Shown piece by piece: positions 1-64,000 of a DNA stretch of 64,000 nucleotides. The position numbers were made by a program, and so were the translations under genes. Each line of letters begins with the position of its first letter. Within the stretch, counting starts at the first letter, position 1. The stretch is from Plasmodiophora brassicae. Lineage: Eukaryota. The stretch spans positions 496,001-560,000 of the forward strand of contig CP145425.1 of NCBI GenBank assembly GCA_036867785.1. The letters run 5' to 3'. The notes under the pieces were generated by a model that ran no database searches, was not told the DNA's origin, and saw nothing but the letters and a program-made list of their open reading frames with translations.

Positions 1-154
1 CCGCGCGACTAAATTCAAACGACCTCGGCGCGATGCTGTCATCAGTTCGAACCCGAAACTGTCCAGACGCCGTCATGGCGGGCATAAAGCCGCGCGGCAC
101 CCTGCTGGGCGCCACGATCACCACAGGCTGCAGCGTCGTCGCCGCCGCCGCCAT
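1..154 (-). CDS. 5' end of a gene running off the window (MAAAATTLQPVVIVAPSRVPRG...RSFEFSRA); product uncertain
   Basis: ATG at 154 and an open frame to the window edge. The RSFEFSRA segment weakly resembles kinesin-motor N-terminal F.FD.VF motifs but is too short to call. Confidence 0.3.
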   Translation of the reverse strand, partial: MAAAATTLQPVVIVAPSRVPRGFMPAMTASGQFRVRTDDSIAPRSFEFSRA

Positions 155-283
155 GTCGCGACCTTCTCGCGTGTGGGCCCCCCAAAATCACAATGAACGC
201 ATGCCTCCGGGTCGTAGCTCCTGCACGAGCGACACGCAACGCGACGCGCGCGCTGTAAACTGTCAATCGACTGTGTGCTGTAA

Positions 284-2625
284 TCAGAGACGGCCTTGGA
301 ATAGTTCCTCGGACCACGGCGGGAACTGCCGCTTGTACAGGTTCATGCCGATCGTGTCGTTGTACTTGGGGAACCCGTTGAACGAGCACTTGAAGTACCC
401 GTGCGTGCCGAGCGGCTCGTCGATCTGGCCGACCAGGCCGCCCTTCGTCGTCAGCGGCACCGGCTTGAACCACCGGATATCGTCCTGGTTGACAGCAGAG
501 CACCGTTAATACAGACATGCGACGACGCGTCGAGACGAACGTACCGGACGGAAGAACATGTACCGGACAACGGCACGGCGCTTGTGGATCCGGATCGGGT
601 AGCCGGTCAGCACGATACGCTTGATGTTCAGTCGGTTCGGATCGCAGCCGAACGTTGTCCCGGTGGCGATCAACCTCGCTTTCGGGCTGTCTTCGAACAT
701 CAGCACGGGAGCGGTGCCGAACATGACTCGCGCGTACGCCGATGCAATTGCATACCGGTTCGCGTGCAGGAACCGCTCGATACGATGCTTGTCGGCGCTG
801 GGTGAATCATCGGAGTAGACGGGCCTTGCAGGGAACCTTCTGAACCCGACTGATAACACGACGGGCTCCTTGGACTTGACGGGTTTATCGTAGCCCGTTG
901 TTCGGCGAACCTTGTAATGTGTTACGGAGACCTGTCTTTCATGCTGGTACAGCATCGAGACGATCAGCGGCGATGCCGAGGCCATGGACGCGGCCAATTC
1001 GCCAGCGCCCGCGATGCGGATCCGAACGTAGGAACCGGGTACGGGGCCGGCTGCCTCGCACGCTTCCAGCATCACCCGACGCTGAGTTGCCTCGAATGAC
1101 TGGAACCTGACGATGTGGCCGTACTCCAGCGGAAGGTTCTCCATTGGATCCCAGGAGGACCCAACGAACTGTTTCAGGCCACGGTACTTCTGGAACCGGT
1201 CCCTCGCGCTCTGGTCCAGGGGAACGTCGACCTCGTCCGGAAATTCCAGCTCATCGCGTTCCATACGAAATTTCTGTGCCAACGACATGTGATCAGCACC
1301 TTCGTCCGCCATATCGACTGCTTCGTGTTCGTCCTGTACAAAGTAAGCGATCTGTACGGTAACAGCGACGACGTCGCGTACCTCGTCGTTATCGGAACCG
1401 GACATGATGGACTCCCAGGCCGCCTGCGTTTCTGACAGGCCACGACGCATCAGCTGTTCCTGACGTTCAGCAAGAGCGGCGACTTCGTCGCCTTCTTGCA
1501 TCTCCTCCTCGGTGATCAGCGACTGCTCCCTCGCCAGCGGGTCCAATTCAGCCAGGCCGACCAGCGACGCACGACGCGACGGGTCCGCATTGAACATGGT
1601 CTCGTCGTCACACATATCCGACCCGTTCTTGGTTGCCACTTCGATGCAATCGACCTGAAAGTCGCCGAACCCGGTAACATGGACCTGTGACATATTAGTG
1701 GTGCCCCAACAGCGGAGGCAATGAAACGTACAAGAGCGTTCGGGGACCACGGGCAATCCATTCCACGAATGAAGCCACACACGTCAACCTCTCCAGTCGC
1801 CGAGACGGTAACGTTGTCCACGAGGATGTAAGGGCGCGACTGTCGCCAAATGATGTCACGAAGACGCGCGTTATCGATGGCGCGTATCATATCGCCGCAT
1901 TCTTCAGGCAGGTCAGCAGACAAAATTCGGATGGGTTTGACGGCGATCAGCGTCTGGAGGTATCGTTGTGACGTTCGCCGGACGAGCGGGACATGCTTGG
2001 CGGGCACAGAGGCAACCAATCCTTGATGGAGGACGACAAGTGCAGGCATGCCTTGCGCTTTGATCATTCGAATGATGGATTCACCATGCTCGTCGACGCC
2101 GAACATTTCGTTGGTGTCCGCTTGAGAGTACCGTGGCGTCGTAACGAGGACAAGAACGTCAGCAACCTTAGCGACGTCAAGCGCCGAGCATGTCGATTGC
2201 GGTTGAGCGTCTACGAACGTGACACGAACAGATTTCTTGGCACCAGGCGCAGTCATCTGCAGCGATATAGGCCCGTCTCGGATGAGAAGATCGGGACTCG
2301 AACGGCAGGCCGTCAGCATGAGATTTCGAGCAGCACGAGCGTCTGCCTCAAAATGGCACGGTATGAACCCGACAATCTTAGGCGGTTCCTCGTTTCCATG
2401 CCCAAGACGCTGACGTTCTTTTGCGATGGCAGTCTTCTGCTGCCGTAATTGCCGCAGAGTGTTTAAGCGCTGCGCGCGCGGCACGCTGCTCAAGGCATTG
2501 ACGGATCCCACGGTGTGGTCGATTCGGCCTTTGACGCTGCGCTTAGCCTTGCCTTTGGACTTTCCCTTGAACGGCTTCGGGCCATCGAATTCTTTACGAT
2601 GATGGTGCTGGGAATCGGTCCCCAT
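284..2625 (-). CDS. TSR1: Pre-rRNA-processing protein TSR1 (Bms1/Tsr1 family, 40S biogenesis), multi-exon
   Basis: Motifs ALDVAKVAD, WRQSRPYIL, FPDEVDVPLDQSARDRFQKYRGLK, WDPMENLP, KRIVLTGYPIRIHKRRAVVRYMFF and DIRWFKPVPL..GTHGYFKCSF..MNLYKRQFP across ORFs 1516-2745, 506-1780 and a last exon ending TGA at 284. ATG of MGTDSQHHH at 2625. Confidence 0.93.
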
Positions 2626-2645
2626 GGTAACGTTTGATTGATCCC

Positions 2646-2666
2646 CGGACTCCGTGGCGGACTCCG
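2646..2666. promoter_or_regulatory. 21-bp motif CGGACTCCGTGGCGGACTCCG just upstream of the TSR1 start; identical copy at 4529-4549
   Basis: Exact 21-bp match at two promoter-proximal sites, built from a 12-bp unit GTGGCGGACTCC. A regulatory function is inferred. Confidence 0.4.
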
Positions 2667-3299
2667 AAGACACGCGCGGACTGTTCACAGATCTGTGAAT
2701 GCGCTTTATGACTTGACATGCTTGTTGTTGTTGATATTCATACAAGCAGAACGGTGAAAAATGTCAGCAGTGCCTCCTCGTCACAACGGTAAGCCCCGCA
2801 GCTCGCTGTTATGGTTACTCCTGTCGGCATAACCATATACCATGGCCTCGTGCTGGGATGTTTCAACAATATGTATTTCCTCAATTTGCCCTCGTCACCG
2901 GGAGGCGTTGCCCTTGCGCGCTAACTATGCACCAGCGCTACGTGGGCCGTATATCGTCATCTACTTGATTGTCGATCTCGGTTGTTGAAACTGCCCGATA
3001 TGTATTCTACAATATGTTCCGTGCTTCTTTCTTCTTGGCACGGTTCGTCCGGTCAAGTAGGAAACGGTAACCATTTACAGTGACGACATCCGATGCTGTT
3101 GCAGAGTACGGAAAGCGCAAGAAAACTAAGGTTGTCGACGACATTTCCTTGAAAGTGTGGACTCTACACAAACGCAGAGAATCCGATTGGCTCCGGTGGC
3201 GTTGTTTGGCATGCAGGTATTATCACATGATTATTAACGATGTGTATGTCTGTGATGTTATGTGAGCGCACTGATCGATGAATGATGAGCGTATCCTCT

Positions 3300-3578
3300 C
3301 TACAGGGCATAATATGCAGAACTGGCAATCAGCACAAGTACAGCAGTAACAACCGCTCGTTGTTTGACTTCGTGACTGGTCAGCCTGGCGAGTTTAGCGT
3401 CGTCCTGTCGCTTTCCAAAGGTTGTCGTCATGTCTTGCGAAGTGGATGCCGACCGCCGTGCAGCTGCGGTTATGGATTCGTGGAACTTGTCGGCACAGCG
3501 GTGGCATTTGCACTGCAGACTGTTGTACGCGACGCCACTGAACATGCCCAGAATCCATACGGTTATAAACGACGCCAT
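3300..3578 (-). CDS. Small hypothetical protein with hydrophobic N- and C-termini
   Basis: 92-aa ORF MASFITVWILGMFSGVAY...AVVTAVLVLIASSAYYAL; no recognisable family. Confidence 0.3.
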   Translation of the reverse strand: MASFITVWILGMFSGVAYNSLQCKCHRCADKFHESITAAARRSASTSQDMTTTFGKRQDDAKLARLTSHEVKQRAVVTAVLVLIASSAYYAL

Positions 3579-3861
3579 ACGCCAGTGACGATTGGTAAAC
3601 GCCGACTAGACCACACTACGAAGAGGTTGTTCTTCCACAGAGCGAAGTCGCTGACAGTCCCCGCGCCAGGGAATCCCCGTTGTTCTCGAAAAATCGGGAA
3701 GGGCATCCGATCCGGTAGTGGCTCCATCTATGGACCCTCGCACGGCGGCCGTCCGCCGTTTCCCGACCCGTTGGTTCCTGCGATTGCTATACTCTGCGAT
3801 TGCTATCAGACGCGGAAGTTCGACGGCGGACTCCACGATTTAGAACACAGAGGGAGGGCTT

Positions 3862-4353
3862 TCAAGTACGAGAGCAGGTAAACAGGCACTTGAGAATTCT
3901 CTTCATCGCGCCGGGCCGTTTCATCAACCCTGGGGAATGCACCGGCGTCCTTGGGCGAATGATCAAAGTCTGCTCGGAGTGACAGTTCGCGCATCGGTCG
4001 ACGGTTGGCGAAAGTTGGTGCTCAGGTGTTGCCGGGGACCTAGACCGCCATGGATATGGCACGCCATCGACATATGACCAGCGAAGCAGCGTTTCCGTGC
4101 CGTCAATATTGCCTACGGACGCCGCCGGCTTGTCTTTGACGACCCAGAAGGTCGATTCTCCCTGCTCCTCGTCCCTCGTGACCCAACGGCAACTCGTGTC
4201 GACATCATTATCCTCGGCAACGTCCACCGGTACGGCGAAGGCTTGATGACAACTGGGCATAGCCCGACCAGCGCCGTCCCAACCCGCGCCTGTGGCGGAC
4301 GCAGCGGGCGCCACAACAGGCAGAATAAATGCAATCCATGTCATTAATCGCAT
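3862..4353 (-). CDS. Hypothetical, possibly secreted protein
   Basis: ORF with a signal-peptide-like start MRLMTWIAFILPVVAPAASA; no recognisable domain. Confidence 0.35.
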   Translation of the reverse strand: MRLMTWIAFILPVVAPAASATGAGWDGAGRAMPSCHQAFAVPVDVAEDNDVDTSCRWVTRDEEQGESTFWVVKDKPAASVGNIDGTETLLRWSYVDGVPYPWRSRSPATPEHQLSPTVDRCANCHSEQTLIIRPRTPVHSPGLMKRPGAMKRILKCLFTCSRT

Positions 4354-4528
4354 GATTTGACGGTGCGTATACCTCTTACGATCCCACAACCTGACCGATC
4401 CCGAGTCGCATGTAGCGCCCGGGGTAATTGGCGAAGCAAGCCGATGCCCGTCCAGTTGTAACGATGATGATGGATGGGGTTATTTTTGCCTTGGGGGCGG
4501 GCGTGCACTTCAAAAACCATGCAAGTGG

Positions 4529-4549
4529 CGGACTCCGTGGCGGACTCCG
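4529..4549. promoter_or_regulatory. Second copy of the 21-bp motif, ending 9 bp before the PDCD2 ATG
   Basis: GTGGCGGACTCC-GTGGCGGACTCC-GTG at 4525-4551; ATG at 4558. Confidence 0.4.
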
Positions 4550-4557
4550 TGAACAAA

Positions 4558-5802
4558 ATGAGCGACGACGAGTCAGATGTCGGTAGTGAACGGCTAGAGG
4601 GTCACGATGTTGACCCCGTTGTAATCGGGTTCGCTCAACAGCCCAAGTCGCAATCGGATCTGTATCGTCATCGATTTCCCAGTAAAGTCGGTGGCAAACC
4701 GGCCTGGTTGAACCCGTGTCATTTGCCGAACCCAGCCCAACTCCAGTGCGGCCAATGCAACAGGCCGTTGAAGTTCCTAGCGCAGATATACGCGCCACTG
4801 GATTCGTCAAAGAACACGTTTCACCGATCCCTGTTTATTTTCTGCTGCACCGATCCATCGTGTTCCGAAAGCACTCAAAGGTGGGTACTACTACTGTCAT
4901 GCTCTTCAGTAACTGTGGCTGATTCGGCAACCTTCTCGTAGCGTTCGTGTCTTCCGTTCCCAGCTTCCACGGTTCAATCCATTTTATTCGTCCGATCCCG
5001 TGTATCTGGACGATGACGAACCATATAAAGGCGGTACGTTGTTCCCGTCCTAACAGGCTGCCTATTACTTTCCTAACCTGTGTCGTTTTCAGTGAGTCTG
5101 TGTGCGGTTTGTGGATGCCTCGCTCCTCAAAGGTGTGGAAAGTGCCACCAACGCCCATACTGCAGCCGAGAACACCAAGTAGATGATTGGCGTAACGGTC
5201 ATAATGTAACGTGCGGCAACGCGACCGTCAGTCCAGCATCAGTACCCCCTTCCACGTTTCCTGAACTGGAGATCGCCAACGAAGACGAAGACGAGTCTGA
5301 TCCGGCGCAGTTCTCACAACGTGAACAAGGTACTGGCACTGACGTGCTTCTAGTGGGCACAAGGACTGACGCTGTTGATCCAGAACTTTTGGATCAGTAT
5401 GAAGCTGAGGTCAAGAAGTACAACGATGCAGATCGCGCTGAACACGATGAATTTTCTATCAAGAACGCTGCCAGCGTAGACGACGACTTCGTCGGATTCC
5501 AGAATCGTATCAGGCGGGCACCATCCCAGTGTTTCCGGTATCATCGTGGCCACGCCCCGCTCTGGGTCCACAGCGTCGGCAAGCTACCAGATCAGCAACA
5601 ATCCGCAATGGTGTGCCGAGACTGCCAAGGCCCCGTTGTCTTCGAACTTCAGGTCATGCCGCAACTACTCAACGTGCTGGGTGACGATTCTCTGGACTGG
5701 GGAACCATTGCGATCTGGACGTGCGAGTCGAGCTGCGGGTCGGGCCTGGACGGTTACGTCGAAGAGCACGTCTGGAGACAACCTCCAGCGGCACCCATGT
5801 AA
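4558..5802 (+). CDS. PDCD2: Programmed cell death protein 2 (PDCD2/TSR4; uS5 chaperone), zf-MYND + PDCD2_C
   Basis: FPSKVGGKPAWL, C..C..PLKFLAQIYAP, FHRSLFIFCC, MYND finger CAVCG..C.KC...YCSREHQ..DW..H, FELQVMPQLL, LDWGTIAIWTCESSC, YVEEHVW. Confidence 0.93.
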
Positions 5803-5874
5803 ATGTATCAATCGACCAGTGCAGAATGACGTCGGCGGGAGGGATGGTTCCTGTATATTATGAAACGGTGGCGG

Positions 5875-6279
5875 TTAGTCTGTAGCGATTCGGGCATGGA
5901 ACACGTAAAAGTGGGACTCGTTTTCGTATTTGATGCCGATGGGCCCCCTGTCGCACTCGGCGCAGATCAGGTATCGGAATCCGGAGGCCTCGATCGGGCG
6001 GCTGACGCCAACGTTGTCAAAGTCGAACTGCTGCGCGATCAGCCAGTGCTCGTCGAGTTCTTCAGCGATGACCCGAGCGCCCTGGTCGTCGTCTACCACG
6101 GGAACGTGAGCCGTGATCTAACAACGCCGGTCAGCGCAAGCACCGTGTGCACTGTATGAACACTCGACGACCTTTCGACAGGAGCGTGTCGCTGCGCCGG
6201 GCGGCACGATCGAACACTGACAGTGCCTGCAGGACAGCCGGAACGGATTGCGTTCGCCCTCGGTGGAATCCATCGCCAT
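5875..6279 (-). CDS. MSS4: Mss4/RabIF guanine-nucleotide-free chaperone, 2 exons
   Basis: N.F.LSCRHCQCSI, W.....FDFDNVGVSR, RYLICAECDRGPIG, FYV: the Mss4 zinc-binding pattern. Confidence 0.88.
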
Positions 6280-6339
6280 CCAACGCCAACGTCGCAGTCG
6301 CGCTACGCACTTTGCGTCGGGACCAGCTGGTGGCGATGG

Positions 6340-7332
6340 TCCGACCGATGTTGGTGGAGCGTCGACGCGCCGAGGCACGAAGACGGCAGCGATCACCGAA
6401 GCATTCGCTCAGGTGAAGGATGGAGTCATGGCGGTACTGATCGGCAATCTGCTCAACCGGCGGTGTCGGTACAAGAAGGCCCGTGTCGTGGCGCTGGCGA
6501 AGCCGGTCGGGGAGCGACAGATCCAGGAAGGCCGCCCAAATCCCCTTTGGTCCAGGAGGGCAAGGGGAACTGCGATCAGTTGCTGCCACGGTGGACATCA
6601 TGATCGGTGGTCGACGCATGACGACTCTGCTCAATACGGGTGCTTCGGACCGCTGTTCACACTGATGTCGCATCCCCTTCTTCCACGTCACTGATGTCGG
6701 CATCCGATGGCACCGGTTCGTCCAAGACGACCAACTCTGGGTCAGCCTGGGAGTCCTCGTCTTCTTCGATGTCCCGCTTGGGGCCGACAGCGTGTCGACC
6801 CTGTCTTCATCATCTTCAAGCACCGGTATGATCTGGTCGCAATTGGACGACGCTTCTTCGTGCATGTCCCCGGATTGTTCTACGTACCAGAACACGTCGA
6901 GAACCGTCTCCGGGTTCGGCAGGAAGCCCGTCAACGACTCGTTTTCGCCTAGCTTGTCCCTTGCGTCGACCAGCACGTCGATGAACGACTCGCAGGGCAG
7001 CTGTCGGGCCTGTAACGCACAGACCCTGAACGGCCTTCCTTCGAACGCACGATAGAAGGGCTTCGTGGCGCCACCGTCCCCTCCGTCGCATCATCGTTGG
7101 CTTTCGCCGGCGGCCCCGCCAACCGGTTCCTGACCGTCTCCTTAATCGCTTGGGCATTCAGCCCGACCGCGTCGGCCGCTTCGGACCTCGCCAGGGTCAC
7201 GTCCAGCGTTGTCTGGATCTTCAGCATGTCCTCAACCTTGCAACTGGTGGTATGCGCACCTGCGTCATCACCACCCTTCTCGGTCAGCATCTTTCTACAC
7301 GAACTGCTGTTGCGGTTTCGTGTGCTGGACAC
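6340..7332. mobile_element. Scrambled, degenerate LTR-retrotransposon (Ty3/gypsy-like) remnant
   Basis: + strand: protease-like VDIMIGGRRMTTLLNTGAS (LLDTGAS with D>N) and pol-spacer-like AFAQVKDGVMAVLIGNLLNRRCRYKKARVVALAKPV. - strand: frameshifted gag-like ORF 6700-7332. 6350-6520 is homologous to both arms of the 19-20.5 kb palindrome. Confidence 0.55.
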
Positions 7333-8336
7333 GTGATCCGGGGATAGCTCTTGGTAGCCTCATACTAGCAGCGGAAACAGAAGGTCTGTGTTTATGTGAG
7401 GTTAGTAGCGGCGCGTAATGCGTATCCAAAGTGATCCCCGGATCATGTGCTCAGCGCATGTCATTGTGGCTGCATCGATAGCACGCTCCGGTTTCTATCT
7501 TGTTTTGTCCGCGTTGTTCCACAAAGTGTAGAAAGGGCACCTGGCAAATCCGGCGCGCCACGTGACGCGTAAATCGAATGTGAGCCCGCGTAGACGACGA
7601 TGGCAATGACGTCTTCTCGTCGCCGAATCTCCAACAGCAAGACGACTGAACAAGTTGCGATGGGTGCGGTGGCAGCCGACGAGGTCGTTGGTTCGCTCAA
7701 GATTGGGGAACCCATCGCAACGGCTTGGATAAATGCTCGCAGCCCCACTGGACTGGACGTTCGTGCGGGCAATGCGGTCCTGAGTTAGACTAAGCACAAC
7801 GACCCCGTGCGTGTTTGATGGAATGCTCCAGCGTACAGGGGACATTGCAAAAGCAATGTTGCACGCTTTCGACCGGGCGACCGATGTGGAGCGATCGTCC
7901 GGAGATACCAGGTGCGTGGTCTCCTCTGTTCCCGCGTGTTGAACTCGCAACTAAAATAGAACACGTCGGTGTCCCAACCCACTGGACCAAATTGACCAAA
8001 GTAAACAAGTAGTGTTTGCTGACTAGAATAATGAATAACGAGGCCATCTTCGGTACTGGGTCCGTTTGTCCAATTAAATGATTCTGAGGCTGGGGCTCCT
8101 TTCCTCGATCTGGCTCTTAGAATGGCGGGCCCCGATCGGAACGAGTGCCTTGAACGATTGGGTTTACTCGCGCTTTTCACGCGGGCGGCGCCTCGGTCCC
8201 GGTTCTGGGGACCGTACGTTCAGCCAGCAGAACGCCCAGAGCGATTGACACAGGATCGAACGTCGTGCTGTCGTTTCTGTACGCCATCGGACGGCGGCAG
8301 TCTACTACCAAACCAACTGGTTACGGTCCCACTAAT

Positions 8337-8351
8337 CCTCGAGAATGTTCC
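8337..8351 (+). promoter_or_regulatory. Candidate heat-shock element upstream of DnaJ
   Basis: cCTCg-aGAAt-gTTCc: three alternating nGAAn-type pentamers (one mismatch) about 110 bp before the ATG of an Hsp40 gene. Confidence 0.45.
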
Positions 8352-8457
8352 ACAGGTTTTTTGGGCGTTTCGGGGGAACTGCCCTACGGACTTTCAGGAC
8401 CATCCGTTCAACGTTCTTCGAAATCGGTGCACGTCACCACGTGTAGCACAGGTGCCC

Positions 8458-9823
8458 ATGGGCAAGGATTACTACAAGATCCTCGGCGTCAATCGAGACG
8501 CATCCGAGGATGAAATCAAGAAGGCGTATAGGAAGCAGGCCATGATCTGGCATCCGGATAAGGTACGAGTCGCTGTGCGCGCCCTCACTCGACTTCAATC
8601 GCCTTTCTGACATCATGTGCTGTGTTAGAACGCGGATAAACCCGAAGTGGTAGGCATGGATACATTATCCAGTTCTTGGAACCGCTTTGTGATTTACAGC
8701 ACGTTAGGCCAAACAAAAGTTTCAGGACATTGCAGAGGCCTTCGAAGTCCTTCACGATAAGGATAAGAGGGCTGTCTTTGATCGTTACGGTGAAGAGGGC
8801 CTTAAACAGGCACGTAGAATTCGAAGCCGGTCATACATCGTTGACAGCAAACTGATCATGAGCTGTGTTGCAGGGCATCCCCGATGGTACGGGCGGCCAA
8901 ACTGGCGGTTATACGTTCCGGGGCAACCCGCAGGACATCTTCGAACAGTTCTTTGCCGGGTTTGGCGGCGGCGGCGGCCTCGACGATATATTCATGCATG
9001 GAGGCATGGGTGGACCTAGAGGGTAACATCGCTGTTGTCGTCGCTGTTCGTGTACGGTAACATATAGTGACTAGGCGGGCTGGCAGTGGTGGTATGCCCG
9101 GGTTTGGCGGATTTGGTGGCAGTGGATTCGGCGGCTCGCCGTTCGGTGCTCGTGCTGCGCCATCTAAGCCCGAACCTCACGTCACTCAGGTGCCCGTGTC
9201 CCTTGAAGACCTGTACACTGGATTCAGCAAGAAGCTTGCCGTGACGAGGAAGCGCCCTACACCGGACGGGCGCGGTGTTCGAGACGACAAGACCGTCTTG
9301 ATCATCGATGGGCAGAAAGGATGGAAATCTGGCACCAAGGTTACGTTCGAGAACGAAGGTGATCAGTTCCCCGGTACGGAAGCCGGTGACCTCACCTTCG
9401 TCATCACTGAGAAGCCACATATGCGGTTCAAGCGCGACGGTATACCGCGGCAGGTTGCACCTGTAGGAGATATCTCATCTACGTTGCACAGGCAATACGT
9501 TGATATATCGTGCTGCGATCTCGCTTCGCGACGCCCTTTGCGGAGCGAACATTGAAATTATAACCCTTGACGGGCGAACGATTAAGGTACGCCGGCCTGC
9601 TTACGTTATCCCGTATCATCTCTGAGAACGGCTATTTCGCCAGCTTAACACTGCTGATTCCGTACTGTCACCGACGTCTGTAAAGTACATCAAAGGCGAA
9701 GGGATGCCGATGTCACGGAGCCCGACCGAGAAGGGCGACATGAAAGTCGAGTTCGATATCAAGTTCCCAAAGACGCTCCCCGATGCCACCAAGGCCCAAT
9801 TACATGGTCTCTTGCCTGCATAA
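8458..9823 (+). CDS. Class II J-domain co-chaperone (DNAJB/Sis1 family), multi-exon with a 21-nt micro-exon
   Basis: [34 protein letters not shown]...[12 protein letters not shown]-rich region, [36 protein letters not shown]; stop TAA at 9821-9823. Confidence 0.95.
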
Positions 9824-10055
9824 ACCCGACCGGCGCTCTTGAGTCGAATACAGACGGTCTTTGATGTATTGGAGCTCACCAACCAGATTGCGGTGGTTGG
9901 GCACTAGCACGTGAACGTTAACAAGGCCGCGTCATTGAGCGCATCTCTGCCCACGTGGTTAGTTGATGAGTCGGTACGTGCGGCCACGCTTAATACAGGC
10001 TGCCATTAGTTCGCAACGGGATCGGATCAAGCGTACGCATTGGATTCGCTGAGGC

Positions 10056-11046
10056 ATGCAACCACTGTCGCGTCGCCTGTCAGCTCTGACGTTGAGCACC
10101 GGTGATGATACGGCAGCAGCTGCCGGTCCTGGCACGACCATCCCCGTAGCAGCGTCGCCGACCAGACGCCGTCTGTCTGTGACAGGCCTTCTTCTCGACG
10201 GCACCGTTGGGCTTTACAGACCGGTTCATTGCGATGGCTGACGCGACCGTCCTATCAGGGTGGCGAAGCGCTCAACAAACCGCAAGGCAGCGGCCTGACC
10301 GATGCGGTCCCGCTGCTGTCGTCTAGTTCCAGCCATTATCGCCGAAGAAGCAGGTTGGGGAACTTCAGTATGGAACCGTCTCCACTATGGGCTCAGTTCG
10401 ATGTCCCATGAAGCATCGCTCTGTCGATCGAGGAACTGAGGGATCCTGCCGTCAGCGCCTTGGTCGCGGCCGACGAGTTATCGCGTGTCCTGCCGCGCAC
10501 CATCGTCGTTCTCCAGGAGCGCTTATCCGGTGGGTGGGACGCGGGCCATTCGCTGTCGATACGTGCGGCTAACCGTTCGGGATGACCCTGCAGCGTTGCG
10601 CATCAGGATCAACAACAACATCTTCGGGCGTCACAATCGGGCTCTGCTTCGTCAGCTGACACGTAAGGATGGCCGCTAACAGCTGCCAGCGCAAGCCCTA
10701 ACGTCGTTCCCTGGTAGGCGTTTGGAAGGATTTGTCACGAACCGTTTACGTTATACGGCAAGAGACGCGACGAGCGCACCGCGAGGCAGAGGAAGGAATT
10801 GAAGATACCGTCGAAGCCCCAACAACGATCAGCGAAGCGATCTCGGTCATCCTCGGTTTGCTTTACAAGGTGACCGAGACCTTCCGCGAACTGGATCGTG
10901 CCGTCAAAGGTGAGTTCACGCTGGTCCCAAAGACCATCGCTCTCAACAAGGACAACGTGCTGTCCGTCCACGCGCTCCTGACCGACGCCCTTGATGCATT
11001 CGATGAGGCCACCCGAGTTGTCTCTCACACTGCATCGTCGAAATAG
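10056..11046 (+). CDS. Hypothetical multi-exon protein with a helical C-terminus
   Basis: Coding-like segments at 10056-10200, ~10580-10660 and 10732-11046 separated by GT..AG; no family recognised. Confidence 0.4.
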
Positions 11047-11651
11047 ACGTCGCCGCGGCGCCATTTCTGATCTGCTGCTGCAACATCAATACAGTCGTCA
11101 ACCGTATACGTTGGACAAGGCGTGATGGCGAACCGGATATCCTTGTAGCGCACGGTTCTACTCGTGCGGCATCTCCTCGACGCCCTTATCAGATGATGGT
11201 CCCCATGGAAGTTGAGTTCCACCGTCCAACCCCAACAATGGCGGTAGGCCCAGGTATACAGCAGACGCCAGAACTGTGGTCGATATAGGTGCCGATAGCA
11301 CCCCAGAGCAGCCCACGCCAACGGACCTCGTTTGCCACATCCCTGAAGACGACAACCGTCCCTGCACGGCCTTGTACATCAACAATTTCACCTGGTTGCG
11401 TTACTGCTCCTCCACTGTTCCAGGCACCCGGACTGGCATTGCCATCGCAGAGGCACGGCCGTTCAGAAATCCTGCCAACAAGACATGCAGTAACTCTCGC
11501 CTTGTCCACATGGACATCGACCACAAGTACGGCTCGGCAGGCCCCCGGCGGGCCGTGTTCGCGAAGGCAGACGGGACAGCGCCTGTTTGCCCTGGGAAGT
11601 TCGAATACAGTGGCGGCTGTTGGTCCGTGGTCCGGTCGGTGGTGGGTGACG

Positions 11652-13228
11652 ATGGAGTGCCAGTCGTGCGGGGCGCAGATCGAGCTGTCGCTGGGCCGTG
11701 CTCAGACGACGACGACGACGACGGTGCTGCAGCGGGACGCGAACACGGACGAGGACGTCCAGCTCGATGATGCACTGACGGAGTCGTTTGTCATGCTCGG
11801 TGATCACGTTCGCCACGGTCGACACGTCGTCGTTTGCTCATCAGCGCGCTGGCAGATCGACATGTCGGGGACGAAGAGGCCCCAGTGGATCCGACGTCGA
11901 ACGCGGAATTGTTCCAGGCGATGACGCGTATCTGGGAGGTCGCGTCCGAGCAGGCATCCTGTGACATGCCGCTCTGCACCGTATGCGTGGCCAACGTGTT
12001 CAGGGAGCAGAACAGGAAGATTCAGGAGCTCGAAGCGGAGCGCGCCGCGTATAAGCAGGTTCTAGACTCGCTGGAGACCCTGACCCAGCAAGATGTCAAC
12101 CAGCAACACTCTTCATCTGAGGAACCACTACGGAAGGTGTGCTGGGCATCGTCTGATTCTCGTTCGGCGCTTGTCCTGAACAGCACACTACAGATTGACA
12201 GGCAGGAAGATGAACTGTTGCAGCAGCTTCGGGACATGCAGAAGCTGAAACTCGACCTAACGGAGAAGGCGCGAGAGCTGGACGACCAAACGGCACGAGT
12301 GTCGGAATTGGAGAAGGCGTTCTGGACTGCACAGCGACAGTTAACGTCGTCAGCGATGCGAGCGCAGTTCGAAGAAGCAGCGCTAGCCGAGGTCGCAAGG
12401 CGGGCCGAGCACGAACTCGAGGAACTCAAGCGGACCAATATCTACGACGACGCGTTCCACATCTACTATGAAGGTCACTTTGGGACGATAAACGGGTTCC
12501 GACTTGGGCGCCTGCCCAGCCAACCGGTAGGCGGCGTCGTTTGCGTCTTGCCCAGCAACCTGCCTGATACCATACAGGTCGACTGGTCGGAGACGAATGC
12601 CGCCCTTGGGCAAGCCGTCCTTCTTCTGGATACGATTGCGAAAAGGACCAGAGGGTTTGAATTTTCCAAGTCAGTTGCGCTGAGGGAACGTGTGCTGCGT
12701 TGGTGTGAACGTTTGTGGCCAGGTACGAGCTCACACCAAAAGGCAGCTTCTCGCGAATGGGTATCAAGGGCGAGAAAACGACCTTGGAACTGTCATCACC
12801 GATCAGTTCATTGACATTGCAATGGGTCTGACCTTCTCCGTTAGATACGGGTCCAACGACCTGAGCCTTGGCAAGCTCTGGTGGTACAGGAGATTCGATT
12901 CGGCAATGGTGACTGGGGCGTGTACTACTGCTGATCGGCGCTGCTGACCCATGTCCAGGTGAAATTTGCGACGTGCGTTAAGGAGTACTGCCTATTCGCG
13001 GAGGCCCAGTCTGGCCACAAGGTCATGCAGTACCAAATCGACGACCACATGATCAACGGCGTATCCGTCAAGCTGCAGTTCAACCAGGAGGTACGCAGGC
13101 GAACGATTGCCCCTTCTTCGTTATCCAACGTCGCCGCACAGGCCAAATGGACGAAAGCGATGAAGTTCCTCCTGATCAACCTCAAGTTCGCTGTGGCATG
13201 GTGCGTCAAACAGGAACACGCTGAATGA
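11652..13228 (+). CDS. ATG6: Beclin-1/ATG6/Vps30, multi-exon
   Basis: ESFVML, D.PLC..C, coiled coil, LKRTNIYDDAFHI...GHFGTINGFRLGRLP, V.WSETNAALGQ..LLL, KWTKAMKFLLINLKF. Confidence 0.93.
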
Positions 13229-13374
13229 CGTTGCATCGTCGCCTATTATGTATCGTAAAGTTATTATCGCAATACACCTATACCGAGGCGCGCGTACGTT
13301 CAACACGTTTTACCAATAAACACAATGGCAACTGCGGTTTTATCCATCTGGGCGATCGTCGTCATGTAGTCGCA

Positions 13375-14705
13375 CTACTTCCGTGCGACATCGGGGAAGA
13401 TGCCCAGACCGACAAAGTAGCGAAGCTGTTCGTCGAGAAGCTGTTTGGTGATTCGTGGGTGCTTGTACTCGAAACCGGTCATCGCGGTGATCTTCGAGCC
13501 GTCCACCAGCAGGTTATTATTCCCCAACAACGTCGCATCAAGGAACGGGCTGATCGGTGTCGTAGAAATCCCATGAGCAGCGCACAACTTTTGCCATGCA
13601 GGGACGTGCTAGATACGATGTCAGACAAGTCAGTCGCCTTCCGCTGCTACCGCCCTACCTTCTGGTTTGCCGATTCTACCACTGAAGCAAAGTTCAGCTT
13701 TGCCAGGTTCGAGAGAATCTTGCCATGGAATCCCGTCTCAATGTCGAAGGTATCTTCGAGCATGGCGTTGAGGACGCCTTGCGTCAAGTTCGACTGGTCG
13801 GCCAGGTTGACGATCGTGCCCGGCTGCAACTGTGTAGCGGCACACCACAGTGCCGCGCAGACATCCTCCACGTGGACACAGTTGATCGCAAGAGACTTGT
13901 CCCTGCCGTAGACAACCATCAACGGAACCGTCGTTGGCATACAAGCTCTCGCCGAATCGTACCACAAGCACTTCATCTTCTCTTTGATGAACTTGTACGA
14001 CGCAGCTGTCGACAGACGCGGCGTCAGCGACGTTAAATCGCCACAACCGTATACCATTGCCGGGCGCAGGATCTGCACAGCACATCGTCAGCGCACTGGT
14101 CTTGTCAACCGCAGTCGCCGGCTACGAACCACGAGAGGCAGGCCGTCGATCGCGGACAACACCTTCTCCGCTTCGAGCCTATACTGCCCCTGCAGCGTCC
14201 ATGGTTGCACAGTGGCCGACTCTGTGCACGGGGCACTCGACGACTTGTACAGAGTCGCTGTCGACAGTTCGATCCACTTGGCACCGCAGGCGGCGGCAGC
14301 ACGGCCACACTTATCGGCGCTCTCGACGATACGGCTGTGGTAGTCGTTACTAGGCAGGCCGAACCGCGTCTCGCCACACAGGTTGAACACGAACTGGAAC
14401 GAACTGCGAGACTCCTCTGGGCACGCGAACGCCTTGCTGACATGGGCGTCCTTCGTCAGGTCGCACTGGTGCAGCAGTCACATCGGCAGTCGTATAGGAC
14501 AGCATCCACGTCGGTGTACCTGGATGAATTCCACTTTCGGGTTCTCCTTGTACATCTGGATCTGCTTGGGCGTCATGAACGCGAGCGCGGGCGGCGTCTT
14601 GTCGCAGACCCGGATGGTTGCGCATCGCGACTCATCCGCCAGCAGGTACTCGACCAGGTTCCTGCCAATGAACCCGGTCCCCCCAAGAACCAGCACGTTC
14701 GCCAT
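13375..14705 (-). CDS. NAD-dependent epimerase/dehydratase (extended SDR) family protein, multi-exon
   Basis: VLVLGGTGFIGRNLV Rossmann motif, ELSTATLY, ILRPAMVYG, CVHVEDV, VDGSKI. Confidence 0.9.
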
Positions 14706-15073
14706 GGCTATCGTATCGTTGCGCCCCTCGCACCCAATCGGTAATTCTCAGTGGACCGCGACGGGCATGCCGCCGTCCCTACGGCGACACGGGACGTAGT
14801 CCCGAAATAGGCGCACGTGAAAAATGAAAATAGACCTCCTGCCAGTCAACGACGCGCGAACTGTGCGACTGTGCCAGCAGCCGGAGCGCGTGCCTGGCGA
14901 GCGTACCATATCCAAGCGCTGACGCGGAGAACACACAGGACGCCACTCACAGCCCAAACAATTCGGTACAGAACTCCTTTCATACGCAATGTTTCAATCT
15001 GGAATAAACAAGTTCAGAAAATCGTGCAGTACAACGTATGCGTCCAATCTATGGAGACCAGCAGCGCGCAGTC

Positions 15074-15378
15074 GAAGAAGTTGCCATGCTTTACAAAGCA
15101 TTGCGGTCCAAGTGCCACGCTGGGCCCCCAGCAACGATATCGTCTGCAGCGACTATTAACCATGCGACCAAGAGGGCAGCGCCACGATGTCAGACATGTC
15201 CATCCGCCGGCATACACTGTAAGATATTGGTGCACAACAGCTACTCGTCAATAGCGACGCTAACGTGATCCGCTTTGCTGAGCATTTGGTGGCTAAACTG
15301 CGCCGGTGCAGGCACAACGTTGAGCGTTATAACGGCTTGGTCGCATGACATGACGAAAATGTTTCTGAACTTGCTCGA
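15074..15378. repeat. Outer inverted repeat, left arm (pairs with 20556-20904)
   Basis: Reverse complement aligns over ~300 bp, e.g. GTTGCCATGCTTTACAAAGCATT with AATGCTTTGTAAAGCATGGCAAC, and TTCTGAACTTGCTCGA with TCGAGCAAGTTCAGAA. Confidence 0.9.
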
Positions 15379-15496
15379 ATGACGACCGAGAAACAGCGCC
15401 TTTTCCTCTTCTTTCCACTGCCGACGTCGTCCATCCGGCCAACTTTCGGCGTTGTAGTACACGGCCATCGGTGCTAGACGTCACCGGTTACACCGA

Positions 15497-15700
15497 CTCA
15501 ACGTTGGGCCTGCACCGGCGCAGATTAGCCACCAAATGCCCAGCCAAGCGGATCGCGTTAGCGTCGCAATGTCATGCGGTGAGGCCGTTATATCGCTCAA
15601 CGTTGTGCCTGCACCGGCGCAGTTTAGCCATCAAATGCCCAGCAAAGCGGATCACGTTAGCGTCGCTATTGACGAGTAGCTGTTGTGCACCAATATCATA
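15497..15700 (+). repeat. Two tandem partial copies of a ~75-100 bp unit (CTCAACGTTG..GCACCGGCGCAG.TTAGCCA.CAAATGCCCAGC.AAGCGGATC.CGTTAGCGTC); further copies at 16370-16435, 20610-20690 and inverted at ~15255-15325
   Basis: Direct visual alignment of five copies. Confidence 0.85.
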
Positions 15701-15724
15701 CAGCAGGCCTCATTATAGGTGGAA

Positions 15725-15856
15725 CATCGCTCTCAGCAATACGCTCCAGAACTATTGGGATCTCACTGGCGACGTGTTGTCTCGCTGCTCATGCTGAACT
15801 CCACAACGTCGTCAGTAAAATCCCAATAGTTGTGGAGCGTATTGCTGAGAGCGATG
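15725..15856. repeat. ~51-bp-arm inverted repeat (hairpin) with ~30-nt loop
   Basis: CATCGCTCTCAGCAATACGCTCCAGAACTATTGGGA... pairs with ...TCCCAATAGTTGTGGAGCGTATTGCTGAGAGCGATG. Confidence 0.9.
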
Positions 15857-16500
15857 CGGCCCTTGAAAAATGCCTTGTTCTGGTACGCATCCCACAAGTC
15901 GGCGTGCTGATTGGTGAGGTATTTCAGGAAGAGGTCTGTGCGCCACGAGGTGTGGTACTGCAGCCCCTTCCTGGCAGCGCGCTGGCGGCCCACCATGTCG
16001 AGTTGGCGGCCGTGGAACTTGCAGAACAGGCAGATCGTGGAGGGTGACGGCGCCGCCCGAGCTTCTTTCGGTGACCTCCATGGCGTATTTCAACGACCAC
16101 GACTGGGGTCGTAGACCATACGAGCCTTCTTCGGGCCAATGATGCCGTGTCAGTCGAAGTGATGGGGTGGCTTCGACGTCCGCTTGCTCCAGCACCAATG
16201 GGTTGGTCCGTGGAAGTCCGAGGATGAAGCAACGACGGTCTCTGCACGGTCACATGTGCCTCCAATAAGCTCCAGAGACCTGTTTGCGAAAATTCCTTAA
16301 AAGTGGGAACATTTCGGACCTTAAAAGTGGTAAAAATGAAACTATGATTTCCACCATGAGGCCTGTCATACAGTGTATGCCGGTGCGGCGCAGTTTAGCC
16401 ACCAAATGCCCAGCAAAGCGGATCACGTTAGCGTCCTGCCCGGCGCAGATAACTCTTCGTCCTGGAAGCCATCGCGTTGCCTGATACTTCCAGGTACGCT

Positions 16501-17300
16501 CATAGCATATTTCAGCACCGGTGACATGCCTTCTCACTCTGTTGCCCAAGTTGTTGTCAAGGACAACCAAGTCCGTACCCGGTGCCGCCTATCGTCGCCA
16601 GGACCATCCGTCGCTGCGATGCAGGCGGCATCGAGTGCGCTCCAACATCTGCGAAGCAACGCTGGATGGCGCGCCGCGTCAAATACAGACAATGTGCAAA
16701 TCGTTGTCGAAAACGTTACCGGCCGTGCCACGATGGCCTTCCATAATGCCAACTACATTGAACTGGGGATGCAGCTGGCGCACGTAAATTTTCAGCTGGT
16801 GGGCGTTCATCGTCCTGTCCCCCGCTGCAGTGAACGTCACGGGGGACGCTGCACAGCAGAAGGTAAATGCAAGAACCTGATAGGCGTGTATACCTTTACC
16901 TGCGCACGCAGCCAGCGGGCCCCGGCCGGCCCCGGGTGTCCCCGTCGCCGCGCACCAGTTCGACGTATTTGGCATTATGGAACGCGATCGTGGCACGGCC
17001 GGTAACGTTTTCGACAACGATTTGCACGTTGTCTGTAGTTGGCGCGGCGCGCCGTCCGGCGTTGCTTCGCAGATGTTGGAATGGCGCCTGCATCGCAGCG
17101 ACGATGATTCTGACGACGATACGCGGCACCGGGTACGCTGACCCCGCAAAGGAGGCTACTCTGTGTAACCAAAATAGGACCCATTCCATGCCGGCCTGCG
17201 CTCTGGATCCAACCATCGCCACGATCGCGAACTTGGTTGTCCTTGACAACAACTTGGGCAACAGAATGAGAAGGCACGCCACCGGTGCGGAAATGCTATG
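16501..17300. repeat. Diverged inverted repeat (16501-16766 vs 16955-17300) of an unidentified repeat family; 16860-17210 is also homologous to 19775-20131
   Basis: Both strands translate to near-identical TDNVQIVVENVTGRAT.AFHNA.Y.EL and MPSHSVAQVVVKDNQVR. CTCTGTGTAACCAAAATAGGACCCAT is shared with the 19-20.5 kb palindrome. Confidence 0.88.
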
Positions 17301-17428
17301 AAGTTGGGGATCTCAGGTCAAGTCCCCGTACCGCAGGCAGATCATGCAATCTGTTTCAATTCAGCGTCCCTTCCAACTGTGAGCCGTCGTTCATTACTAC
17401 GGTCTATCATTCTGCTGGACACTGTTTA

Positions 17429-18083
17429 TCATGGACCGTCGAACAGGGTCTGCAGGTCTCTGCAGCCGTCGGCGTAGTCGACGGCGCGCATGCCGATGTT
17501 GTTGCGCGCGTGGATGCCGTCGCCGCGCATCGCCCTGATGAGTTCGGCGGCCGCCGCGGGCTGCCTCGCGCAGACGGCGGCGTGCAGGGCCGTGTTCCCG
17601 ATCTTGTTGACGGCGTGCACGCTGGCGCCCATCTGCTCCGCCAGGAACGCGACGACGTTCGCATGGCCTTCCGACGCGGCACGATGCAACGCCGTCGACC
17701 CGATCCGGGACCGAGCTTCCACGTCGGCGCCGGCCTGACACAGCAGCACCGCCGCGTCCATCTGCGCGAACCGCAATCAGATGAACGGTGTGTGCGCGTC
17801 AGACGCGTCAGCCGGCACATGCATGCCCGTATTGCGCTGCGATGTGCAGGGCGGTGTCGCCGGTGACCGGCGACGACTCGTCCGTCGACGTCGGCGCCCG
17901 TCGCATGTCGGACCAGTTGACGTCGGCGCCCTGCGCCAGTGCGGCGCGCATGCGCTCCAGATCGCCGGTGCACGCCGCGCGCCGCAGCACGATCTCCGCG
18001 GGAAGCCGCTCGCCGTCAGCGCCCTCCATGACGGGCGGCTCGCCGCCGCCCTCATCCCGCAGCCTGGCGTGCGTCGACGTCAT
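17429..18083 (-). CDS. Ankyrin-repeat protein (~4 repeats), 3 exons
   Basis: LAQGADVNW, GDTALHIAAQYGH, GSTALHRAASEGHANVV, GNTALHAAV. Confidence 0.88.
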
Positions 18084-18190
18084 CGGGCCACTCACTGCGC
18101 GCGATGCCGTAACGGGTCGCGAAACGCGCCGCCCACGACGTACGTCAACGCTGTGTAGTCATGAACTGTCGGCCGGTTTGGGCAAGGTCG

Positions 18191-18601
18191 TCATGATGGT
18201 CGTCGGCGACGACGGCTCTGTCGTTTGCGGGCGGGGCAGCCGCTGTCGGTACGCTTGCGCTTGGCGGCCGTCGAGCTTGGGATCTGCGGTGCAGGCCGCT
18301 TGGCGACCATCGAGCTAGGGATCTGCGGTGCAGGCCGCTCGGGCGCGACGTGCTTCTTGTAGTCGCCCCAGCAGCGGAACCAGAAGTAGAACAGCGGCAT
18401 GGAGTCGGACATCCTGATGCGATCCTGTGGCGCCTGGGGGTTCGGTGCTACGCTTGACGACGAGCTGGTTGGCTGCGGGTTGTTGAAGACGTTCCTGCTA
18501 GCTGTGCCTGCCGTGCAGGGTGCGATCGTCACTGCAGCCGCGCTGGTGTCGACGTCATCGAGCTGGTGGACGTGGTCGCTGGCCGCCATCGTCAGGGCCA
18601 T
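18191..18601 (-). CDS. Small hypothetical protein with a 13-aa duplication (RPAPQIPSS..AK) and a basic NLS-like tail
   Basis: ORF 18191-18616; 39-bp tandem duplication at ~18258-18340; KRKR..RKRQSRRRRRP tail. Confidence 0.4.
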   Translation of the reverse strand: MALTMAASDHVHQLDDVDTSAAAVTIAPCTAGTASRNVFNNPQPTSSSSSVAPNPQAPQDRIRMSDSMPLFYFWFRCWGDYKKHVAPERPAPQIPSSMVAKRPAPQIPSSTAAKRKRTDSGCPARKRQSRRRRRPS

Positions 18602-18977
18602 CGCTGCGCGCGTCACGTACGATACTGTTTGAGCAACTCGGGGTCGGTGACGGGCACCCGCTGAGATCCACTCGAGACTCGACCGATACTATGATATACC
18701 AGTATATCGGCCGATGGGAACATTCTCTCACGGTCACGTTTACCCCGTACAATCGCACCGCCCCTCAGGCCGCCAGGCCATGCCGAGTAGGGCTACTTCT
18801 GAACCTGTCTAACTTTCCGGTGCCGCTTGCAACTGCACAGGTTGTGCCCGATCGAATTCATCTGCTGACTTCGAGGAACATGGGATAGAAAGATTCAGCT
18901 CGGTGCCAGCGATCAATGCGTGATGAACGCTGCCGCAGTGACGACACGTGTAACAACAGGGAGGTGTCGGTGCAGAT

Positions 18978-20503
18978 CCGGGCGGACGAGGCGGTGGCCG
19001 ATGGTCCGGTGCTGGTGGAACGCCAACGCCGAGGCACGAAGACGGCGGCGATCGCCGAAGGCTTCGGCCAGGTGAAGGGACGTCGGCGCCGCCACGATCA
19101 TGGTCGGCAACCTGTTCATCCGGCGGTGCCGGTATAAGAAGGGCCGAGTCGTGGCACGAGTGAAACCGGTCGGGGAGCAGCAAACGTATTCGTATGACGG
19201 TCGGCGCTATCGTGCAGGCGGAAGGTGGGGCAGACGCGCCGCTGACGCAACACTAAGCGGCGGTTACGGACGCCATCCATGTCGACTGGGACGCGTTTGG
19301 CGAGGCGACGCAACGGTCGGTGGTGAGGATCCCTGTCCGCTTCGCCGGGGATCCAGAGCGCAGGCCGGCATGGGATGGGTCCTATTTTGGTTACACAGAG
19401 TAGGTAGTCTCCTTTGTCGCGTTGGCGTACCCGGTGCCGTCTGTCGTCGTCAGCAGTATCATATTTGTGATGCAGCGGGGGAGTCGAGCAGCTCCGGCAC
19501 CATGCCGGACGGCGCGCTGCCCGATCCACCGACCACGCGGTACAGGTTGCTGTGCACAACACAACCGGTGCGCAGTGCCGCTGTCTCGTTCCAACATGCC
19601 AATTATATCGAGATCGTGGCAACCGGGACACCGGCGTCCCGGTCGGGACCCGCTGGCCGCATACCCAGGGAATGTATACACGCCCATCATCAGGTTCTTG
19701 CATTTACTGTGTAGCGCCATGAGCGCTCATCCCCCGGTTGCCGGGCGCCGTGAATGTCACGGTGGGCGCTGCACAGTAAATGCAAGAACCTGATGATGGG
19801 CGTGTATACATTCTGGGTATGCGGCCAGCGGATCCCGACCCGACGCCGGTGTCCCGGTTGCCACGATCTCGATATAATTGGCATGTTGGAACGAGACAGC
19901 GGCACTGCGCACCGGTTGTGTTGTGCACAGCAACCTGTACCGCGTGGTCGGTGGATCGGGCAGCGCGCCGTCCGGCATGGTGCCGGAGCTGCTCGACTCC
20001 CCCGCTGCATCACAAATATGATACTGCTGACGACGACAGACGGCACCGGGTACGCCAACGCGACAAAGGAGACTACCTACTCTGTGTAACCAAAATAGGA
20101 CCCATCCCATGCCGGCCTGCGCTCTGGATCCCCGGCGAAGCGGACAGGGATCCTCACCACCGACCGTTGCGTCGCCTCGCCAAACGCGTCCCAGTCGACA
20201 AGGATGGCGTCCGTAACCGCCGCGTAGTGCTGCGTCAGCGGCGCGTCTGCCCCACCTTCCGCCTCCACGATTAGCGCCGACCGTCATACGAATACGTCTA
20301 CTGCTCCCCGACCGGTTTCACTCGTGCCACGACTCGGCCCTTCTTATACCGGCACCGCCGGCTGAACAGGTTGCCGACCATGATCGTGGCGGCGCCGACG
20401 TCCCTTCACCTGGCCGAAGCCTTCGGCGATCGCCGCCGTCTTCGTGCCTCGGCGTTGACGTTCCACCAGCACCGGACCATCGACCACCGCCTCGTCCGCC
20501 CGG
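18978..20503. repeat. ~1.5 kb palindrome: ~740-bp near-identical inverted arms (18978-19718 and 19765-20503), ~46-bp spacer, made of gypsy-like and unidentified repeat fragments
   Basis: The ORF track shows mirror-image ORFs on opposite strands (e.g. 19116-19703 - and 19780-20274 +). Arm ends read CCGGGCGGACGAGGCGGT and ACCGCCTCGTCCGCCCGG. Confidence 0.95.
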
Positions 20504-20555
20504 CCGGTTATGTTGTGCACAACAACCCGTACCTCGTCGGTCGTCGTCTCGTCGA

Positions 20556-20904
20556 TCGAGCAAGTTCAGAACACTTTTCATCATGTCATGCGACCGAGCC
20601 GTTATAACACTCAACGTTGTGCCTGCACCGGCGCAGTTTAGCAGCTAGCCATCAAATGCCCAGTCAAGCGGATCACGTTAACGTCGCCCTCAACGAGTAG
20701 CTGTTGTGCACCAATATCTTACAGTGTATGCCGGCGTCTGGCCATGTGCCCATGTCTGACATCGTGGCGCTGCCCTCCTGGTCACATGGTTAATATTAAC
20801 CATGCAGCGACTATTATAATAGTCGCTGCAGACGAGGTCGTTGCTGGGCGCCCAGCGTGGCCCTTGGACCGTAATGCTTTGTAAAGCATGGCAACGTCTT
20901 CTTC
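20556..20904. repeat. Outer inverted repeat, right arm (pairs with 15074-15378)
   Basis: See left arm; this copy carries extra micro-insertions including a double palindrome at 20785-20830. Confidence 0.9.
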
Positions 20905-20974
20905 TACAGGTGTTTATACACTTCACACCAGGGCGCCGCCCAAGACTGCGAGTGGAAAGTCCGCGGGGAACATT

Positions 20975-20992
20975 GGGGGGGGGGGGGGGGGG
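20975..20992 (+). repeat. G18 homopolymer
   Basis: 18 consecutive G. Confidence 0.95.
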
Positions 20993-21114
20993 TATTCTTT
21001 GAGAACACGGTAGGGGTCCGCAGCGGATTGCGGGCGGTCGCTGGCCTGCGCCCAGCATTTCTCATTACAGAGAGCTGCGGGAACACAGTCGACAACGACA
21101 AGGACCGATTGCCG

Positions 21115-22380
21115 ATGATCGTCGATGGACGCTACTCACGTGCCGTGCTGTCGTGCATTCCTCTGATCGTTGCCGTCAGTTACGCGATTCCCAGTGTGCT
21201 GTACCTCTGCCCCAACGACAGCGCAGAGTCTCGCGAGGTCAACACCGAGCGCGCCATCGGCCACTCCAAAGCGCTGCTGAACCTGGTCAACGGTATGCAC
21301 ATATACTACTGGCCCCTGCCGGTGGACATCGGCTCCTTCGAGTTGGACATGTTTGCAATGTTCACCGACAGTGCTGTCCCGGAACAGGTCCGTTACTCCC
21401 ATCGTCCTTCGATGATCACTGATTACCAACAACTACCACAGGACGACAGCATCGACGCCTGGGTTAGCGATAATATCCGAGACATTCATGACAGCATCCG
21501 TATGCTGGCAGCGGCCCTGTTGCTTCAGGTCGATTCCCTCGTGCAACGCATCACTGCGATGGAGTTCACGTGGCAGGATATTGCCTGGGTCCGCGACAGC
21601 ACGTGGCTCCCCCAGACGCACAATCAAGCATGCCGGACCATTGTGGAGACGAGACCAGCCTTCAGACTTCTTGTTGATGCCGCGCGCATCTACCAGCAGC
21701 ATAAGATCGTGTTGCAGGTTGCGGGATCCCTTGTCAATGGGGAAGCGAACATCGACTTAATCAACAATGGGGTCTTCACCTGCTTCGGCGAAAACGTGCT
21801 GGGCTGGGCCGTTGGCGTGTTGGATCATGCTGACGCGGCTGTCGAGATGCTAGTGAACGTTCCCGGCATTATCGCCGACCTGCCCATGAACCACGGCCCA
21901 GGCCTGTTCACGCCACTCCAGCAAGCGGCAACATATGGTGATGCGCGGGTGGTCGAGCTGCTGCTGGGCGTCCCCGGCATCAAGGTCGACGCAGGCGCCG
22001 GCACTGAACGTGGCACAGCTCTGCATATGTGCTTGGACAGGGGGACAATCTATCGTCTGCCACCAGGACCTGGCGCCTGCCGCGTCGCAGAGCTGCTGAT
22101 CGAACGCGGAGCGGACGTTAACGCGCTTAAAATGGGGGGCATGACACCGCTGCACCTGGCGGCGCGATACCCATGGCCCGATCACATCATCACGTTGTTA
22201 CTGGAGAATGGGGCGCAGGTGAACGCCCAGGATAACAACGGGCGGACGGCGCTGCACTACGCTGAGGCTACAGGACGGCGTGATTGCTTCGAGTTGCTGC
22301 TGAAGATTGGCAAGGCCAATCCCAATCTGACGGACAACGAAGGAGAGACCGCAACTCTTGAACGGGTTCGGTCGTCCTGA
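21115..22380 (+). CDS. Secreted ankyrin-repeat protein with an N-terminal SKP1/BTB-like region (effector candidate), intronless
   Basis: Signal-peptide-like AVLSCIPLIVAVSYA; SKP1-like V...A..HSKALLNLV...PLPVDIGSFEL and MLAAALLLQVDSLV; ANK motifs TPLQQAATYG, GTALH, GMTPLHLAA, GRTALHYA. Confidence 0.85.
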   Translation: MIVDGRYSRAVLSCIPLIVAVSYAIPSVLYLCPNDSAESREVNTERAIGHSKALLNLVNGMHIYYWPLPVDIGSFELDMFAMFTDSAVPEQVRYSHRPSMITDYQQLPQDDSIDAWVSDNIRDIHDSIRMLAAALLLQVDSLVQRITAMEFTWQDIAWVRDSTWLPQTHNQACRTIVETRPAFRLLVDAARIYQQHKIVLQVAGSLVNGEANIDLINNGVFTCFGENVLGWAVGVLDHADAAVEMLVNVPGIIADLPMNHGPGLFTPLQQAATYGDARVVELLLGVPGIKVDAGAGTERGTALHMCLDRGTIYRLPPGPGACRVAELLIERGADVNALKMGGMTPLHLAARYPWPDHIITLLLENGAQVNAQDNNGRTALHYAEATGRRDCFELLLKIGKANPNLTDNEGETATLERVRSS

Positions 22381-22561
22381 AGGAAATTCTACTGTGCGTG
22401 AACGTGCATCTCCTTCCGCAGCGGCATTTGGACGCGTGCTGCCAGTCGTTCTCCATAAAGCCGTTCCCTCGATCACGTACAGGCGCAGGCGCGCGGGACC
22501 TTTGTCTAGCGAGCAGTACTAGCGTCAGCGTCCCTGTACGCTGTCTGGCGGGTCTGCCGCA

Positions 22562-23054
22562 TCAGCGGTGGAGGACGACGACGTCGATGCTGGCGTCGAT
22601 CCGGCCGGGTTCGTCGTGGTCGGTTGTCACGGTGCCCCTTGCCGTTGCTGGTCCGGTTCTCATAATTGTCCTGAATCCGTAGTTCGACTGGTCCGCCATC
22701 GCCGCCGCCCCGTTATCATACAAATCACCGCCGTTGTCACGATCATCGCCGCCACCATCGCCGTCCTCACGATCCTGCCGCGGCCGGCACAGCTCGTCAA
22801 CATCCTTCAGGACAGCCGCGATGGCCGCCGCCACAGGTCTGGTGCGTTCATCGAGCCGGTACGCCGGCTCTGTCGACCGCTTCCCAGGTCACCCATCGTA
22901 TGTGGCCAGCAGCGCAAGGACGTCTGCAAGGATAATGTGTACGCAGAACACATGAGTATACGCGTCACTTTCGCCTTGTTTACTCCCGCACGGTAACCTT
23001 ATCCTTACCCAGGAAGCCGTTGCAGGGCGCGTCACGCTTCTGTGGCGGCGACAT
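22562..23054 (-). CDS. Small hypothetical protein, probably 3 exons
   Basis: ATG 23054 (MSPPQKRDAPCNGFL), GTAAG donor, in-frame splicing to DVLALLATYDG and PVAAAIAAVLKDVDEL... Confidence 0.35.
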
Positions 23055-23257
23055 GGCGGCAGTTGGTAAAAGAAGATTTTCTGTACCTACCAGGATTCCG
23101 GGCGGAACGAAAATCTGGAAGGTGGTCGGCAGCAGCGCGACCAAAAGTCCGTGACTGGGAGCAGCCCGTGCGTGTGACGGGCTGCGCTCGCAGCGGGGCG
23201 GGGCGGCATCCAGTTCGATTTTTGGGCGTGGTCGATCAGGGTCGAGGCACGTCGAGC

Positions 23258-24709
23258 ATGTTGGAGCACGAGGCCGTGATGGTCGCGCCGGCGCCCGTCA
23301 TGCCGGTCGGCAGCGATGGCGACGGGTCGCACTCGCGGCGCCGTCGCCGACGCCGCCACTCGTCCCGTTCCGGGTCGTCGTCGACGTCGAGGTCGCCGTC
23401 GCGTCACCGGCACTCCCGCCACCGCAAGCGCAGCGATCGCGACCGGGAGCGCAGCCGCGAACGGAGCAGCCGCCGGAGCAGTCGCAGTACGGACCAGGAC
23501 CGCCACCGTCCCAGCTTCGATCGCGACCGTCGTCAGCAGCGACGCTCGATGAGCCCGCCAAAGTCCGCGCTGGCCACCGCCGAGGACTTGCTTCGCCGCG
23601 AGCAGGAGCAGGCAGATCGCGATTCGCGGACGGTCTTCGCCTCGCAAATCCATCCGAAAGCGACGATGCGTGAAATCTTCGAGTTCTTCTCGCAGGTCGG
23701 CCGTGTTCGCGACGTGCAATGCATAGAGGACCAGCGGACGCGCAAGTTCAAGGGCATCGCGTACATTGAGATGGACAAGATCGAGGAAGTTCAGCTGGCG
23801 CTGGCCTTGAATGGGCACCCGCTTCACGGTTACCCGATCACCGTCCAGCTGACGCAGGCAGAGAAGAACCGAGCAGCGCATGCGGCGGCGTTGGCGGCGG
23901 CTGCTCTTCAAGAGCAGCCCATGCGGGTTCGCGTCCAGAACCTGCATCCCGACGTGGGCAACGATGATCTCCGTCCGTTCTTTGAGCCTTTCGGCAAGGT
24001 CGACGACGTGGCCATCGACGTTGACGATAACGGCAAGTCAATGGGTTCCGCATGGATTTCGTTCCGTCGTGTTCCCGACGCCCAGGCGGCTGTGTCTGCA
24101 CTGAACCAGCTTGAAATCTTAGGGCAAGCGATTCTCGTGTCGATGGAGGTTCCTGCTTTGAACTTCACGGGCTCGAGCGCCGTCAATGCCGCGATGGTCG
24201 CCGCGGTTGGCGCTGGCGGCGTCCACACGGGACAGCTGGGGGAGCTCGACGATGATGCAGGCGGTGGATTGCATTTGTCTGCTCAGCACCGATTGGCACT
24301 AATGCAACGATTGCAACGCAGTACGGAACAGCCTCCATCTGCTTCGTTTGTTGCTTCGAAGCCTGCTGCCGCGCCAACACCTCCGCAAGTGCCGCAGCGG
24401 GTCCAACCTTCGACCTGTGTTGTGCTGAAGAACATGTTCACGCAGAATGAGCTTGCCGCTGACCACAACCTCGCCATTGACATCAAGGAGGACGTCGCAT
24501 CGGAGGCGTCGAAATACGGCCGTTTGCTCCACATCTATCTCGACACCGAAAGTGACGGTCACGTTTTCTTGCGTTTTGCAGATATCGAAGGTGCCCACCG
24601 CGCCCTGAACGACTTCCATGGTCGGTTCTTCGCTGCCCGGCAGGTGGTTGCTGAATTCGTAGTCGAACGGTCGTACGAGCTACGCTTCCCAGGCAGTGGC
24701 AAGGCCTAG
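23258..24709 (+). CDS. RBM39: RBM39/CAPER splicing factor (RS domain + 2 RRM + UHM)
   Basis: RS-rich N-terminus, DSRTVFASQI, GRVRDVQ...KGIAYIE, TQAEKNR, LRPFFEPFG, CVVLKNMF, DIKEDVASEASKYG, GRFFAARQV. Confidence 0.93.
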   Translation: MLEHEAVMVAPAPVMPVGSDGDGSHSRRRRRRRHSSRSGSSSTSRSPSRHRHSRHRKRSDRDRERSRERSSRRSSRSTDQDRHRPSFDRDRRQQRRSMSPPKSALATAEDLLRREQEQADRDSRTVFASQIHPKATMREIFEFFSQVGRVRDVQCIEDQRTRKFKGIAYIEMDKIEEVQLALALNGHPLHGYPITVQLTQAEKNRAAHAAALAAAALQEQPMRVRVQNLHPDVGNDDLRPFFEPFGKVDDVAIDVDDNGKSMGSAWISFRRVPDAQAAVSALNQLEILGQAILVSMEVPALNFTGSSAVNAAMVAAVGAGGVHTGQLGELDDDAGGGLHLSAQHRLALMQRLQRSTEQPPSASFVASKPAAAPTPPQVPQRVQPSTCVVLKNMFTQNELAADHNLAIDIKEDVASEASKYGRLLHIYLDTESDGHVFLRFADIEGAHRALNDFHGRFFAARQVVAEFVVERSYELRFPGSGKA

Positions 24710-24884
24710 TGTCGTTATCGTCGGCCTTTAATTGTTGTTCTTCTATGCTCAGGCCTGATCTCACCCAGTAAACCACAGCTCTATTCTGCAAGGTTTGGTG
24801 ATCGATCACGTATATTGCTATTGAGATGTGCCGTCAGGTCGTAACAAGGACAATAATTGTTCCCATTGCTGTAGATATGTGATT

Positions 24885-26159
24885 TTACAGTCCGCTTCGA
24901 CGAACAGTGACGATGAAGCGAAGACGGATTTGGCCAGCGTCTGCGACAGTGATGCGGGATATTTCTGGTAACGCACTGGCCGGGCAACAGTCATCGGTGG
25001 TGATCGACAGTTGTGTCTCGTCGTTAACGTTGACGATAGACGTGTTAGGACGTTGTGGCATGGACCGGGAGCGGATCTCTTTGGTGAATGTCCCAGATGA
25101 ATCATCTGCGATCTCGCACAGTGCAAGAACGGCCCGGTTCCTTGACATATGGATGATGTCGTCGCTTAGGACGTCCTGGAAGGCGTCCGCAATACTGAAT
25201 GTTCCGTTCAGCACGAGTTGAAGATTAGTCAGACGTGTGCCACAGTGCCACAGAAGACGACGATTGGTGAACCGCCTAAAAGCGTGGCCTCGAGCCGTTT
25301 GCCGCGGCCTGTAGGCAATCCGAATCAGCACACTGCCGGTGCACGGCGCCGTTGTTCATCCTACTGCTCGACAGCGAACATTTTCTCGAGCGTTATTGCA
25401 TTATCATTGCTGTTTCTTGAAAACGCTGAATCCTTGATGACTCTGCGTTGCAAACCTTAATTGTTGTACCATTTGAAGCCAATTGAACCGTAATCATAAC
25501 TGTACGTTCAACAGATTCGATTTGAATAAAACCTGAACGATTTCAGAACTTACTGTGCCAATTGGTCGAACGCAGTTCCAGCTTGCTGGATCCAACGAAC
25601 TGACGCCTCGTTCCACGCGCATCGCTTTGTGAGTGCAGCCAGCGTTACCTTTGCTTCCCCCAGTAGGTACAAGTCGTCTCTGCAAGCACTTAGCGCTGCC
25701 GCATTCACGCCGGTTGCATCAATATTCACTGTTGAAATCTCGCATTACTCATCATGCAACGCTCCGGTGACTGACGTACGAAAAGGAAACTGGGTGCGTA
25801 ACATGTTTACGGCCTCGTCGCCGGTATCAATCGGTATCCCTTTAGCGACCATGCGCTGAAGTTGGCCAACGATTTGCAGACCTGATAAGCGTATTAGTAG
25901 TTGACGATTGCGGCAACGTACAGGGAGACCTTTGTCGACGTTCAGGCAAGGAATGTCGTTGATCGACACGTTTGTGTACGAAATCGCTTCGGCAAGCTCC
26001 TCCTTAGAGACCAGGTACTCCGTGAGTGTGAGCGGGTTCTAACGGATTGCCATCAGCATCGCGTACACTAGTTACGTAGTATCGATCGAAGTACCACTGA
26101 TGGAGGATCACGATTGCAAAACTGGTGTTCAAGCTGAAACCCGTCACGAAAGCGTCCAT
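24885..26159 (-). CDS. Divergent PARP-catalytic-domain-like protein, probably inactive; multi-exon, 5' end uncertain
   Basis: ITLEKMFAV, FTNRRLLWHCGTRLTNL (cf. NRRLLWHGSR.TN), AVLALCEIA (cf. LLCEVA), ITVADAGQIRLRFIVTV (cf. YIVYD.AQV.L.YLL); the GIYFA and YNE motifs are absent. Confidence 0.55.
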
Positions 26160-26259
26160 CTCGACGACATTCGAAGTGGGCCAATGCAGAAGCGAACTCA
26201 GGAAACACTCCAGAAGTAACGAACTGTTTTACCCCTAATCCTGTGTAACTAATGTAAGG

Positions 26260-27306
26260 TTACGGGCGCGACGACGTATGCTGCGACCACACCTGATCCC
26301 CATTCTTCATAAACAACCCACTCGTCAAGCCTATCGTGCTCAAGGAGCTGAAGCGCAACTACGCTCCGGTCAACAACGACACCCGCCAGTTTGTCTTCCT
26401 GATACATGTTGTTCAGCCCCAGTGGGCATTATTGCACAGCTGTAGCATCGTGGACTTACCCGAAGCAGCCTGACCGTCAGTACGTGCTCGCATATCGGCA
26501 CATGGTACGCCGAGCGCAGGGTGACCGATACGATCCCTTGCTTGGACTCCCGTAATATATGCTTCCCCTTTGGGGCATCCTCGGCGTCGCGTTCGCTATC
26601 AGCGGCATCTTCATCATCGCCATCGCCTTTCGACTTTAGGGCCTGCCGTTTCCGCGTTCGTTTCGCTTTGGTCACACGACTGCGCCCTTTGTCAACTGGA
26701 GACTCCCGTGGTGCAGGTTGAGGTCTCACTCGGGGTTTCGGCCGCTGATCCTCGCGTCCAACATCGTTCTCGCAATTCTCCTTGTTGTTCGACTTGCTCT
26801 TCAGCTTGAGACGCTTCCTAGCGGGCGTCGCACCAGTTGTTATCGGTTCAGCACGTCCGCCCGCGTGTTTCTTCTTGCGGATTCTCCTGCGCATGGTTAC
26901 GATAAGCATAGATGGCGCAATGGATCCGCCTGGTCGCTTACGTTGGCGCTGCGTCTTCGTCATCATCGTCGTCACCACCCGCGTTTGCCGTCGTCTGCAT
27001 ACGCTCAAGGACAATCTACATCGCCGATAAGCGGGAGGGTCCAGAACCCATTCGACACGACATGCGAACCCGTTCAGACGTCGCCGTGATCAGCTTCTTG
27101 ATGGGTTTCAGCGCATTCCCCTCGCAGCCCATTTCCTCGGCGATCAACTGTCGCGCCAACCGCGACGTGATCTCCTCTACCGGCACGTCCGCCAGCACCC
27201 GCTCCAGCATTGCCCGCAATGCCCCATCCGCACTCAGCGCCGACAGGTCCGGGCACGCGGCGCCGCCGACGACGACGCCACCCCCAAGACCATCTTCCGC
27301 TTCCAT
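26260..27306 (-). CDS. DEK_C-domain chromatin-associated protein with a charged low-complexity middle, multi-exon
   Basis: LRAMLERVLADVPVEEITSRLARQLIAEEMG...LKPIKKLI matches the DEK_C pattern; K/R/D/E-rich linker; last exon EDKLAGVVV...SSRP*. Confidence 0.65.
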
Positions 27307-27377
27307 TGGCACCGTGTCCGTCACTTGCGCCCTCCTGAGGGAGGGTTCCCGAACGGTCCAAAGTCCGCGAAGCCCAC

Positions 27378-28270
27378 ATGGGCGACTCGGGCGGCGACAT
27401 TGTCACCGTTGACGGCGAGCGGGGCGTTGCGGTGGACCTGGAGCGGATACGCCCGCTGCTATCGTGTACGATCTGCGGCAAGTGGCTGAATGACGCGCAC
27501 ACCATCATGGAGTGCCTGCATTCGTTTTGTTACGCGTGTCTGCGGTCGGAGTTCGGCTATGAAGGTGCGTCTCGTGGAGCGAAGGTACGCAGCAATGGGA
27601 GCTGAAGGGGGTGGCAGATTCCGATAGCGAGTCGGAAGGGTCGTCGTCGGCGCCGCGCGAGTCGATGGGTGACCCCGATGCCAAGTGCCCGATCTGCCAT
27701 ATCCGACTGGGAGCCGATCCGATCAAGAACGCGGTTCGCCCTGACCGTGCCCTACAGTCACTGTCAACGAGGATGATGAGGAGAATTCAGAGCGATCATG
27801 GCCAGGGTTCGATGTGCAGACGGGGCGTATCCTGACGAGCCCACCTCATTCCTGACATGCATACAGGTTCCCGTAATGAATCGCCAGCCGGACAGAATTC
27901 ATCGTCGTGCTCGACTCCACAGAGCGGCCGTCCTGATGAGGACGCTCAACTGATCGACATCATCCTAACTGCATCTCCAGGCACCGGTCAGCTTCCGAAC
28001 AAGTTTATCAGGTTGGGCAACTACCTTGCACTTGATTCTGCACATGCATTGCTGAGGGTAACTGTGTACTGCAGAACGAACGCCCTGATGACGGTCGGGC
28101 AGTTGAGGAAGTTCCTCTCGATGAGGCTGGGCAATTCGCCGGACGACTACGATGTGACATGTGGCGGGGAGCTCCTCGGCACCGAGTACACGCTGGTGTT
28201 CGTCCAGAAAACCCGATGGCATGCGCCCGGCCCGATTCAGTTTGCGTATTCATGCTCGAGATCCCCCTAG
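27378..28270 (+). CDS. PCGF/BMI1-like RING finger + RAWUL protein (Polycomb PRC1-type)
   Basis: LSCTICGKWLNDAHTIMECLHSFCYACL...CPIC...VRPDRALQSL; RAWUL-like KFIR.TNALMTVGQLRKFL..RL...DVTCGGELLG.EYTL.FV..TRW. Confidence 0.85.
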
Positions 28271-29134
28271 CAGCGAGTCTAATACAGCCAATGTGCCAGA
28301 CAAGCTATCGAATGCGTCCTAACGTCGTGCAGATAGGCTGTGTCCTCTGCGTAATCATTGGCGTTCCGCCATACTCGGAGATGTGCTCTTCCATTCAGGC
28401 CCGGACAGGAACCCGGTGATATTCCCTGCCGTTTTCGGCAATGCTGATCTTCTCTTGCAGGCTCGATGTAAACGCTAAAGTCGTCATCGTCTTCCCTGTG
28501 CCAGGAGAACCAACGAGCAACCCTATTCGAGAAGGATGCTGTTGAGGAACGATACCTGATCGTCACATCTTGAGCGCATCGGTGTAGTGCTAGACTAGTT
28601 CGATGTTCTCGTCATGTGGTATGGCCAGTTGGGGGAGTGTACGCCCTTTGGAAACGTTCCACATTCACCTGTAGGGCACAACCGGTCATTCAAAGCCACA
28701 CAAACGCGACCCACAAAACTTACGGCGCCGCTAACGCTTTCCCGTGCATGTTGACACCCAACACGAGTTATCTTGCATTAGGCAAACGAATGACTTCACC
28801 GACGTTCTCGTTCCTCCAGCAATAGACCATTACCCCATCGCAGGCTCTCCACGAGATCGAGTTCGTAGCAACATCCATCTTTATTATCCTAGTTGTCGAA
28901 CATGCAAATCTGCTCTACCAGCCGTGCACTAGACCGCGCGTTCCGATTGGCGGCGATCGGGGCACGACCTGTACCAGCAGCCAGGAGCCTGCCTGTTGTT
29001 GTCAGCGCTCAGGAGCAGCAGTAAACCGTTTCGAACGGGAACAACCTTTGCTTAGTCAATAAATGTCTGGACAAGCCCAGAGTCATCGTCATGCAGTATT
29101 ATCCCCCACAGCGCATCGACGACTAGAACCCCGT

Positions 29135-31164
29135 TTATTCCGTCTGACGGCGTCTGCGGGCCATGTTGCGCCACTTGTCTTTGATGTCGACCGTGGTGCG
29201 CCCGCTCTGGAACTCGTACGCGAGGAGGATATCTTTCCAGTTGCCTTCGCCAAATTCCCCAATGCCCTTGATGATGTTCTCCTCTTCAAACCTGGTCCAT
29301 TTCTTCGTCTTTCGGCGCTGAACACACACACATATTACAATGCGGGACCGTCGAGAGAGAAACGACAGCCGCACCTCTTTTCCTCCTGCTGGCGAAGGGA
29401 CATGATGCAAGCTCCGACCCGCCACATCCGAGCTTCGGTCTGCTTTTGCCTGCGCTTTAGACTGTGAACCGCGACATAAGCACTCGACCAGAACGTCAAG
29501 TTTGCCACCTAATGTTAGCCCTACCAAAGACAGGCGCACGTCCGACAATCGGTGGCCTTGGGAAGGTCGTTCCACACGTCTCACAGCGGGTGAACGTGAG
29601 ACGCCGCGATGGCCACTGGCAGCCTGCCCGCAACGTTTGAGCACGTGGAAACACCACACCATTCGACAGCGACTCCCACGCTCTGACTATCCTCCCACCG
29701 CTCGTAGATCCCGTTCGCCAGGGCTTGCTTCACCCGGTCGTCTAGCGCCTCTCGAGCCTGGAGCGGATCCTGACACAGGCGAATCAGGAGACGGCCCACC
29801 AATGCGGCCGTTCACGCATACCTCAATGTTGGCAGCGGCTCGGTGCAACGCCATCCTCTTCGACTTGACCGCCAACAGCTCCTCAGACGCAAACACTGAC
29901 CGACCCTCGTGGTCCGACCCCGATTCGTCTTCGTCAGAGCTCTGCCCCGCCACGGTTCAGACGCCCGACGCCGTATCGTCACGACAGCGTCACCGACCGC
30001 TGACGAAGAATCCGCCCGTACCGCAGGAACGGTGCGCTTAACGCCAGCCGAAGCAGAGCGGCTATGGGACGGGCCGTTGCCCTCAAATGCACTGCCCCGC
30101 GACGATGACACCTGCTTCGGTGAACTATAATCCAAGGCGCGTCGCGGGGACGCCTTGGGGCGTTTCGCAGCGCGATCCGGCGCCTCAGGTTGAACCCGGC
30201 GTTTGATGGCCTACGTCCAAGTCAGGCCCGTGCTCTTAGGCGGAACGCGCTGGACAGGTTACGACATTGATCTGGTCCTGCATCAGCGCGAACCCGCATG
30301 CTTGAACGTCCCTGTGGTCGCGCCGTTATCGTACGCCCGCGCGTTGCGAATACATAACGCGACGTCATACGGTGACAACGGGTCATCGTCGTCGCCAACG
30401 GCGACCTCTGACAGGAAACACAGCGGACCGGCCACCTGCTTCTCCTAAACCGGGGACGAGGGGGGAGGTTACAACCAGGACCGGCCAGGCGGCTGACAGC
30501 ACGGGGGACGTACGAGGAAGGTCAACAGGTTGATGATCTCGTCCTTGAACCTGCCATTGGTGAACCTGTAGATCGTGGGGAACGCATCCGGGTCGGCATC
30601 GCCAGCGAACAGGTCCAACTCGTCCGTCAGGCGCCGGACGATACTGCATTTCTTCTTGAACAAGATGGACGATTCGCTCTGACGACACGTGTTAGAACCA
30701 TACGCGCGACGCGCACGCGATCCATTCCCGAACCGTCTGCGGGACATGTTTGAGCAGGCGTCGGACGTGCCGCATTGTGGGCTCATCGTCGTAATTCTGG
30801 GTGGCGGCCTGAGGCACAACGACAATGTTGACGAGGGACCCCCGGCGATGCAGGTGCCGCGACGTACGCGAACCAGCGTGGCCGTCCGCAGGAAAAACCA
30901 CGGGGAATCGGGGCCGCACGAGGACGGGTCGCTATGGGGGACGACGTCATCGAACAGCGCGACCATCTCGCCGATGACCGGGCCGAGATTCTCCGTCTCC
31001 TCGTACATCGCCCGCAGCTTCGTGACGCGCAGGCGCGCCTGAAGGCGCTCCCCGGGCGGGTCGCTCAGCATGGCCAGGACCACGTCCCGGACGGACGGCA
31101 GGTCCAGATGGGCGGCCCCATCCAGGATCCAGTACAGCAGGGTGCCCTCGACGGCGTCACCCAT
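29135..31164 (-). CDS. TRF-like telomere-repeat-binding protein: N-terminal TRFH-like helical domain and C-terminal telobox Myb; multi-exon
   Basis: C-terminal KKWTRFEEENIIKGIGEFGEGNWKDILLAYEFQSGRTTVDIKDKWRNM (telobox). The N-terminal YWILD...DLPSVRDVVLAMLSDPPG..LRV...YEETENL resembles TRFH. Joining both parts into one gene is inferred. Confidence 0.75.
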
Positions 31165-31345
31165 CGACGCCCACCAACCACCGCCTTAAATCCTCCGCAC
31201 CGCCCCAAAACAACGATGCCGCCGGCTGCATTCTTTGGCGCCTTTTTTTGCTGTTTGTGCCACTGCCACCCCGTTCCGTGTCCCCGAAGTGCCAGAGACC
31301 CAAACCCCTGGCCTGGTTTTCGTTTACCAACAATGTTCGAGCCTT

Positions 31346-34066
31346 TTAAAGTATGGTGCAGCATTTCGGTGAATGTTCTACCACGGGCGGTTTCTTGGGC
31401 GGGTTCTTGGCGAGTTCGAGGTTGTGCTCGAACACGCTGACGATCTCTTCCTGGAACGCGCGCGCATTGCAGTAGTCCCATCTCTCGTAGAACTTGTGGT
31501 CCTTCTCGTCCATGGTGACCTTCTTGAACTTGCGGTCGCCCTCGGATGAGATCTCGCCCAGCGACACCGCGTTGATATCGTTCCTCGTTGGTTTGAACGG
31601 CGGCTCGACCTGCTTCTCGAGCAGTTCGGACCACTGGATGTCGGCGAAGAACGGATGCTGCTTGACTTCATCGGCGCCTTTGGCGCCCAACCTCTTCGTC
31701 GGGTCCGGCTCGAGCAGCTGTTATGAATACGGTTAGAAATCAGGCGGGCGGGGTCGCCTCGAAGATGCGATGCCGTACCTTCCGAAGGATGTCCTGTGCG
31801 TTCTTCGAGAAGGACAGGTCGTCGAATGTCAGCTCGAACGTCATCGGCTCGTTAGCTTTGGCCAAGTCGGCGTGCTCCTTCTTCGTCCCGAACGGGCACC
31901 ACTGCTTCGGCTTCTTGCAATCGCATCGAGGTCTCTGCACCAACAGCCGTCAGCAGGGTGGCCCCACGGTCAGGGTCGACACCTGTAGCAACGAACCCTG
32001 CCAGACAGCAGCTTGTGCAGGAAGATGCCAAAGCTCCACCAGTCCGCCGTATAGTCGTACGTCTGTCGTCGCATGACCTCGGGCGCCCAGTATCCCGATG
32101 TGCCCGCCAGCGTTCGCAGCGGCCGCTTCGATGATATCCGGTGTACGAGGCCGAGATCGCTAAGTATGACGTGGCCTGCCCACCCGAGTCAGAGGACGGC
32201 GGTTACACGGCGCCGCGTTTCCCGCCCACCGTCGCTGTCGATCAGAATGTTGCCCGGTTTCAGGTCCCGATAGACGAACTTCTTCTTGTGCAGGTGCTCC
32301 AGCGCCAGAATCACTTCGGCGGCGTAGAACTGGGCGCGACTCTCCGCGAACCGGTGACCGCGCACCTGGCCCGCGCTCAGCGTTCGCTCAGGCGACGACG
32401 TCGTCGCATGTACCTCTGTCAGATGGTATTGCAGGTCGCCGCCGTTGCAGAGCGCCAGGACGAGGAACACGTTCTTCTCGTTCGTGAACGAGTACTTTAG
32501 GTTGAGGATGAACGGGGAGTCGACCTTCTGCAGCGCCGCCTTCTCGATCTCGCACAGCTTCTCCGAATGGTAATGCTTGATCTTCTTCTTCGACATCGCC
32601 TTCATGGCGTACACCTTCTTCGTGTCCTTCTTCTGCACGGCCGACACCATGCCGAACGCGCCCTTGCCCAGGGCCCGGAACATCTGGAATGACTCGAACC
32701 CGACCTTTGTTGTCTCGGCGTACTCCCGATGGCAGATGAACGTCTGGAAGGGTTCCCCGGACGACAGGAACTTTGGGTACCAGACCTTGGACAGCTGCAT
32801 GTACAGGGCGGCGTACACGACGTCGAACACCTCCATCATGGACTCGTGCTCGAGCAATTCCGGCGACCTGACCGCGTTCGACATCGCCTCCATCGCCTTC
32901 ATCGGGACATCCTTCGTGTACGTCGTGCTCCAGCCAAGTGAGTTCCTACCCGCTGGCCCACCTTCGACAACCGCAGCGCTCTAGCACCGGATTCAGTACC
33001 GACGCCACCTAGCCACCGAGGGCCAGCGTACCGCTTCCTTCGACGTGCTTGCGCTACGAAGAGGCTCGTTGCTCGTGCTGTGCAGGTGCTCGTTGACGGC
33101 CTGGCCGTCGGGTTTGATGATGATCTTGTCGAGCACCTTGTCGTGCGTATCCGCTGCGGCCAACCTTTTCGGGTCGTCGCAGTTCGAGTCGGATACGGCG
33201 CTGGCCAGCGCCTTCGTTCCCGTTGTTGGCGGGTCCCTGCGGCAGCTGATCAGCAACCTCGCACTCGATTCGACCACGGTGCGTACAGTCGGTTAGGGTT
33301 GTCGTCGTTATCCGACTGCGACCCTTCGTCAACGGCGTGCTCGGAGTGCTGCTTCCCGTGCGTGCCGCTGTTTTTCTGGTCGTTGCCGCCGTTGTCCTGC
33401 TCCAGGTCCTTCACCTGGCAGCCCAAACGTGTCAGGCGCGCACACACGCACCCGGAAATTGCGCGTCGCCGCACTGCACGCACCTGCTCCTGCAGCGACT
33501 TCTTGCCAACGAGCGCCTGGTCCACGCGGATCTCCATCGGCGGCACCAGCTGCGGAACGTTCACTGGGACGCCATGGTCGACCGCCTTCACCTCGATCGT
33601 CTTGTCGCCCTCTGCACCACGACGCATTCGTAAACCCAACGGTATTCGCAGAGGGAAACATCAGCTCTCTACCTTTGAACGGCGAGGTCGATGGCGGTGC
33701 GGGGGCGGCCTGCGCGCTGCTGTTGTTCGCTGCTACGGTACGTGCCGTCCCCTCCGACAACATATCTACGATCTTGAGGCCCCGCATGCGCTTCGATTTG
33801 CCGCTCGACGTCCTCAGCATGCGAATGTCGATGCAGATTTGCAGGAGGGCGTCCTGTCGGTGTTCGGCCAGGAACTTATTGAAGCAGTACTTGCCGAGCG
33901 GCTCTTGCAGCAGGTTGGACAGAGTGAGCTCGGCGAGGACCTTCTCGGTGTACGCAGTCAGCTCCGAGAAGGGCTTCGTCTTCAGCACGATCGGCTCCGT
34001 CTCGCCCATCTGCGCCTTCAGCAGCAGGGCATTGGCGACCGTTGTCTCGATGGCGTCGAACGCCAT
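31346..34066 (-). CDS. G-protein-coupled receptor kinase (GRK)-like AGC kinase with RGS-homology domain and C-terminal CaaX; multi-exon
   Basis: N-terminal [16 protein letters not shown] (GRK alphaN-like), [52 protein letters not shown] (DLG), [17 protein letters not shown]...VEPPFKP, C-terminus CCTIL. Confidence 0.9.
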
Positions 34067-34313
34067 GAGCGCCGGGGGTGGCCGGTGGGCGGACTCAACG
34101 AACGAGGACCCGGACGCGCTGCTACGGCCGGATGCACCCGATGGGATGCGAACGAACCCGCCCGCTGCCGTGACGACGAGTGTCGCACCCGCACCCTAGG
34201 TGCCTATCTTGACGATGCACTCTAGTATCAAGTCGTGTACGCGATCCGACCTGGACCAACCTGGCTAAGATATCTCTTCCCACACGGAGGGGCGCTCTCC
34301 CCGACCTGATCGA

Positions 34314-35597
34314 CTAGCTAATGCACTGTATGGACGTCCTCAGCAGGATGTCGGTTAGCGCGTCGAACACCATTGCCACGTTGTCGGCGTTCGTGCTGCA
34401 GGTCACGAACGACCGCAACGGCTCCTGCTCAACGTTCGGGTACGCCTGCTCGAACTTTCGTCGGATGAACTCGACGCCGGCGTCGAACGTCGGCTCGCCG
34501 TCGTAGTCGGGGAACGCGATGCGCAGGTCGTACTGCTTGATCTTCTGCTGGAACAGGTCCATCTTGTTCAGGAACAGGATGACGCGAATGCCGATGAGGT
34601 ATGGGCTGTTGCAGATCTCGGTGAACAGCCGCAACGATTCCGCCATGCGGTTCACGCGCGCGTCCTCGTAGAGCGTCTGGTTGTACTCGGACAGGGCGAC
34701 GACGAAGATAATAGCGGTCACGCCTTCGAAGCAGTGTACTGTCCACGACGTATGAGCCAGCAATAGGGGCCAACGCCCAACGGCGCTTACGCCATTTCCT
34801 TCTTTCGTTACGCTGCCCGCCCACGTCGATCACTTTGAACCTGGCCGAGCTCTTCCACATGAATTCCTTCTCGGTAATACCTGCGGCATGTGTCAGCGAC
34901 CACACTGGTGCACAGGCGGTCGTGGTTGGAACGGCAACCTGTGGACGGCCTTCTGAACATGATCACGTCTTGGCGAGTGGGAAGGTAATCCTTCGCGGTG
35001 ATCTCCAGGCACCGGTCCATGAAGTACGTTGCGGAATCGTGCAAGTCGGCGTGCGGCACGGCGCGGCGCACGCCCTCGTCCTGCCAGACCTGCCTGATCA
35101 TCTGGCCGATCTCGGGCGTCGGTTGCAGGGTCGTCGGGTCGGCCTGCAGGAAGAACCGTTTCGCCTCGAACGATGCCGGGCGCATCCTCGTGTCCAGCAC
35201 TGGGTCCAACCGGTCGGACGCCTTGATCAGCGCCTGCCAAACGTGTCATCACGGCTACCACGCGCGATAGGTAGCAGGGCACGCGTACCACAGTGGTAGC
35301 AACGACGTCGGCGAAGATCGGCAAACGGTATTCCATGCGGTCCCGGCGCGGCATACCCACGCCATGTATATTAAACAGCTGCTTGAGGAGCGTGGATTTG
35401 CCTGAATCGCCTGCGACATAGGCGTCAGCCTCGGATATGGGCCCCATGCGGATCAGGACCAGACCGGTGCCGAGCAGCAGCAGCTTAATGACGTTGCGCT
35501 GCCCGTGCTTCTCCGACACCATCCCGTTGTCCAGCTGCCGCGACAGCATCCGCTCGCCGTCCTGCACCTTGTTGCGCATCCTCGGGCAACATGGCAT
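34314..35597 (-). CDS. Heterotrimeric G-protein alpha subunit (copy 1), multi-exon
   Basis: KLLLLGTGDSGKSTLLKQ, DSATYFM, YLPTRQDV, DVGGQRNERRKW, HCFEGVTAIIFVVALSEY, FLNKMD, FVTCST. Confidence 0.93.
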
Positions 35598-35901
35598 CGG
35601 CCAACCCAAAGCGTCGTTGTTGCCGTTCCGGACGCCCCCCTCCCCCCAAAACGCAGCGCCCGCCCGCCGGGAATGCCCAGTGTGGCTTGAGGGCTGACTG
35701 GCCAGCCGACGACGGGGACCTTCGCAGCGGCGTTCGCGCGGACAGCCGGTTGGACGCCGGAACGGTGATGACTGCGGGGCACACAGACTGACCGCAACTG
35801 CAGGCGACAGACAAAAAACGGCCACTGGCCATCCATCGCTCAGCGGGTCGGGGCGATTAAGTATCGCACTGTGCGACGTCATTTCCATTCCGGGTCGGGT
35901 C

Positions 35902-38212
35902 ATGTCGGATGGGGTCGGGTCGAAGCTGTCGATGCGGATCCCGGCGCGGTCGTCGCTGCGCCGCGGGTCGACGGCGCTGACGGCGCTGGACGGCGGCGCC
36001 GGGAGCCTGTTCGCGCGCGCCGACTGGGATGAGGTCGCCGAGGAGATCGGCGAGGTGTTCTCCCTGTCGGAATCGATCGACCTGATCAACGGCCGACGGT
36101 TGATCACGGAACTGGACGAGCGCCTTGACCTGGATCGCGTTCTGCAGGACGTCCACAGCAAGGACCAGTTGCAGCGGTTGTATTCGGGCGACATCCTCCT
36201 GTCGTTGCTCGTTGGCGGGCAGCTGCCTCCGGAAGCCCCCCGATCTGAACGTCTGGGCAATGCGGGCCGTATTGCCAGGCAGGTCGTAGATAGCGGCGCG
36301 TACCACTGCATCCTGCAGAATCTGGGCCGCGCTGTCGCCGCCATTCACCGACCTGATACACTGGTGTCGGCACCGCCCTCGTTCTGGACGGATTCGAAAG
36401 AGATCCGCCTGCATTTCAATATCGTGCTCGTCGTGCTCATCACGCTGCGGGAAGTGCATCTGGCGAATTCGCAAATCGCGGGCAAGACGCTGGTTGAATT
36501 CGGCCTCGACCTGGTCGCATCGGATCAGTGCGATCTGTACCCGTTGAAGAAGGTTCTGCAGCTGATACGTCTGTCGTTGCTCATCACGTTCGGAGACATA
36601 TCGAGCGCCCAGTTCGACCGCCCCGGCTACCTGACCCAGTCGAAAGCGCGGCGACGGGACGTCTTCAAGGTCTGCAAGCACATTAGCGAGTGCTTCGGGC
36701 CCGTTCTGTGTATTCCGAATCCCGTGCATGAATCCGGGATTGAGCTGGTGACGTTCAGCAACACGCCACGTGCTCTGGCGCATCGGGCCACGTACCTCCG
36801 ATCCTGTGTCCACCTGGGCTATTCTGACATGGAGGACTACGTGGACCTGGCAAGCGATGGCCATGCTGAGCGTCCGGAAACGTCATCGGAAGCCTTGTAT
36901 CGCACTCTGCAAACCAACCTGAGACAGTCCGTTGTCGCTCTTCTAAAAATCCTGCTGTCTGTCGCACCGAGCGTTCGCCCCAGCGCCCAGATGGTCAACA
37001 GCGACAACGAGTTCATCATTGCGCCCGGGCTCACGTCCCTCGGGGAGACCCTCGAACGCGCCAGGCATACGGAAATCATCACCAAGTCCATTGCGTTCAT
37101 TCTTCTTGCTCTGTTGAAGTGCTTCCGGCGCGGCCACCCGCTCCAGTTCTGCTCCTTGCTGTGCCTTCTTCAGGACAAGAATGCCCTTGTCCTCATCCTG
37201 AAGTTTCTGAACCAAAATGTTTCTGGGTCGCTGATGAAGCGCAATGACGTCGACGCGATGAGGTACACCGTACTGGAACCCGTACGGCCAGGCTCGTCTA
37301 ACTTGTTGCCGCTAGCCCATTCTCTGAGGAGATGTGGAAGATGCAGGATATGGATACCGTTTTGGAGTCTATCTCGAACGCAGCGCGTCGGTTCATGTCA
37401 TGTACGCTTGTGTTATCATCATGCTGAGCGTAATAGCAGCGCTGCAAGGCCCCTGTTGGAGGAAGTACTCGGCGTATTCGAATTTGCTGCGCGTATTGCA
37501 GAAAATCTCGAAGAACGCGCCCAGGCAAATTCGCGCCCTTGTCAAGTTCCGTGCTCCGGTAATGGGGTTCCGGCTGCGTCATTTAGATGTGGTGCGTGCG
37601 CTCACTGTCTGCGCAGACGATTTTGAAGCGCCTCCTGCAAATTCCGCAGCTCGACATAATTCTGTATACGCTGAAGCTATTCAAGAGCCTGGCACCCTAC
37701 ATGGATCGCAAATGGAGAACCGGTTGCATTGTTATTGGTCTGCGTGGAAGGCCGCTCTGCTGATGCTGCTTTGTAGACCACATGGAAGTTGCCAATGGCG
37801 TCTATCTTCGCATACGGATGGACGTCATGGACGACTGGCTGGACCTGACGCCAGCCGATGGCGATGCCCTCGAGCGCGAGATCAGTGTCGCCAAGGCAAG
37901 CGCCATTTCTTGTACGCATCCGGTCGAGTGTCTTCTGACCACGTTACGTCAGGCGATTCGACAGGCATGCCAACAGTTTAACGCCAACAGGTATCAACAA
38001 CCGGTTGTGAGCCCCATTGTACGTCATGTACCGCGCGTCCAGTTTTCGCCCGCCGTCTAACGGGCTTCCGTCAGTACCTGCTGCCTCCGAACGCTGGCGA
38101 GGACGAGATTCTAGAAGCCGCCCTGCAAGAACATCGCGTTGCCCTGTCGCCGGAATTCAAAGCCTGTTGGCGACAATGGCTTCTCGAGGAAGTTCCGAAC
38201 GCAGTCGTTTAG
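35902..38212 (+). CDS. Striatin-interacting protein (STRIP/FAM40/Far11; STRIPAK component), multi-exon
   Basis: VALLKILL, RHTEIITKSIAFILLALLKCFR..H.LQF, LILKFLNQN, CWR....NLLRVLQKISK, VYLRIR....DDWL, last exon LSPEFKACWRQWLLEEV*. Confidence 0.85.
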
Positions 38213-38293
38213 ACCCTCGACAATGTACGTATTGTATAATCCCCGTTCAACGCATTCCCATTCGTCTGGTCAATGGTTGCGGTACGTACGCGG

Positions 38294-38962
38294 TCATGCC
38301 CTCACACTGCTGCTGCTGCGGGTCCGCGTTGCACCAGCCTCCTGCGTCGGACGTTAACGTGACTGCCGCCTGTTGCTGTTCGACCGTAGCACGCGGGGAC
38401 TCACCTCGACCCTCTTCCGGATGCGGCGCTGTCGCTGCGCCATCGTCTTCGACAACCTGTCCAGAAGCCCAGACCGAATGCCGTTGAAGCCGAGGTCGAT
38501 CGACGTCAGGTGCGATCGCGATACAGACGCTTCAATAGCGCGTTCGATCACTTCGGCGCCGTCGTCGCCGATCCTGTTGCCGAACAGGTTCAGCGTCCTC
38601 AGCGAGCGGTTCAGGGTGAGCGCCTCGGCCAGCGCGATTGCTCCGGGAGACCCGATCGCGTTCCAGCTGAGGTCTAGGACTTGCAGCGTCGTGCTCCGGG
38701 CAACTGCCACCAGACGGGTGACCGACTGCTTTACAGGCGATCGTCGCACAGCACCTGTACCTGCGAGCGCGATGTACTGTGCGCCCGAGTCGCGTATCAG
38801 ATTCCTGGACAGCGTCAGGCGCGTCAGCGTCCTCGACCCTGCGATCGCCTGGCACAGGCAGGGCAGCGCGTCGTCCGTGATCAGGTGCAGGGTCAGGTCG
38901 ACGTGCGTCGCTGTGCGGACGGCCGCCGCCTGCTCCCTCAGACGGCTGCTCTCGGCGCCCAT
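38294..38962 (-). CDS. Small RNI-like leucine-rich-repeat protein with an N-myristoylation motif
   Basis: MGAESS start; LTRLTLSRNLIRDSGA, LQVLDLSWNAIGSPGA, LRTLNLFGNRIGDDGA, LTSIDLGFNGI. Confidence 0.85.
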
Positions 38963-39293
38963 ACTCTCCGGCCTATACCGGATACGACGTGTGTGTCAAC
39001 CGGCAGTGTGGTGGGCCGCGTGCCTCCAGTCGTGCGAATATCCCCGACTCGGTCGGCAACATCTGGCACCGCCTGCCCACGTCTGGATCTCGCGGGTGTG
39101 CGTTACGCGTGCCCACACCATGACGTCGCCTTCCCGATGGGACGCGCACTGTTCCGCCGTTTGTTGCCGGTTCGACATTGCCCGATCCGCTGCCCACGTC
39201 TGTGTGTGTGTGCGTTGTTAGGGTGGATATTCGTGTACTATCTGGGATCGAACGGGGTACTCAGTGTGCGCTTGGTTGCGCGGCACGATTGAC

Positions 39294-40527
39294 ATGTTCT
39301 CGTGCTGCCGGCCCAGCCGGCAGGTGCTTCCGGATGAGCCAGCGGCGCCCGTCCCCGATCAGGCCGTGCAGCGCGCCCTGGAGGAGGAGGCGCTGCGCGC
39401 CCGCGACATCATGAAGCTGCTGCTGATCGGGCCGGGCGACAGCGGCAAGAGCACGCTGTTCAAGCAGACCAACGTCGTGTACGGGACCGGGTTCACCGAC
39501 GCCGAGCGCGCCGCGTTCGTCGGCGAGGTGTACAACTCGATCCTGTCGGCGCTGATCGCCCTGGTCGACGCCTGCGACACGCTGGACGCCGATCTGGACG
39601 CGAAGATCCGCCCGGAGGCGGTCGCCGCTCGCGACCTTCTCAAGGGCGTCCCGATCGGCACGCGGATCGACAGGCGGGTCTGCGACGCGATCCGAACGCT
39701 GTGGGCCGACCCGGGCCTGCAGAACGCGTATGCGCACCGGTCCAGGTTCCAGCTGCACGACTCGACCGCCTACTTCATGGAGCGACTCGGCGACGTGAGC
39801 GCCGACGGGTACGTCCCCACGCAGCAGGACATCCTGCGGGTGCGCGCGTCGACGACCGGCATCCTCGAGCGCGACTTCAGCGTCCAGGGCAGGACGTTCC
39901 GGATCCTGGACGTCGGCGGCCAGCGCACGGAGAGGAAGAAGTGGAGTACGTCCCGTGTTGCGCGCTCCTCCCGTCTCGTCGTGTGCGCGCTAAACCGACC
40001 TTCGTGAACTGTGTGCAGTCCGATGTTTCGAGGGCGTCTCCGCCGTCATCTTCGTGGCGTCGTTGGCCGACTACGACCTGATGCTGTACGAGGACGAGAC
40101 TGTGAACAGGATGGCGGAGGCGCTGAACCTGTTCGGCGAGATCTGCAGGCTGCCCTATTTCCGAAACACGCCGATCATCCTGATCCTGAACAAGAAGGTC
40201 GCGGGACGTTCGGACGCGGGGTCGTCCAGGTTGCACTGACGGTGTCGGCGACAGGACGTGTTCAAGCAGAAGCTGGCCGATTCGAGCCTGGCCAACCTGT
40301 TCCCCGAGTACGCGGGCGGCGCCGACTACGAGGCCGGCGTCCGGTTCGTCCAGGAGCGGTTCCTGGCGAAACTGCCCGCCGGCCTGTCCGTCGAGCCGTT
40401 CGTGACGTGCGCCTGCGAAGTCGACAACGTTCGCCTCGTGCTCGATCGCGTGATCGACCTCATAGTCAGCAAGGCGTCCGCGCCCGTTGTCATCGCACCG
40501 GGCGCTGCTACCACCACGACGCTATAA
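39294..40527 (+). CDS. Heterotrimeric G-protein alpha subunit (copy 2), 3 exons
   Basis: KLLLIGPGDSGKSTLFKQ, FQLHDSTAYFM, YVPTQQDILRVRASTTGI, DVGGQRTERKKW, CFEGVSAVIFVASL, ILNKKD, FVTCA. Confidence 0.95.
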
Positions 40528-40736
40528 ACCTCACTAGAGATTCATCTCGAACCAGGTGGTGGATGGATGGCGTCGTGTAGGCGATATTTCCGTCCGCGTG
40601 ACCACAGCATGGGTACGCTGGGAGACCCGGCAGGCAGGCGCCCCCGTTTGCTGCCGATCTGTACGCTGGGTCGGTAGATATCGCGTCGCGGAATCAGTTC
40701 GAGAAAGGGTCGATGGCGGCGTGCGAGCGTGGAGCG

Positions 40737-43218
40737 ATGCGGCTCCTTGGCAGGGCGGTGCTGCTCGCCAGCGTCATCGTGGTGGGCACGGTCCGCGCCG
40801 ACTGCTACATGGTACGGCGGCGGGCGCCGTCCTCTCCGGCAGCATCAGCAGCGGGCACTGAACGGTCGGGGTGGTACAGCACAACCCGCGCGGCAGCAAC
40901 GACCGCAACAGGGAGCAGAACTCGAACCGCAACAACGCCAACCGCCTGTTCAACTCGCAGAACAACGCGGCGGGCGGGTACCCGTGGGCGGGCGACCCGA
41001 CGCTGGTCGGCCAGCCCGACCCGCTCATGTTCTTCGCGACGTCCAAGCTGCGCCTGGAGTGGACGATCCAGCACAGCTGTGGCCCGTACGGCAACGCCGA
41101 GTGCACGCTCATCATCCAGTACATGAACGCGCCGGCCAGCACGAACCTGATCCGCGACGGGTACCCGACCGGTCCCATCACGCAGCGCGCCCCCGGCTAC
41201 AACATGTCGACGTTCATCGACCCGAACCAGAACGGTACGCCGCCGCCGGGTCGCCCGTGACCGTTGCTCGTCGTGCGGGGCGCGCTCACCATGTCACGAT
41301 TCAGCGGACGGGACGAACCAGATTCCGCTGCCGCCCGGGTTCTCGTACGCCACCGGGCAGCAGTTCGCCGCCAACGACCCGTACTTTGGGACCGGCGTGG
41401 ACCAGGCGACGCTGGCGCAGAACTGGGCCACGTTCTGCGCCGGCGGCACCGTCGGCCCGTACCGGGGCGTCGAGTTCGGCGTGCACGAATCGTGCGCCAG
41501 CTACGCGCGCTGCCGGACCACGTCGAGGAACCAGGGCCTGTACACGGCCGACCAGGCCCTGGGCGGCAACGACGCGTCCTACACGCGCCAGCAGGCGAAC
41601 CAGAACCGGTTCGGCCTGGAGTGCCAGGAAGAACGCGACTACTACCCGTACTGGAACCCATCAGGTAGCCCCCACCAAGGCACCATTGCCACCGCCCTCC
41701 GTCGTCCTGACATGGCGCAGAGTGGAAGGACATCGCGGTGCTGACCTCGAATTCGTCGTGGTGCGCGTACATGCAGGCGCAGAGCCAGAACATCATGGAC
41801 CGGTACTACTGCGTCATGCCGGCCGGGGCCACCGCGCTGGCGCCCATCACGCAGGCGGCCTGCGTTCGCAGCCTGGGCACGTGGACCCGCTGGCCGAACT
41901 GGGGCCTGCCCGCCCCGCCCTGCATCCAGCACGCGACATCGCGCGACAACCACCTCGGCAACGACCAGGTCGAGATGTTCGCGGGGCAGCCGCAGCCGGT
42001 CACGGCCAACTACGTCTGGACGATACCGGCGTCGCTGCGCGGGCAACGATTCGTCGTCCGGTTCCGGTACAACATCTCGGCGACGACGACGGACGCGTAT
42101 GCGGATTTCAATTCGCCGCCGGGCAAGATGACGAACAGCGCCCTGAACTGCCAGCGCGGCGCCGTCGGCGCCAACGGGGGCGGCCAGTGCAGTAACGACC
42201 TGTCGCAGACGGGGGGGCCGGTGGCGCTGTACAACAACCCGTACGTCCTGCTGTGGAACGCCGCCCAGGAGAACGACGGCATGCAGCATCGGTACCTGGC
42301 CCTGGCGGTCAACACGGCGCAGGTGGGCCGGACGTTCCAGGACCGGTCGTACGTGATGGAGGTGCGCCAGGACATGCCCAAGTGCACCGGCCAGGTCATC
42401 AACCTGAACGTTCGCGGCAAGCGCGGCAACATTGTCCAGGCTTACCGTACGTCACTGGATCGGATGCGTCGCGCGTCGCCGACGTTGACGTGGGTGCGCC
42501 AGCGGCGGTCGAGTACGACTGGGTGCCGAACCACGTCCAGGCGACGCAGCAGGACTGCTTCGACGTGCAGTGGACGGGATCGGATTTCAACCCGGCGGGC
42601 GTGGCAGGCGAGGGTGCCGACCAGACCGACCGGCACAACCTGGTCGAGTTCCAGACGGCGGGCACGAACCCGTCGTCGCCCGACTACGCGCACCTGATCC
42701 CCAAATGGGGACCCTCTGTCGCCCTGTTCAGCGCGGCGGACGCCAAGATGCTGGCGTACGCGAACCAGTCGTTGCCGGCCTGCGCCAACCTGGTCGCCGA
42801 CAACGGCAACACCAACAACCAGTACAGCAACTGTGCCAAGCTGAACGCCGCCCCGAACACGTACCGGCACCCGACGTTGCTGTCGTTCCCGATCGGCGGG
42901 TACGTGGCCGGGACGACGCGCAACAACAACTTCTCGAACCGCCACCAGAAGCTGCACATCATCATCACGAGTTCGATCACGACGGGCGTCTGGATCGCCA
43001 TCGCCGTCGTCACCAGCATCATCGTCGCCAGCGCCGGCGCCTGCCTGTACGCCTGGCGTCGCCCGAACTCGTCGCTCGGCCGCGCCGTCAAGTCGCTCGT
43101 CTACGGGCGCCGCGCGTTCGACGGCCCCCAGCCCCAGAACGACACCGTCAAGTACGCCGGTTTCCAGGACGCCGCCCCGGCCGCCGATCCCGCTCCCGGC
43201 GCCCCGGCCGCCCCATGA
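40737..43218 (+). CDS. DD3-3-like type I membrane glycoprotein, multi-exon
   Basis: Signal peptide, then ADCYMHNPRGSNDR...RLFNSQNNAAGGY, LEWTIQHSCG, GLECQEERDYYPYWNP, SRDNHLGN, GRTFQDRSY, NLNVRGKRGNIVQAYP, TTRNNNFSNRHQK, C-terminal TM. Confidence 0.85.
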
Positions 43219-43545
43219 GCGACCCCCATCCGCATCCGATCGCCCCCGTTACACGTCTGACCCCGGGTGGGTCACCGCTGCTGCAGCTTCCCCGGCCGTC
43301 CAGTCTATTTTTGTGAATCACAACCGGGAAACGAACTGTCGTCTGCGTCACTGGGGACGTCGTCGCTGTGGCGAACTGCAAACGCGCGGCCCGCGGCCGG
43401 CGATGGCTCGGACCTGTCGAGACCTAAATTTAGAGCGAGGTCCTAAATTTGCGTGACTGACGGCACGACCCGGTGCCCTTCGTCGGTCGGGCGGGCGGAC
43501 AGCAGTTGCGTTGCGGCGGTTGGTCAAACAGCAACGCGTAGGGGG

Positions 43546-44409
43546 ATGACGACGAATTTGCCGGTGGCGGCGCTGCTGCTAGCAGTGCTGGTGTGGGGTG
43601 TATGCCACGGCCAGGAGGAAGCGGCGCCGACGGGGCAGGCGGTGACTGCTGCGGCGCACGTGGATGAGGCCGGGCAGACGCTGAACGAGCGAGGGTTCAC
43701 GGACGGACCTGGCGGTCTGAATCGGTTCGTCAACGGGTTGAAGCCCGCGGTCGAAGAGATCGCCGGCGACCAGGCCGGTGGGATCGCGTCCATGGGCGTG
43801 CACTCCGTCGCCAAGTACGTGACGGAAGCGGTGGCGAACAAGTGGGTCGTCGGCCGGTTGTTCATGGCGTACCTGTGGGGCAACCGCCACACGGTCGACG
43901 AGCGTCTCGGCCAGATCGCTGTCGACTACGCCGTGCCGAAGGTCCCGATTGCGGGGGGCATCTACAAGAAGTACCAGGAGGTGATGGCCGCCGATTATGC
44001 GGCCAAGGTCGTACCTGGGCCGAACATCGTCAAGCACCACGTTGGCGGGTACGTCGACCGCATCGCGAAAGATCAGGTTCACGCTTTCGTGGCAGCGCCC
44101 GTGTACCGACAGGTTGGCGGCCACGTCAACAAGGCGCTTGGCGTCGTTGCGAAGGAGGCCGGCGAGGCGCTGGAGCCGCACGCGCCGGAGACCGTCGCGG
44201 CCGGCCGTGCATTCGGTGCCGCCATGAAGCGTCTGCTCAAGGGCCCATCCGACGAGGAAATGGAGGAGTTCTACAAGGAGCACCCGTCGAAGAGGATAAC
44301 GGATGGTGGCGGCAAACGGGAACGGTCGCGGAACACGTCGTCGGGCACCGTCGCTCCAACGTTCACTATCGCGACCACGATCATCGCCGGCCTGCTGTGT
44401 ATCATGTGA
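43546..44409 (+). CDS. Secreted/surface protein with a putative GPI-anchor signal, intronless
   Basis: Signal peptide LPVAALLLAVLVWGVCHG; C-terminal NTSSG + hydrophobic tail FTIATTIIAGLLCIM*; GC3-rich coding bias. Confidence 0.7.
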   Translation: MTTNLPVAALLLAVLVWGVCHGQEEAAPTGQAVTAAAHVDEAGQTLNERGFTDGPGGLNRFVNGLKPAVEEIAGDQAGGIASMGVHSVAKYVTEAVANKWVVGRLFMAYLWGNRHTVDERLGQIAVDYAVPKVPIAGGIYKKYQEVMAADYAAKVVPGPNIVKHHVGGYVDRIAKDQVHAFVAAPVYRQVGGHVNKALGVVAKEAGEALEPHAPETVAAGRAFGAAMKRLLKGPSDEEMEEFYKEHPSKRITDGGGKRERSRNTSSGTVAPTFTIATTIIAGLLCIM

Positions 44410-44450
44410 ATGCATGCATAATACAGCGATGCGTTCGTGGTTGCAGCGCG

Positions 44451-44936
44451 CTATTGTACTTTGTCCTTCGCGGTGGTCGCGCGCGTAATCAAGGCGACGC
44501 CGACCAGGGTGATGACGATACCGGCCGTCCACAGTGGCGAGACGAGCTCGCCGAACAGGACCCGCCCGTACAGGCCCGACAGGAAGAACTGGAGCGACGA
44601 TATGACGGTGGTTGCCGCCGTGGTCCCCAGCGCGTTCATGCTCTTCACCAGGAACGATATGCCAAGGACGTTGCAGGCGAGCATGGACGCGACCAGCAGG
44701 ACGGTGTAGGCCCACTGAACCGTCTGCATTGCGACACACACACACACACGTGAGCCGCCGGTCGGTGCCAGGCGGTGGGCGACACCGACCTGGACGCACG
44801 ACGACGACGACGCAGGGTCGGACGGGCACAGCAGAGCGGACGCTGCCGACTGGCCCGCTGGGCTGAACGCCAGCTTGGCCAGGACCGACCCCGTACTCGA
44901 CAGGCCCGCCGACACCAAGCAGAGCACGACGGTCAT
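44451..44936 (-). CDS. TMEM42-like small multi-pass membrane protein (DMT/EamA-like), 2 exons
   Basis: SAGLSSTGSVLAKLAF, CNVLGISFLVKSM..LGTTAATTVISSLQFFLSGLYG.VLFGE...W..GI.ITLVGVALI. Confidence 0.75.
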   Translation of the reverse strand: MTVVLCLVSAGLSSTGSVLAKLAFSPAGQSAASALLCPSDPASSSSCVQVGVAHRLAPTGGSRVCVCVAMQTVQWAYTVLLVASMLACNVLGISFLVKSMNALGTTAATTVISSLQFFLSGLYGRVLFGELVSPLWTAGIVITLVGVALITRATTAKDKVQ

Positions 44937-45077
44937 CGCGCGCGCGTTTCGCCTCGCCGCACAGTCCGGGCCGGACCGGGCGCCCTCAGAGGTGTGTATT
45001 ATACCTGGGCCAACCTGTGTGCGCGTCACCCCGACCCGCCCCAATGACGAACATCGTTATCTTGTATTGTGACGACA

Positions 45078-48000
45078 TCAAGGGCGGTCGGGCTGACTGG
45101 GCGCAGGCCGGCCTTGATTCGAGGCATAGCTGGCCGGGTGTCGGCGCTCCGCTCGGCTGAGCGTGGTGGCGAACTGGCTGGCCAGGTGGCCGTCCTCGAC
45201 CGACTCCGGCCTGCTGCCCATCGTCTGGTGCAGGTCGGCAGCGGCGATCGTCATCATCATCATCCGGACGGCCAGCTGCCAGACGCTCTCCAGGATGTCC
45301 TCGTTCAGCGACGTCCCGTTCGCCATCCGCGTGCGATCGCCGAACACATCGGTCGAGGACGTCGCCAGGGAAGGCGACGTCGCGTGCACCGGCATCTGCA
45401 GGCCACGATCCGGCTGCCGTCCCGGCTTCCACATCCCAAGGCGGAAGTGTTTCGCCGACGCCGACGACGTCTGCTGGCTGACGGAGGCCTTCGCCTTGCT
45501 GACCGTGTTGGAGCAGAACAGGAAGACCAGGGCGATGTTCAGCAGGTCGCAGGCCAGGAACGCGCTGTAGTAGACGAGGTACCCGGCCAGGTACTGGCCC
45601 GGGAACACGACCGAGAACGTCCACAGCGCGCACTGCATCATGAGCACGATGCAGAACGCGGTGCAGACGCCGGTCACGAAGCGCCCGACCGACAGGTAGG
45701 CGCGCGCCTGGTCCGGGTGCGTGTCCCGCATCGACGCGGCCGCCTCCGACAGGATCGCGAACAGCTGCCTGGCGACGATCAGGAAGCTGACGCTGCAGAC
45801 GAGGCACACGCCAGCGACGAGCAGGGACGCGGCGTCGAACAGGGTGACGGCCCGGGCGGGGATGGCGATGCCCGCGACCAGCAGCGTGGGGACGGCCAGC
45901 ACCAGCAGGGCGTTCCCGATGAAGTACGGGTAGTGGAACCCGGCCAGCAGGGCCGAGGCGGGCGCCGTCGACATGCGCCGGATGCGGTCGCCGAACGACC
46001 AGATGAAGATGATGAAGAAGGTGAGCAGGTGGAACTGGACGACGACAGGGACGACGCCCCAGAGCGCGTACGCCCAGATCGGGGCGGGCGGCGCCCCCGA
46101 CACAATGACGCAGGACGCGGCGAACCGGACGGCGCAGATCGACGTCGCCATGCCCAGGCAGGCGTACACGGCCCGACGCGCGTGCACCTTGACGACGAAG
46201 CGTCGCGTGCGCCTGGCGAGCTCCATCGCGATCAGCAGGAACGCGGCGTACGCCACGATGAACCGTCGATGGACGGTGGCGTCGTCAAGGACGACGTCGT
46301 GGTAGGCGGTGCACGGCGACGTGGGCGGGCGACGCTCCATGTACAGCATCAGGGCGAAGTCGGTCAGGTGCGTGCACGCGCACGTCACGGTGCCGTTCGC
46401 GCCGCCCACCGTCGCGCACCCGGCCGTCGTCCAGTTGCCGCGCGCCACGTCGAACGTGACGCAGACCGGGCGCCGCACGACCGCCGGTTCGCACGCCCCC
46501 AGCGCCGCGGTCGCGTTGTCCCCCACCAGGAGGGCCATGTCGACCAGGATCGGCTCCGACAGGTTCGCCACCGTGTGCGGCACAGGTGCGGCGCCGGGTT
46601 CGTTGACGACGAACGCGTTGACGGTGACGACGGGACTGATGAGCCGCGGGTCGTTGCCGCCGCCGACGCCGCCCGTCGACGACGACCAGTTCGTTCGTTG
46701 CAGGCCGATGCTGGCCATGGGCCCGGCACCCGGCGGCAACAACCGCATCGTCGACAGCTGGGGCAGCGTGACCGGCCCCGTCGGGCAGGGGCGGCGTCGC
46801 CGCCCGTCGTCGACGACCCAGACCTGGGTCGTGAAGGCCGCCGTCGCGATCGACGACGGGCGCTGGCAGGCGATCTGGGCGTCCAGCTGCGCCGCCCCGA
46901 TCCGGTCGACGAGGGCGTGGGCGGACGAGGGCGCCGCCGTCGCCGACGCCGACGCCGCCTGCGCCAGGTGCGCCAGGCCGCCCTGCGACAGGCCCTCGGC
47001 CTGGACGAGGTCCAGGCCGAGGTCGACGACCGACCGCGACGTGTTCGCCGACAGCGCCCGCCCCGTTGCCAACGACGACAGCGCCTGGGCGACCTGGTCC
47101 GGCGGCACGGTCCCGTTGGCGGCGGCGTTCGCCTTCGTCAGCAGGGCGACGAGGTCGTGTCGCGCGGCGTCGACGTCGACGTCGTCGCTGGCCGCCGAGA
47201 GCAGCAGCAGCGCGCCCGTCTGCACGAGCGTGACGACCTCGCCGGGGTTGGTGACGGTCGCCGACAGGTTGGCGATGGCGGCCACCGTCAGCGACGCGGG
47301 CGGCGCGTGCACCTGGACGACGACGGGGACGGCGGCCGATACGATCCGCGTGCCGACGATCCCGGCGCGGACCAGCACGACGAGCGTGTCGTTGCGGGCG
47401 GGGTCGCCAGCGGGCAGGCGGACCTGGGCGCCGGCGACCGCCGACGACACGGTCGCCAGCGCGTACTCGGCCCCGCCCGACGCGTCCCGATACGTGAACG
47501 AGTAGAAGAGCGCGCTCGTCGTCGTCGTCGTCCAGCCCCAGGACGTCAGCGTGAACGTTGACGCAAGGGCGACCGGCCTGACGTCGTTGCACGAGACGGA
47601 TAGGCGCCCGCCGGTCGGCGCAGACGGTACGACGAGCGCGAAGGTCCCGTTGCCGACGACGCCGTTGACCGTTACGGTCAACGCGATCCGGTAGGTGGTG
47701 CCAGGCGCCAGGACGTTCGGCGACAGGCGCAGGGTCAGCGTGTCGGCGGGCGGGACGTCGGCGCTGGCGTCGACGTCGAGCTGGTCGCAGCGCCACTGCG
47801 ACTGGAACGACGACCAGGGCGCCGGCACGCCCGAGACGGACCCGTACAACGTGAACGCCTGCGACGGGTCCAGCACGTCCTGCGCCCGAACCGAGACGGC
47901 GAGCGGCGGCGGCGGCGGCGGCGGGCGCCGTCGGGATGGGCTGGGCGAGCGCGCCGACGCCCGCACCACCACTGGCCGGGATGTGATCGGCGCCCGCCGT

Positions 48001-51000
48001 GCTGACGTTGACGACGGCGCCGGCGCCCGAAGCATCTCCATTCGCCGGACCCGATGGTTGCTGCCCCAGGGGACACACGTCAGCGACCGCGGCCAGCACG
48101 TTCGCACGCGCGCGCGCGCGTATCGTACTATTGGTCGGAGAAGAACAGGGTGGAGCCGTTCAGGAACAGGCCCAGCGGTTCGTTCATGCCGGCGGACGTC
48201 GGCGCCCCGTCCTGGAAGGCGGGGCTCCCGCGCCCGGCCCACGTCGTCACGTACCACGACGGCGCCTGCAGCATTCGGATGCGGTTGTTGGCCCGGTCGC
48301 ACACGAACAGGTTGCCGCGCTGGTCGACGGCCACGTTGGTCGGCAGGTTGAAGGCGGCGGTGGCCGCCGGGCCGTCGGCGAACCCGCCGGCGCCCGTCCC
48401 GACGCCGGCGATCGTGGTCACCTGGCCCGTCGGCGTGACCCGCCGGATCCGATGGTTGTACTGGTCGGCGACGAACAGGTCGCCGCCGGGGCCGACCGCA
48501 ACGCCACCGGGCGTGTTGAAGCTGGCGGCCGTGCCGGCCCCGTCCGCGAACGACGCGTTCCCGCTCCCGGCAACCTGACGACAACGGGGCGTGAGGTGAT
48601 GGGGCAGGCGGCGGCGCCGTCGTTCCCCCAACGAACCGTGGTGACGACGCCGGCGGGCGTCACCTTCCGGATGCGGTGGTTGCCCCACTCGGCGACGTAG
48701 ATGTTCCCGCTGGCGTCGATGCAGGCGGCGTACGGCTGGTCGAACAGGGCGCCCGCGCCCGTCCCGTCCCGGTAGCCGGACGCGCCGCCGAGGCCGGCGA
48801 ACGTCGTGACGCGCCCCGCCGGGCTGATCTTCCGGACGGCGTGGTTGTACCAGTCCATGACGTAGACGTTGTCGTCGGCGTCGACGACGAGCTGGGCGGG
48901 GTTGTTGAACCGGGCGGCCGCGCCCTGGCCGTCGGCGAACCCGGCCGCGTCGCCGCCCGCCCAGGTCGACACGGCGCCGTCCGGGGCGATCTTCCGGATC
49001 CGCTGGTTGAACGAGTCGGCCACGTACAGGTTGCCGCGCGAATCGCCCACGACGCCCCTGGGCGCGTTGAACGCCGCTTCGGCGGCGATCCCGTCCGCGT
49101 ACGATGCGACACCCGTCCCCGCGTACGTCGTGATCGGGCCGGGCTCGAACGCCGACGACGCGACGGCGCTGATCGCCACCTTCCGGATGCAGTGGTTGCT
49201 TCGGGGCACGGGGGCGTCAGACGACGGCAGGTCGGCACACGTGACGGTCGGGCGTACCCGTAATCGCTGACGAGGACGCTGCCGGTCCCGTTCAGCGCCA
49301 GGCCAGCGGGTCGGTTCCACATGGACGACATCGGCGCGCCGTCCGCGTACCCGGGCGTCCACGTGCCCGCCCAGGTCGTCACGTACCACGAGGCGGACGC
49401 CTGCAGGACGCGGACGGTCGTGTTGCCCGTGACGTACACGTTGCCGAGGGTGTCGACGGCGACCAGTTCGGGCAGGTCGAGCTGGGCCTGCAGGGCGGGC
49501 CCATCCAGGGTGCCCTGGACGCCGTTCCCCGCGATCGTCCGCACCGCGCCCGACAACGTCGAGATCGTCCGCACGCGGCGGTTGCCCTGGTCGGCGACGT
49601 AGAGCGTCGTGCCGGCCGCGTCCAGGCCGATCCCGGTCGGGTTGCTGAACTGGGCGGCGGTCCCGTCGCCGTCCGCGTACCCGGCCGTGCCGCTGCCGGC
49701 GACGGTGGTGACGACGCCCGCCGCGGTCACCTTGCGCACGCGATGATTGCCGAACTCGGTGACGTACAGGCTCCCGTCGGCGGTGTCGACGCACGCGCCA
49801 TACGGCTCGCTGAAGGCGGCCAGCGGGCCGGCCGCGTCGACGTAGCCCGACTGGCCGCCGCTCCCAGCGAGCGTGGTGACCCGCCCCGTCGGCGACACCT
49901 TCCTGATCGCGTGGTTGTGCCGATCGACCACGTAGACGTTGTCGTCGGCGTCGACAACGACCTGGGTCGGGCCGTTGAAGCTCGCCGACGGCCCCGGCCC
50001 GTCGGCGAACGCGGGCGACCCGCTCCCGGCGAACGTGGACACGGTGCCGTCCGGGGCCACCTTCCGGATCCGGTGGTTGCCCGAGTCGGCCACGTACAGG
50101 TTGCCGCGCGCGTCCAGGGCCAGACCGCGCGGCGAGTCGAACCGGGCGGTCCCGATCGCGGGCCCGTCGCCGTACCCCGGCGACGTGCACGCCCCGGCGT
50201 AGGTCGAGACCGTGCCCGACGTGTACGGCGACCAGCGCATGCTGGCGGGCGTCGACTGGACGCCAGGCGCGGGCGCAAGCCCCCCATGCACCAGCTGGAC
50301 GGCCCGAACGCGATGGTTCCTGACGGACGCGCGTTGGAAGGGAGGGGAGGCAACCTCGCCAATGCAAACAGGGGGCAGCGTTACCATTGGTCGGCGAACA
50401 GCAGGTTCGTCGTGCCGTTGACGACGAGGCCGAGGGCGCCGTTGACCGTCGCGGACGTCGGCGCGCCGTCCTGGAACGTCGCGGACCCGTCCCCGACGAA
50501 CGTGACGACGTACCACGTCGGCGCCAGCAGCAGGCGGATCCGGAAGTTGCCCTCGTCGGACACGAACAGGTTGCCGTCGGCGTCGACCGCCACGGCCGTC
50601 GGCAGGTTGAACTGGGCGCTGGTCGGGTGCCCGTCGAGGAAGCCGCCGGCGGCGCCGCTGCCCGCGAGCGTCGTCACGTCGCCCGACGGGGACACCCGGC
50701 GGATCCGATGGTTGTTGCGGTCGGCCACGTACAGGTCGCCGTTGGGCGCGCAGGCCAGGCCGGCCGGCGCGTTGAAGCTGGCCGCGTTGCCGGTGCCGTC
50801 GGCGAACGCGGCCTGACCGCTGCCAGCGACCTGTGGCGGACGCGGGGCCATGAGCAGGTCGCGACGACGACCGCGTCGACCGCGCTCCTACCGTGGTCAC
50901 GACGCCCGCCGGCGTCACCTTGCGGATGCGATGATTGCCGAGCTCGGCGACGTACAGGTTCCCGATCGTGTCGATGCAGGCGGCGAACGGCTGGTTCAAC

Positions 51001-52610
51001 AGGGCGGACGGGCCGTCGGCGTACCCGGCGACGCCCAGGGCGCCCGCCACCGTCGAGACGGCTCCCGACGGCGCGATCTTCCTGACCGCATGACAGTACC
51101 GATCCACGACGTACAGGTTGCCGCCGGCGTCGACGACCAGCTGACCCGGCAGGTTGAAGGCGGCGCGCGTGCCGCTCCCGTCGGCGCAGGCGGCGGTGCC
51201 GTTGCCCGCCCACGTCGTGACGTTGCCGCCGGGCGCGATCCTGCGTATGCGCCCGTTGCCCGCGTCGGCGACGAACACGTTGCCGGACGCGTCGAGGGCC
51301 AGACCCATCGGCGAGTTGAACGTCGCCGTTGCGGGCGCCCCGTCTTGGAAGGTGGACACCGCGAGCGTCCCGGCCAACGTGCTGACGGGCCCGGGCGCCA
51401 CTGCCCGATCGGTCACGACCTGCACCTTGCGAATGCAATGGTTGCTGCGACGACACACGTCAGCAAGCGGCCGTGGGACGCGGGCGTACGTCATCGCGGC
51501 GTACTTGCTATCGGCGACGTAGACGGCGTCGGACCCGTTCAGCGTGAGACCAGCGGGCCCGTTCAGCATCGACGACGTGGGCGCCCCGTCCCGGTACCCG
51601 GGTGCCGTCCCGATCCAGGTGGACACGTACCACGACGCGGACGCCTGGAGCACCCGCACGCGGGCGTTGCCCCAATCGGCGACGAACAGGTTGCCAGCAG
51701 GGTCGGTCGCCAGCGCCGACGGGTAGCTGAACCAGGCCTGCATCGGGGGGCCGTCCAGGAACCCGGACGCCGACGACGCCCCCGCCATCGTCGTCACAAC
51801 GGTCGACGTCGTGTTGACGAGCCGGATCATGCGCAGACGATGCCTGTTGCTCTCGGCGACGTACAGGACCGTCCCGTTCGAGCCAACCGCGATGCCGACC
51901 GGGCGGTCAAACGACGCGACCGTGCCCGGCCCGTCGTTCCCGGTCGCAGCGCCGCTGCCCGCCACGGTCGTCACGACGCCGCTCGGCGTGATCCTCCGGA
52001 CGCGATTGTTGCCCTGGTCGGCGACATACACGTTGCCGTTGGCGTCGATGCACGCGCCCGACGGCCGGTTGAAGTAGGCGAGGGGGCCGTTCGCGTCCAG
52101 GTACCCCGAGGTGCCACCGTGGCCGGCTGCGAAGCGATACCGTCGCCGCGTCAGCCCGCGTTGTTGAACGTCGCGGAAACGAACGCACTCACCGAGCGTT
52201 GTGACGCTGCCCGACGGCGATATCTTGCGAATGGCGTGATTGTTCACATCGATGACGTAGACGTTGTCGCTGGCGTCGACGACGAGCTGTGCGGGGGCGT
52301 TGAAGCTGGCCGACGTGCCGGGCCCATCGGCGAACGCGGCGCTGCCCGAACCGGCGAACGTGGACACGGTTCCGTTCGGGGCAACCTTCCGGATCCGGTG
52401 GTTGCCGGAGTCGGCCACGAACAGGTTGCCCTTGGAGTCGAGCGCGTGCCCCGTCGGCGTACTGAACGTGGCGCTCGTCGCCGTCCCGTCCCGATACCCG
52501 CTGGTCCCGCAGACGCCGGCGTACGTCGACACGCTGCCTGGGGCGGATCCAGTCGCCAGCCCGGCAAGGGCGGTCACGACGACAGCGACGTCCCAGAACA
52601 GGGGACGCAT
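45078..52610 (-). CDS. Large adhesion-GPCR-like receptor: signal peptide, 4 NHL beta-propeller modules, Pro-rich linker, REJ/PKD-like region, GAIN/GPS, 7TM, Ser/Thr-rich tail; multi-exon
   Basis: Repeated FN.P.G.A.D..GNLYVAD.GNHRIRKI; REJ-like L.LSPNVL.PG.TY...PTGG.L.V...FTL...GW...LFYSF.Y; GPS PVCVTFD....WTTAGC......VTCACTHLTDFALML; seven hydrophobic helices at ~45510-46270. Confidence 0.85.
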
Positions 52611-52827
52611 GGGCTGAAGGGAACGCCGCCGCCGTTAAAGCACTCACTTGCCGTCCATACGCGCTTACAATCGACCGTACGCGGTCGACTGGTATACCAG
52701 TCGAATAGGTACAATGGCAAGCTGGGACGGGTAGAACCCGGCATTCGGACGACGACGCTCGCGAACGCCACCGACAACCAGGGACCTTTTATGGCGGCAG
52801 ACAGGGTTCAACCCGACAGGTGGGAGG

Positions 52828-54220
52828 TTAAGTGGGCGGCCCAACGCCAACGCAACGACCGGAGCAGGTGCCGATGCAGGTCTGCATGGAGCACCCGACA
52901 CAATGGCACTGGATCGTTGTCGTTGCCTGCTGGCTGCACGTGCGGGACGTTCCCGACCCCGAGCACACCGTCGAATACGTCGTCACCGGGTAGCAGTCCT
53001 CAGTGCAGCAATCCAGGCAGTGGTCGTAGCAGGAGCCACAGCCGGCCACCCGCCCTTGGAACGACTTGACCAGCGCCGCCGTCAGGAACGCCAGCTGGTT
53101 GCTGTCGCTGCAGACGCGAACACCGGGGCCCGCCGGCTGAGCCACCGTGTACACAGCACGGCTGTCCCCCGTTGCATCCAACGCGAACGGGTTGTTCCCC
53201 CAGTCGCCATCGTTCGACGCGAACGCCGTCGATGATGCTGATGCAGATGAACCCTTGACATTGGCACCGGTCAGCTGTTTCTTGGCACGCACAGTGATCG
53301 ACCCGGACGCCAAATCACAGGGCAGGTTGCCGTTGGAGCACGCTCCCGTAACGACGCCGTTACCCATGCGATCAAGGGCGATGTTGACGGATGTGATCGG
53401 GTTGGCGGCCACTGACGCCGGGACGTTGGTACCCTGGAACGTGAGCGTCGTTCCAGAGCCGTCAGCAGCGTCCTGAACAGTCGTGTGACCGATTTCGGCA
53501 TTGGCGATCCACCAGCGCCCGGAATCGTCGGTCAGCAGGGACAACGACTTGCTCCCGCATGCCATCTTCCAGTCATAATCTTGTACGACCCGGGTGGCGA
53601 TGTACGGCCCACCAATCGTCGCCGTCATGATGGCCAGGATGGTGATCCAGGTGAGCACATGCGTGACCCTACGTGGGCGATAGAATTTAGACGTGTTGGT
53701 AAACAGTGACGCCAGGTGATACGTACGCGCGGCGGGCGTCACGTACGAGGTAGAGCAACGCAAGCGATGGGATACCTCCTGCTGTCAGGCTGACGAGCAG
53801 CATGAAGAAGATGTAGAACCCGTTGGCCACTGAGTGGCCTTTCAGGCCAGGATGGTCGAGGGGGTGAGCGGTGTACTGGACGTACCCGTAGGCCGTGCCG
53901 ATCAGGACGCCGACAAAGAAGACGAACGCACCAAGCGACAGGGCGACCTCACCGGAGACAGTTGGAAACCGAACCTGCCAGGTCGGGAGACGGCATCGCA
54001 ACCGACAACGACGCTTGTCCTGACGGGCCGGCCATGTCTTGCCAGTGGGCCCCGCTGGAACTTCTGCATAGGCCGACGACGGAAAGTCGTTGGTCAGCGT
54101 CTGGTAGGATGGAGGGGGCGGCCCGTCCTCGAGTTCCGCGCCGGGAAACGGGTCGTTTCCAGCGTGTGCGCCGACCAAGGCAAGACAGACGCAAACGGCA
54201 TACGTCGTCGGCATCGACAT
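52828..54220 (-). CDS. Hypothetical membrane protein: signal peptide, ~3 TM, Cys-rich C-terminal domain
   Basis: MPTTYAVCVCLALVGAHA; hydrophobic segments in ORFs 53687-54406 and 52828-53763; tail GCGSCYDHCLDCCTEDCY...CHCVGCSMQTCIGTCSGRC. Exon joining is inferred. Confidence 0.6.
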
Positions 54221-54635
54221 TTGCAGAATGACGCGCGCCAGCGCCACTGGGTCGGTCCAACGTCGCCGCCGCCGCCCCCGCCGGCAGCCAAGGCAATGGC
54301 ACCGATGGCACGGGTGAATCGCTGTCCGAAATAGGTGCCTGGCGCCGCCGCGGGAGGATCGTCGTGGCGCACTCTGCGCAGACAGACGCCACCCGCGCGC
54401 GCCCACTGTTCAGGAGGGCGCCGCAGCGCTCAGAAGCCCAGCAGACACGCGCGGATACCTGTCCCGTCTTCCTCCAGCGTACCTATCGCATGCGCTTGTC
54501 CCGAGACCGGCAACTGAAACATTGTCGTGTTGCTCTATTGACAGCGGGGGAGGGGGCCCGGGACCCCTGGTGGTGGTGGCGGCGGTGGGGGGTTCGTGCG
54601 TCGTGACGGGTACTGCGTGGGCGCGGCAGTTGCTC

Positions 54636-55774
54636 ATGTGGAGGCGGGTTGTGCGCGCGTTCTCGACGCGCTCCCGGCGGGCGCGCCAGGAGCGCCTGCA
54701 GGGCCAGGACGAGCAGGCGCTGGACTATGTGGCGAACAGGAAGTTCGCCAAGAGCCTGGAGCACGCGCCGTCCGTCGCCGCCCTGCACGAGACGGTCCGT
54801 CGCGAGGTCGAGGCGGACGGCCTCGACTCGAGGCTGATGACGCCGAGGAACGTCTCCATGATCGTGTACCGGGTTGGGCAGCTGCATCATCTGCTCGGCG
54901 ACGCGCACGACGACGGGTTTCGGAACATGGTGGTTGACCTCGTCGACCGCAACATGCTCAAGTTCATGACGCCGTCGTTGAGCTCGCTGATCCGCTCCAT
55001 CGGCGACTGGTCGCTGTGGGAGAAACCCCCTGGGTTATGCACGCAGATCGCTCGCCACCTGTTCGTGCAGCCGAAATTGCGAGCGCCAACGCTGTGTCGC
55101 GCCCTGCCTGGGATGGCGACCGTCGGCGTCACCGACGACGACATCTGGAACAATGCCCTGAAATGTTTCCAACTGTGCGGTGCACGATCCTGCCTTCGTG
55201 TCGTCGCCTCACTGACCGTGTGTGCTCCCGACAGGCAATTACCGCACATGAACGGCGACCAGCTGTCGCCTTGCCTGCATGCGGTCGTCCGAACCGGACG
55301 CGGTGACGTCGATTTCTTCACCGTCATGTCGAACCACGTCAAGCTGCGCGCGTTCAGTTACGACTCGCGATGTGTTGGCCAGCTGTCCATGTCGTTCGCC
55401 CGTGCCAAAGACCGCTGCCCTGATCTGACATCCTTGTTCGACCACCTGGCGCAACAGGTAACCGTGCTTGTGTCGCATTCTCGACCCGCTCCCGCTCATG
55501 ATCAGCGCAGGCGCTGCGTCAGTTGCCCATGTACGGCACGCTCGACCTTCGCGATGTCACCCGGGCGTTCGTCATTGTCTCGCCCGGCAAGAAGGAGCTG
55601 TTCGATGCTATTGCGAACAGGGTTGTCGCCTGCTCCGACAGGTTCTCCCCAACGGTACTGCTCGACGTGTACAGAGCGCTGAAGTCGGTCGGCGTGTCGA
55701 ACGATGCGCTGGACGAAGTCTGTGGCAAAGTCACGCCGGCAGATCCTAGCCCGTTCGCTAGCGCACAACAGTAA
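54636..55774 (+). CDS. Putative mitochondrial helical-repeat (OPR/HPR/FASTK-like) RNA-binding protein, 3 exons
   Basis: Presequence-like MWRRVVRAFSTRSRR; ~35-40 aa repeats MTPRNVSMIVY, FMTPSLSSLIRS, MNGDQLSPCLHA, YDSRCVGQLSMSFA, LDLRDVTRAF, FSPTVLLDVYRAL. Confidence 0.6.
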
Positions 55775-55809
55775 ACGCTTACCAGCCGCAATGGCCAACA
55801 CACTGTGTA

Positions 55810-56547
55810 TCAGCGGCTGTGTCCTCGTCGGTGTAGCGTCGTGTGCTTGGGAGCGGGCTGGGCCGGCGACGGCAACCCGAGGATCATGTTCGGCGTCATT
55901 AACTGCTCAACGAACCGATCGACGAGGCTTTTCGTCTTCACTGCCGGCGCAAGGCACGGTCCCCCTGGCACTCGTGACACGGTGTGCTTCCTTGGAACCC
56001 CCTGCCGACTCGCTGACTGGACCCGGAACCGGGTTCGCGTCAGCCGAGGGGACACGACCTCCTCGTTGCGGGGGAACGTCATCACAGACATGGGGCGCTT
56101 CGGCCGTTGTACCTGCCAAAGACATGGCGGCACAGGCACAGCCCTTTGCACCGCTATGCCAGGGCACTGCTCCGAGAGCTCGTATCCTGAGAACGGGCGG
56201 CGCTTGCCAATCGCCACAACAGCGCTTGGTGGCGATGTTGCCGCCTGGATCGGCGAACAGATCCGCCGCCCTTGGACCGATGCTCGCCCGAACTCTTTAT
56301 CGGGCGCCACAGCGGCGCTGGCGACCTGCGACGACGCATTCTCGACGTTAGGACTCACTGGCGGTAACAGGGTCCTCGTCTGGCCAAACCTGTGCCCTTC
56401 CCGTTGCGGGCCGGCCACGTACGACGCGAGGCCGACCGGGCGCAGCACTTCGCCGCCTGACGACGTATCCGTCCAGGTCAGATGGTGGCAAAGCAGACGA
56501 CGACGGACGCCTGGCAACGACGACATGCATCTGCCGCGACCCGACAA
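55810..56547 (-). CDS. Hypothetical low-complexity protein
   Basis: 245-aa ORF filling the gap between two genes; no domain recognised. Confidence 0.3.
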   Translation of the reverse strand: MSGRGRCMSSLPGVRRRLLCHHLTWTDTSSGGEVLRPVGLASYVAGPQREGHRFGQTRTLLPPVSPNVENASSQVASAAVAPDKEFGRASVQGRRICSPIQAATSPPSAVVAIGKRRPFSGYELSEQCPGIAVQRAVPVPPCLWQVQRPKRPMSVMTFPRNEEVVSPRLTRTRFRVQSASRQGVPRKHTVSRVPGGPCLAPAVKTKSLVDRFVEQLMTPNMILGLPSPAQPAPKHTTLHRRGHSR

Positions 56548-56653
56548 TGATTAACTATTGGACAAGGGCGCGCGCGCTCGCGTACAGTGTCGATCGACAT
56601 GGGCGGCGGATGTGTATTTAGTCGTACAGGGAAGCGAAACGCCCACAGATTCC

Positions 56654-57202
56654 TCAGTCATCGCCGTAGGTGAACACGGGCTCCGACATGCCGGACGAGC
56701 GCATCTGGCACTGCTGAAGCATGTCAAAGTAGTACTTGCAGCTGGACACGCTGTTCTGGTTCGCCGCCATGCACTACGGGACCAGTTACATACATACACG
56801 TGAGCGGATCGCGCTCGAACTTACGTCGCGGAACGCTTTCAGGTCAACAGCGCAGGCGTTGCCCGAGGAGTACTCGGTGGCCATCGGCACCGGGTCAGCG
56901 GCGGCGGCGGCGGATGCGGCAGGCGCCTCCTGAGGCGCGTGGGATTCGCGTCCGCCCATGATCGAATCGACGGCCCGATGCGCGATCGCGGATCCGGTGC
57001 CGAACGCCATGCCGGACGCCACGGTGGACATCAGGCCCCCGGCGACGCCGTGCTGCCCCTGCGGCTGCATCGCGGCGACCGGGGCCGGCGCCGACTGACG
57101 AACCGCCGGCACGGGCGCTTTGGGACGCGCCGGCGCCGCCGGCCTCGGCACAGCCCGGGCCCGAGGTCGCATCGACCCACCGCCTCCCGATCGACGCGCC
57201 AT
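56654..57202 (-). CDS. CHCHD2/CHCHD10/Mix17 family mitochondrial twin-Cx9C protein, 2 exons
   Basis: GLMSTVASGMAFGTGSAIAHRAVDSIMGG; CAVDLKAFRD|C......SSCKYYFDMLQQC. Confidence 0.92.
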
Positions 57203-57416
57203 CTAATACGACGACCCCAATCGAAGTATGACGCGCGCGATGCGTCGCGGGGTCCCGCAGGCCGCAACCCCGTGACTGTACGGCAACAGCAGCGGTACCG
57301 TATCGACGGGACGGGGCGGTGGTATACCACTGTGACGTTGACAACTTCCAGATGGCGTGCAGACTTTTAAACGTCGCTATTAAATTTGGGCTAGTGGCAA
57401 CGGCGCGGACGCCGTA

Positions 57417-58723
57417 TCAGGAGGATGGCGCTGGGAGCATATGCCGGCTGTAGGCACGAGGCTCGGCGGGAAGTTCCCTGAAGACGAATATGAAGCGCAT
57501 GGAGACGTAGCTGTCCGATGCGGCGCAAGATCGTGGCCTGGGAAGACACTGGATGAGACAGTGCGCCTGAGTCGTTCGGCAGCTGCCGTCCTTGCACAAT
57601 ATGCCCCTACGAAGATGGCATGTTATATGCGGACGGGCGGCGCGAACACGGACGAACGTACCACTGCGGGAAGTACATGGTGTTGTGATTCAGCAGCAGA
57701 CAATGCGTCACAATACAGGCAAGGGTGGGCCAATACGACGGGTGCGTAATCCTACCACTGGTGTAAGCGACGTACAGTAGGTACAAACCATGGCAGTACG
57801 CATACATCCATATCTGGGACAGGACAAATTTGTCCGTCAACGTGCACAACATCTTGTTGCACCGGTTGAAATCAGCGCTGGTATAACCGAACAGCTTTGT
57901 GGCAGCGTCGTTAATCGACATGGCTTTAAAGCAGGTGCGTTTGCCTGCAACGGGTCAGAATGTAGACCTACAGCACGCATGCACAAAACCACACCGGTAA
58001 CGACAGAGATAACCAACGACGGTGTCCCGTCGGTCAGCAGCGACAACGGGAACTCAGGAGGCTCATCGCCCACGTAGACTGGCGGTGACAATAACGGATA
58101 GACGACCCCAGGAGCCAACTCTCGTTCAACAACTTGAATCAGGTCATCAGTTAGCAACCTTCGAATCGACATGCAGTACCGCTGCCTGCACGAGGGCGAC
58201 GTCAGTGTCCACACGCATAACGGGGAGCGAGACAAACGTGTCAACCGTTCCACATCGGTCAGGCGCTGAATCAGGGTCGGGTTGCAATACCGATGCCCGT
58301 TCAAGGTGTACATCCGAATCTCATTAGGCACCTCGATGGCGTACGAAATTGGGGTTATCTCGATGAGACAGCTGGAGGGTTCCGGTTCAACTTCGCGTAC
58401 GCAATCGTAGGCCTTGCCGAGTCGGCAACAACGCGCGCACGGGCGCTCCCGCTGGCATCGAGCTTTACCTCGAACACACTGGGAACACGCACCTGCAATC
58501 CGTGATATCTTCCCGATCCTCTTCGGCCTGGAGGCCGGATCCTGATCATGGCACTCGCGCTCCCGCAGGCGGGCGCATCGGCCGCAGGGTCGCCCACCGT
58601 CACACCTCGCATGGACACGAGCACCTAGACGCTGGCCCTCAGCACTGGCATACGCAACCGCAGCACAGCACCTATCCTACAGAGCGCACATGACGTCAGG
58701 CGCTTGCCGACCTCGGCGACCAT
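57417..58723 (-). CDS. Double Zn(II)2Cys6 + PAS-like transcription factor, paralogue A; multi-exon
   Basis: After removing intron 58625-58680: CALCARVHARCDGGRPCGRC......C and CSQCVRGKARCQRERPCARC......DC; PAS-like INDAATKLFGYTSADF and CKDGSC. Confidence 0.8.
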
Positions 58724-59001
58724 TCGAAAACGCCGCGATCCAGTTGACGCGCGCGATGTTCGGTGTGCCAGTCGCGACTCGCGAGTCGTGACGCAGTCCA
58801 GCTGTTGCGGACTTGCAGCCACCAAAAAGACGGTGCAGCTTTACGGCGGTGGAGTTTTGCCGTTCCCGCTACCAATCGTGCGACGTTGCTTTGGAATGCC
58901 AAACACAAGAAGGAACCAGATACTGTGAGACAATGACAAGTGATGAATTCTATGTAGGTAGTTTGCCCAAGTGACGGTTGTTGGCGATGCAAAAGCACGC
59001 C

Positions 59002-60236
59002 CTAGAGATGTGCTCCACCTGCATGCGCGACGTCCTCGAAGACGAATGTCAGACGCATCGAGACATAGCTGTTCGACGCGGCAGGAGATCGCGGCCTGGG
59101 GAGATTTTCCACCAGGCAATGAGCTTGGGTGATCCTACAGCTGCCGTCCTTGCACAGTATGCCCCTAACATTCATCAGATATGCGGATCATCGTGTCGTG
59201 GACCATTGACGTACAGGCGCGGGAAGTACATGTTGTTTCTACCAGCGAGGATAGTATAGGCCACCGTGTACGCAAAGACGGGCCAGTACAATGGGTGTGT
59301 GATCCTACAATGCAGACCTGATTCGTACAACGCCAATCACACAGCGCGCCTCATCCATTCACATACATCCACATTTGAGGCAAGACTGTCCCGATGGGCA
59401 AGTTGGAAAGCATTTTGTTGCACTGGTTGAAGTCAGCGCTGGTGTAGCCGAAGAGCTTAGTGGCAGCCCCGTTCGTTGAAACGACTTTGAACTTCCTGCA
59501 ACTCTCTGCACGAAACACGAGTCAGACGGAGTACCGCACATGGACAGCTTAAAGCGTCACCGGTAATAACAGAGACAACGAGCGAGGGTACCCCTCCCTT
59601 TAGCATTGACTTGGGAAACTCGTCAGGCTCGTCGCGCAGGTCGACCGGTGGAGACAGGACAGGGTAGACGACGCCAGGAGCCATTTCGCGTGCAACGATT
59701 TGCGCCATGTCTTCGGTTACAATTGATCGAACTGCGTGCAGGTACCGCATCCTACACGTTTCCGTCAATGTCACACGACATCAGGGCGTGTGCGGCGTGA
59801 GAACACACCTTCCCGCATCAGTCAGACGCCGGACCAGGGTTGGATCGCAATACCGATGGCCGTTCACGAGGTACATGCGGATCTGGTCGGGGAACTCGAC
59901 GACAGTGGAGATGGGCGTGACCTTGGCTAGACAGCGGATCGTTTCAGGAACGACTTCGACTTCGCGTACGCAATCATATGCCTTGCCGAGCCGGCAGCAA
60001 CGTTCGCATGGGCGCTCTTGTTGACACCGCACCTTACCCAGAACGCACGACGAGCAAGCGTGGGAGACCCGCGAAGCCCGACCTGCCCTCTTCGGCTTGG
60101 TGACCGGGTCCTGATCGCGGCATTCGCGCTCCAGCAGACGGATACATCTGGCGCATGGTCGCCCGCCGTCACACTTGGCATGTACGCGTGCGCACAGCGC
60201 ACACGAGGTCAGCAGGCGCTTACCGCCCTCTGCCAT
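59002..60236 (-). CDS. Double Zn(II)2Cys6 + PAS-like transcription factor, paralogue B; multi-exon
   Basis: CALCARVHAKCDGGRPCARC......C and CSSCVLGKVRCQQERPCERC......DC; colinear with paralogue A through to GILCKDGSCRITQAHCL...HL*. Confidence 0.85.
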
Positions 60237-60854
60237 TGGAAGCAGCACTGCAGCAGTGACCAGGGGGCGAACTTCGCAGTTCGGCGACCGCGGCCTAGGG
60301 CTACGGGACGGTACGGACAATTCTAAAACGACGTCGCGGGGGCACTGACGCACTTCGTCCAGAGTCGCGCATCCCGCGCATTCGTTTGTGCGCGACAGCG
60401 GGCGGCTACCCGGAAACGACAATTGCGTCCAATGGGGCTACCCGGAAACGGCCATTTCAAGGAAAATCTTTGAGAAATAAGGATGTCAGACATATAATAA
60501 ACGACGAGAATGAATGTATTTTACAACTCACATTAATGCTGAACGTGGCGCCACGATTTGCAGCTAAAGGAGTACATGTTTGCTCGTTGCATCAAAAGAG
60601 TCCGATTGCCAGCTGGTGATGTCAGTCTGACCTGGTGATAGAACGAGTTTCGTTCCCCTGACAAATCCTTCGGAACATAAGTTGCTGCTTCTTGATGTGT
60701 GCTTGTAATTACAATACCGTTTGTTCGGCTGCAATGCCATTCGTCGGCTGCAATGGCGCACGCTGGACGCCTGGGCGCGCTTTTTTGACAACGAAACGAA
60801 GTGGCGCCCCGGCGGACTGCAGCTCCCACTGCGGCCTGCGGGGCCCAGCATGTA

Positions 60855-63800
60855 ATGTACCGTCGGGTTCATGCAGTCAACGTCGTCGTCCATGTGCGAT
60901 ATCGTCGGGGTCGGCGTTTTGGTCAGGCGGCGCCTGCCCTGCCAGCCGATCGCGTCGTCGATGGCGGGGCGGCGCTGACGCCCAGCGCACTGGACGACTT
61001 CTGGCAGAATCCGTCGATCCCCGTTGCCGTCCGCCTGCTGTCGCAGGAGGTCGATCCCGGTCGCGGATGGGCCATATTCCGCCATGTGCTCGGCAGTGGA
61101 CTACGACCACGCGAGCCGTTCTTCCGGCGCGCGCTCCAGTTCTGCCAGCGATCGCTCCCGTCGAAGGCGCCGCACGTCGTGCGGACCGCCGCGTTCACAG
61201 GCGTGTCCGTCAGTACGAACGACGGCCTGTTCTGCACGTTTCTCGGTGCGTGTAAGGCGGGAAACCCGCCGCTACTCGACGAGGCTCTCGACGTCTACCA
61301 GCGGCTTCGTGGACCCCGGTCCCACAACGTCATTTGCAGTCTGGCCAGTTTGTGCCGGCTGGCTAAGCGCCCGGAATCGGCGTTGCCTCTCTTGACCGAC
61401 GTTCTGGACCACTTTGTGCAGTTCAGCGAAATGCTCATGTCGATATTGGCGGCCAGCTGCGCCGAAGCGCAGAGCGCGCAAGGCGCTGACACCGCCGAAC
61501 GCCTTCTCGAATTGGTTCGTTCCAAGCGCGTCCCTCCCTATCAGCAACACCAGCTCTACGCGAACCTTATCAAGGCGCTGCTGTCTCAAGCGCGATTCGA
61601 TGCGGCGATCGACGCGCTTTCTCTGCTCGACACGATCGGCGTGCCCCCATCCAATCACGTTTACGCGGTTGTTTTCAGCGCTCTGACGAAGTCCTCATGC
61701 ATTGACCAGGCGGTGACCGTGTTTCAGTCGATGATGGAACGCAGCATTCCTGTGTTTGCCCCCGATCTGACGACCCTGATTGCGGCGTGTGGCAGGTCTG
61801 CATCATTCGACGCTCTGCAGGCGCTGTTTAAGGGCTGTCGAGGCACGCCACTGCTTGACGATGAGTTCGCCGTCAATGCGTTCGTTGCCGCGTTCGGGCA
61901 TTGTAACAGGCCCGACGAGGCGCGGCGTGTTCTTCGTGCGGCGACGACGCCGAACGTTTCGAACTTCAACGCGCTGATCGCTGCGTACGCGAAGAATGGG
62001 CAGCATGCGAAGGCGATACAGGCGATTGACGACCTGAGAACAAGTCGCCTTCCGCTCACCATCGAGATATACACGAACATGCTGTCCGTCTACGCAAAGG
62101 CGGATCAGCTTGACGAGGCCATGGCCGTGTTCCGAGAAATGGTTGCCCTCAACATGAACGTCGACGAGCCTGTACTTGCGATTCTGGTCACTACCTGCGG
62201 TCGCCGCGCGGACAAGCAGAGGGTGAACATGCTCGCTGAGTACGCAGAACGCAATGTGCTCCTGGCGAGGAAGATCGTGTTCACATCGTTCGTTGCCGCC
62301 TATGGGCAGTGTTGCGATTTGCCCTCCATTAAGCTGCTGCATCGTTTCGCGTGGACAAGCGGATCGTCGACGCGGCTGCTGCAGGATGAATTTGTCGTCA
62401 ACGCGTTCATTTCAGCCTACGGGCACTGTCAGCGCCCGGAAGAGGCGCACGCCCTGTTCTGCACGGTCAAAGCGCCTCGTGTTTCCACGTACAACACCAT
62501 GATCTCTGCGTACAGCAACAACGGCATGTTCTCCAGCGCCATATGCGTATTCGAAGACCTGCGCCAGGCTGGCCTCGAGTGCAACATTGAGGTCTACAAC
62601 AACGTCCTATCGGTATACGCAAAGGCGAACCTCGTCCCCACAGCGCTCATATTGCTCGACGAACTATCGGCACGGGGCCTGAAGATTGGCTCACGTGTGC
62701 TCGCTTGCCTTGTTGCCGGGTGTAACGCGCTGGGGCCTTTAAAGACGCTTCACCAGTACGCGGAGGAGAACGCGCTGCTCTCGAACGACAACGTATTCCC
62801 GGCACTGGTCGCGTCTTATGGTCAGTGTCGGGATTTGAAGACGATCCAAACGCTTCATGAGTCAGCGATCTCCAACGGCCTCGTGCGGTACGAATTCGTG
62901 GTCAGCGCGTTCATTGCCGCCTATGGGCATTGCGGGCGCCCCGTCGAGGCGCATGACGTCCTTCGCAGCACGCCTCACCAGCGTGCATCGACGTTTAACG
63001 CCCTGATTGCCGCGTACGCGAACAACGACATGCTTGACAGTGCGATTGCGACATTCGAAGAGGTCAAGGCCATGCCGGATCTGGAGGTCACCCTTGAAAT
63101 CTACAACAATGTCCTATCGTTATTCGCCAAGGCGGATCGTATACCAGACGCCATGAACATGTTCGATGAGATGGCTGGTCGAGGGATCGACGTGGGTCCT
63201 CCGGTCCTGTGCTGCTTGATCTCTGCCTGTGGCCGCAATGCACAGACCGCTTTCCTGCGCAAATTGCAGCAATACGTCACCGAGCACGCGCTCCTTCACA
63301 ACAGGGCTGTCTTCAATGCCTTCGTCACCGCGTACGGTCGCTGCTCAGAGCTGTCCAGCATCCAGGACCTGCATCGACTCGCCAGCGAGAACGCCCTGCT
63401 AGATGACATCGGCGTTGCAAACAGCCTCATATCGTCGTATGGGCATTGTGGACATATCGACGGCGCAGAACACCTGTTCCTGTCGTTGAAGGCAGCTCCC
63501 ATTCTTGTCACGTTCAACTCCATGATTACGACGTACGGGTGGCATGGCATGCTCCCGGACGCGTTATCCACATTTGAGCGACTGAAGGCGACGGGGATCA
63601 CGCCGGACGCGATCACGTTGCTGTCCCTGCTAACGGCCTGCAGCCATACAGGTTCCCTCGACGACGCGAACGCGATCGCCGCCGAATTCGAACAGGTGTG
63701 GCGCGTACCTTTCGATGCACGCCACACGAACTGCATGATCAATCTGTATGGGCGGGCGGGCAACCTGGACCAAGCAGAGCACCTTGCCCTGTCGTCCGCG

Positions 63801-64000
63801 CAAGCCGACCAAGTTACGTGGACGACCGTCCTCAGCGCGTGCCGCAAGCATAACGACGTCGTTCGTGCGGAGCGTGTCTTTTCCCGCATTCAGTCGTTGC
63901 CCAACGCATCGTCGCATCTCGCAGGCGCCTATGTCATCCTTTCCAGCATCTACGCGTCTGTGCGCCGTCACTCAGACGCGGAACGTCTTCGGGAGGAGAT
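60855..64000 (+). CDS. PLS-class pentatricopeptide-repeat protein with E1/E2 extension (possibly DYW), intronless, 3' partial
   Basis: Open frame from ATG 60855 to the window end, absent from the ORF track (no stop within the window). Presequence-like MYRRVHAVNVVVHVRYRRGRRF; many PPRs; FNSMITTYGWHG..DAITLLSLLTACSHTG..HTNCMINLYGRAG.LDQAE..VTWTTVLSACRKH..AYVILSSIYA. Confidence 0.92.
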   Translation, partial: MYRRVHAVNVVVHVRYRRGRRFGQAAPALPADRVVDGGAALTPSALDDFWQNPSIPVAVRLLSQEVDPGRGWAIFRHVLGSGLRPREPFFRRALQFCQRSLPSKAPHVVRTAAFTGVSVSTNDGLFCTFLGACKAGNPPLLDEALDVYQRLRGPRSHNVICSLASLCRLAKRPESALPLLTDVLDHFVQFSEMLMSILAASCAEAQSAQGADTAERLLELVRSKRVPPYQQHQLYANLIKALLSQARFDAAIDALSLLDTIGVPPSNHVYAVVFSALTKSSCIDQAVTVFQSMMERSIPVFAPDLTTLIAACGRSASFDALQALFKGCRGTPLLDDEFAVNAFVAAFGHCNRPDEARRVLRAATTPNVSNFNALIAAYAKNGQHAKAIQAIDDLRTSRLPLTIEIYTNMLSVYAKADQLDEAMAVFREMVALNMNVDEPVLAILVTTCGRRADKQRVNMLAEYAERNVLLARKIVFTSFVAAYGQCCDLPSIKLLHRFAWTSGSSTRLLQDEFVVNAFISAYGHCQRPEEAHALFCTVKAPRVSTYNTMISAYSNNGMFSSAICVFEDLRQAGLECNIEVYNNVLSVYAKANLVPTALILLDELSARGLKIGSRVLACLVAGCNALGPLKTLHQYAEENALLSNDNVFPALVASYGQCRDLKTIQTLHESAISNGLVRYEFVVSAFIAAYGHCGRPVEAHDVLRSTPHQRASTFNALIAAYANNDMLDSAIATFEEVKAMPDLEVTLEIYNNVLSLFAKADRIPDAMNMFDEMAGRGIDVGPPVLCCLISACGRNAQTAFLRKLQQYVTEHALLHNRAVFNAFVTAYGRCSELSSIQDLHRLASENALLDDIGVANSLISSYGHCGHIDGAEHLFLSLKAAPILVTFNSMITTYGWHGMLPDALSTFERLKATGITPDAITLLSLLTACSHTGSLDDANAIAAEFEQVWRVPFDARHTNCMINLYGRAGNLDQAEHLALSSAQADQVTWTTVLSACRKHNDVVRAERVFSRIQSLPNASSHLAGAYVILSSIYASVRRHSDAERLREE

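What the first reader, a model, noticed from the sequence alone, without database searches (positions are those of the whole stretch)
31346..52610. Clustered G-protein signalling module: GRK + two G-alpha + adhesion-GPCR-like receptor within ~21 kb
Seen: GRK-like kinase (31346-34066), G-alpha 1 directly upstream on the same strand (~250-bp gap), STRIP/Far11, a myristoylation-motif LRR protein, G-alpha 2, DD3-3-like and GPI-type surface proteins, and a GPS-7TM receptor. Much of 39-52.6 kb is visibly more GC-rich than its flanks. Known: receptor, G-alpha and GRK are the activation and desensitisation core of GPCR pathways and are normally unlinked in eukaryotic genomes. Inference: a physically linked receptor-transducer-desensitiser system, possibly for surface or host sensing. 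Best candidate for an undescribed system in this window.
Basis: partly seen in the sequence, partly recalled or inferred. Interest (0 to 1): 0.82.

Follow-up and report, generated by a model that had tools for sequence, protein, structure and literature searches.

The report
Linked G-protein signalling genes in Plasmodiophora
Nine tightly packed genes of the clubroot pathogen Plasmodiophora brassicae include a receptor kinase, two G-protein alpha subunits and a giant adhesion-receptor-like protein, but nothing yet shows that they work together as one unit.

Summary
The window is Plasmodiophora brassicae. Positions 31346-52610 hold nine genes, and contigs of four runs carry spliced forms of them.

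- **GRK-type kinase**: complete, 754 aa.
- **Two G-alpha genes**: intact, 354 and 367 aa.
- **Receptor**: 2383 aa, with a signal peptide, 17 NHL repeats, REJ, a GPS with an HL|T site, a 7TM of GPCR fold and a Ser/Thr-rich tail.

Public records already name three of them "G protein-coupled receptor kinase", "G-protein alpha subunit" and "PKD/REJ-like".

The claim that they form one system is not shown.
- The two G-alphas are lineage-specific paralogues, so a local duplication explains their linkage.
- Five unrelated genes sit between the signalling genes, on both strands.
- All CDS gaps are 35-331 bp, so the 247-bp gap between G-alpha 1 and GRK is ordinary.
- The one related GRK locus with flanks has no G-alpha.

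No genome was held, so counts, permutation and synteny could not be run.

The most unusual part is the receptor. It joins a GAIN/GPS to a 7TM outside Holozoa, and that 7TM matches no solved GPCR by sequence.

The parts
31346..34066 (-). GRK-type kinase gene: 9 exons, 8 introns of 48-69 nt, 754 aa. Layout: N-terminal GRK-like helix, weak RH/RGS domain split by a ~250-aa low-complexity insert, AGC kinase with DLG, C-terminal CCTIL.
   Evidence: P0199, named 'G protein-coupled receptor kinase [P. brassicae]', threads exactly onto the window. Its introns between 32175 and 33611 sum to 272 nt, the length missing from contig X11 record 1. Pfam: Pkinase 1e-60; RGS E 0.0013 at 19.6 bits, below the 23.9 cut-off. 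Best PDB matches are GRKs. Aligned with metazoan GRKs.
34251..34305 (-). Spliced 55-nt GT..AG intron in the 247-bp spacer between the G-alpha 1 stop codon and the GRK ATG. It starts 8 nt after the stop. It belongs either to the G-alpha 1 3'UTR or to the GRK 5'UTR.
   Evidence: The joint 34245|34301 (cut +5) is present in contigs of 4 of 4 runs laid. Intron sequence. The 184-nt leader after the intron contains no ATG.
34314..35597 (-). G-alpha 1 gene: 5 exons, 354 aa, starts MPCCPR.
   Evidence: All four introns are seen as joints. The model is identical to P0201. Pfam G-alpha 6e-98.
35902..38212 (+). STRIP/Far11-like gene, ~678 aa, divergent from G-alpha 1 (304 bp between the CDSs).
   Evidence: Pfam DUF3402 8e-13. 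Five GT..AG joints. Model. One further joint, 37893|37951, is not resolved.
38354..38962 (-). Small leucine-rich-repeat protein, 183 aa, starts MGAESS. The reading of this as a myristoylation-type motif is recalled, not tested. Divergent from G-alpha 2.
   Evidence: Pfam LRR_6 1e-24. Intron 38704-38760 appears in contig pieces. Model.
39294..40527 (+). G-alpha 2 gene: 3 exons, 367 aa, starts MFSCCR, with a ~15-residue extension beyond the usual C-terminus.
   Evidence: Identical to P0062, 'G-protein alpha subunit [P. brassicae]'. Pfam G-alpha 9e-101.
40563..43218 (+). Membrane protein of ~780 aa, with hydrophobic stretches near both the N- and the C-terminus.
   Evidence: Own gene model; the start is uncertain. 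No Pfam family at E<=0.001. The Atlas gave only unnamed eukaryotic clusters. Hydropathy.
43546..44409 (+). Single-exon secreted-type protein, 287 aa, with a hydrophobic N-terminus and a short hydrophobic C-terminus. A GPI anchor is possible but untested.
   Evidence: ORF and translation. No Pfam hit. Contigs cover 43547-44723.
44451..44960 (-). The start codon is approximate.
   Evidence: Joint 44723|44790, CT..AC, in 4 of 4 runs. Model. Pfam EamA E 7e-4, below the cut-off.
45078..52610 (-). Receptor gene: ~7 exons, 2383 aa, running signal peptide, NHL propellers, REJ, GAIN/GPS, 7TM, tail.
   Evidence: Own model. It has the same length and architecture as P0189 from another isolate, apart from ~27 substitutions and two intron choices. 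The last exon is 100% identical to P0182. Pfam on P0189: NHL x17, REJ, GPS.
48129..52610 (-). Ectodomain: signal peptide plus NHL beta-propeller units, spread over six exons.
   Evidence: NHL E 1e-73 to 1e-117 and TEN_NHL. The predicted splice at 48061-48128 rebuilds an NHL-type 'DQ|YNHRVRR' motif across the junction. This junction was not among the joints shown.
47286..47744 (-). REJ-like region.
   Evidence: Pfam REJ E 6.6e-10, 38.6 bits against a cut-off of 25.
46350..46469 (-). GPS motif CxC-T-H-L|T-D-F-A-L-M. The predicted cleavage falls between codons 46365-46367 (L) and 46362-46364 (T). A tethered-agonist-like TDFALML follows.
   Evidence: Pfam GPS 2.4e-9. Motif position. The family profile hits 20 of 20 adhesion GPCR chains in the PDB, mostly on this motif. 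Foldseek finds GAIN domains of BAI3, CELSR1, BAI2 and latrophilin, and full-length CD97.
45477..46316 (-). Seven-helix domain of GPCR fold, with no assignable sequence family.
   Evidence: AF2 model of the 7TM alone: pLDDT 81.6, pTM 0.77. All 50 rows shown from 48,161 chains are GPCRs or designed GPCR-like folds, Z 16.9-19.0, 217-273 residues aligned. No Pfam 7TM family. No PDB sequence hit. Only 6 relatives in 1.84 billion representatives.
45081..45476 (-). Cytoplasmic tail of ~130 aa with two Ser/Thr clusters (SQQTSSAS and SLATSSTD).
   Evidence: Composition count. That these clusters are GRK sites is inference.

Best explanation
This is an ordinary, extremely gene-dense stretch of the Plasmodiophora brassicae genome. 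It carries nine genes in 21.3 kb. Four of them encode intact parts of a GPCR-type pathway.

Each part most likely does its textbook job. Only the sequence features are shown; the mechanism is inferred.
- The giant receptor binds something with its NHL propellers.
- Its GAIN/GPS domain cuts itself at HL|T, and the tethered TDFALM peptide activates the seven-helix domain.
- The seven-helix domain activates a palmitoylated G-alpha.
- The prenylated GRK docks through its N-terminal helix and phosphorylates the Ser/Thr clusters of the receptor tail.

The linkage itself is most likely history and packing, not a dedicated module.
- The two G-alphas are lineage-specific paralogues left side by side by a local duplication.
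- GRK and one of at least four GPS-7TM paralogues happen to lie nearby, in a region where every gene is within ~0.3 kb of the next.

Some shared regulation, above all of the G-alpha 1 and GRK pair, remains possible.
For: Organism and gene identities.

Splicing: contigs of 4 of 4 laid runs (kind 'RNA?', a guess) carry the spliced forms. Fifteen joints are listed and 17 more are not shown.

GRK:
- PDB matches to the kinase exon begin with 16 GRK rows (6e-31 to 5.5e-30), followed by STK32A (2.9e-29), more GRKs, and PKA at 5e-24.
- The relative P0002 gives 31 GRK rows (9e-72 to 5.5e-62) before STK32A at 1.6e-58.
- The N-terminal helix, the RH motif [11 protein letters not shown] and the DLG motif align with 14 metazoan GRKs.
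- Relatives P0002-P0005 carry Pfam RGS plus Pkinase.

G-alphas:
- Pfam 6e-98 and 9e-101.
- They are 39% identical.
- In a tree of 103 rows, {G-alpha 1, P0126} has 100/98 support and {G-alpha 1, P0126, G-alpha 2} has 99/99. Quick trees agree.
- They share one intron position, phase 1, after KW.

Receptor.

Density and interleaving:
- CDS gaps are 35-331 bp, and 93% of the span lies inside start-to-stop intervals.
- One contig runs across five genes on both strands.

Paralogues elsewhere in the genome.

The rest of the window holds housekeeping genes: Tsr1, PDCD2, DnaJ, Atg6, ankyrin, RBM39-like, PPR.

L008, the one related GRK locus with flanks, has no G-alpha.
Against: - Under random gene order with assumed family sizes, G-alpha next to GRK has a probability of 2e-4 to 1.4e-3. 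G-alpha, GRK and a receptor within nine genes has 5e-6 to 4e-4. That is nominally unlikely.
- G-alpha 1 and GRK are head to tail, and a spliced intron begins 8 nt after the G-alpha 1 stop. At least one transcript therefore spans most of the spacer.
- The signalling genes share high GC3 (0.85-0.94), against 0.56-0.72 for the flanking housekeeping genes. So do the unrelated 40.6-43.2 kb gene and the LRR gene.
- Synteny was tested in only one distant relative (45% identity), with 1.7 kb of upstream flank.
- Family counts for the genome were not available.
Confidence: 0.55

Rival explanations
1. This is a true functional module. The receptor, its G-alpha(s) and its GRK are kept together because they are co-regulated or co-inherited as one surface- or host-sensing unit, for example in zoospores.
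For: - All three tiers of the pathway lie within nine genes.
- The arrangement is nominally improbable under random order.
- G-alpha 1 and GRK are adjacent head to tail, with a spliced spacer intron.
- Each G-alpha sits on a ~300-bp divergent spacer.
- GC3 is high and similar across these genes.
- The receptor tail carries Ser/Thr clusters.
Against: - Five unrelated genes are interleaved.
- The G-alpha pair is explained by duplication.
- There are at least 4 receptor paralogues, and three of them lie elsewhere.
- The 7TM has no sequence link to G-protein-coupled families.
- There is no G-alpha beside the GRK in L008.
- The relative's GRK transcript contig (2668 nt for an 805-aa protein) has no room for a G-alpha.
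- The finding is post hoc, from a scan of many windows.
Confidence: 0.22
2. G-alpha 1 and GRK form one transcription unit, either dicistronic or with obligatory read-through. The transducer and its receptor's desensitiser would then be made in a fixed ratio. The other genes would be bystanders.
For: - Contigs of 4 of 4 runs join the last G-alpha 1 exon to the first GRK exon through the spliced 55-nt intron. Its donor lies 8 nt after the G-alpha 1 stop.
- There is no ATG in the 184 nt between the intron and the GRK start.
Against: - The same contigs also run on across genes of the opposite strand. Contig continuity here reflects overlapping UTRs, not single transcripts.
- Contigs cannot show transcript ends.
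- The 247-bp gap is typical of the region.
Confidence: 0.1
3. The GPS-7TM protein is not a G-protein-coupled receptor at all. It would be an adhesion or mechanosensing membrane protein, polycystin-like in its ectodomain or GPR137/TOM1-like in its membrane part. In that case it has no functional tie to its G-alpha and GRK neighbours.
For: - No Pfam 7TM family was found.
- The 7TM-only profile finds no GPCR in the PDB.
- The nearest named Atlas clusters are THH1/TOM1/TOM3, GPR137_N and PRRT3, scoring 0.90-0.92.
- The ectodomain has REJ, as polycystin-1 does.
Against: - The fold matches G-protein-coupled class A receptors at Z 17-19 over ~260 residues.
- The GPS is followed by a tethered-agonist-like TDFALM, as in adhesion GPCRs.
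- The Pfam TOM1 hit occurs in 1 of 6 members, at E 0.019, and is out of register.
- There are seven helices, not eleven, and no PLAT domain.
Confidence: 0.13

Closest known systems
Holozoan adhesion GPCRs (ADGR family, e.g. ADGRE5/CD97, ADGRG6, ADGRL3, ADGRF1)
   Same: - A GPS motif with HL|T sits directly before the first membrane helix, followed by TDFALM, which resembles the tethered-agonist consensus TxFAVLM quoted in PMC12716839 (passages).
- There is a large modular ectodomain.
- The GAIN fold is matched.
- The family profile hits only adhesion GPCRs in the PDB, 20 of 20.
- The membrane part has seven helices of GPCR fold.
   Different: - The 7TM is not recognised by Pfam 7tm_2 or by any other 7TM family.
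- A 7TM-only profile finds no GPCR in the PDB.
- The ectodomain is built of NHL propellers plus REJ. I do not recall these domains in metazoan adhesion GPCRs; this was not checked.
- The organism is a rhizarian, whereas PMC12716839 places the GAIN/7TM module in Holozoa only (passages).
- The GAIN beta-subdomain of the model has low confidence, pLDDT 25-50.
Polycystin-1 / PKD-REJ family
   Same: REJ domain followed by a GPS. NCBI names the paralogues 'PKD/REJ-like domain-containing protein'.
   Different: - Seven helices of GPCR fold, instead of eleven helices with a channel-like end.
- No PLAT domain was found by Pfam.
- The 11-TM and PLAT features of the family are recalled knowledge.
G protein-coupled receptor kinases (metazoan GRK4/5/6 and GRK1, and protist GRK-like kinases)
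   Same: - The N-terminal helix aligns with the metazoan one ([14 protein letters not shown] against LENIVANTVYIKA).
- It has the RH motif, an AGC kinase with DLG, and a kinase C-tail aligned through GRK6 residue 509.
- GRKs are its best PDB matches.
- The C-terminal CCTIL looks like a prenylation box, as in GRK1/7 (recalled).
   Different: - A ~250-aa low-complexity insert splits the RH domain. Only the four protist relatives share it.
- Pfam RGS reaches only 19.6 bits, below the 23.9 cut-off.
- The host is a rhizarian. de Mendoza et al. 2014 (PMC3971589, passages) list GRK-like proteins for Holozoa, Dictyostelida, Heterokonta and Haptophyta.
Tandem G-alpha gene pairs of vertebrates (GNAI/GNAT, GNAQ/GNA14, GNA11/GNA15; recalled, not checked here)
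   Same: Two G-alpha paralogues lie a few kb apart as the trace of a local duplication.
   Different: - Here the pair is in opposite orientation.
- Two unrelated genes separate the pair.
- The two are only 39% identical.
Fungal mating-type loci that link pheromone GPCR genes with downstream signalling genes (e.g. Cryptococcus MAT; recalled, not checked here)
   Same: Precedent for physical linkage of a GPCR with components of its pathway in a eukaryote.
   Different: - There is no sign here of two deeply diverged alleles. The receptor differs from another isolate's copy by only ~27 of 2383 residues.
- No mating function is known.

Membership tests
GRK (G protein-coupled receptor kinase) | AGC-type kinase domain closest to GRKs, with DLG in place of DFG | tested here: met
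   Pkinase 1e-60. PDB: the first 16 rows for the kinase exon are GRKs, and the first 31 rows for relative P0002 are GRKs. SDLGL aligns with the metazoan DLG, and D526, L527 and G528 are invariant.
GRK (G protein-coupled receptor kinase) | RGS-homology (RH) domain N-terminal to the kinase | tested here: inconclusive
   Pfam RGS E 0.0013 at 19.6 bits, under the 23.9 cut-off; E 0.084 on exon 1 alone. The RH motif and the RH terminal helices align with GRK1 and GRK6. Relatives P0002-P0005 carry a precomputed PF00615 hit. No structure was predicted for this part.
GRK (G protein-coupled receptor kinase) | Conserved N-terminal receptor-docking helix | tested here: met
   [19 protein letters not shown] aligns with ME(L/I)ENIVAN..(L/I)KAR of 14 metazoan GRKs, and A18 is invariant. 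The docking role itself is recalled knowledge.
Heterotrimeric G-protein alpha subunit | Full-length G-alpha domain with intact nucleotide-binding and catalytic motifs | tested here: met
   PF00503 matches across positions 4-332 and 5-333 of its 333, at 6e-98 and 9e-101. GxGxSGKST, the switch-I R..TxGI, DVGGQR and NKxD are present in both proteins and invariant in a 45-row alignment.
Adhesion GPCR | GPS motif with an HL|T/S cleavage site inside a GAIN domain, directly before TM1 | tested here: met
   Pfam GPS 2.4e-9. CACTHL|TDFALM lies ~16 residues before helix 1. Foldseek finds CD97 at 4e-5 and the GAIN domains of BAI3, CELSR1, BAI2 and latrophilin. Profile hits in the PDB are adhesion GPCRs in 20 of 20 cases. 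Caveat: the GAIN beta part of the model has pLDDT 25-50. Cleavage itself is untested.
Adhesion GPCR | 7TM domain of the secretin/adhesion class (Pfam 7tm_2) | tested here: not met
   No 7tm_2 hit at E<=1 in the window protein, nor at E<=0.01 in 6 of 6 family members. The 7TM-only profile finds no GPCR in the PDB at E<=10. The fold is GPCR-like. All 50 rows shown are class A receptors or designed folds, which does not exclude class B2.
Polycystin-1 / PKD-REJ | REJ plus GPS, followed by 11 membrane helices with a PLAT domain after TM1 | tested here: not met
   REJ and GPS are present. Only seven helices follow. There is no PLAT hit and no further hydrophobic segment in the tail.
Functional gene cluster (co-regulated signalling module) | Linkage conserved in related species | tested here: inconclusive
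   Of 80 metagenome loci fetched with a GRK alignment, 5 carry the GRK-type N-terminus, and only L008 has genomic flanks. None shows G-alpha, STRIP, LRR or the receptor by tblastn. Pfam on 19 ORFs of L008 finds only the kinase. No plasmodiophorid genome was available.
Functional gene cluster (co-regulated signalling module) | Clustering beyond chance, given the family sizes in the genome | not testable with these tools
   No genome is held for the window. Only a simulation with assumed counts was run.
Functional gene cluster (co-regulated signalling module) | Co-expression of the members, not shared by the interleaved genes | not testable with these tools
   All laid runs are contigs, whose depth cannot rank genes.

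The most novel reading that the evidence does not exclude
Plasmodiophorids built, or inherited from a pre-holozoan ancestor, their own class of self-cleaving receptors activated by a tethered agonist: NHL or CAP ectodomain, REJ/GAIN, and an orphan 7TM. The copy in this window would signal through the adjacent G-alpha pair and be switched off by the adjacent GRK. The 21-kb block would then be a conserved host- or surface-sensing supergene of the clubroot pathogen. Part of this claim is separate and likelier: a GAIN/GPS-7TM module exists outside Holozoa, contrary to a 2025 survey. On the evidence here I put that part at about 0.6.
Probability: 0.1. Interest if true: 0.72.

Novelty: new variant of a known kind. 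Interest (0 to 1): 0.36.

Why it matters
P. brassicae causes clubroot of brassica crops. I found nothing in the held literature on how it senses roots or surfaces. The two genome papers I searched have no mention of G proteins or GPCRs in their main texts.

A complete, apparently expressed set of receptor, G-alpha and GRK gives concrete genes to test for that sensing.

For evolution, two points stand out.
- A GRK with the full metazoan-type N-terminal helix occurs in Rhizaria. This widens the known range of GRKs.
- A family of at least four receptors joins a GAIN/GPS and a tethered-agonist-like peptide to a GPCR-fold 7TM outside Holozoa. A recent survey places the origin of that module in Holozoa (PMC12716839, passages).

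If the linkage proved to be conserved, it would be a rare case of a eukaryotic GPCR pathway kept together on the chromosome. As it stands, the linkage is an unexplained but not compelling coincidence.

Tried and rejected
- **Genome-wide counts and permutation.** No genome is held. The simulation uses assumed numbers only.
- **Earlier notes of this scan.** Nothing relevant turned up.
- **Sequencing runs.** No RNA holder is listed. Four runs guessed to be RNA were laid and turned out to hold spliced contigs. Cover of the receptor region (45.3-51.3 kb) was thin and partial. The joints of the receptor gene were not among the 15 shown, so its introns are predictions.
- **My own gene finder.** Before the known joints were forced, it missed 3 of the 4 G-alpha 1 introns. 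It also chose two GRK introns that differ from P0199. Forcing the spacer intron gave a false G-alpha 1 C-terminus, which I discarded.
- **Synteny through metagenome contigs.** Of the 80 loci, most are short transcript-like contigs or other AGC kinases.
- **Counting G-alpha paralogues through protein searches.** Only the best 120 of 417 hits are listed, so no count is possible. No third P. brassicae G-alpha was seen among the rows, which proves nothing.
- **'DD3-3-like'.** It could not be checked.
- **7TM as THH1/TOM1/GPR137-like.** There is an Atlas lead, but only a weak, out-of-register Pfam hit in 1 of 6 members. Not adopted.
- **Adhesion-class 7TMs.** They were not among the 50 rows shown by VIA-align. 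This excludes nothing.
- **Complex prediction of the receptor C-terminal fragment with G-alpha 1.** It never ran. The queue was full or the machine gave no answer (listed in steps_to_tell).
- **Mating-type-like locus.** Considered and set aside. The receptor differs between isolates by only about 1%.
- **Literature on P. brassicae G-protein signalling.** Searches found nothing on this locus. Bi et al. 2019 (Phytopathol. Res. 1:12) is not held and was seen only as a reference entry. It may already list these genes.
- **Supplements.** I opened none. Those of de Mendoza 2014 (figs S10, S11) and of the genome papers may bear on the claims that rhizarian GRKs and this locus are undescribed.

Full report
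**What the window is.**
- GC content is 53-73% and no genome is held for the window.
- Protein searches identify it as Plasmodiophora brassicae.
  - The kinase exon matches 'hypothetical protein PBRA_001862 [Plasmodiophora brassicae]'.
  - The first exon of G-alpha 2 is 100% identical to 'G-protein alpha subunit [Plasmodiophora brassicae]'.
  - The last exon of G-alpha 1 is 100% identical to a P. brassicae protein.
- The DNA is held by runs labelled 'plant metagenome' and by coded organisms.

**Gene structures.**
- Contigs of four runs guessed to be RNA, laid on 31300-51299, carry spliced forms. Fifteen joints are listed and 17 more are not shown.
- Of 16 joints I looked at (the 15 listed plus one taken from the contig pieces), 15 resolve into GT..AG introns of 52-66 nt.
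- With these introns and a small codon-bias gene finder I modelled nine genes.
- Three models were checked against database proteins.
  - G-alpha 1 and G-alpha 2 are identical to P0201 and P0062.
  - The public 754-aa GRK protein P0199 threads exactly onto 31346-34066 as nine exons. Its introns between 32175 and 33611 sum to 272 nt, the length missing from contig X11 record 1.
  - My own first GRK model had two introns wrong.
- The public accession numbers fit nine consecutive genes. They run SPR01287 (receptor), SPR01291 (G-alpha 2), SPR01295 (GRK), and likewise XXQ39205, XXQ39201, XXQ39197.
- CDS-to-CDS gaps are 35-331 bp, and 93% of the 21.3 kb lies inside start-to-stop spans.

**The kinase is a GRK.**
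- The kinase exon's PDB matches begin with 16 GRK rows (6e-31 to 5.5e-30). STK32A follows at 2.9e-29, then more GRKs, with PKA at 5e-24. The alignments reach ~40 residues upstream of the kinase into the RH domain.
- The 805-aa relative P0002 gives 31 GRK rows (9e-72 to 5.5e-62) before the first other kinase at 1.6e-58.
- In an alignment with four protist relatives and 14 metazoan GRKs, several features line up.
  - The N-terminal helix [14 protein letters not shown] aligns with the metazoan LENIVANTVYIKA.
  - The RH motif [11 protein letters not shown] aligns with QPIGRxLFRxF.
  - The kinase has DLG.
- Pfam RGS stays below its cut-off, at 19.6 against 23.9 bits, because a ~250-aa low-complexity insert splits the RH domain. 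Relatives P0002-P0005 carry RGS plus Pkinase.
- The protein ends in CCTIL. The relatives end in CC-x-x-Q. I read this as a prenylation box, from recall.
- Public records already name the protein 'G protein-coupled receptor kinase'. The older PBRA_001862 model is N-terminally truncated at 443 aa.
- de Mendoza et al. 2014 (PMC3971589, passages only) list GRK-like proteins for Holozoa, Dictyostelida, Heterokonta and Haptophyta. A rhizarian GRK is therefore a modest extension.

**The two G-alphas.**
- Both are full length (PF00503, 6e-98 and 9e-101). Both have intact P-loop, switch I arginine, DVGGQR and NKxD motifs.
- Both start with Cys pairs (MPCCPR and MFSCCR) rather than Gly2.
- They are 39% identical and share one intron position in phase 1.
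- How the tree rows were chosen:
  - 188 hits of 320-400 aa came;
  - thinning at 75% identity left 105;
  - two long-branch rows, P0292 and P0294, were dropped.
- In the resulting tree of 103 rows, {G-alpha 1, P0126} has 100/98 support and {G-alpha 1, P0126, G-alpha 2} has 99/99. Quick trees agree.
- Caveats: the bootstrap had not fully settled, G-alpha 2 has a deviant composition, and the sample holds only what two searches returned.
- I conclude that the pair descends from a duplication within this lineage. That explains most simply why the two lie 3.7 kb apart.

**The receptor.**
- My model has 2383 aa: signal peptide, NHL propellers, REJ, GPS, seven helices, tail.
- A public protein from another isolate, P0189, has the same length and architecture. 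It differs by about 27 substitutions and two intron choices.
- Other public models keep only the last exon, at 984-987 aa and without a signal peptide.
- The splice that joins the NHL part to the last exon rebuilds an NHL-type motif. It was not among the joints shown.
- Pfam finds 17 NHL repeats, REJ and GPS.
- The GPS reads CACTHL|TDFALM. This is close to the tethered-agonist consensus TxFAVLM quoted in PMC12716839.
- A profile of the family (GAIN plus 7TM, six sequences) hits 20 chains in the PDB at E<=10, and all are adhesion GPCRs. Most alignments lie on the GPS. Those to ADGRG6, ADGRL3 and ADGRD1 run on into the helices.
- An AF2 model of GAIN plus 7TM has pLDDT 61.7, with a poor GAIN beta part. 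Foldseek matches it to full-length CD97 and to the GAIN domains of BAI3, CELSR1, BAI2 and latrophilin.
- The 7TM modelled alone has pLDDT 81.6. It matches only GPCR folds in the 50 rows shown, at Z 16.9-19.0 with 217-273 residues aligned.
- By sequence the 7TM is an orphan:
  - six relatives in 1.84 billion representatives;
  - no Pfam 7TM family;
  - no GPCR in the PDB with a 7TM-only profile;
  - only weak Atlas leads to TOM1/GPR137-like clusters.
- P. brassicae has at least four such genes. One has a CAP domain in place of NHL.
- Araç et al. 2012 (PMC3321182, passages) reported GAIN domains before a first membrane helix in Dictyostelium and Tetrahymena.
- The 2025 eLife survey (PMC12716839, passages) holds that the GAIN/7TM module is restricted to holozoans and that non-holozoan adhesion GPCRs lack ectodomains. 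This family does not fit that picture.
- Whether the join is ancestral or convergent is open.

**Is it a module?**
- For: all three tiers of the pathway lie within nine genes.
- For: G-alpha 1 and GRK are head to tail, with a spliced 55-nt intron that starts 8 nt after the G-alpha 1 stop. The 184-nt leader after it has no ATG.
- For: a toy simulation with assumed counts gives small probabilities.
- Against: the G-alpha pair is a duplication.
- Against: five unrelated genes on both strands are interleaved (STRIP-like, LRR, two surface-type proteins and an EamA-like protein).
- Against: the 247-bp spacing is ordinary here.
- Against: the same contigs that bridge G-alpha 1 and GRK also run across genes of opposite strands. 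They therefore show overlapping UTRs, not one transcript.
- Against: three receptor paralogues lie elsewhere.
- Against: G-protein coupling of the orphan 7TM is inferred from fold alone.
- Against: the only related GRK locus with flanks (L008, 45% identity, 1.7 kb upstream) has no G-alpha.
- The remainder of the window holds housekeeping genes.
- The GC-rich block reflects GC3 of 0.93-0.94 in G-alpha 2, the unrelated 40.6-43.2 kb gene and the receptor. The receptor is also rich in Ala, Gly and Val. GC richness does not mark the signalling genes as a set.

**Verdict.**
- The parts are correctly named and are already in public annotation.
- The 'system' is a hypothesis that these tools could not test.
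- I rate it as co-located pathway components (0.55) rather than a dedicated module (0.22).
- The receptor family is the part most worth following up.

**Limits.**
- No genome, no raw reads and no complex prediction (that tool never accepted the job).
- I opened no supplements.
- Bi et al. 2019, on GPCR signalling in P. brassicae, was not readable. It may already cover some of this.

Noticed in passing
window 44451-44960 (-): A small EamA-like multi-pass membrane gene with a spliced 66-nt intron (44724-44789) lies between the secreted-protein gene and the receptor.
   Followed up: partly
window 31346-34066 and 45078-52610: Public gene models disagree. PBRA_001862 is an N-terminally truncated GRK (443 aa against 754 aa). 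Several records keep only the last exon of the receptor (984-987 aa, no signal peptide), while one isolate's record has the full 2383 aa.
   Followed up: yes
window 45078-52610 (-): The receptor differs from another isolate's copy (P0189) by about 27 amino-acid substitutions, spread over the NHL and REJ/GAIN ectodomain and none in the 7TM or tail. The window's G-alpha 1, G-alpha 2 and GRK each match a public protein exactly, but from which isolates was not established. No DNA of the other isolate was at hand, so dN/dS could not be computed.
   Followed up: partly
window 37893-37951 (+), in the STRIP-like gene: A 57-nt joint is reported in all four runs with ends AG..TC. I could not place a GT..AG intron there. 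Its length is a multiple of three, so both forms stay in frame.
   Followed up: no
window 1-64000: GC3 differs strongly between neighbouring genes. It is 0.56-0.72 in the housekeeping genes sampled from 0.5-24.7 kb and 60.8-64 kb, and 0.83-0.94 in eight of the nine genes of 31-52.6 kb (STRIP-like 0.73).
   Followed up: partly
window 57840-58676 (-) and 59784-60437 (-): Two ORFs carry a 'fungal' Zn(2)-Cys(6) binuclear cluster domain (Pfam Zn_clus, E ~1e-7). This is unexpected for a rhizarian.
   Followed up: no
outside the window, same contig (PBRA_001888 / SPR01318.1 / XXQ39174.1): A second GPS-7TM paralogue (983 aa, named 'GPCR proteolysis site') lies 23-26 accession numbers beyond the GRK, probably as many genes away. 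Two of the at least four family members therefore share one chromosome region.
   Followed up: no
window 31341-41479: One assembled contig (X11 record 1, 9078 nt) runs across five genes on both strands with all introns removed. Transcripts of neighbouring genes must overlap heavily in this genome.
   Followed up: partly
window 39294-40527 (+): G-alpha 2 carries about 15 extra residues (…SKASAPVVIAPGAATTTTL) beyond where G-alpha proteins usually end. This is the part that normally inserts into the receptor.
   Followed up: no

Follow-up and report, generated by a model that had tools for sequence, protein, structure and literature searches.

A Plasmodiophora brassicae gene joining four NHL modules, a REJ-type region and a GAIN domain to a predicted TOM1-like seven-helix core

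Results

The analysed window is a stretch of 64,000 nucleotides of contig CP145425.1 of Plasmodiophora brassicae. A single gene of eight exons runs on its minus strand from the ATG at 52610 to the stop codon at 45078-45080 (Table 1). The seven GT-AG introns are 59-68 nt long each, and their removal leaves an uninterrupted reading frame for a product of 2363 aa. None of the sequencing runs is recorded as RNA, and their RNA status is a guess that is backed by intron skipping: all seven introns are spliced out in contigs of run X2, which is probably RNA. Run X3 contains none of the seven splice joints, and some contigs of runs X1 and X3 retain introns and represent DNA or pre-mRNA. A preliminary description of the locus had proposed one gene within these limits, which is borne out by the exact start and stop codons, the stop-free frame and a 4629-nt contig that carries the NHL exons through the GAIN domain to TM3. 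Its expectation of one mRNA is supported in part, since the introns are skipped and the NHL part is joined to GAIN-TM3, but no single contig covers the whole gene span. This incomplete coverage and the retained introns would be compatible with two separate genes, one for the NHL array and one for GPS and 7TM, or with a mis-assembly. Such an explanation is hardly tenable: besides the 4629-nt contig, the last exon begins within the final NHL repeat, the 48060/48129 splice joint is present in three of the four runs, and the same layout is found in the paralogue L017. Introns 2, 4, 5 and 7 occupy an identical alignment column with identical phase across the four NHL modules, and the same sites are used in L017.

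Table 1. Features of the gene, in the order of the protein; positions are those of the window.
Feature	Residues (aa)	Position	Strand	Remarks
Whole gene		45078..52610	-	SP - 4x NHL - linker - REJ-type region - GAIN/GPS - TOM1-like 7TM (predicted) - tail; gene model and intron skipping
Probable signal peptide	1-~22	52545..52610	-	hydropathy peak 1.62; similar N-terminus in paralogue L017
NHL module 1	24-357	51414..52541	-	six repeats; holds introns 52192-52127 and 51504-51445
NHL module 2	364-690	50289..51395	-	introns 50891-50831 and 50384-50320
NHL module 3	713-1044	49168..50222	-	intron 49257-49199
NHL module 4	1053-1380	48030..49143	-	introns 48636-48575 and 48128-48061
Pro/Ser/Arg-rich linker	1381-1422	47904..48029	-	sequence
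REJ-type beta region	~1423-1628	47286..47903	-	Pfam REJ, aa 1476-1628
GAIN domain	~1625-1945	46335..47297	-	helical subdomain A and beta-sandwich subdomain B; AlphaFold model, Foldseek, VIA
GPS motif		46350..46469	-	Pfam GPS E 2.3e-9; putative cut L1935/T1936 between 46365 and 46364
Seven-helix bundle	1954-2233	45471..46310	-	THH1/TOM1/TOM3-like (predicted), GPCR-type fold
Cytoplasmic tail	2234-2363	45081..45470	-	conserved amphipathic helix at 45311-45264

The signal peptide claimed in the preliminary description is probable, with its hydropathy peak lying at aa 4-22, but it is softer than the other features. The four teneurin-like NHL modules of about six blades, as well as the Pro/Ser/Arg linker that follows them, were recovered as described. 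Pfam NHL and TEN_NHL matches were obtained in all six ectodomain pieces scanned. The modules are about 330 aa long each, share 52-63% identity with one another and contain six repeats of about 55 aa; a motif regex found 20 of the 24 repeats, and the other four were read off the alignment. The closest solved relative of module 3 is the "teneurin-like protein" (9ifo, 9pt5; E 5e-64), and its matches to animal teneurins reach E ~1e-14. The long NHL repeats in sixes, the TEN_NHL match and this best PDB match are shared with the propellers of teneurins and teneurin-like proteins, whereas the tandem arrangement of four modules is not. The YD-repeat shell and the C-terminal toxin-like domain of teneurins gave no Pfam match in any exon scanned. 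In animals, latrophilin and its ligand teneurin are two different proteins; in the P. brassicae protein, in contrast, the putative propellers are part of the GAIN-7TM chain itself. A genome-wide TEN_NHL search returned one match and missed the gene studied here, and its result is no guide to the number of NHL genes.

The polycystin-REJ-like region named in the preliminary description is matched by Pfam REJ with E 5.2e-10, over model positions 270-420 of 452. A REJ region followed by GAIN/GPS is also the arrangement of polycystin-1, PKD1-like and REJ proteins. In contrast to these proteins, the match to the REJ model is limited here to its C-terminal third, and the TM1, soluble domain and further helices of polycystin-1 are replaced by seven contiguous helices and a 130-aa tail. 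PLAT and PKD_channel had no match in the protein at E up to 1. In the AlphaFold model (pLDDT 84.5) the GAIN domain lies directly before the seven-helix bundle; a single-sequence fold with pLDDT 41.9 was set aside. Foldseek aligned the GAIN part of the model to BAI3 with E 1.8e-8, and VIA aligned it to 4dlo (Z 18.2, rmsd 9.7, 275 aligned), 4dlq (Z 17.1, rmsd 4.3, 245 aligned) and 6v55 (Z 16.9, rmsd 3.5, 232 aligned), so that the matches among solved structures comprise BAI3, BAI2, latrophilin-1 and GPR126. The predicted GAIN fold is genuine by this structural comparison.

The GPS sequence finds its best match in solved adhesion GPCRs (aGPCRs), and its distance to TM1 is comparable to theirs. 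It retains the Gly-Cys and an intact H-L/T in the context H1934-L1935/T1936-DFALML. The S10.49 position is Thr1905, which aligns to the Phe of ADGRF1 and ADGRG3. The aromatic residue (Phe) at S10.49 positions the catalytic His and is needed for efficient GAIN autoproteolysis; latrophilin-1 is cleaved less when this Phe is exchanged for Ala or Leu, and ADGRB2, despite its HLS, undergoes hardly any cleavage (PMC13062082). Because this aromatic is replaced by Thr1905, cleavage of the protein is uncertain, and the "cleavable" GPS of the preliminary description is less secure than its motif implies. The aromatic is present in 41 of the 44 parsed relatives from outside P. brassicae (12 more were unparsed) and missing in nine of the 12 paralogues within the species; a Trp is naturally present in the paralogues L027, L029 and L046. 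All 56 outside relatives carry Thr or Ser at position +1 of the cut; they were picked with a regex demanding His and Phe. An acidic residue (E/D) occupies position +2 of the Stachel-like strand in 48 of the 56. The strand TDFALML indeed agrees with the tethered-agonist pattern T.FA.L that was pointed out earlier, but since T.FA.L at the same time makes up the final strand of the GAIN fold, its conservation alone is no proof of agonism. TDFALML is a candidate Stachel agonist in this sense.

Plain hydropathy at 1.6 overlooks TM1. The AlphaFold model contains seven long helices, with pLDDT mostly 80-97, in agreement with the seven TMs counted earlier. VIA aligned the bundle to class A and class C receptors alike (Z 15-17.7), which identifies the modelled bundle as a generic GPCR-type fold; no solved TOM1 or GPR137 chain was among the matches listed (best 50 of either VIA list). 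Its Atlas features are at 0.91-0.94 to the THH1_TOM1, GPR137_N and PRRT3 clusters. In hhalign, the 7TM profile reached a probability of 99.6% over 256 columns against 22 PF06454-labelled 7TMs, a set gathered with a profile of the P. brassicae receptor family; the reversed controls for this comparison and the one with adhesion 7TMs gave 1.7% and 0.6%. An HMM built from the 22 PF06454-positive 7TMs matched nine of ten paralogues (E 9e-17 for the present gene; L018 was missed) and none of seven aGPCRs. The direct PF06454 match of the present 7TM (E 0.016, 15 bits) is below the cut-off of 25, and the TOM1-like assignment is thus transitive: the seven-helix core is probably homologous to that of THH1/TOM1/TOM3, GPR137 and PRRT3-type proteins. 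Genome-wide PF06454 and PF00002 searches gave no matches, but their positive controls were silent too.

A very divergent true aGPCR of class B2 (7tm_2), either inherited or transferred, was considered in view of the GPS and of the joint Atlas features of GPS and 7TM, which are nearest to aGPCR clusters, though at <=0.83. This origin is very improbable. None of the ten paralogue 7TMs matches 7tm_2 (PF00002) at E up to 5, and the scores against solved aGPCR 7TMs are negative. The hhalign value against seven adhesion 7TMs is 0.07%, with a shallow control profile of these seven sequences. PF06454 is found in 19 and 7tm_2 in none of 50 full-span relatives, and eight genuine aGPCRs among the family-search matches aligned over the GAIN/GPS part alone. 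The earlier impression that the 7TM is not secretin-like is in line with these data.

The genome of P. brassicae encodes 12 REJ-GAIN-7TM genes with an interchangeable N-terminal sensor. The ectodomains include four NHL modules (two genes), CAP (three), GH18 (one), LRR (three, Pfam-weak or assigned by eye) and PTT-repeat stalks. REJ-GAIN also occurs in three other genes of the same genome, two of them polycystin-1-like and one of the PF06011 TRP type, and a GAIN-less member of the TOM1-like 7TM family is apparently present (L045). Proteins with a GPS and a TOM1-like 7TM were further found in other Rhizaria, in one euglenid and in two CRuMs. The view of a one-off architecture has therefore to be abandoned: the domain-architecture search showed that only the NHL ectodomain is local and that the REJ-GAIN-7TM core occurs in Rhizaria, Discoba and CRuMs. 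What persists of the "unusual, independently assembled" receptor is a linkage of GAIN and 7TM distinct from that of Holozoa. The two trees of GAIN subdomain B have little resolution, with 13 starred branches out of 66 and 1 out of 40; in both, L023, a gene of polycystin-1 layout, groups with the GAIN of the present gene (SH-aLRT 98 and 90). A single origin of all TOM1-type GAINs is neither rejected nor demonstrated (p-AU 0.19), and the 7TM phylogeny was built by a quick method and has numerous long branches. A word-index protein search proved too insensitive for this family: queried with the GAIN-7TM part, it gave no match at E 0.001 in 8000 candidates, and queried with a 45-row alignment it kept 9 candidates out of 7978 and 4 out of 8000, mostly GPS- or REJ-only.

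The tail, described before as S/T-rich, is so at its start (28% over the first 61 residues) but mildly overall, with 21% against 16% in the whole protein. Its helix was recognised by eye in ten of the 12 paralogues and may resemble an AKAP-type amphipathic helix; a search for the AKAP-type consensus gave one false match and nothing else. The paralogues L029 and L046 carry a C-terminal SH3 domain.

Manual grouping gave about 26 G-alpha loci in the genome, which also has 82 RGS matches. Many RGS proteins would fit G-alphas that are self-activating and RGS-controlled. A genome-wide G-gamma search gave no match, but its controls were silent too. A GRK-type kinase gene and two G-alpha genes lie within 14 kb of the end of the receptor gene; the N-terminal exon of the kinase had no Pfam and no PDB match. 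G-alpha adjacency was also seen at one of seven other receptor clusters (P about 0.17), and the neighbourhood is weak support for coupling.

Discussion

On balance, we consider it probable that the gene encodes a type-I cell-surface receptor working like an adhesion GPCR and built on a TOM1/GPR137-like seven-helix core. The four NHL propellers would bind a surface or polymer, such as the host root wall, the spore wall or another cell. The GAIN domain would hold the T1936 strand, with the cut at L/T being probably slow or partial in this paralogue. Binding or pulling of the ectodomain may then loosen or release this strand, which would act on the 7TM. The 7TM would signal through the large heterotrimeric G-protein system of P. 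brassicae, with tuning by the GRK. Adhesion, mechanosensing and G-protein coupling are the presumed roles of the receptor.

When tested by split-ubiquitin, Arabidopsis TOM1 showed no binding to GPA1, whereas the TOM1-related Cand3/5 did bind it (PMC2530877). GPR137 is described in PMC12716839 as a lysosomal mTORC1 regulator with no domain outside its 7TM, in contrast to the 1950-aa GAIN-bearing ectodomain reported here. Because TOM1 is negative for GPA1 and GPR137 acts at the lysosome, the TOM1/GPR137 clan is no proven G-protein activator. The same anatomy could accordingly serve an adhesion sensor that is no G-alpha exchange factor and acts through its tail, a GRK/arrestin-like route or a TOM1/GPR137-type membrane scaffold. 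The tail helix, the SH3 domains and the RGS number fit such an output, which we nevertheless regard as unlikely, though a serious contender, given the GPCR-type fold predicted for the bundle, the binding of Cand3/5, the large G-alpha set and the nearby GRK. Clearly less probable is an adhesin or surface-coat protein, in which the GAIN domain would have a part in folding, trafficking or shedding, like that of polycystin-1, while the 7TM would mainly be an anchor without signal. The REJ-GAIN unit of the polycystin-1-like and TRP-type genes, the long mucin-like stalks and chitinase head of paralogues and the fact that the expanded clade has lost the aromatic at S10.49 are in its favour; yet a single helix would suffice as an anchor, and all close paralogues keep the full bundle and the tail helix, with 41-47% identity in the 7TM, next to the aGPCR-like spacing of GPS and TM1.

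The receptor envisaged as aGPCR-like shares with ADGRL/latrophilin, ADGRB/BAI, ADGRF1 and ADGRG6 a signal peptide (a probable one here), a modular adhesion-type ectodomain subject to shuffling, and a GAIN with the GPS H-L/T and a Stachel-like strand adjoining the 7TM. It differs from these holozoan receptors in the PF06454/TOM1-like 7TM, the REJ-type region before the GAIN, the Thr at S10.49, its occurrence outside Holozoa and its G-protein coupling, which is inferred here. Our verdict is that it belongs to a second GAIN-7TM receptor class outside Holozoa, on a core unrelated to 7tm_2. The GAIN-7TM linkage is placed in stem holozoans and complex GAIN-bearing N-termini are regarded as holozoan-restricted in recent surveys (PMC12716839), and an earlier survey found the GPS in no other GPCR family (PMC3251606). 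In the narrow sense of 7tm_2 receptors, to which they refer, these conclusions remain untouched. An earlier description of a class combining GAIN with a TOM1-like 7TM was not found in the literature; Bi et al. 2019 (P. brassicae GPCRs) or the supplements of PMC12716839 may already list some of the genes. More tentatively, and with a real though lesser chance of being correct, REJ-GAIN with a TOM1/GPR137-like 7TM may be an older, second tethered-agonist class that existed close to the root of eukaryotes (Rhizaria, Discoba, CRuMs), cleaves itself and uses its Stachel to signal to G proteins. On this view, the holozoan aGPCRs would have applied the same design later to a class-B core, and the 12 members in P. 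brassicae would serve the parasite as surface sensors of host and spore-wall polymers.

The existence of a parallel class of GAIN-7TM receptors with an unrelated core means that this design has at least two origins, the earlier of which perhaps lay outside animals. It also makes testable the long-standing question whether a GAIN strand can be the tethered agonist of any 7TM or of class B2 alone, and the orphan TOM1/GPR137 clan would gain a built-in candidate agonist. A GPCR-pathway inhibitor has been reported to lessen clubroot symptoms (review PMC9180986). For clubroot, the family provides 12 candidate surface sensors without a close plant or animal counterpart.

Gene structure and expression

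The genome of this rhizarian clubroot parasite is compact and GC-rich (25.3 Mb, 20 contigs). Six-frame reading gives the subject gene a stop-free frame of 2363 aa, interrupted by seven GT-AG introns of 59-68 nt each. Transcript contigs were sought in four public runs (X1-X4) from three studies, whose RNA status was guessed by the tool. The predicted introns are precisely skipped in contigs of X2 (7/7), X4 (five) and X1 (three), with none skipped in X3. One X2 contig of 4629 nt links NHL exons with REJ, GAIN and the helices as far as TM3, so the objection that the NHL and GPS-7TM parts are separate genes fails. The single mRNA of about 7 kb anticipated in the preliminary description is borne out at all seven splice sites in X2, though not over its full length: no contig of X1-X4 covers the whole gene, and some retain introns. 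The gene is real and expressed.

Features of the window and related P. brassicae loci (L, genome stretch; C, contig)
Feature	Location	Strand	Remarks
Long PPR-repeat protein	window 60789-63998	plus	weak E-motif match (Pfam)
318-aa frame upstream of the receptor	window 52831-53784	minus	N-terminal hydrophobic stretch, Cys-rich C-terminus; no Pfam match; one contig continues into receptor exon 1, which does not prove a single transcript
Subject gene	window 52610 (ATG) to 45078 (stop)	minus	four N-terminal NHL modules; intron sites common with L017
Amphipathic tail helix	window 45264-45311		hydrophobic-x-x-I-L-E-S-x-W-like
Secreted-looking multi-exon protein	window 40700-43220	plus	Cys/Asn-rich, C-terminal TM helix; no Pfam match in piece scanned
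G-protein signalling cluster	window 31300-40600
Second G-alpha	window 39.2-40.5 kb	plus
LRR gene	window 38.4-39.0 kb
DUF3402/STRIP-type gene	window 35.7-37.6 kb
First G-alpha	window ~35.6-34.3 kb	minus	GRK-type kinase directly behind
GRK-type kinase	window ~34.1-31.3 kb	minus	best PDB matches GRK1/5/6/2
L015, L016			N-terminal LRRs, by eye
L017			four N-terminal NHL modules
L016, L017, L018, L025			very long P-T-T-R/K tandem stalks, sensor domain to REJ, up to ~1900 aa (L018)
Three paralogues			N-terminal CAP domain
L020:2616-6175	C2, 728 kb		GPS, then PF06011 fungal-type TRP membrane domain, in two separate frames
L046:3573-9952	C7, 1.25 Mb		GH18 chitinase-type domains, REJ, GPS, 7TM, C-terminal SH3
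L029	30 kb from L046		LRRs (Pfam, weak), C-terminal SH3
L045:3342-4121	C1, 283 kb		short same-family 7TM, no GAIN ahead
L027, L043, L044	C18:455000-477000		second G-alpha pair, 13 kb from GPS-7TM paralogue L027
REJ match	C13:59555-60739		strong (E 1.6e-32); no GPS match listed nearby

Ectodomain, GAIN domain and helix bundle

Pfam matched NHL/TEN_NHL in all six ectodomain pieces and GPS in the last exon (E 2e-9), confirming the GPS motif and the four teneurin-like modules of about six repeats read by eye. The proposed REJ-like region was recovered in the last exon (E 5e-10) over model positions 270-420 only. The NHL modules share 52-63% identity and hold six repeats of about 55 aa apiece; a propeller fold is predicted from the sequence matches. 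Among solved sequences they come closest to a 'teneurin-like protein' (E 5e-64), with animal teneurins far behind. Four introns occupy an identical alignment column and phase close to the end of each module, and two further introns lie at a common site in modules 2 and 4. This common placement indicates that a unit carrying introns was duplicated in tandem to build up the ectodomain.

The AlphaFold2 model of aa 1604-2234 (45-row alignment, pLDDT 84.5, pTM 0.58) consists of a helical subdomain, a beta-sandwich with the T1936 strand at its end, and seven long helices, the TM number counted earlier. The suspected GAIN fold was found: the best 10 Foldseek matches are all adhesion-GPCR GAIN structures. 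VIA-align matched the GAIN part to BAI3 (Z 18.2, rmsd 9.7, 275 aligned), latrophilin-1 (Z 17.1, rmsd 4.3, 245 aligned) and GPR126 (Z 16.9, rmsd 3.5, 232 aligned), and the bundle equally to class A and class C receptors (Z 15-17.7). A GAIN domain and a GPCR-type 7TM are thus well supported as predictions.

Affiliation of the 7TM

The early impression that the 7TM is not secretin-like held. Pfam 7tm_2 matched none of 10 paralogue 7TMs, and the receptor's own 7TM weakly matches THH1/TOM1/TOM3 (PF06454, E 0.016). In the Atlas, the 7TM alone adjoins the THH1_TOM1, GPR137_N and PRRT3 clusters (0.91-0.94). An HMM search of 1.84 billion representatives with the GAIN-7TM alignment returned 1380 proteins at E 0.001 and 68 at 1e-10; 84 of the 150 matches listed, plus 2 others, were scanned with Pfam. 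Fifty relatives were chosen for a match that runs across GPS and covers the greater part of the 7TM: PF06454 occurs in 19 of them (in 16 with a score above its cut-off), 7tm_2 in none. The second set of 36 contained five with PF06454 and eight true GPS+7tm_2 receptors, which aligned to the profile over the GAIN/GPS part only. Profile-profile comparison gave 99.6% over 256 columns for the P. brassicae 7TMs against 22 PF06454-labelled 7TMs and 99.7% against 34 unlabelled ones, in a set collected with the family's own profile, so that the PF06454 label is its only independent part; database proteins P0042 and P0091, which the cut did not fit, were left aside. The value against adhesion 7TMs was 0.07% (a shallow control profile of seven sequences), and reversed controls gave 1.7% and 0.6%. 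The protein lies outside class B2 on the class-defining 7TM, yet keeps the design: it is like animal adhesion GPCRs in design and unlike them in descent of the 7TM.

Predicted autoproteolytic cleavage

Of the cleavable GPS proposed before, H1934-L1935↓T1936 and the Gly-Cys are both intact. According to the available text of Pohl et al. (PMC13062082), H-x-S/T alone is insufficient and the His is positioned by an aromatic residue at S10.49, which here aligns to Thr1905. Judged from printed motifs, an aromatic residue (W/F/Y) occupies that position in 41 of the 44 outside relatives that could be parsed, 12 of the 56 being unparsed; among the 12 P. brassicae paralogues it is Trp in three and non-aromatic in nine. 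The class looks built to cleave, and the expanded P. brassicae clade may cleave slowly or partly. In L027, an intron splits the Stachel-like strand directly after H-L-T.

Candidate signalling partners

The genome holds about 26 G-alpha loci (hand-grouped from 85 exon matches) and 82 RGS-domain matches in 25 Mb; many RGS frames span 450-550 aa and may encode 7TM-RGS proteins. A GRK-type kinase and two G-alpha genes lie 5-14 kb from the receptor's 3' end. Among eukaryotes, GRKs are said to be scarce (PMC3971589). With the window excluded, one of seven receptor clusters lies near G-alpha (P about 0.17), and the neighbourhood is no more than suggestive. Partial texts also cite a clubroot effect of a GPCR inhibitor (PMC9180986) and list TOM1 among plant candidates (bioRxiv 10.64898/2026.03.02.708220).

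Two reports, in the portions available, speak against G-protein coupling: TOM1 failed to bind Arabidopsis GPA1, which the related Cand3/5 bound (PMC2530877), and GPR137 is lysosomal (PMC12716839). Signalling without G proteins is unlikely in our estimate, and an adhesin without signalling is more improbable still. We lean slightly towards an adhesion-GPCR-like mechanism.

The family in P. brassicae

A genome profile search located GPS at 14 places, and a fifteenth was found via its 7TM. Twelve precede a TOM1-like 7TM, L018 (divergent) and L029 (intron-split) less surely, and in two the topology points to a polycystin-1-like layout. With its PF06011 TRP-type domain, L020 brings the kinds of membrane module that follow GAIN to three. 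The N-termini, with long Pro/Thr/Arg stalks among them, follow the shuffling pattern of animal adhesion GPCRs; one database protein carries CAP, REJ and GPS in one chain. L045 seems a possible stand-alone 7TM relative without GAIN. The paralogue tails diverge around an amphipathic helix conserved in 10 of 12, which we take to resemble an AKAP-type docking helix.

Distribution and novelty

An organism could be assigned for 10 of 30 relatives examined, the other 20 being environmental records: P. brassicae (three), Spongospora subterranea, Cercozoa sp. M6MM (two) and Lapot gusevi among Rhizaria, Ploeotia vitrea (Discoba), and Rigifila ramosa and Diphylleia rotans (CRuMs). The Spongospora GH18-GPS-7TM protein pairs with L046 in the GAIN tree (SH-aLRT 97) and appears orthologue-like. 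Both CRuMs sequences retain H-L↓T/S despite degenerate cysteines in the GPS, and they pair in the 7TM tree (SH-aLRT 99), which argues against stray contamination, although a sequence known from one transcriptome record may be a contaminant all the same. The GAIN trees have little resolution, and one origin of the fusion is not rejected (p-AU 0.19). In two trees (SH-aLRT 98 and 90), the receptor's GAIN clusters with that of a P. brassicae gene of polycystin-like type, a grouping that hints at local cassette exchange.

In the available parts of the literature, GAIN/7TM linkage is placed in stem holozoans, with both domains in separate genes elsewhere (PMC12716839), GPS is said to occur in no other GPCR family (PMC3251606), and GAINs are reported for Dictyostelium and Tetrahymena without mention of a membrane partner (PMC3321182). 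The same parts of PMC3971589 and PMC13197933 contain nothing on GAIN with a TOM1-like 7TM, and no description of GPS/GAIN joined to such a 7TM was found among the matches listed in full-text literature, which excluded most subscription papers and supplements; the pair is already visible in automatic Pfam annotation (database protein P0165). The protein is a member of an apparently undescribed GAIN-7TM receptor class on a TOM1/GPR137-like core. With 12 GPS+7TM genes in the genome and relatives in other eukaryotes, the independently assembled one-off of the preliminary description gives way to a more general receptor, one member of a wider GAIN-7TM class.
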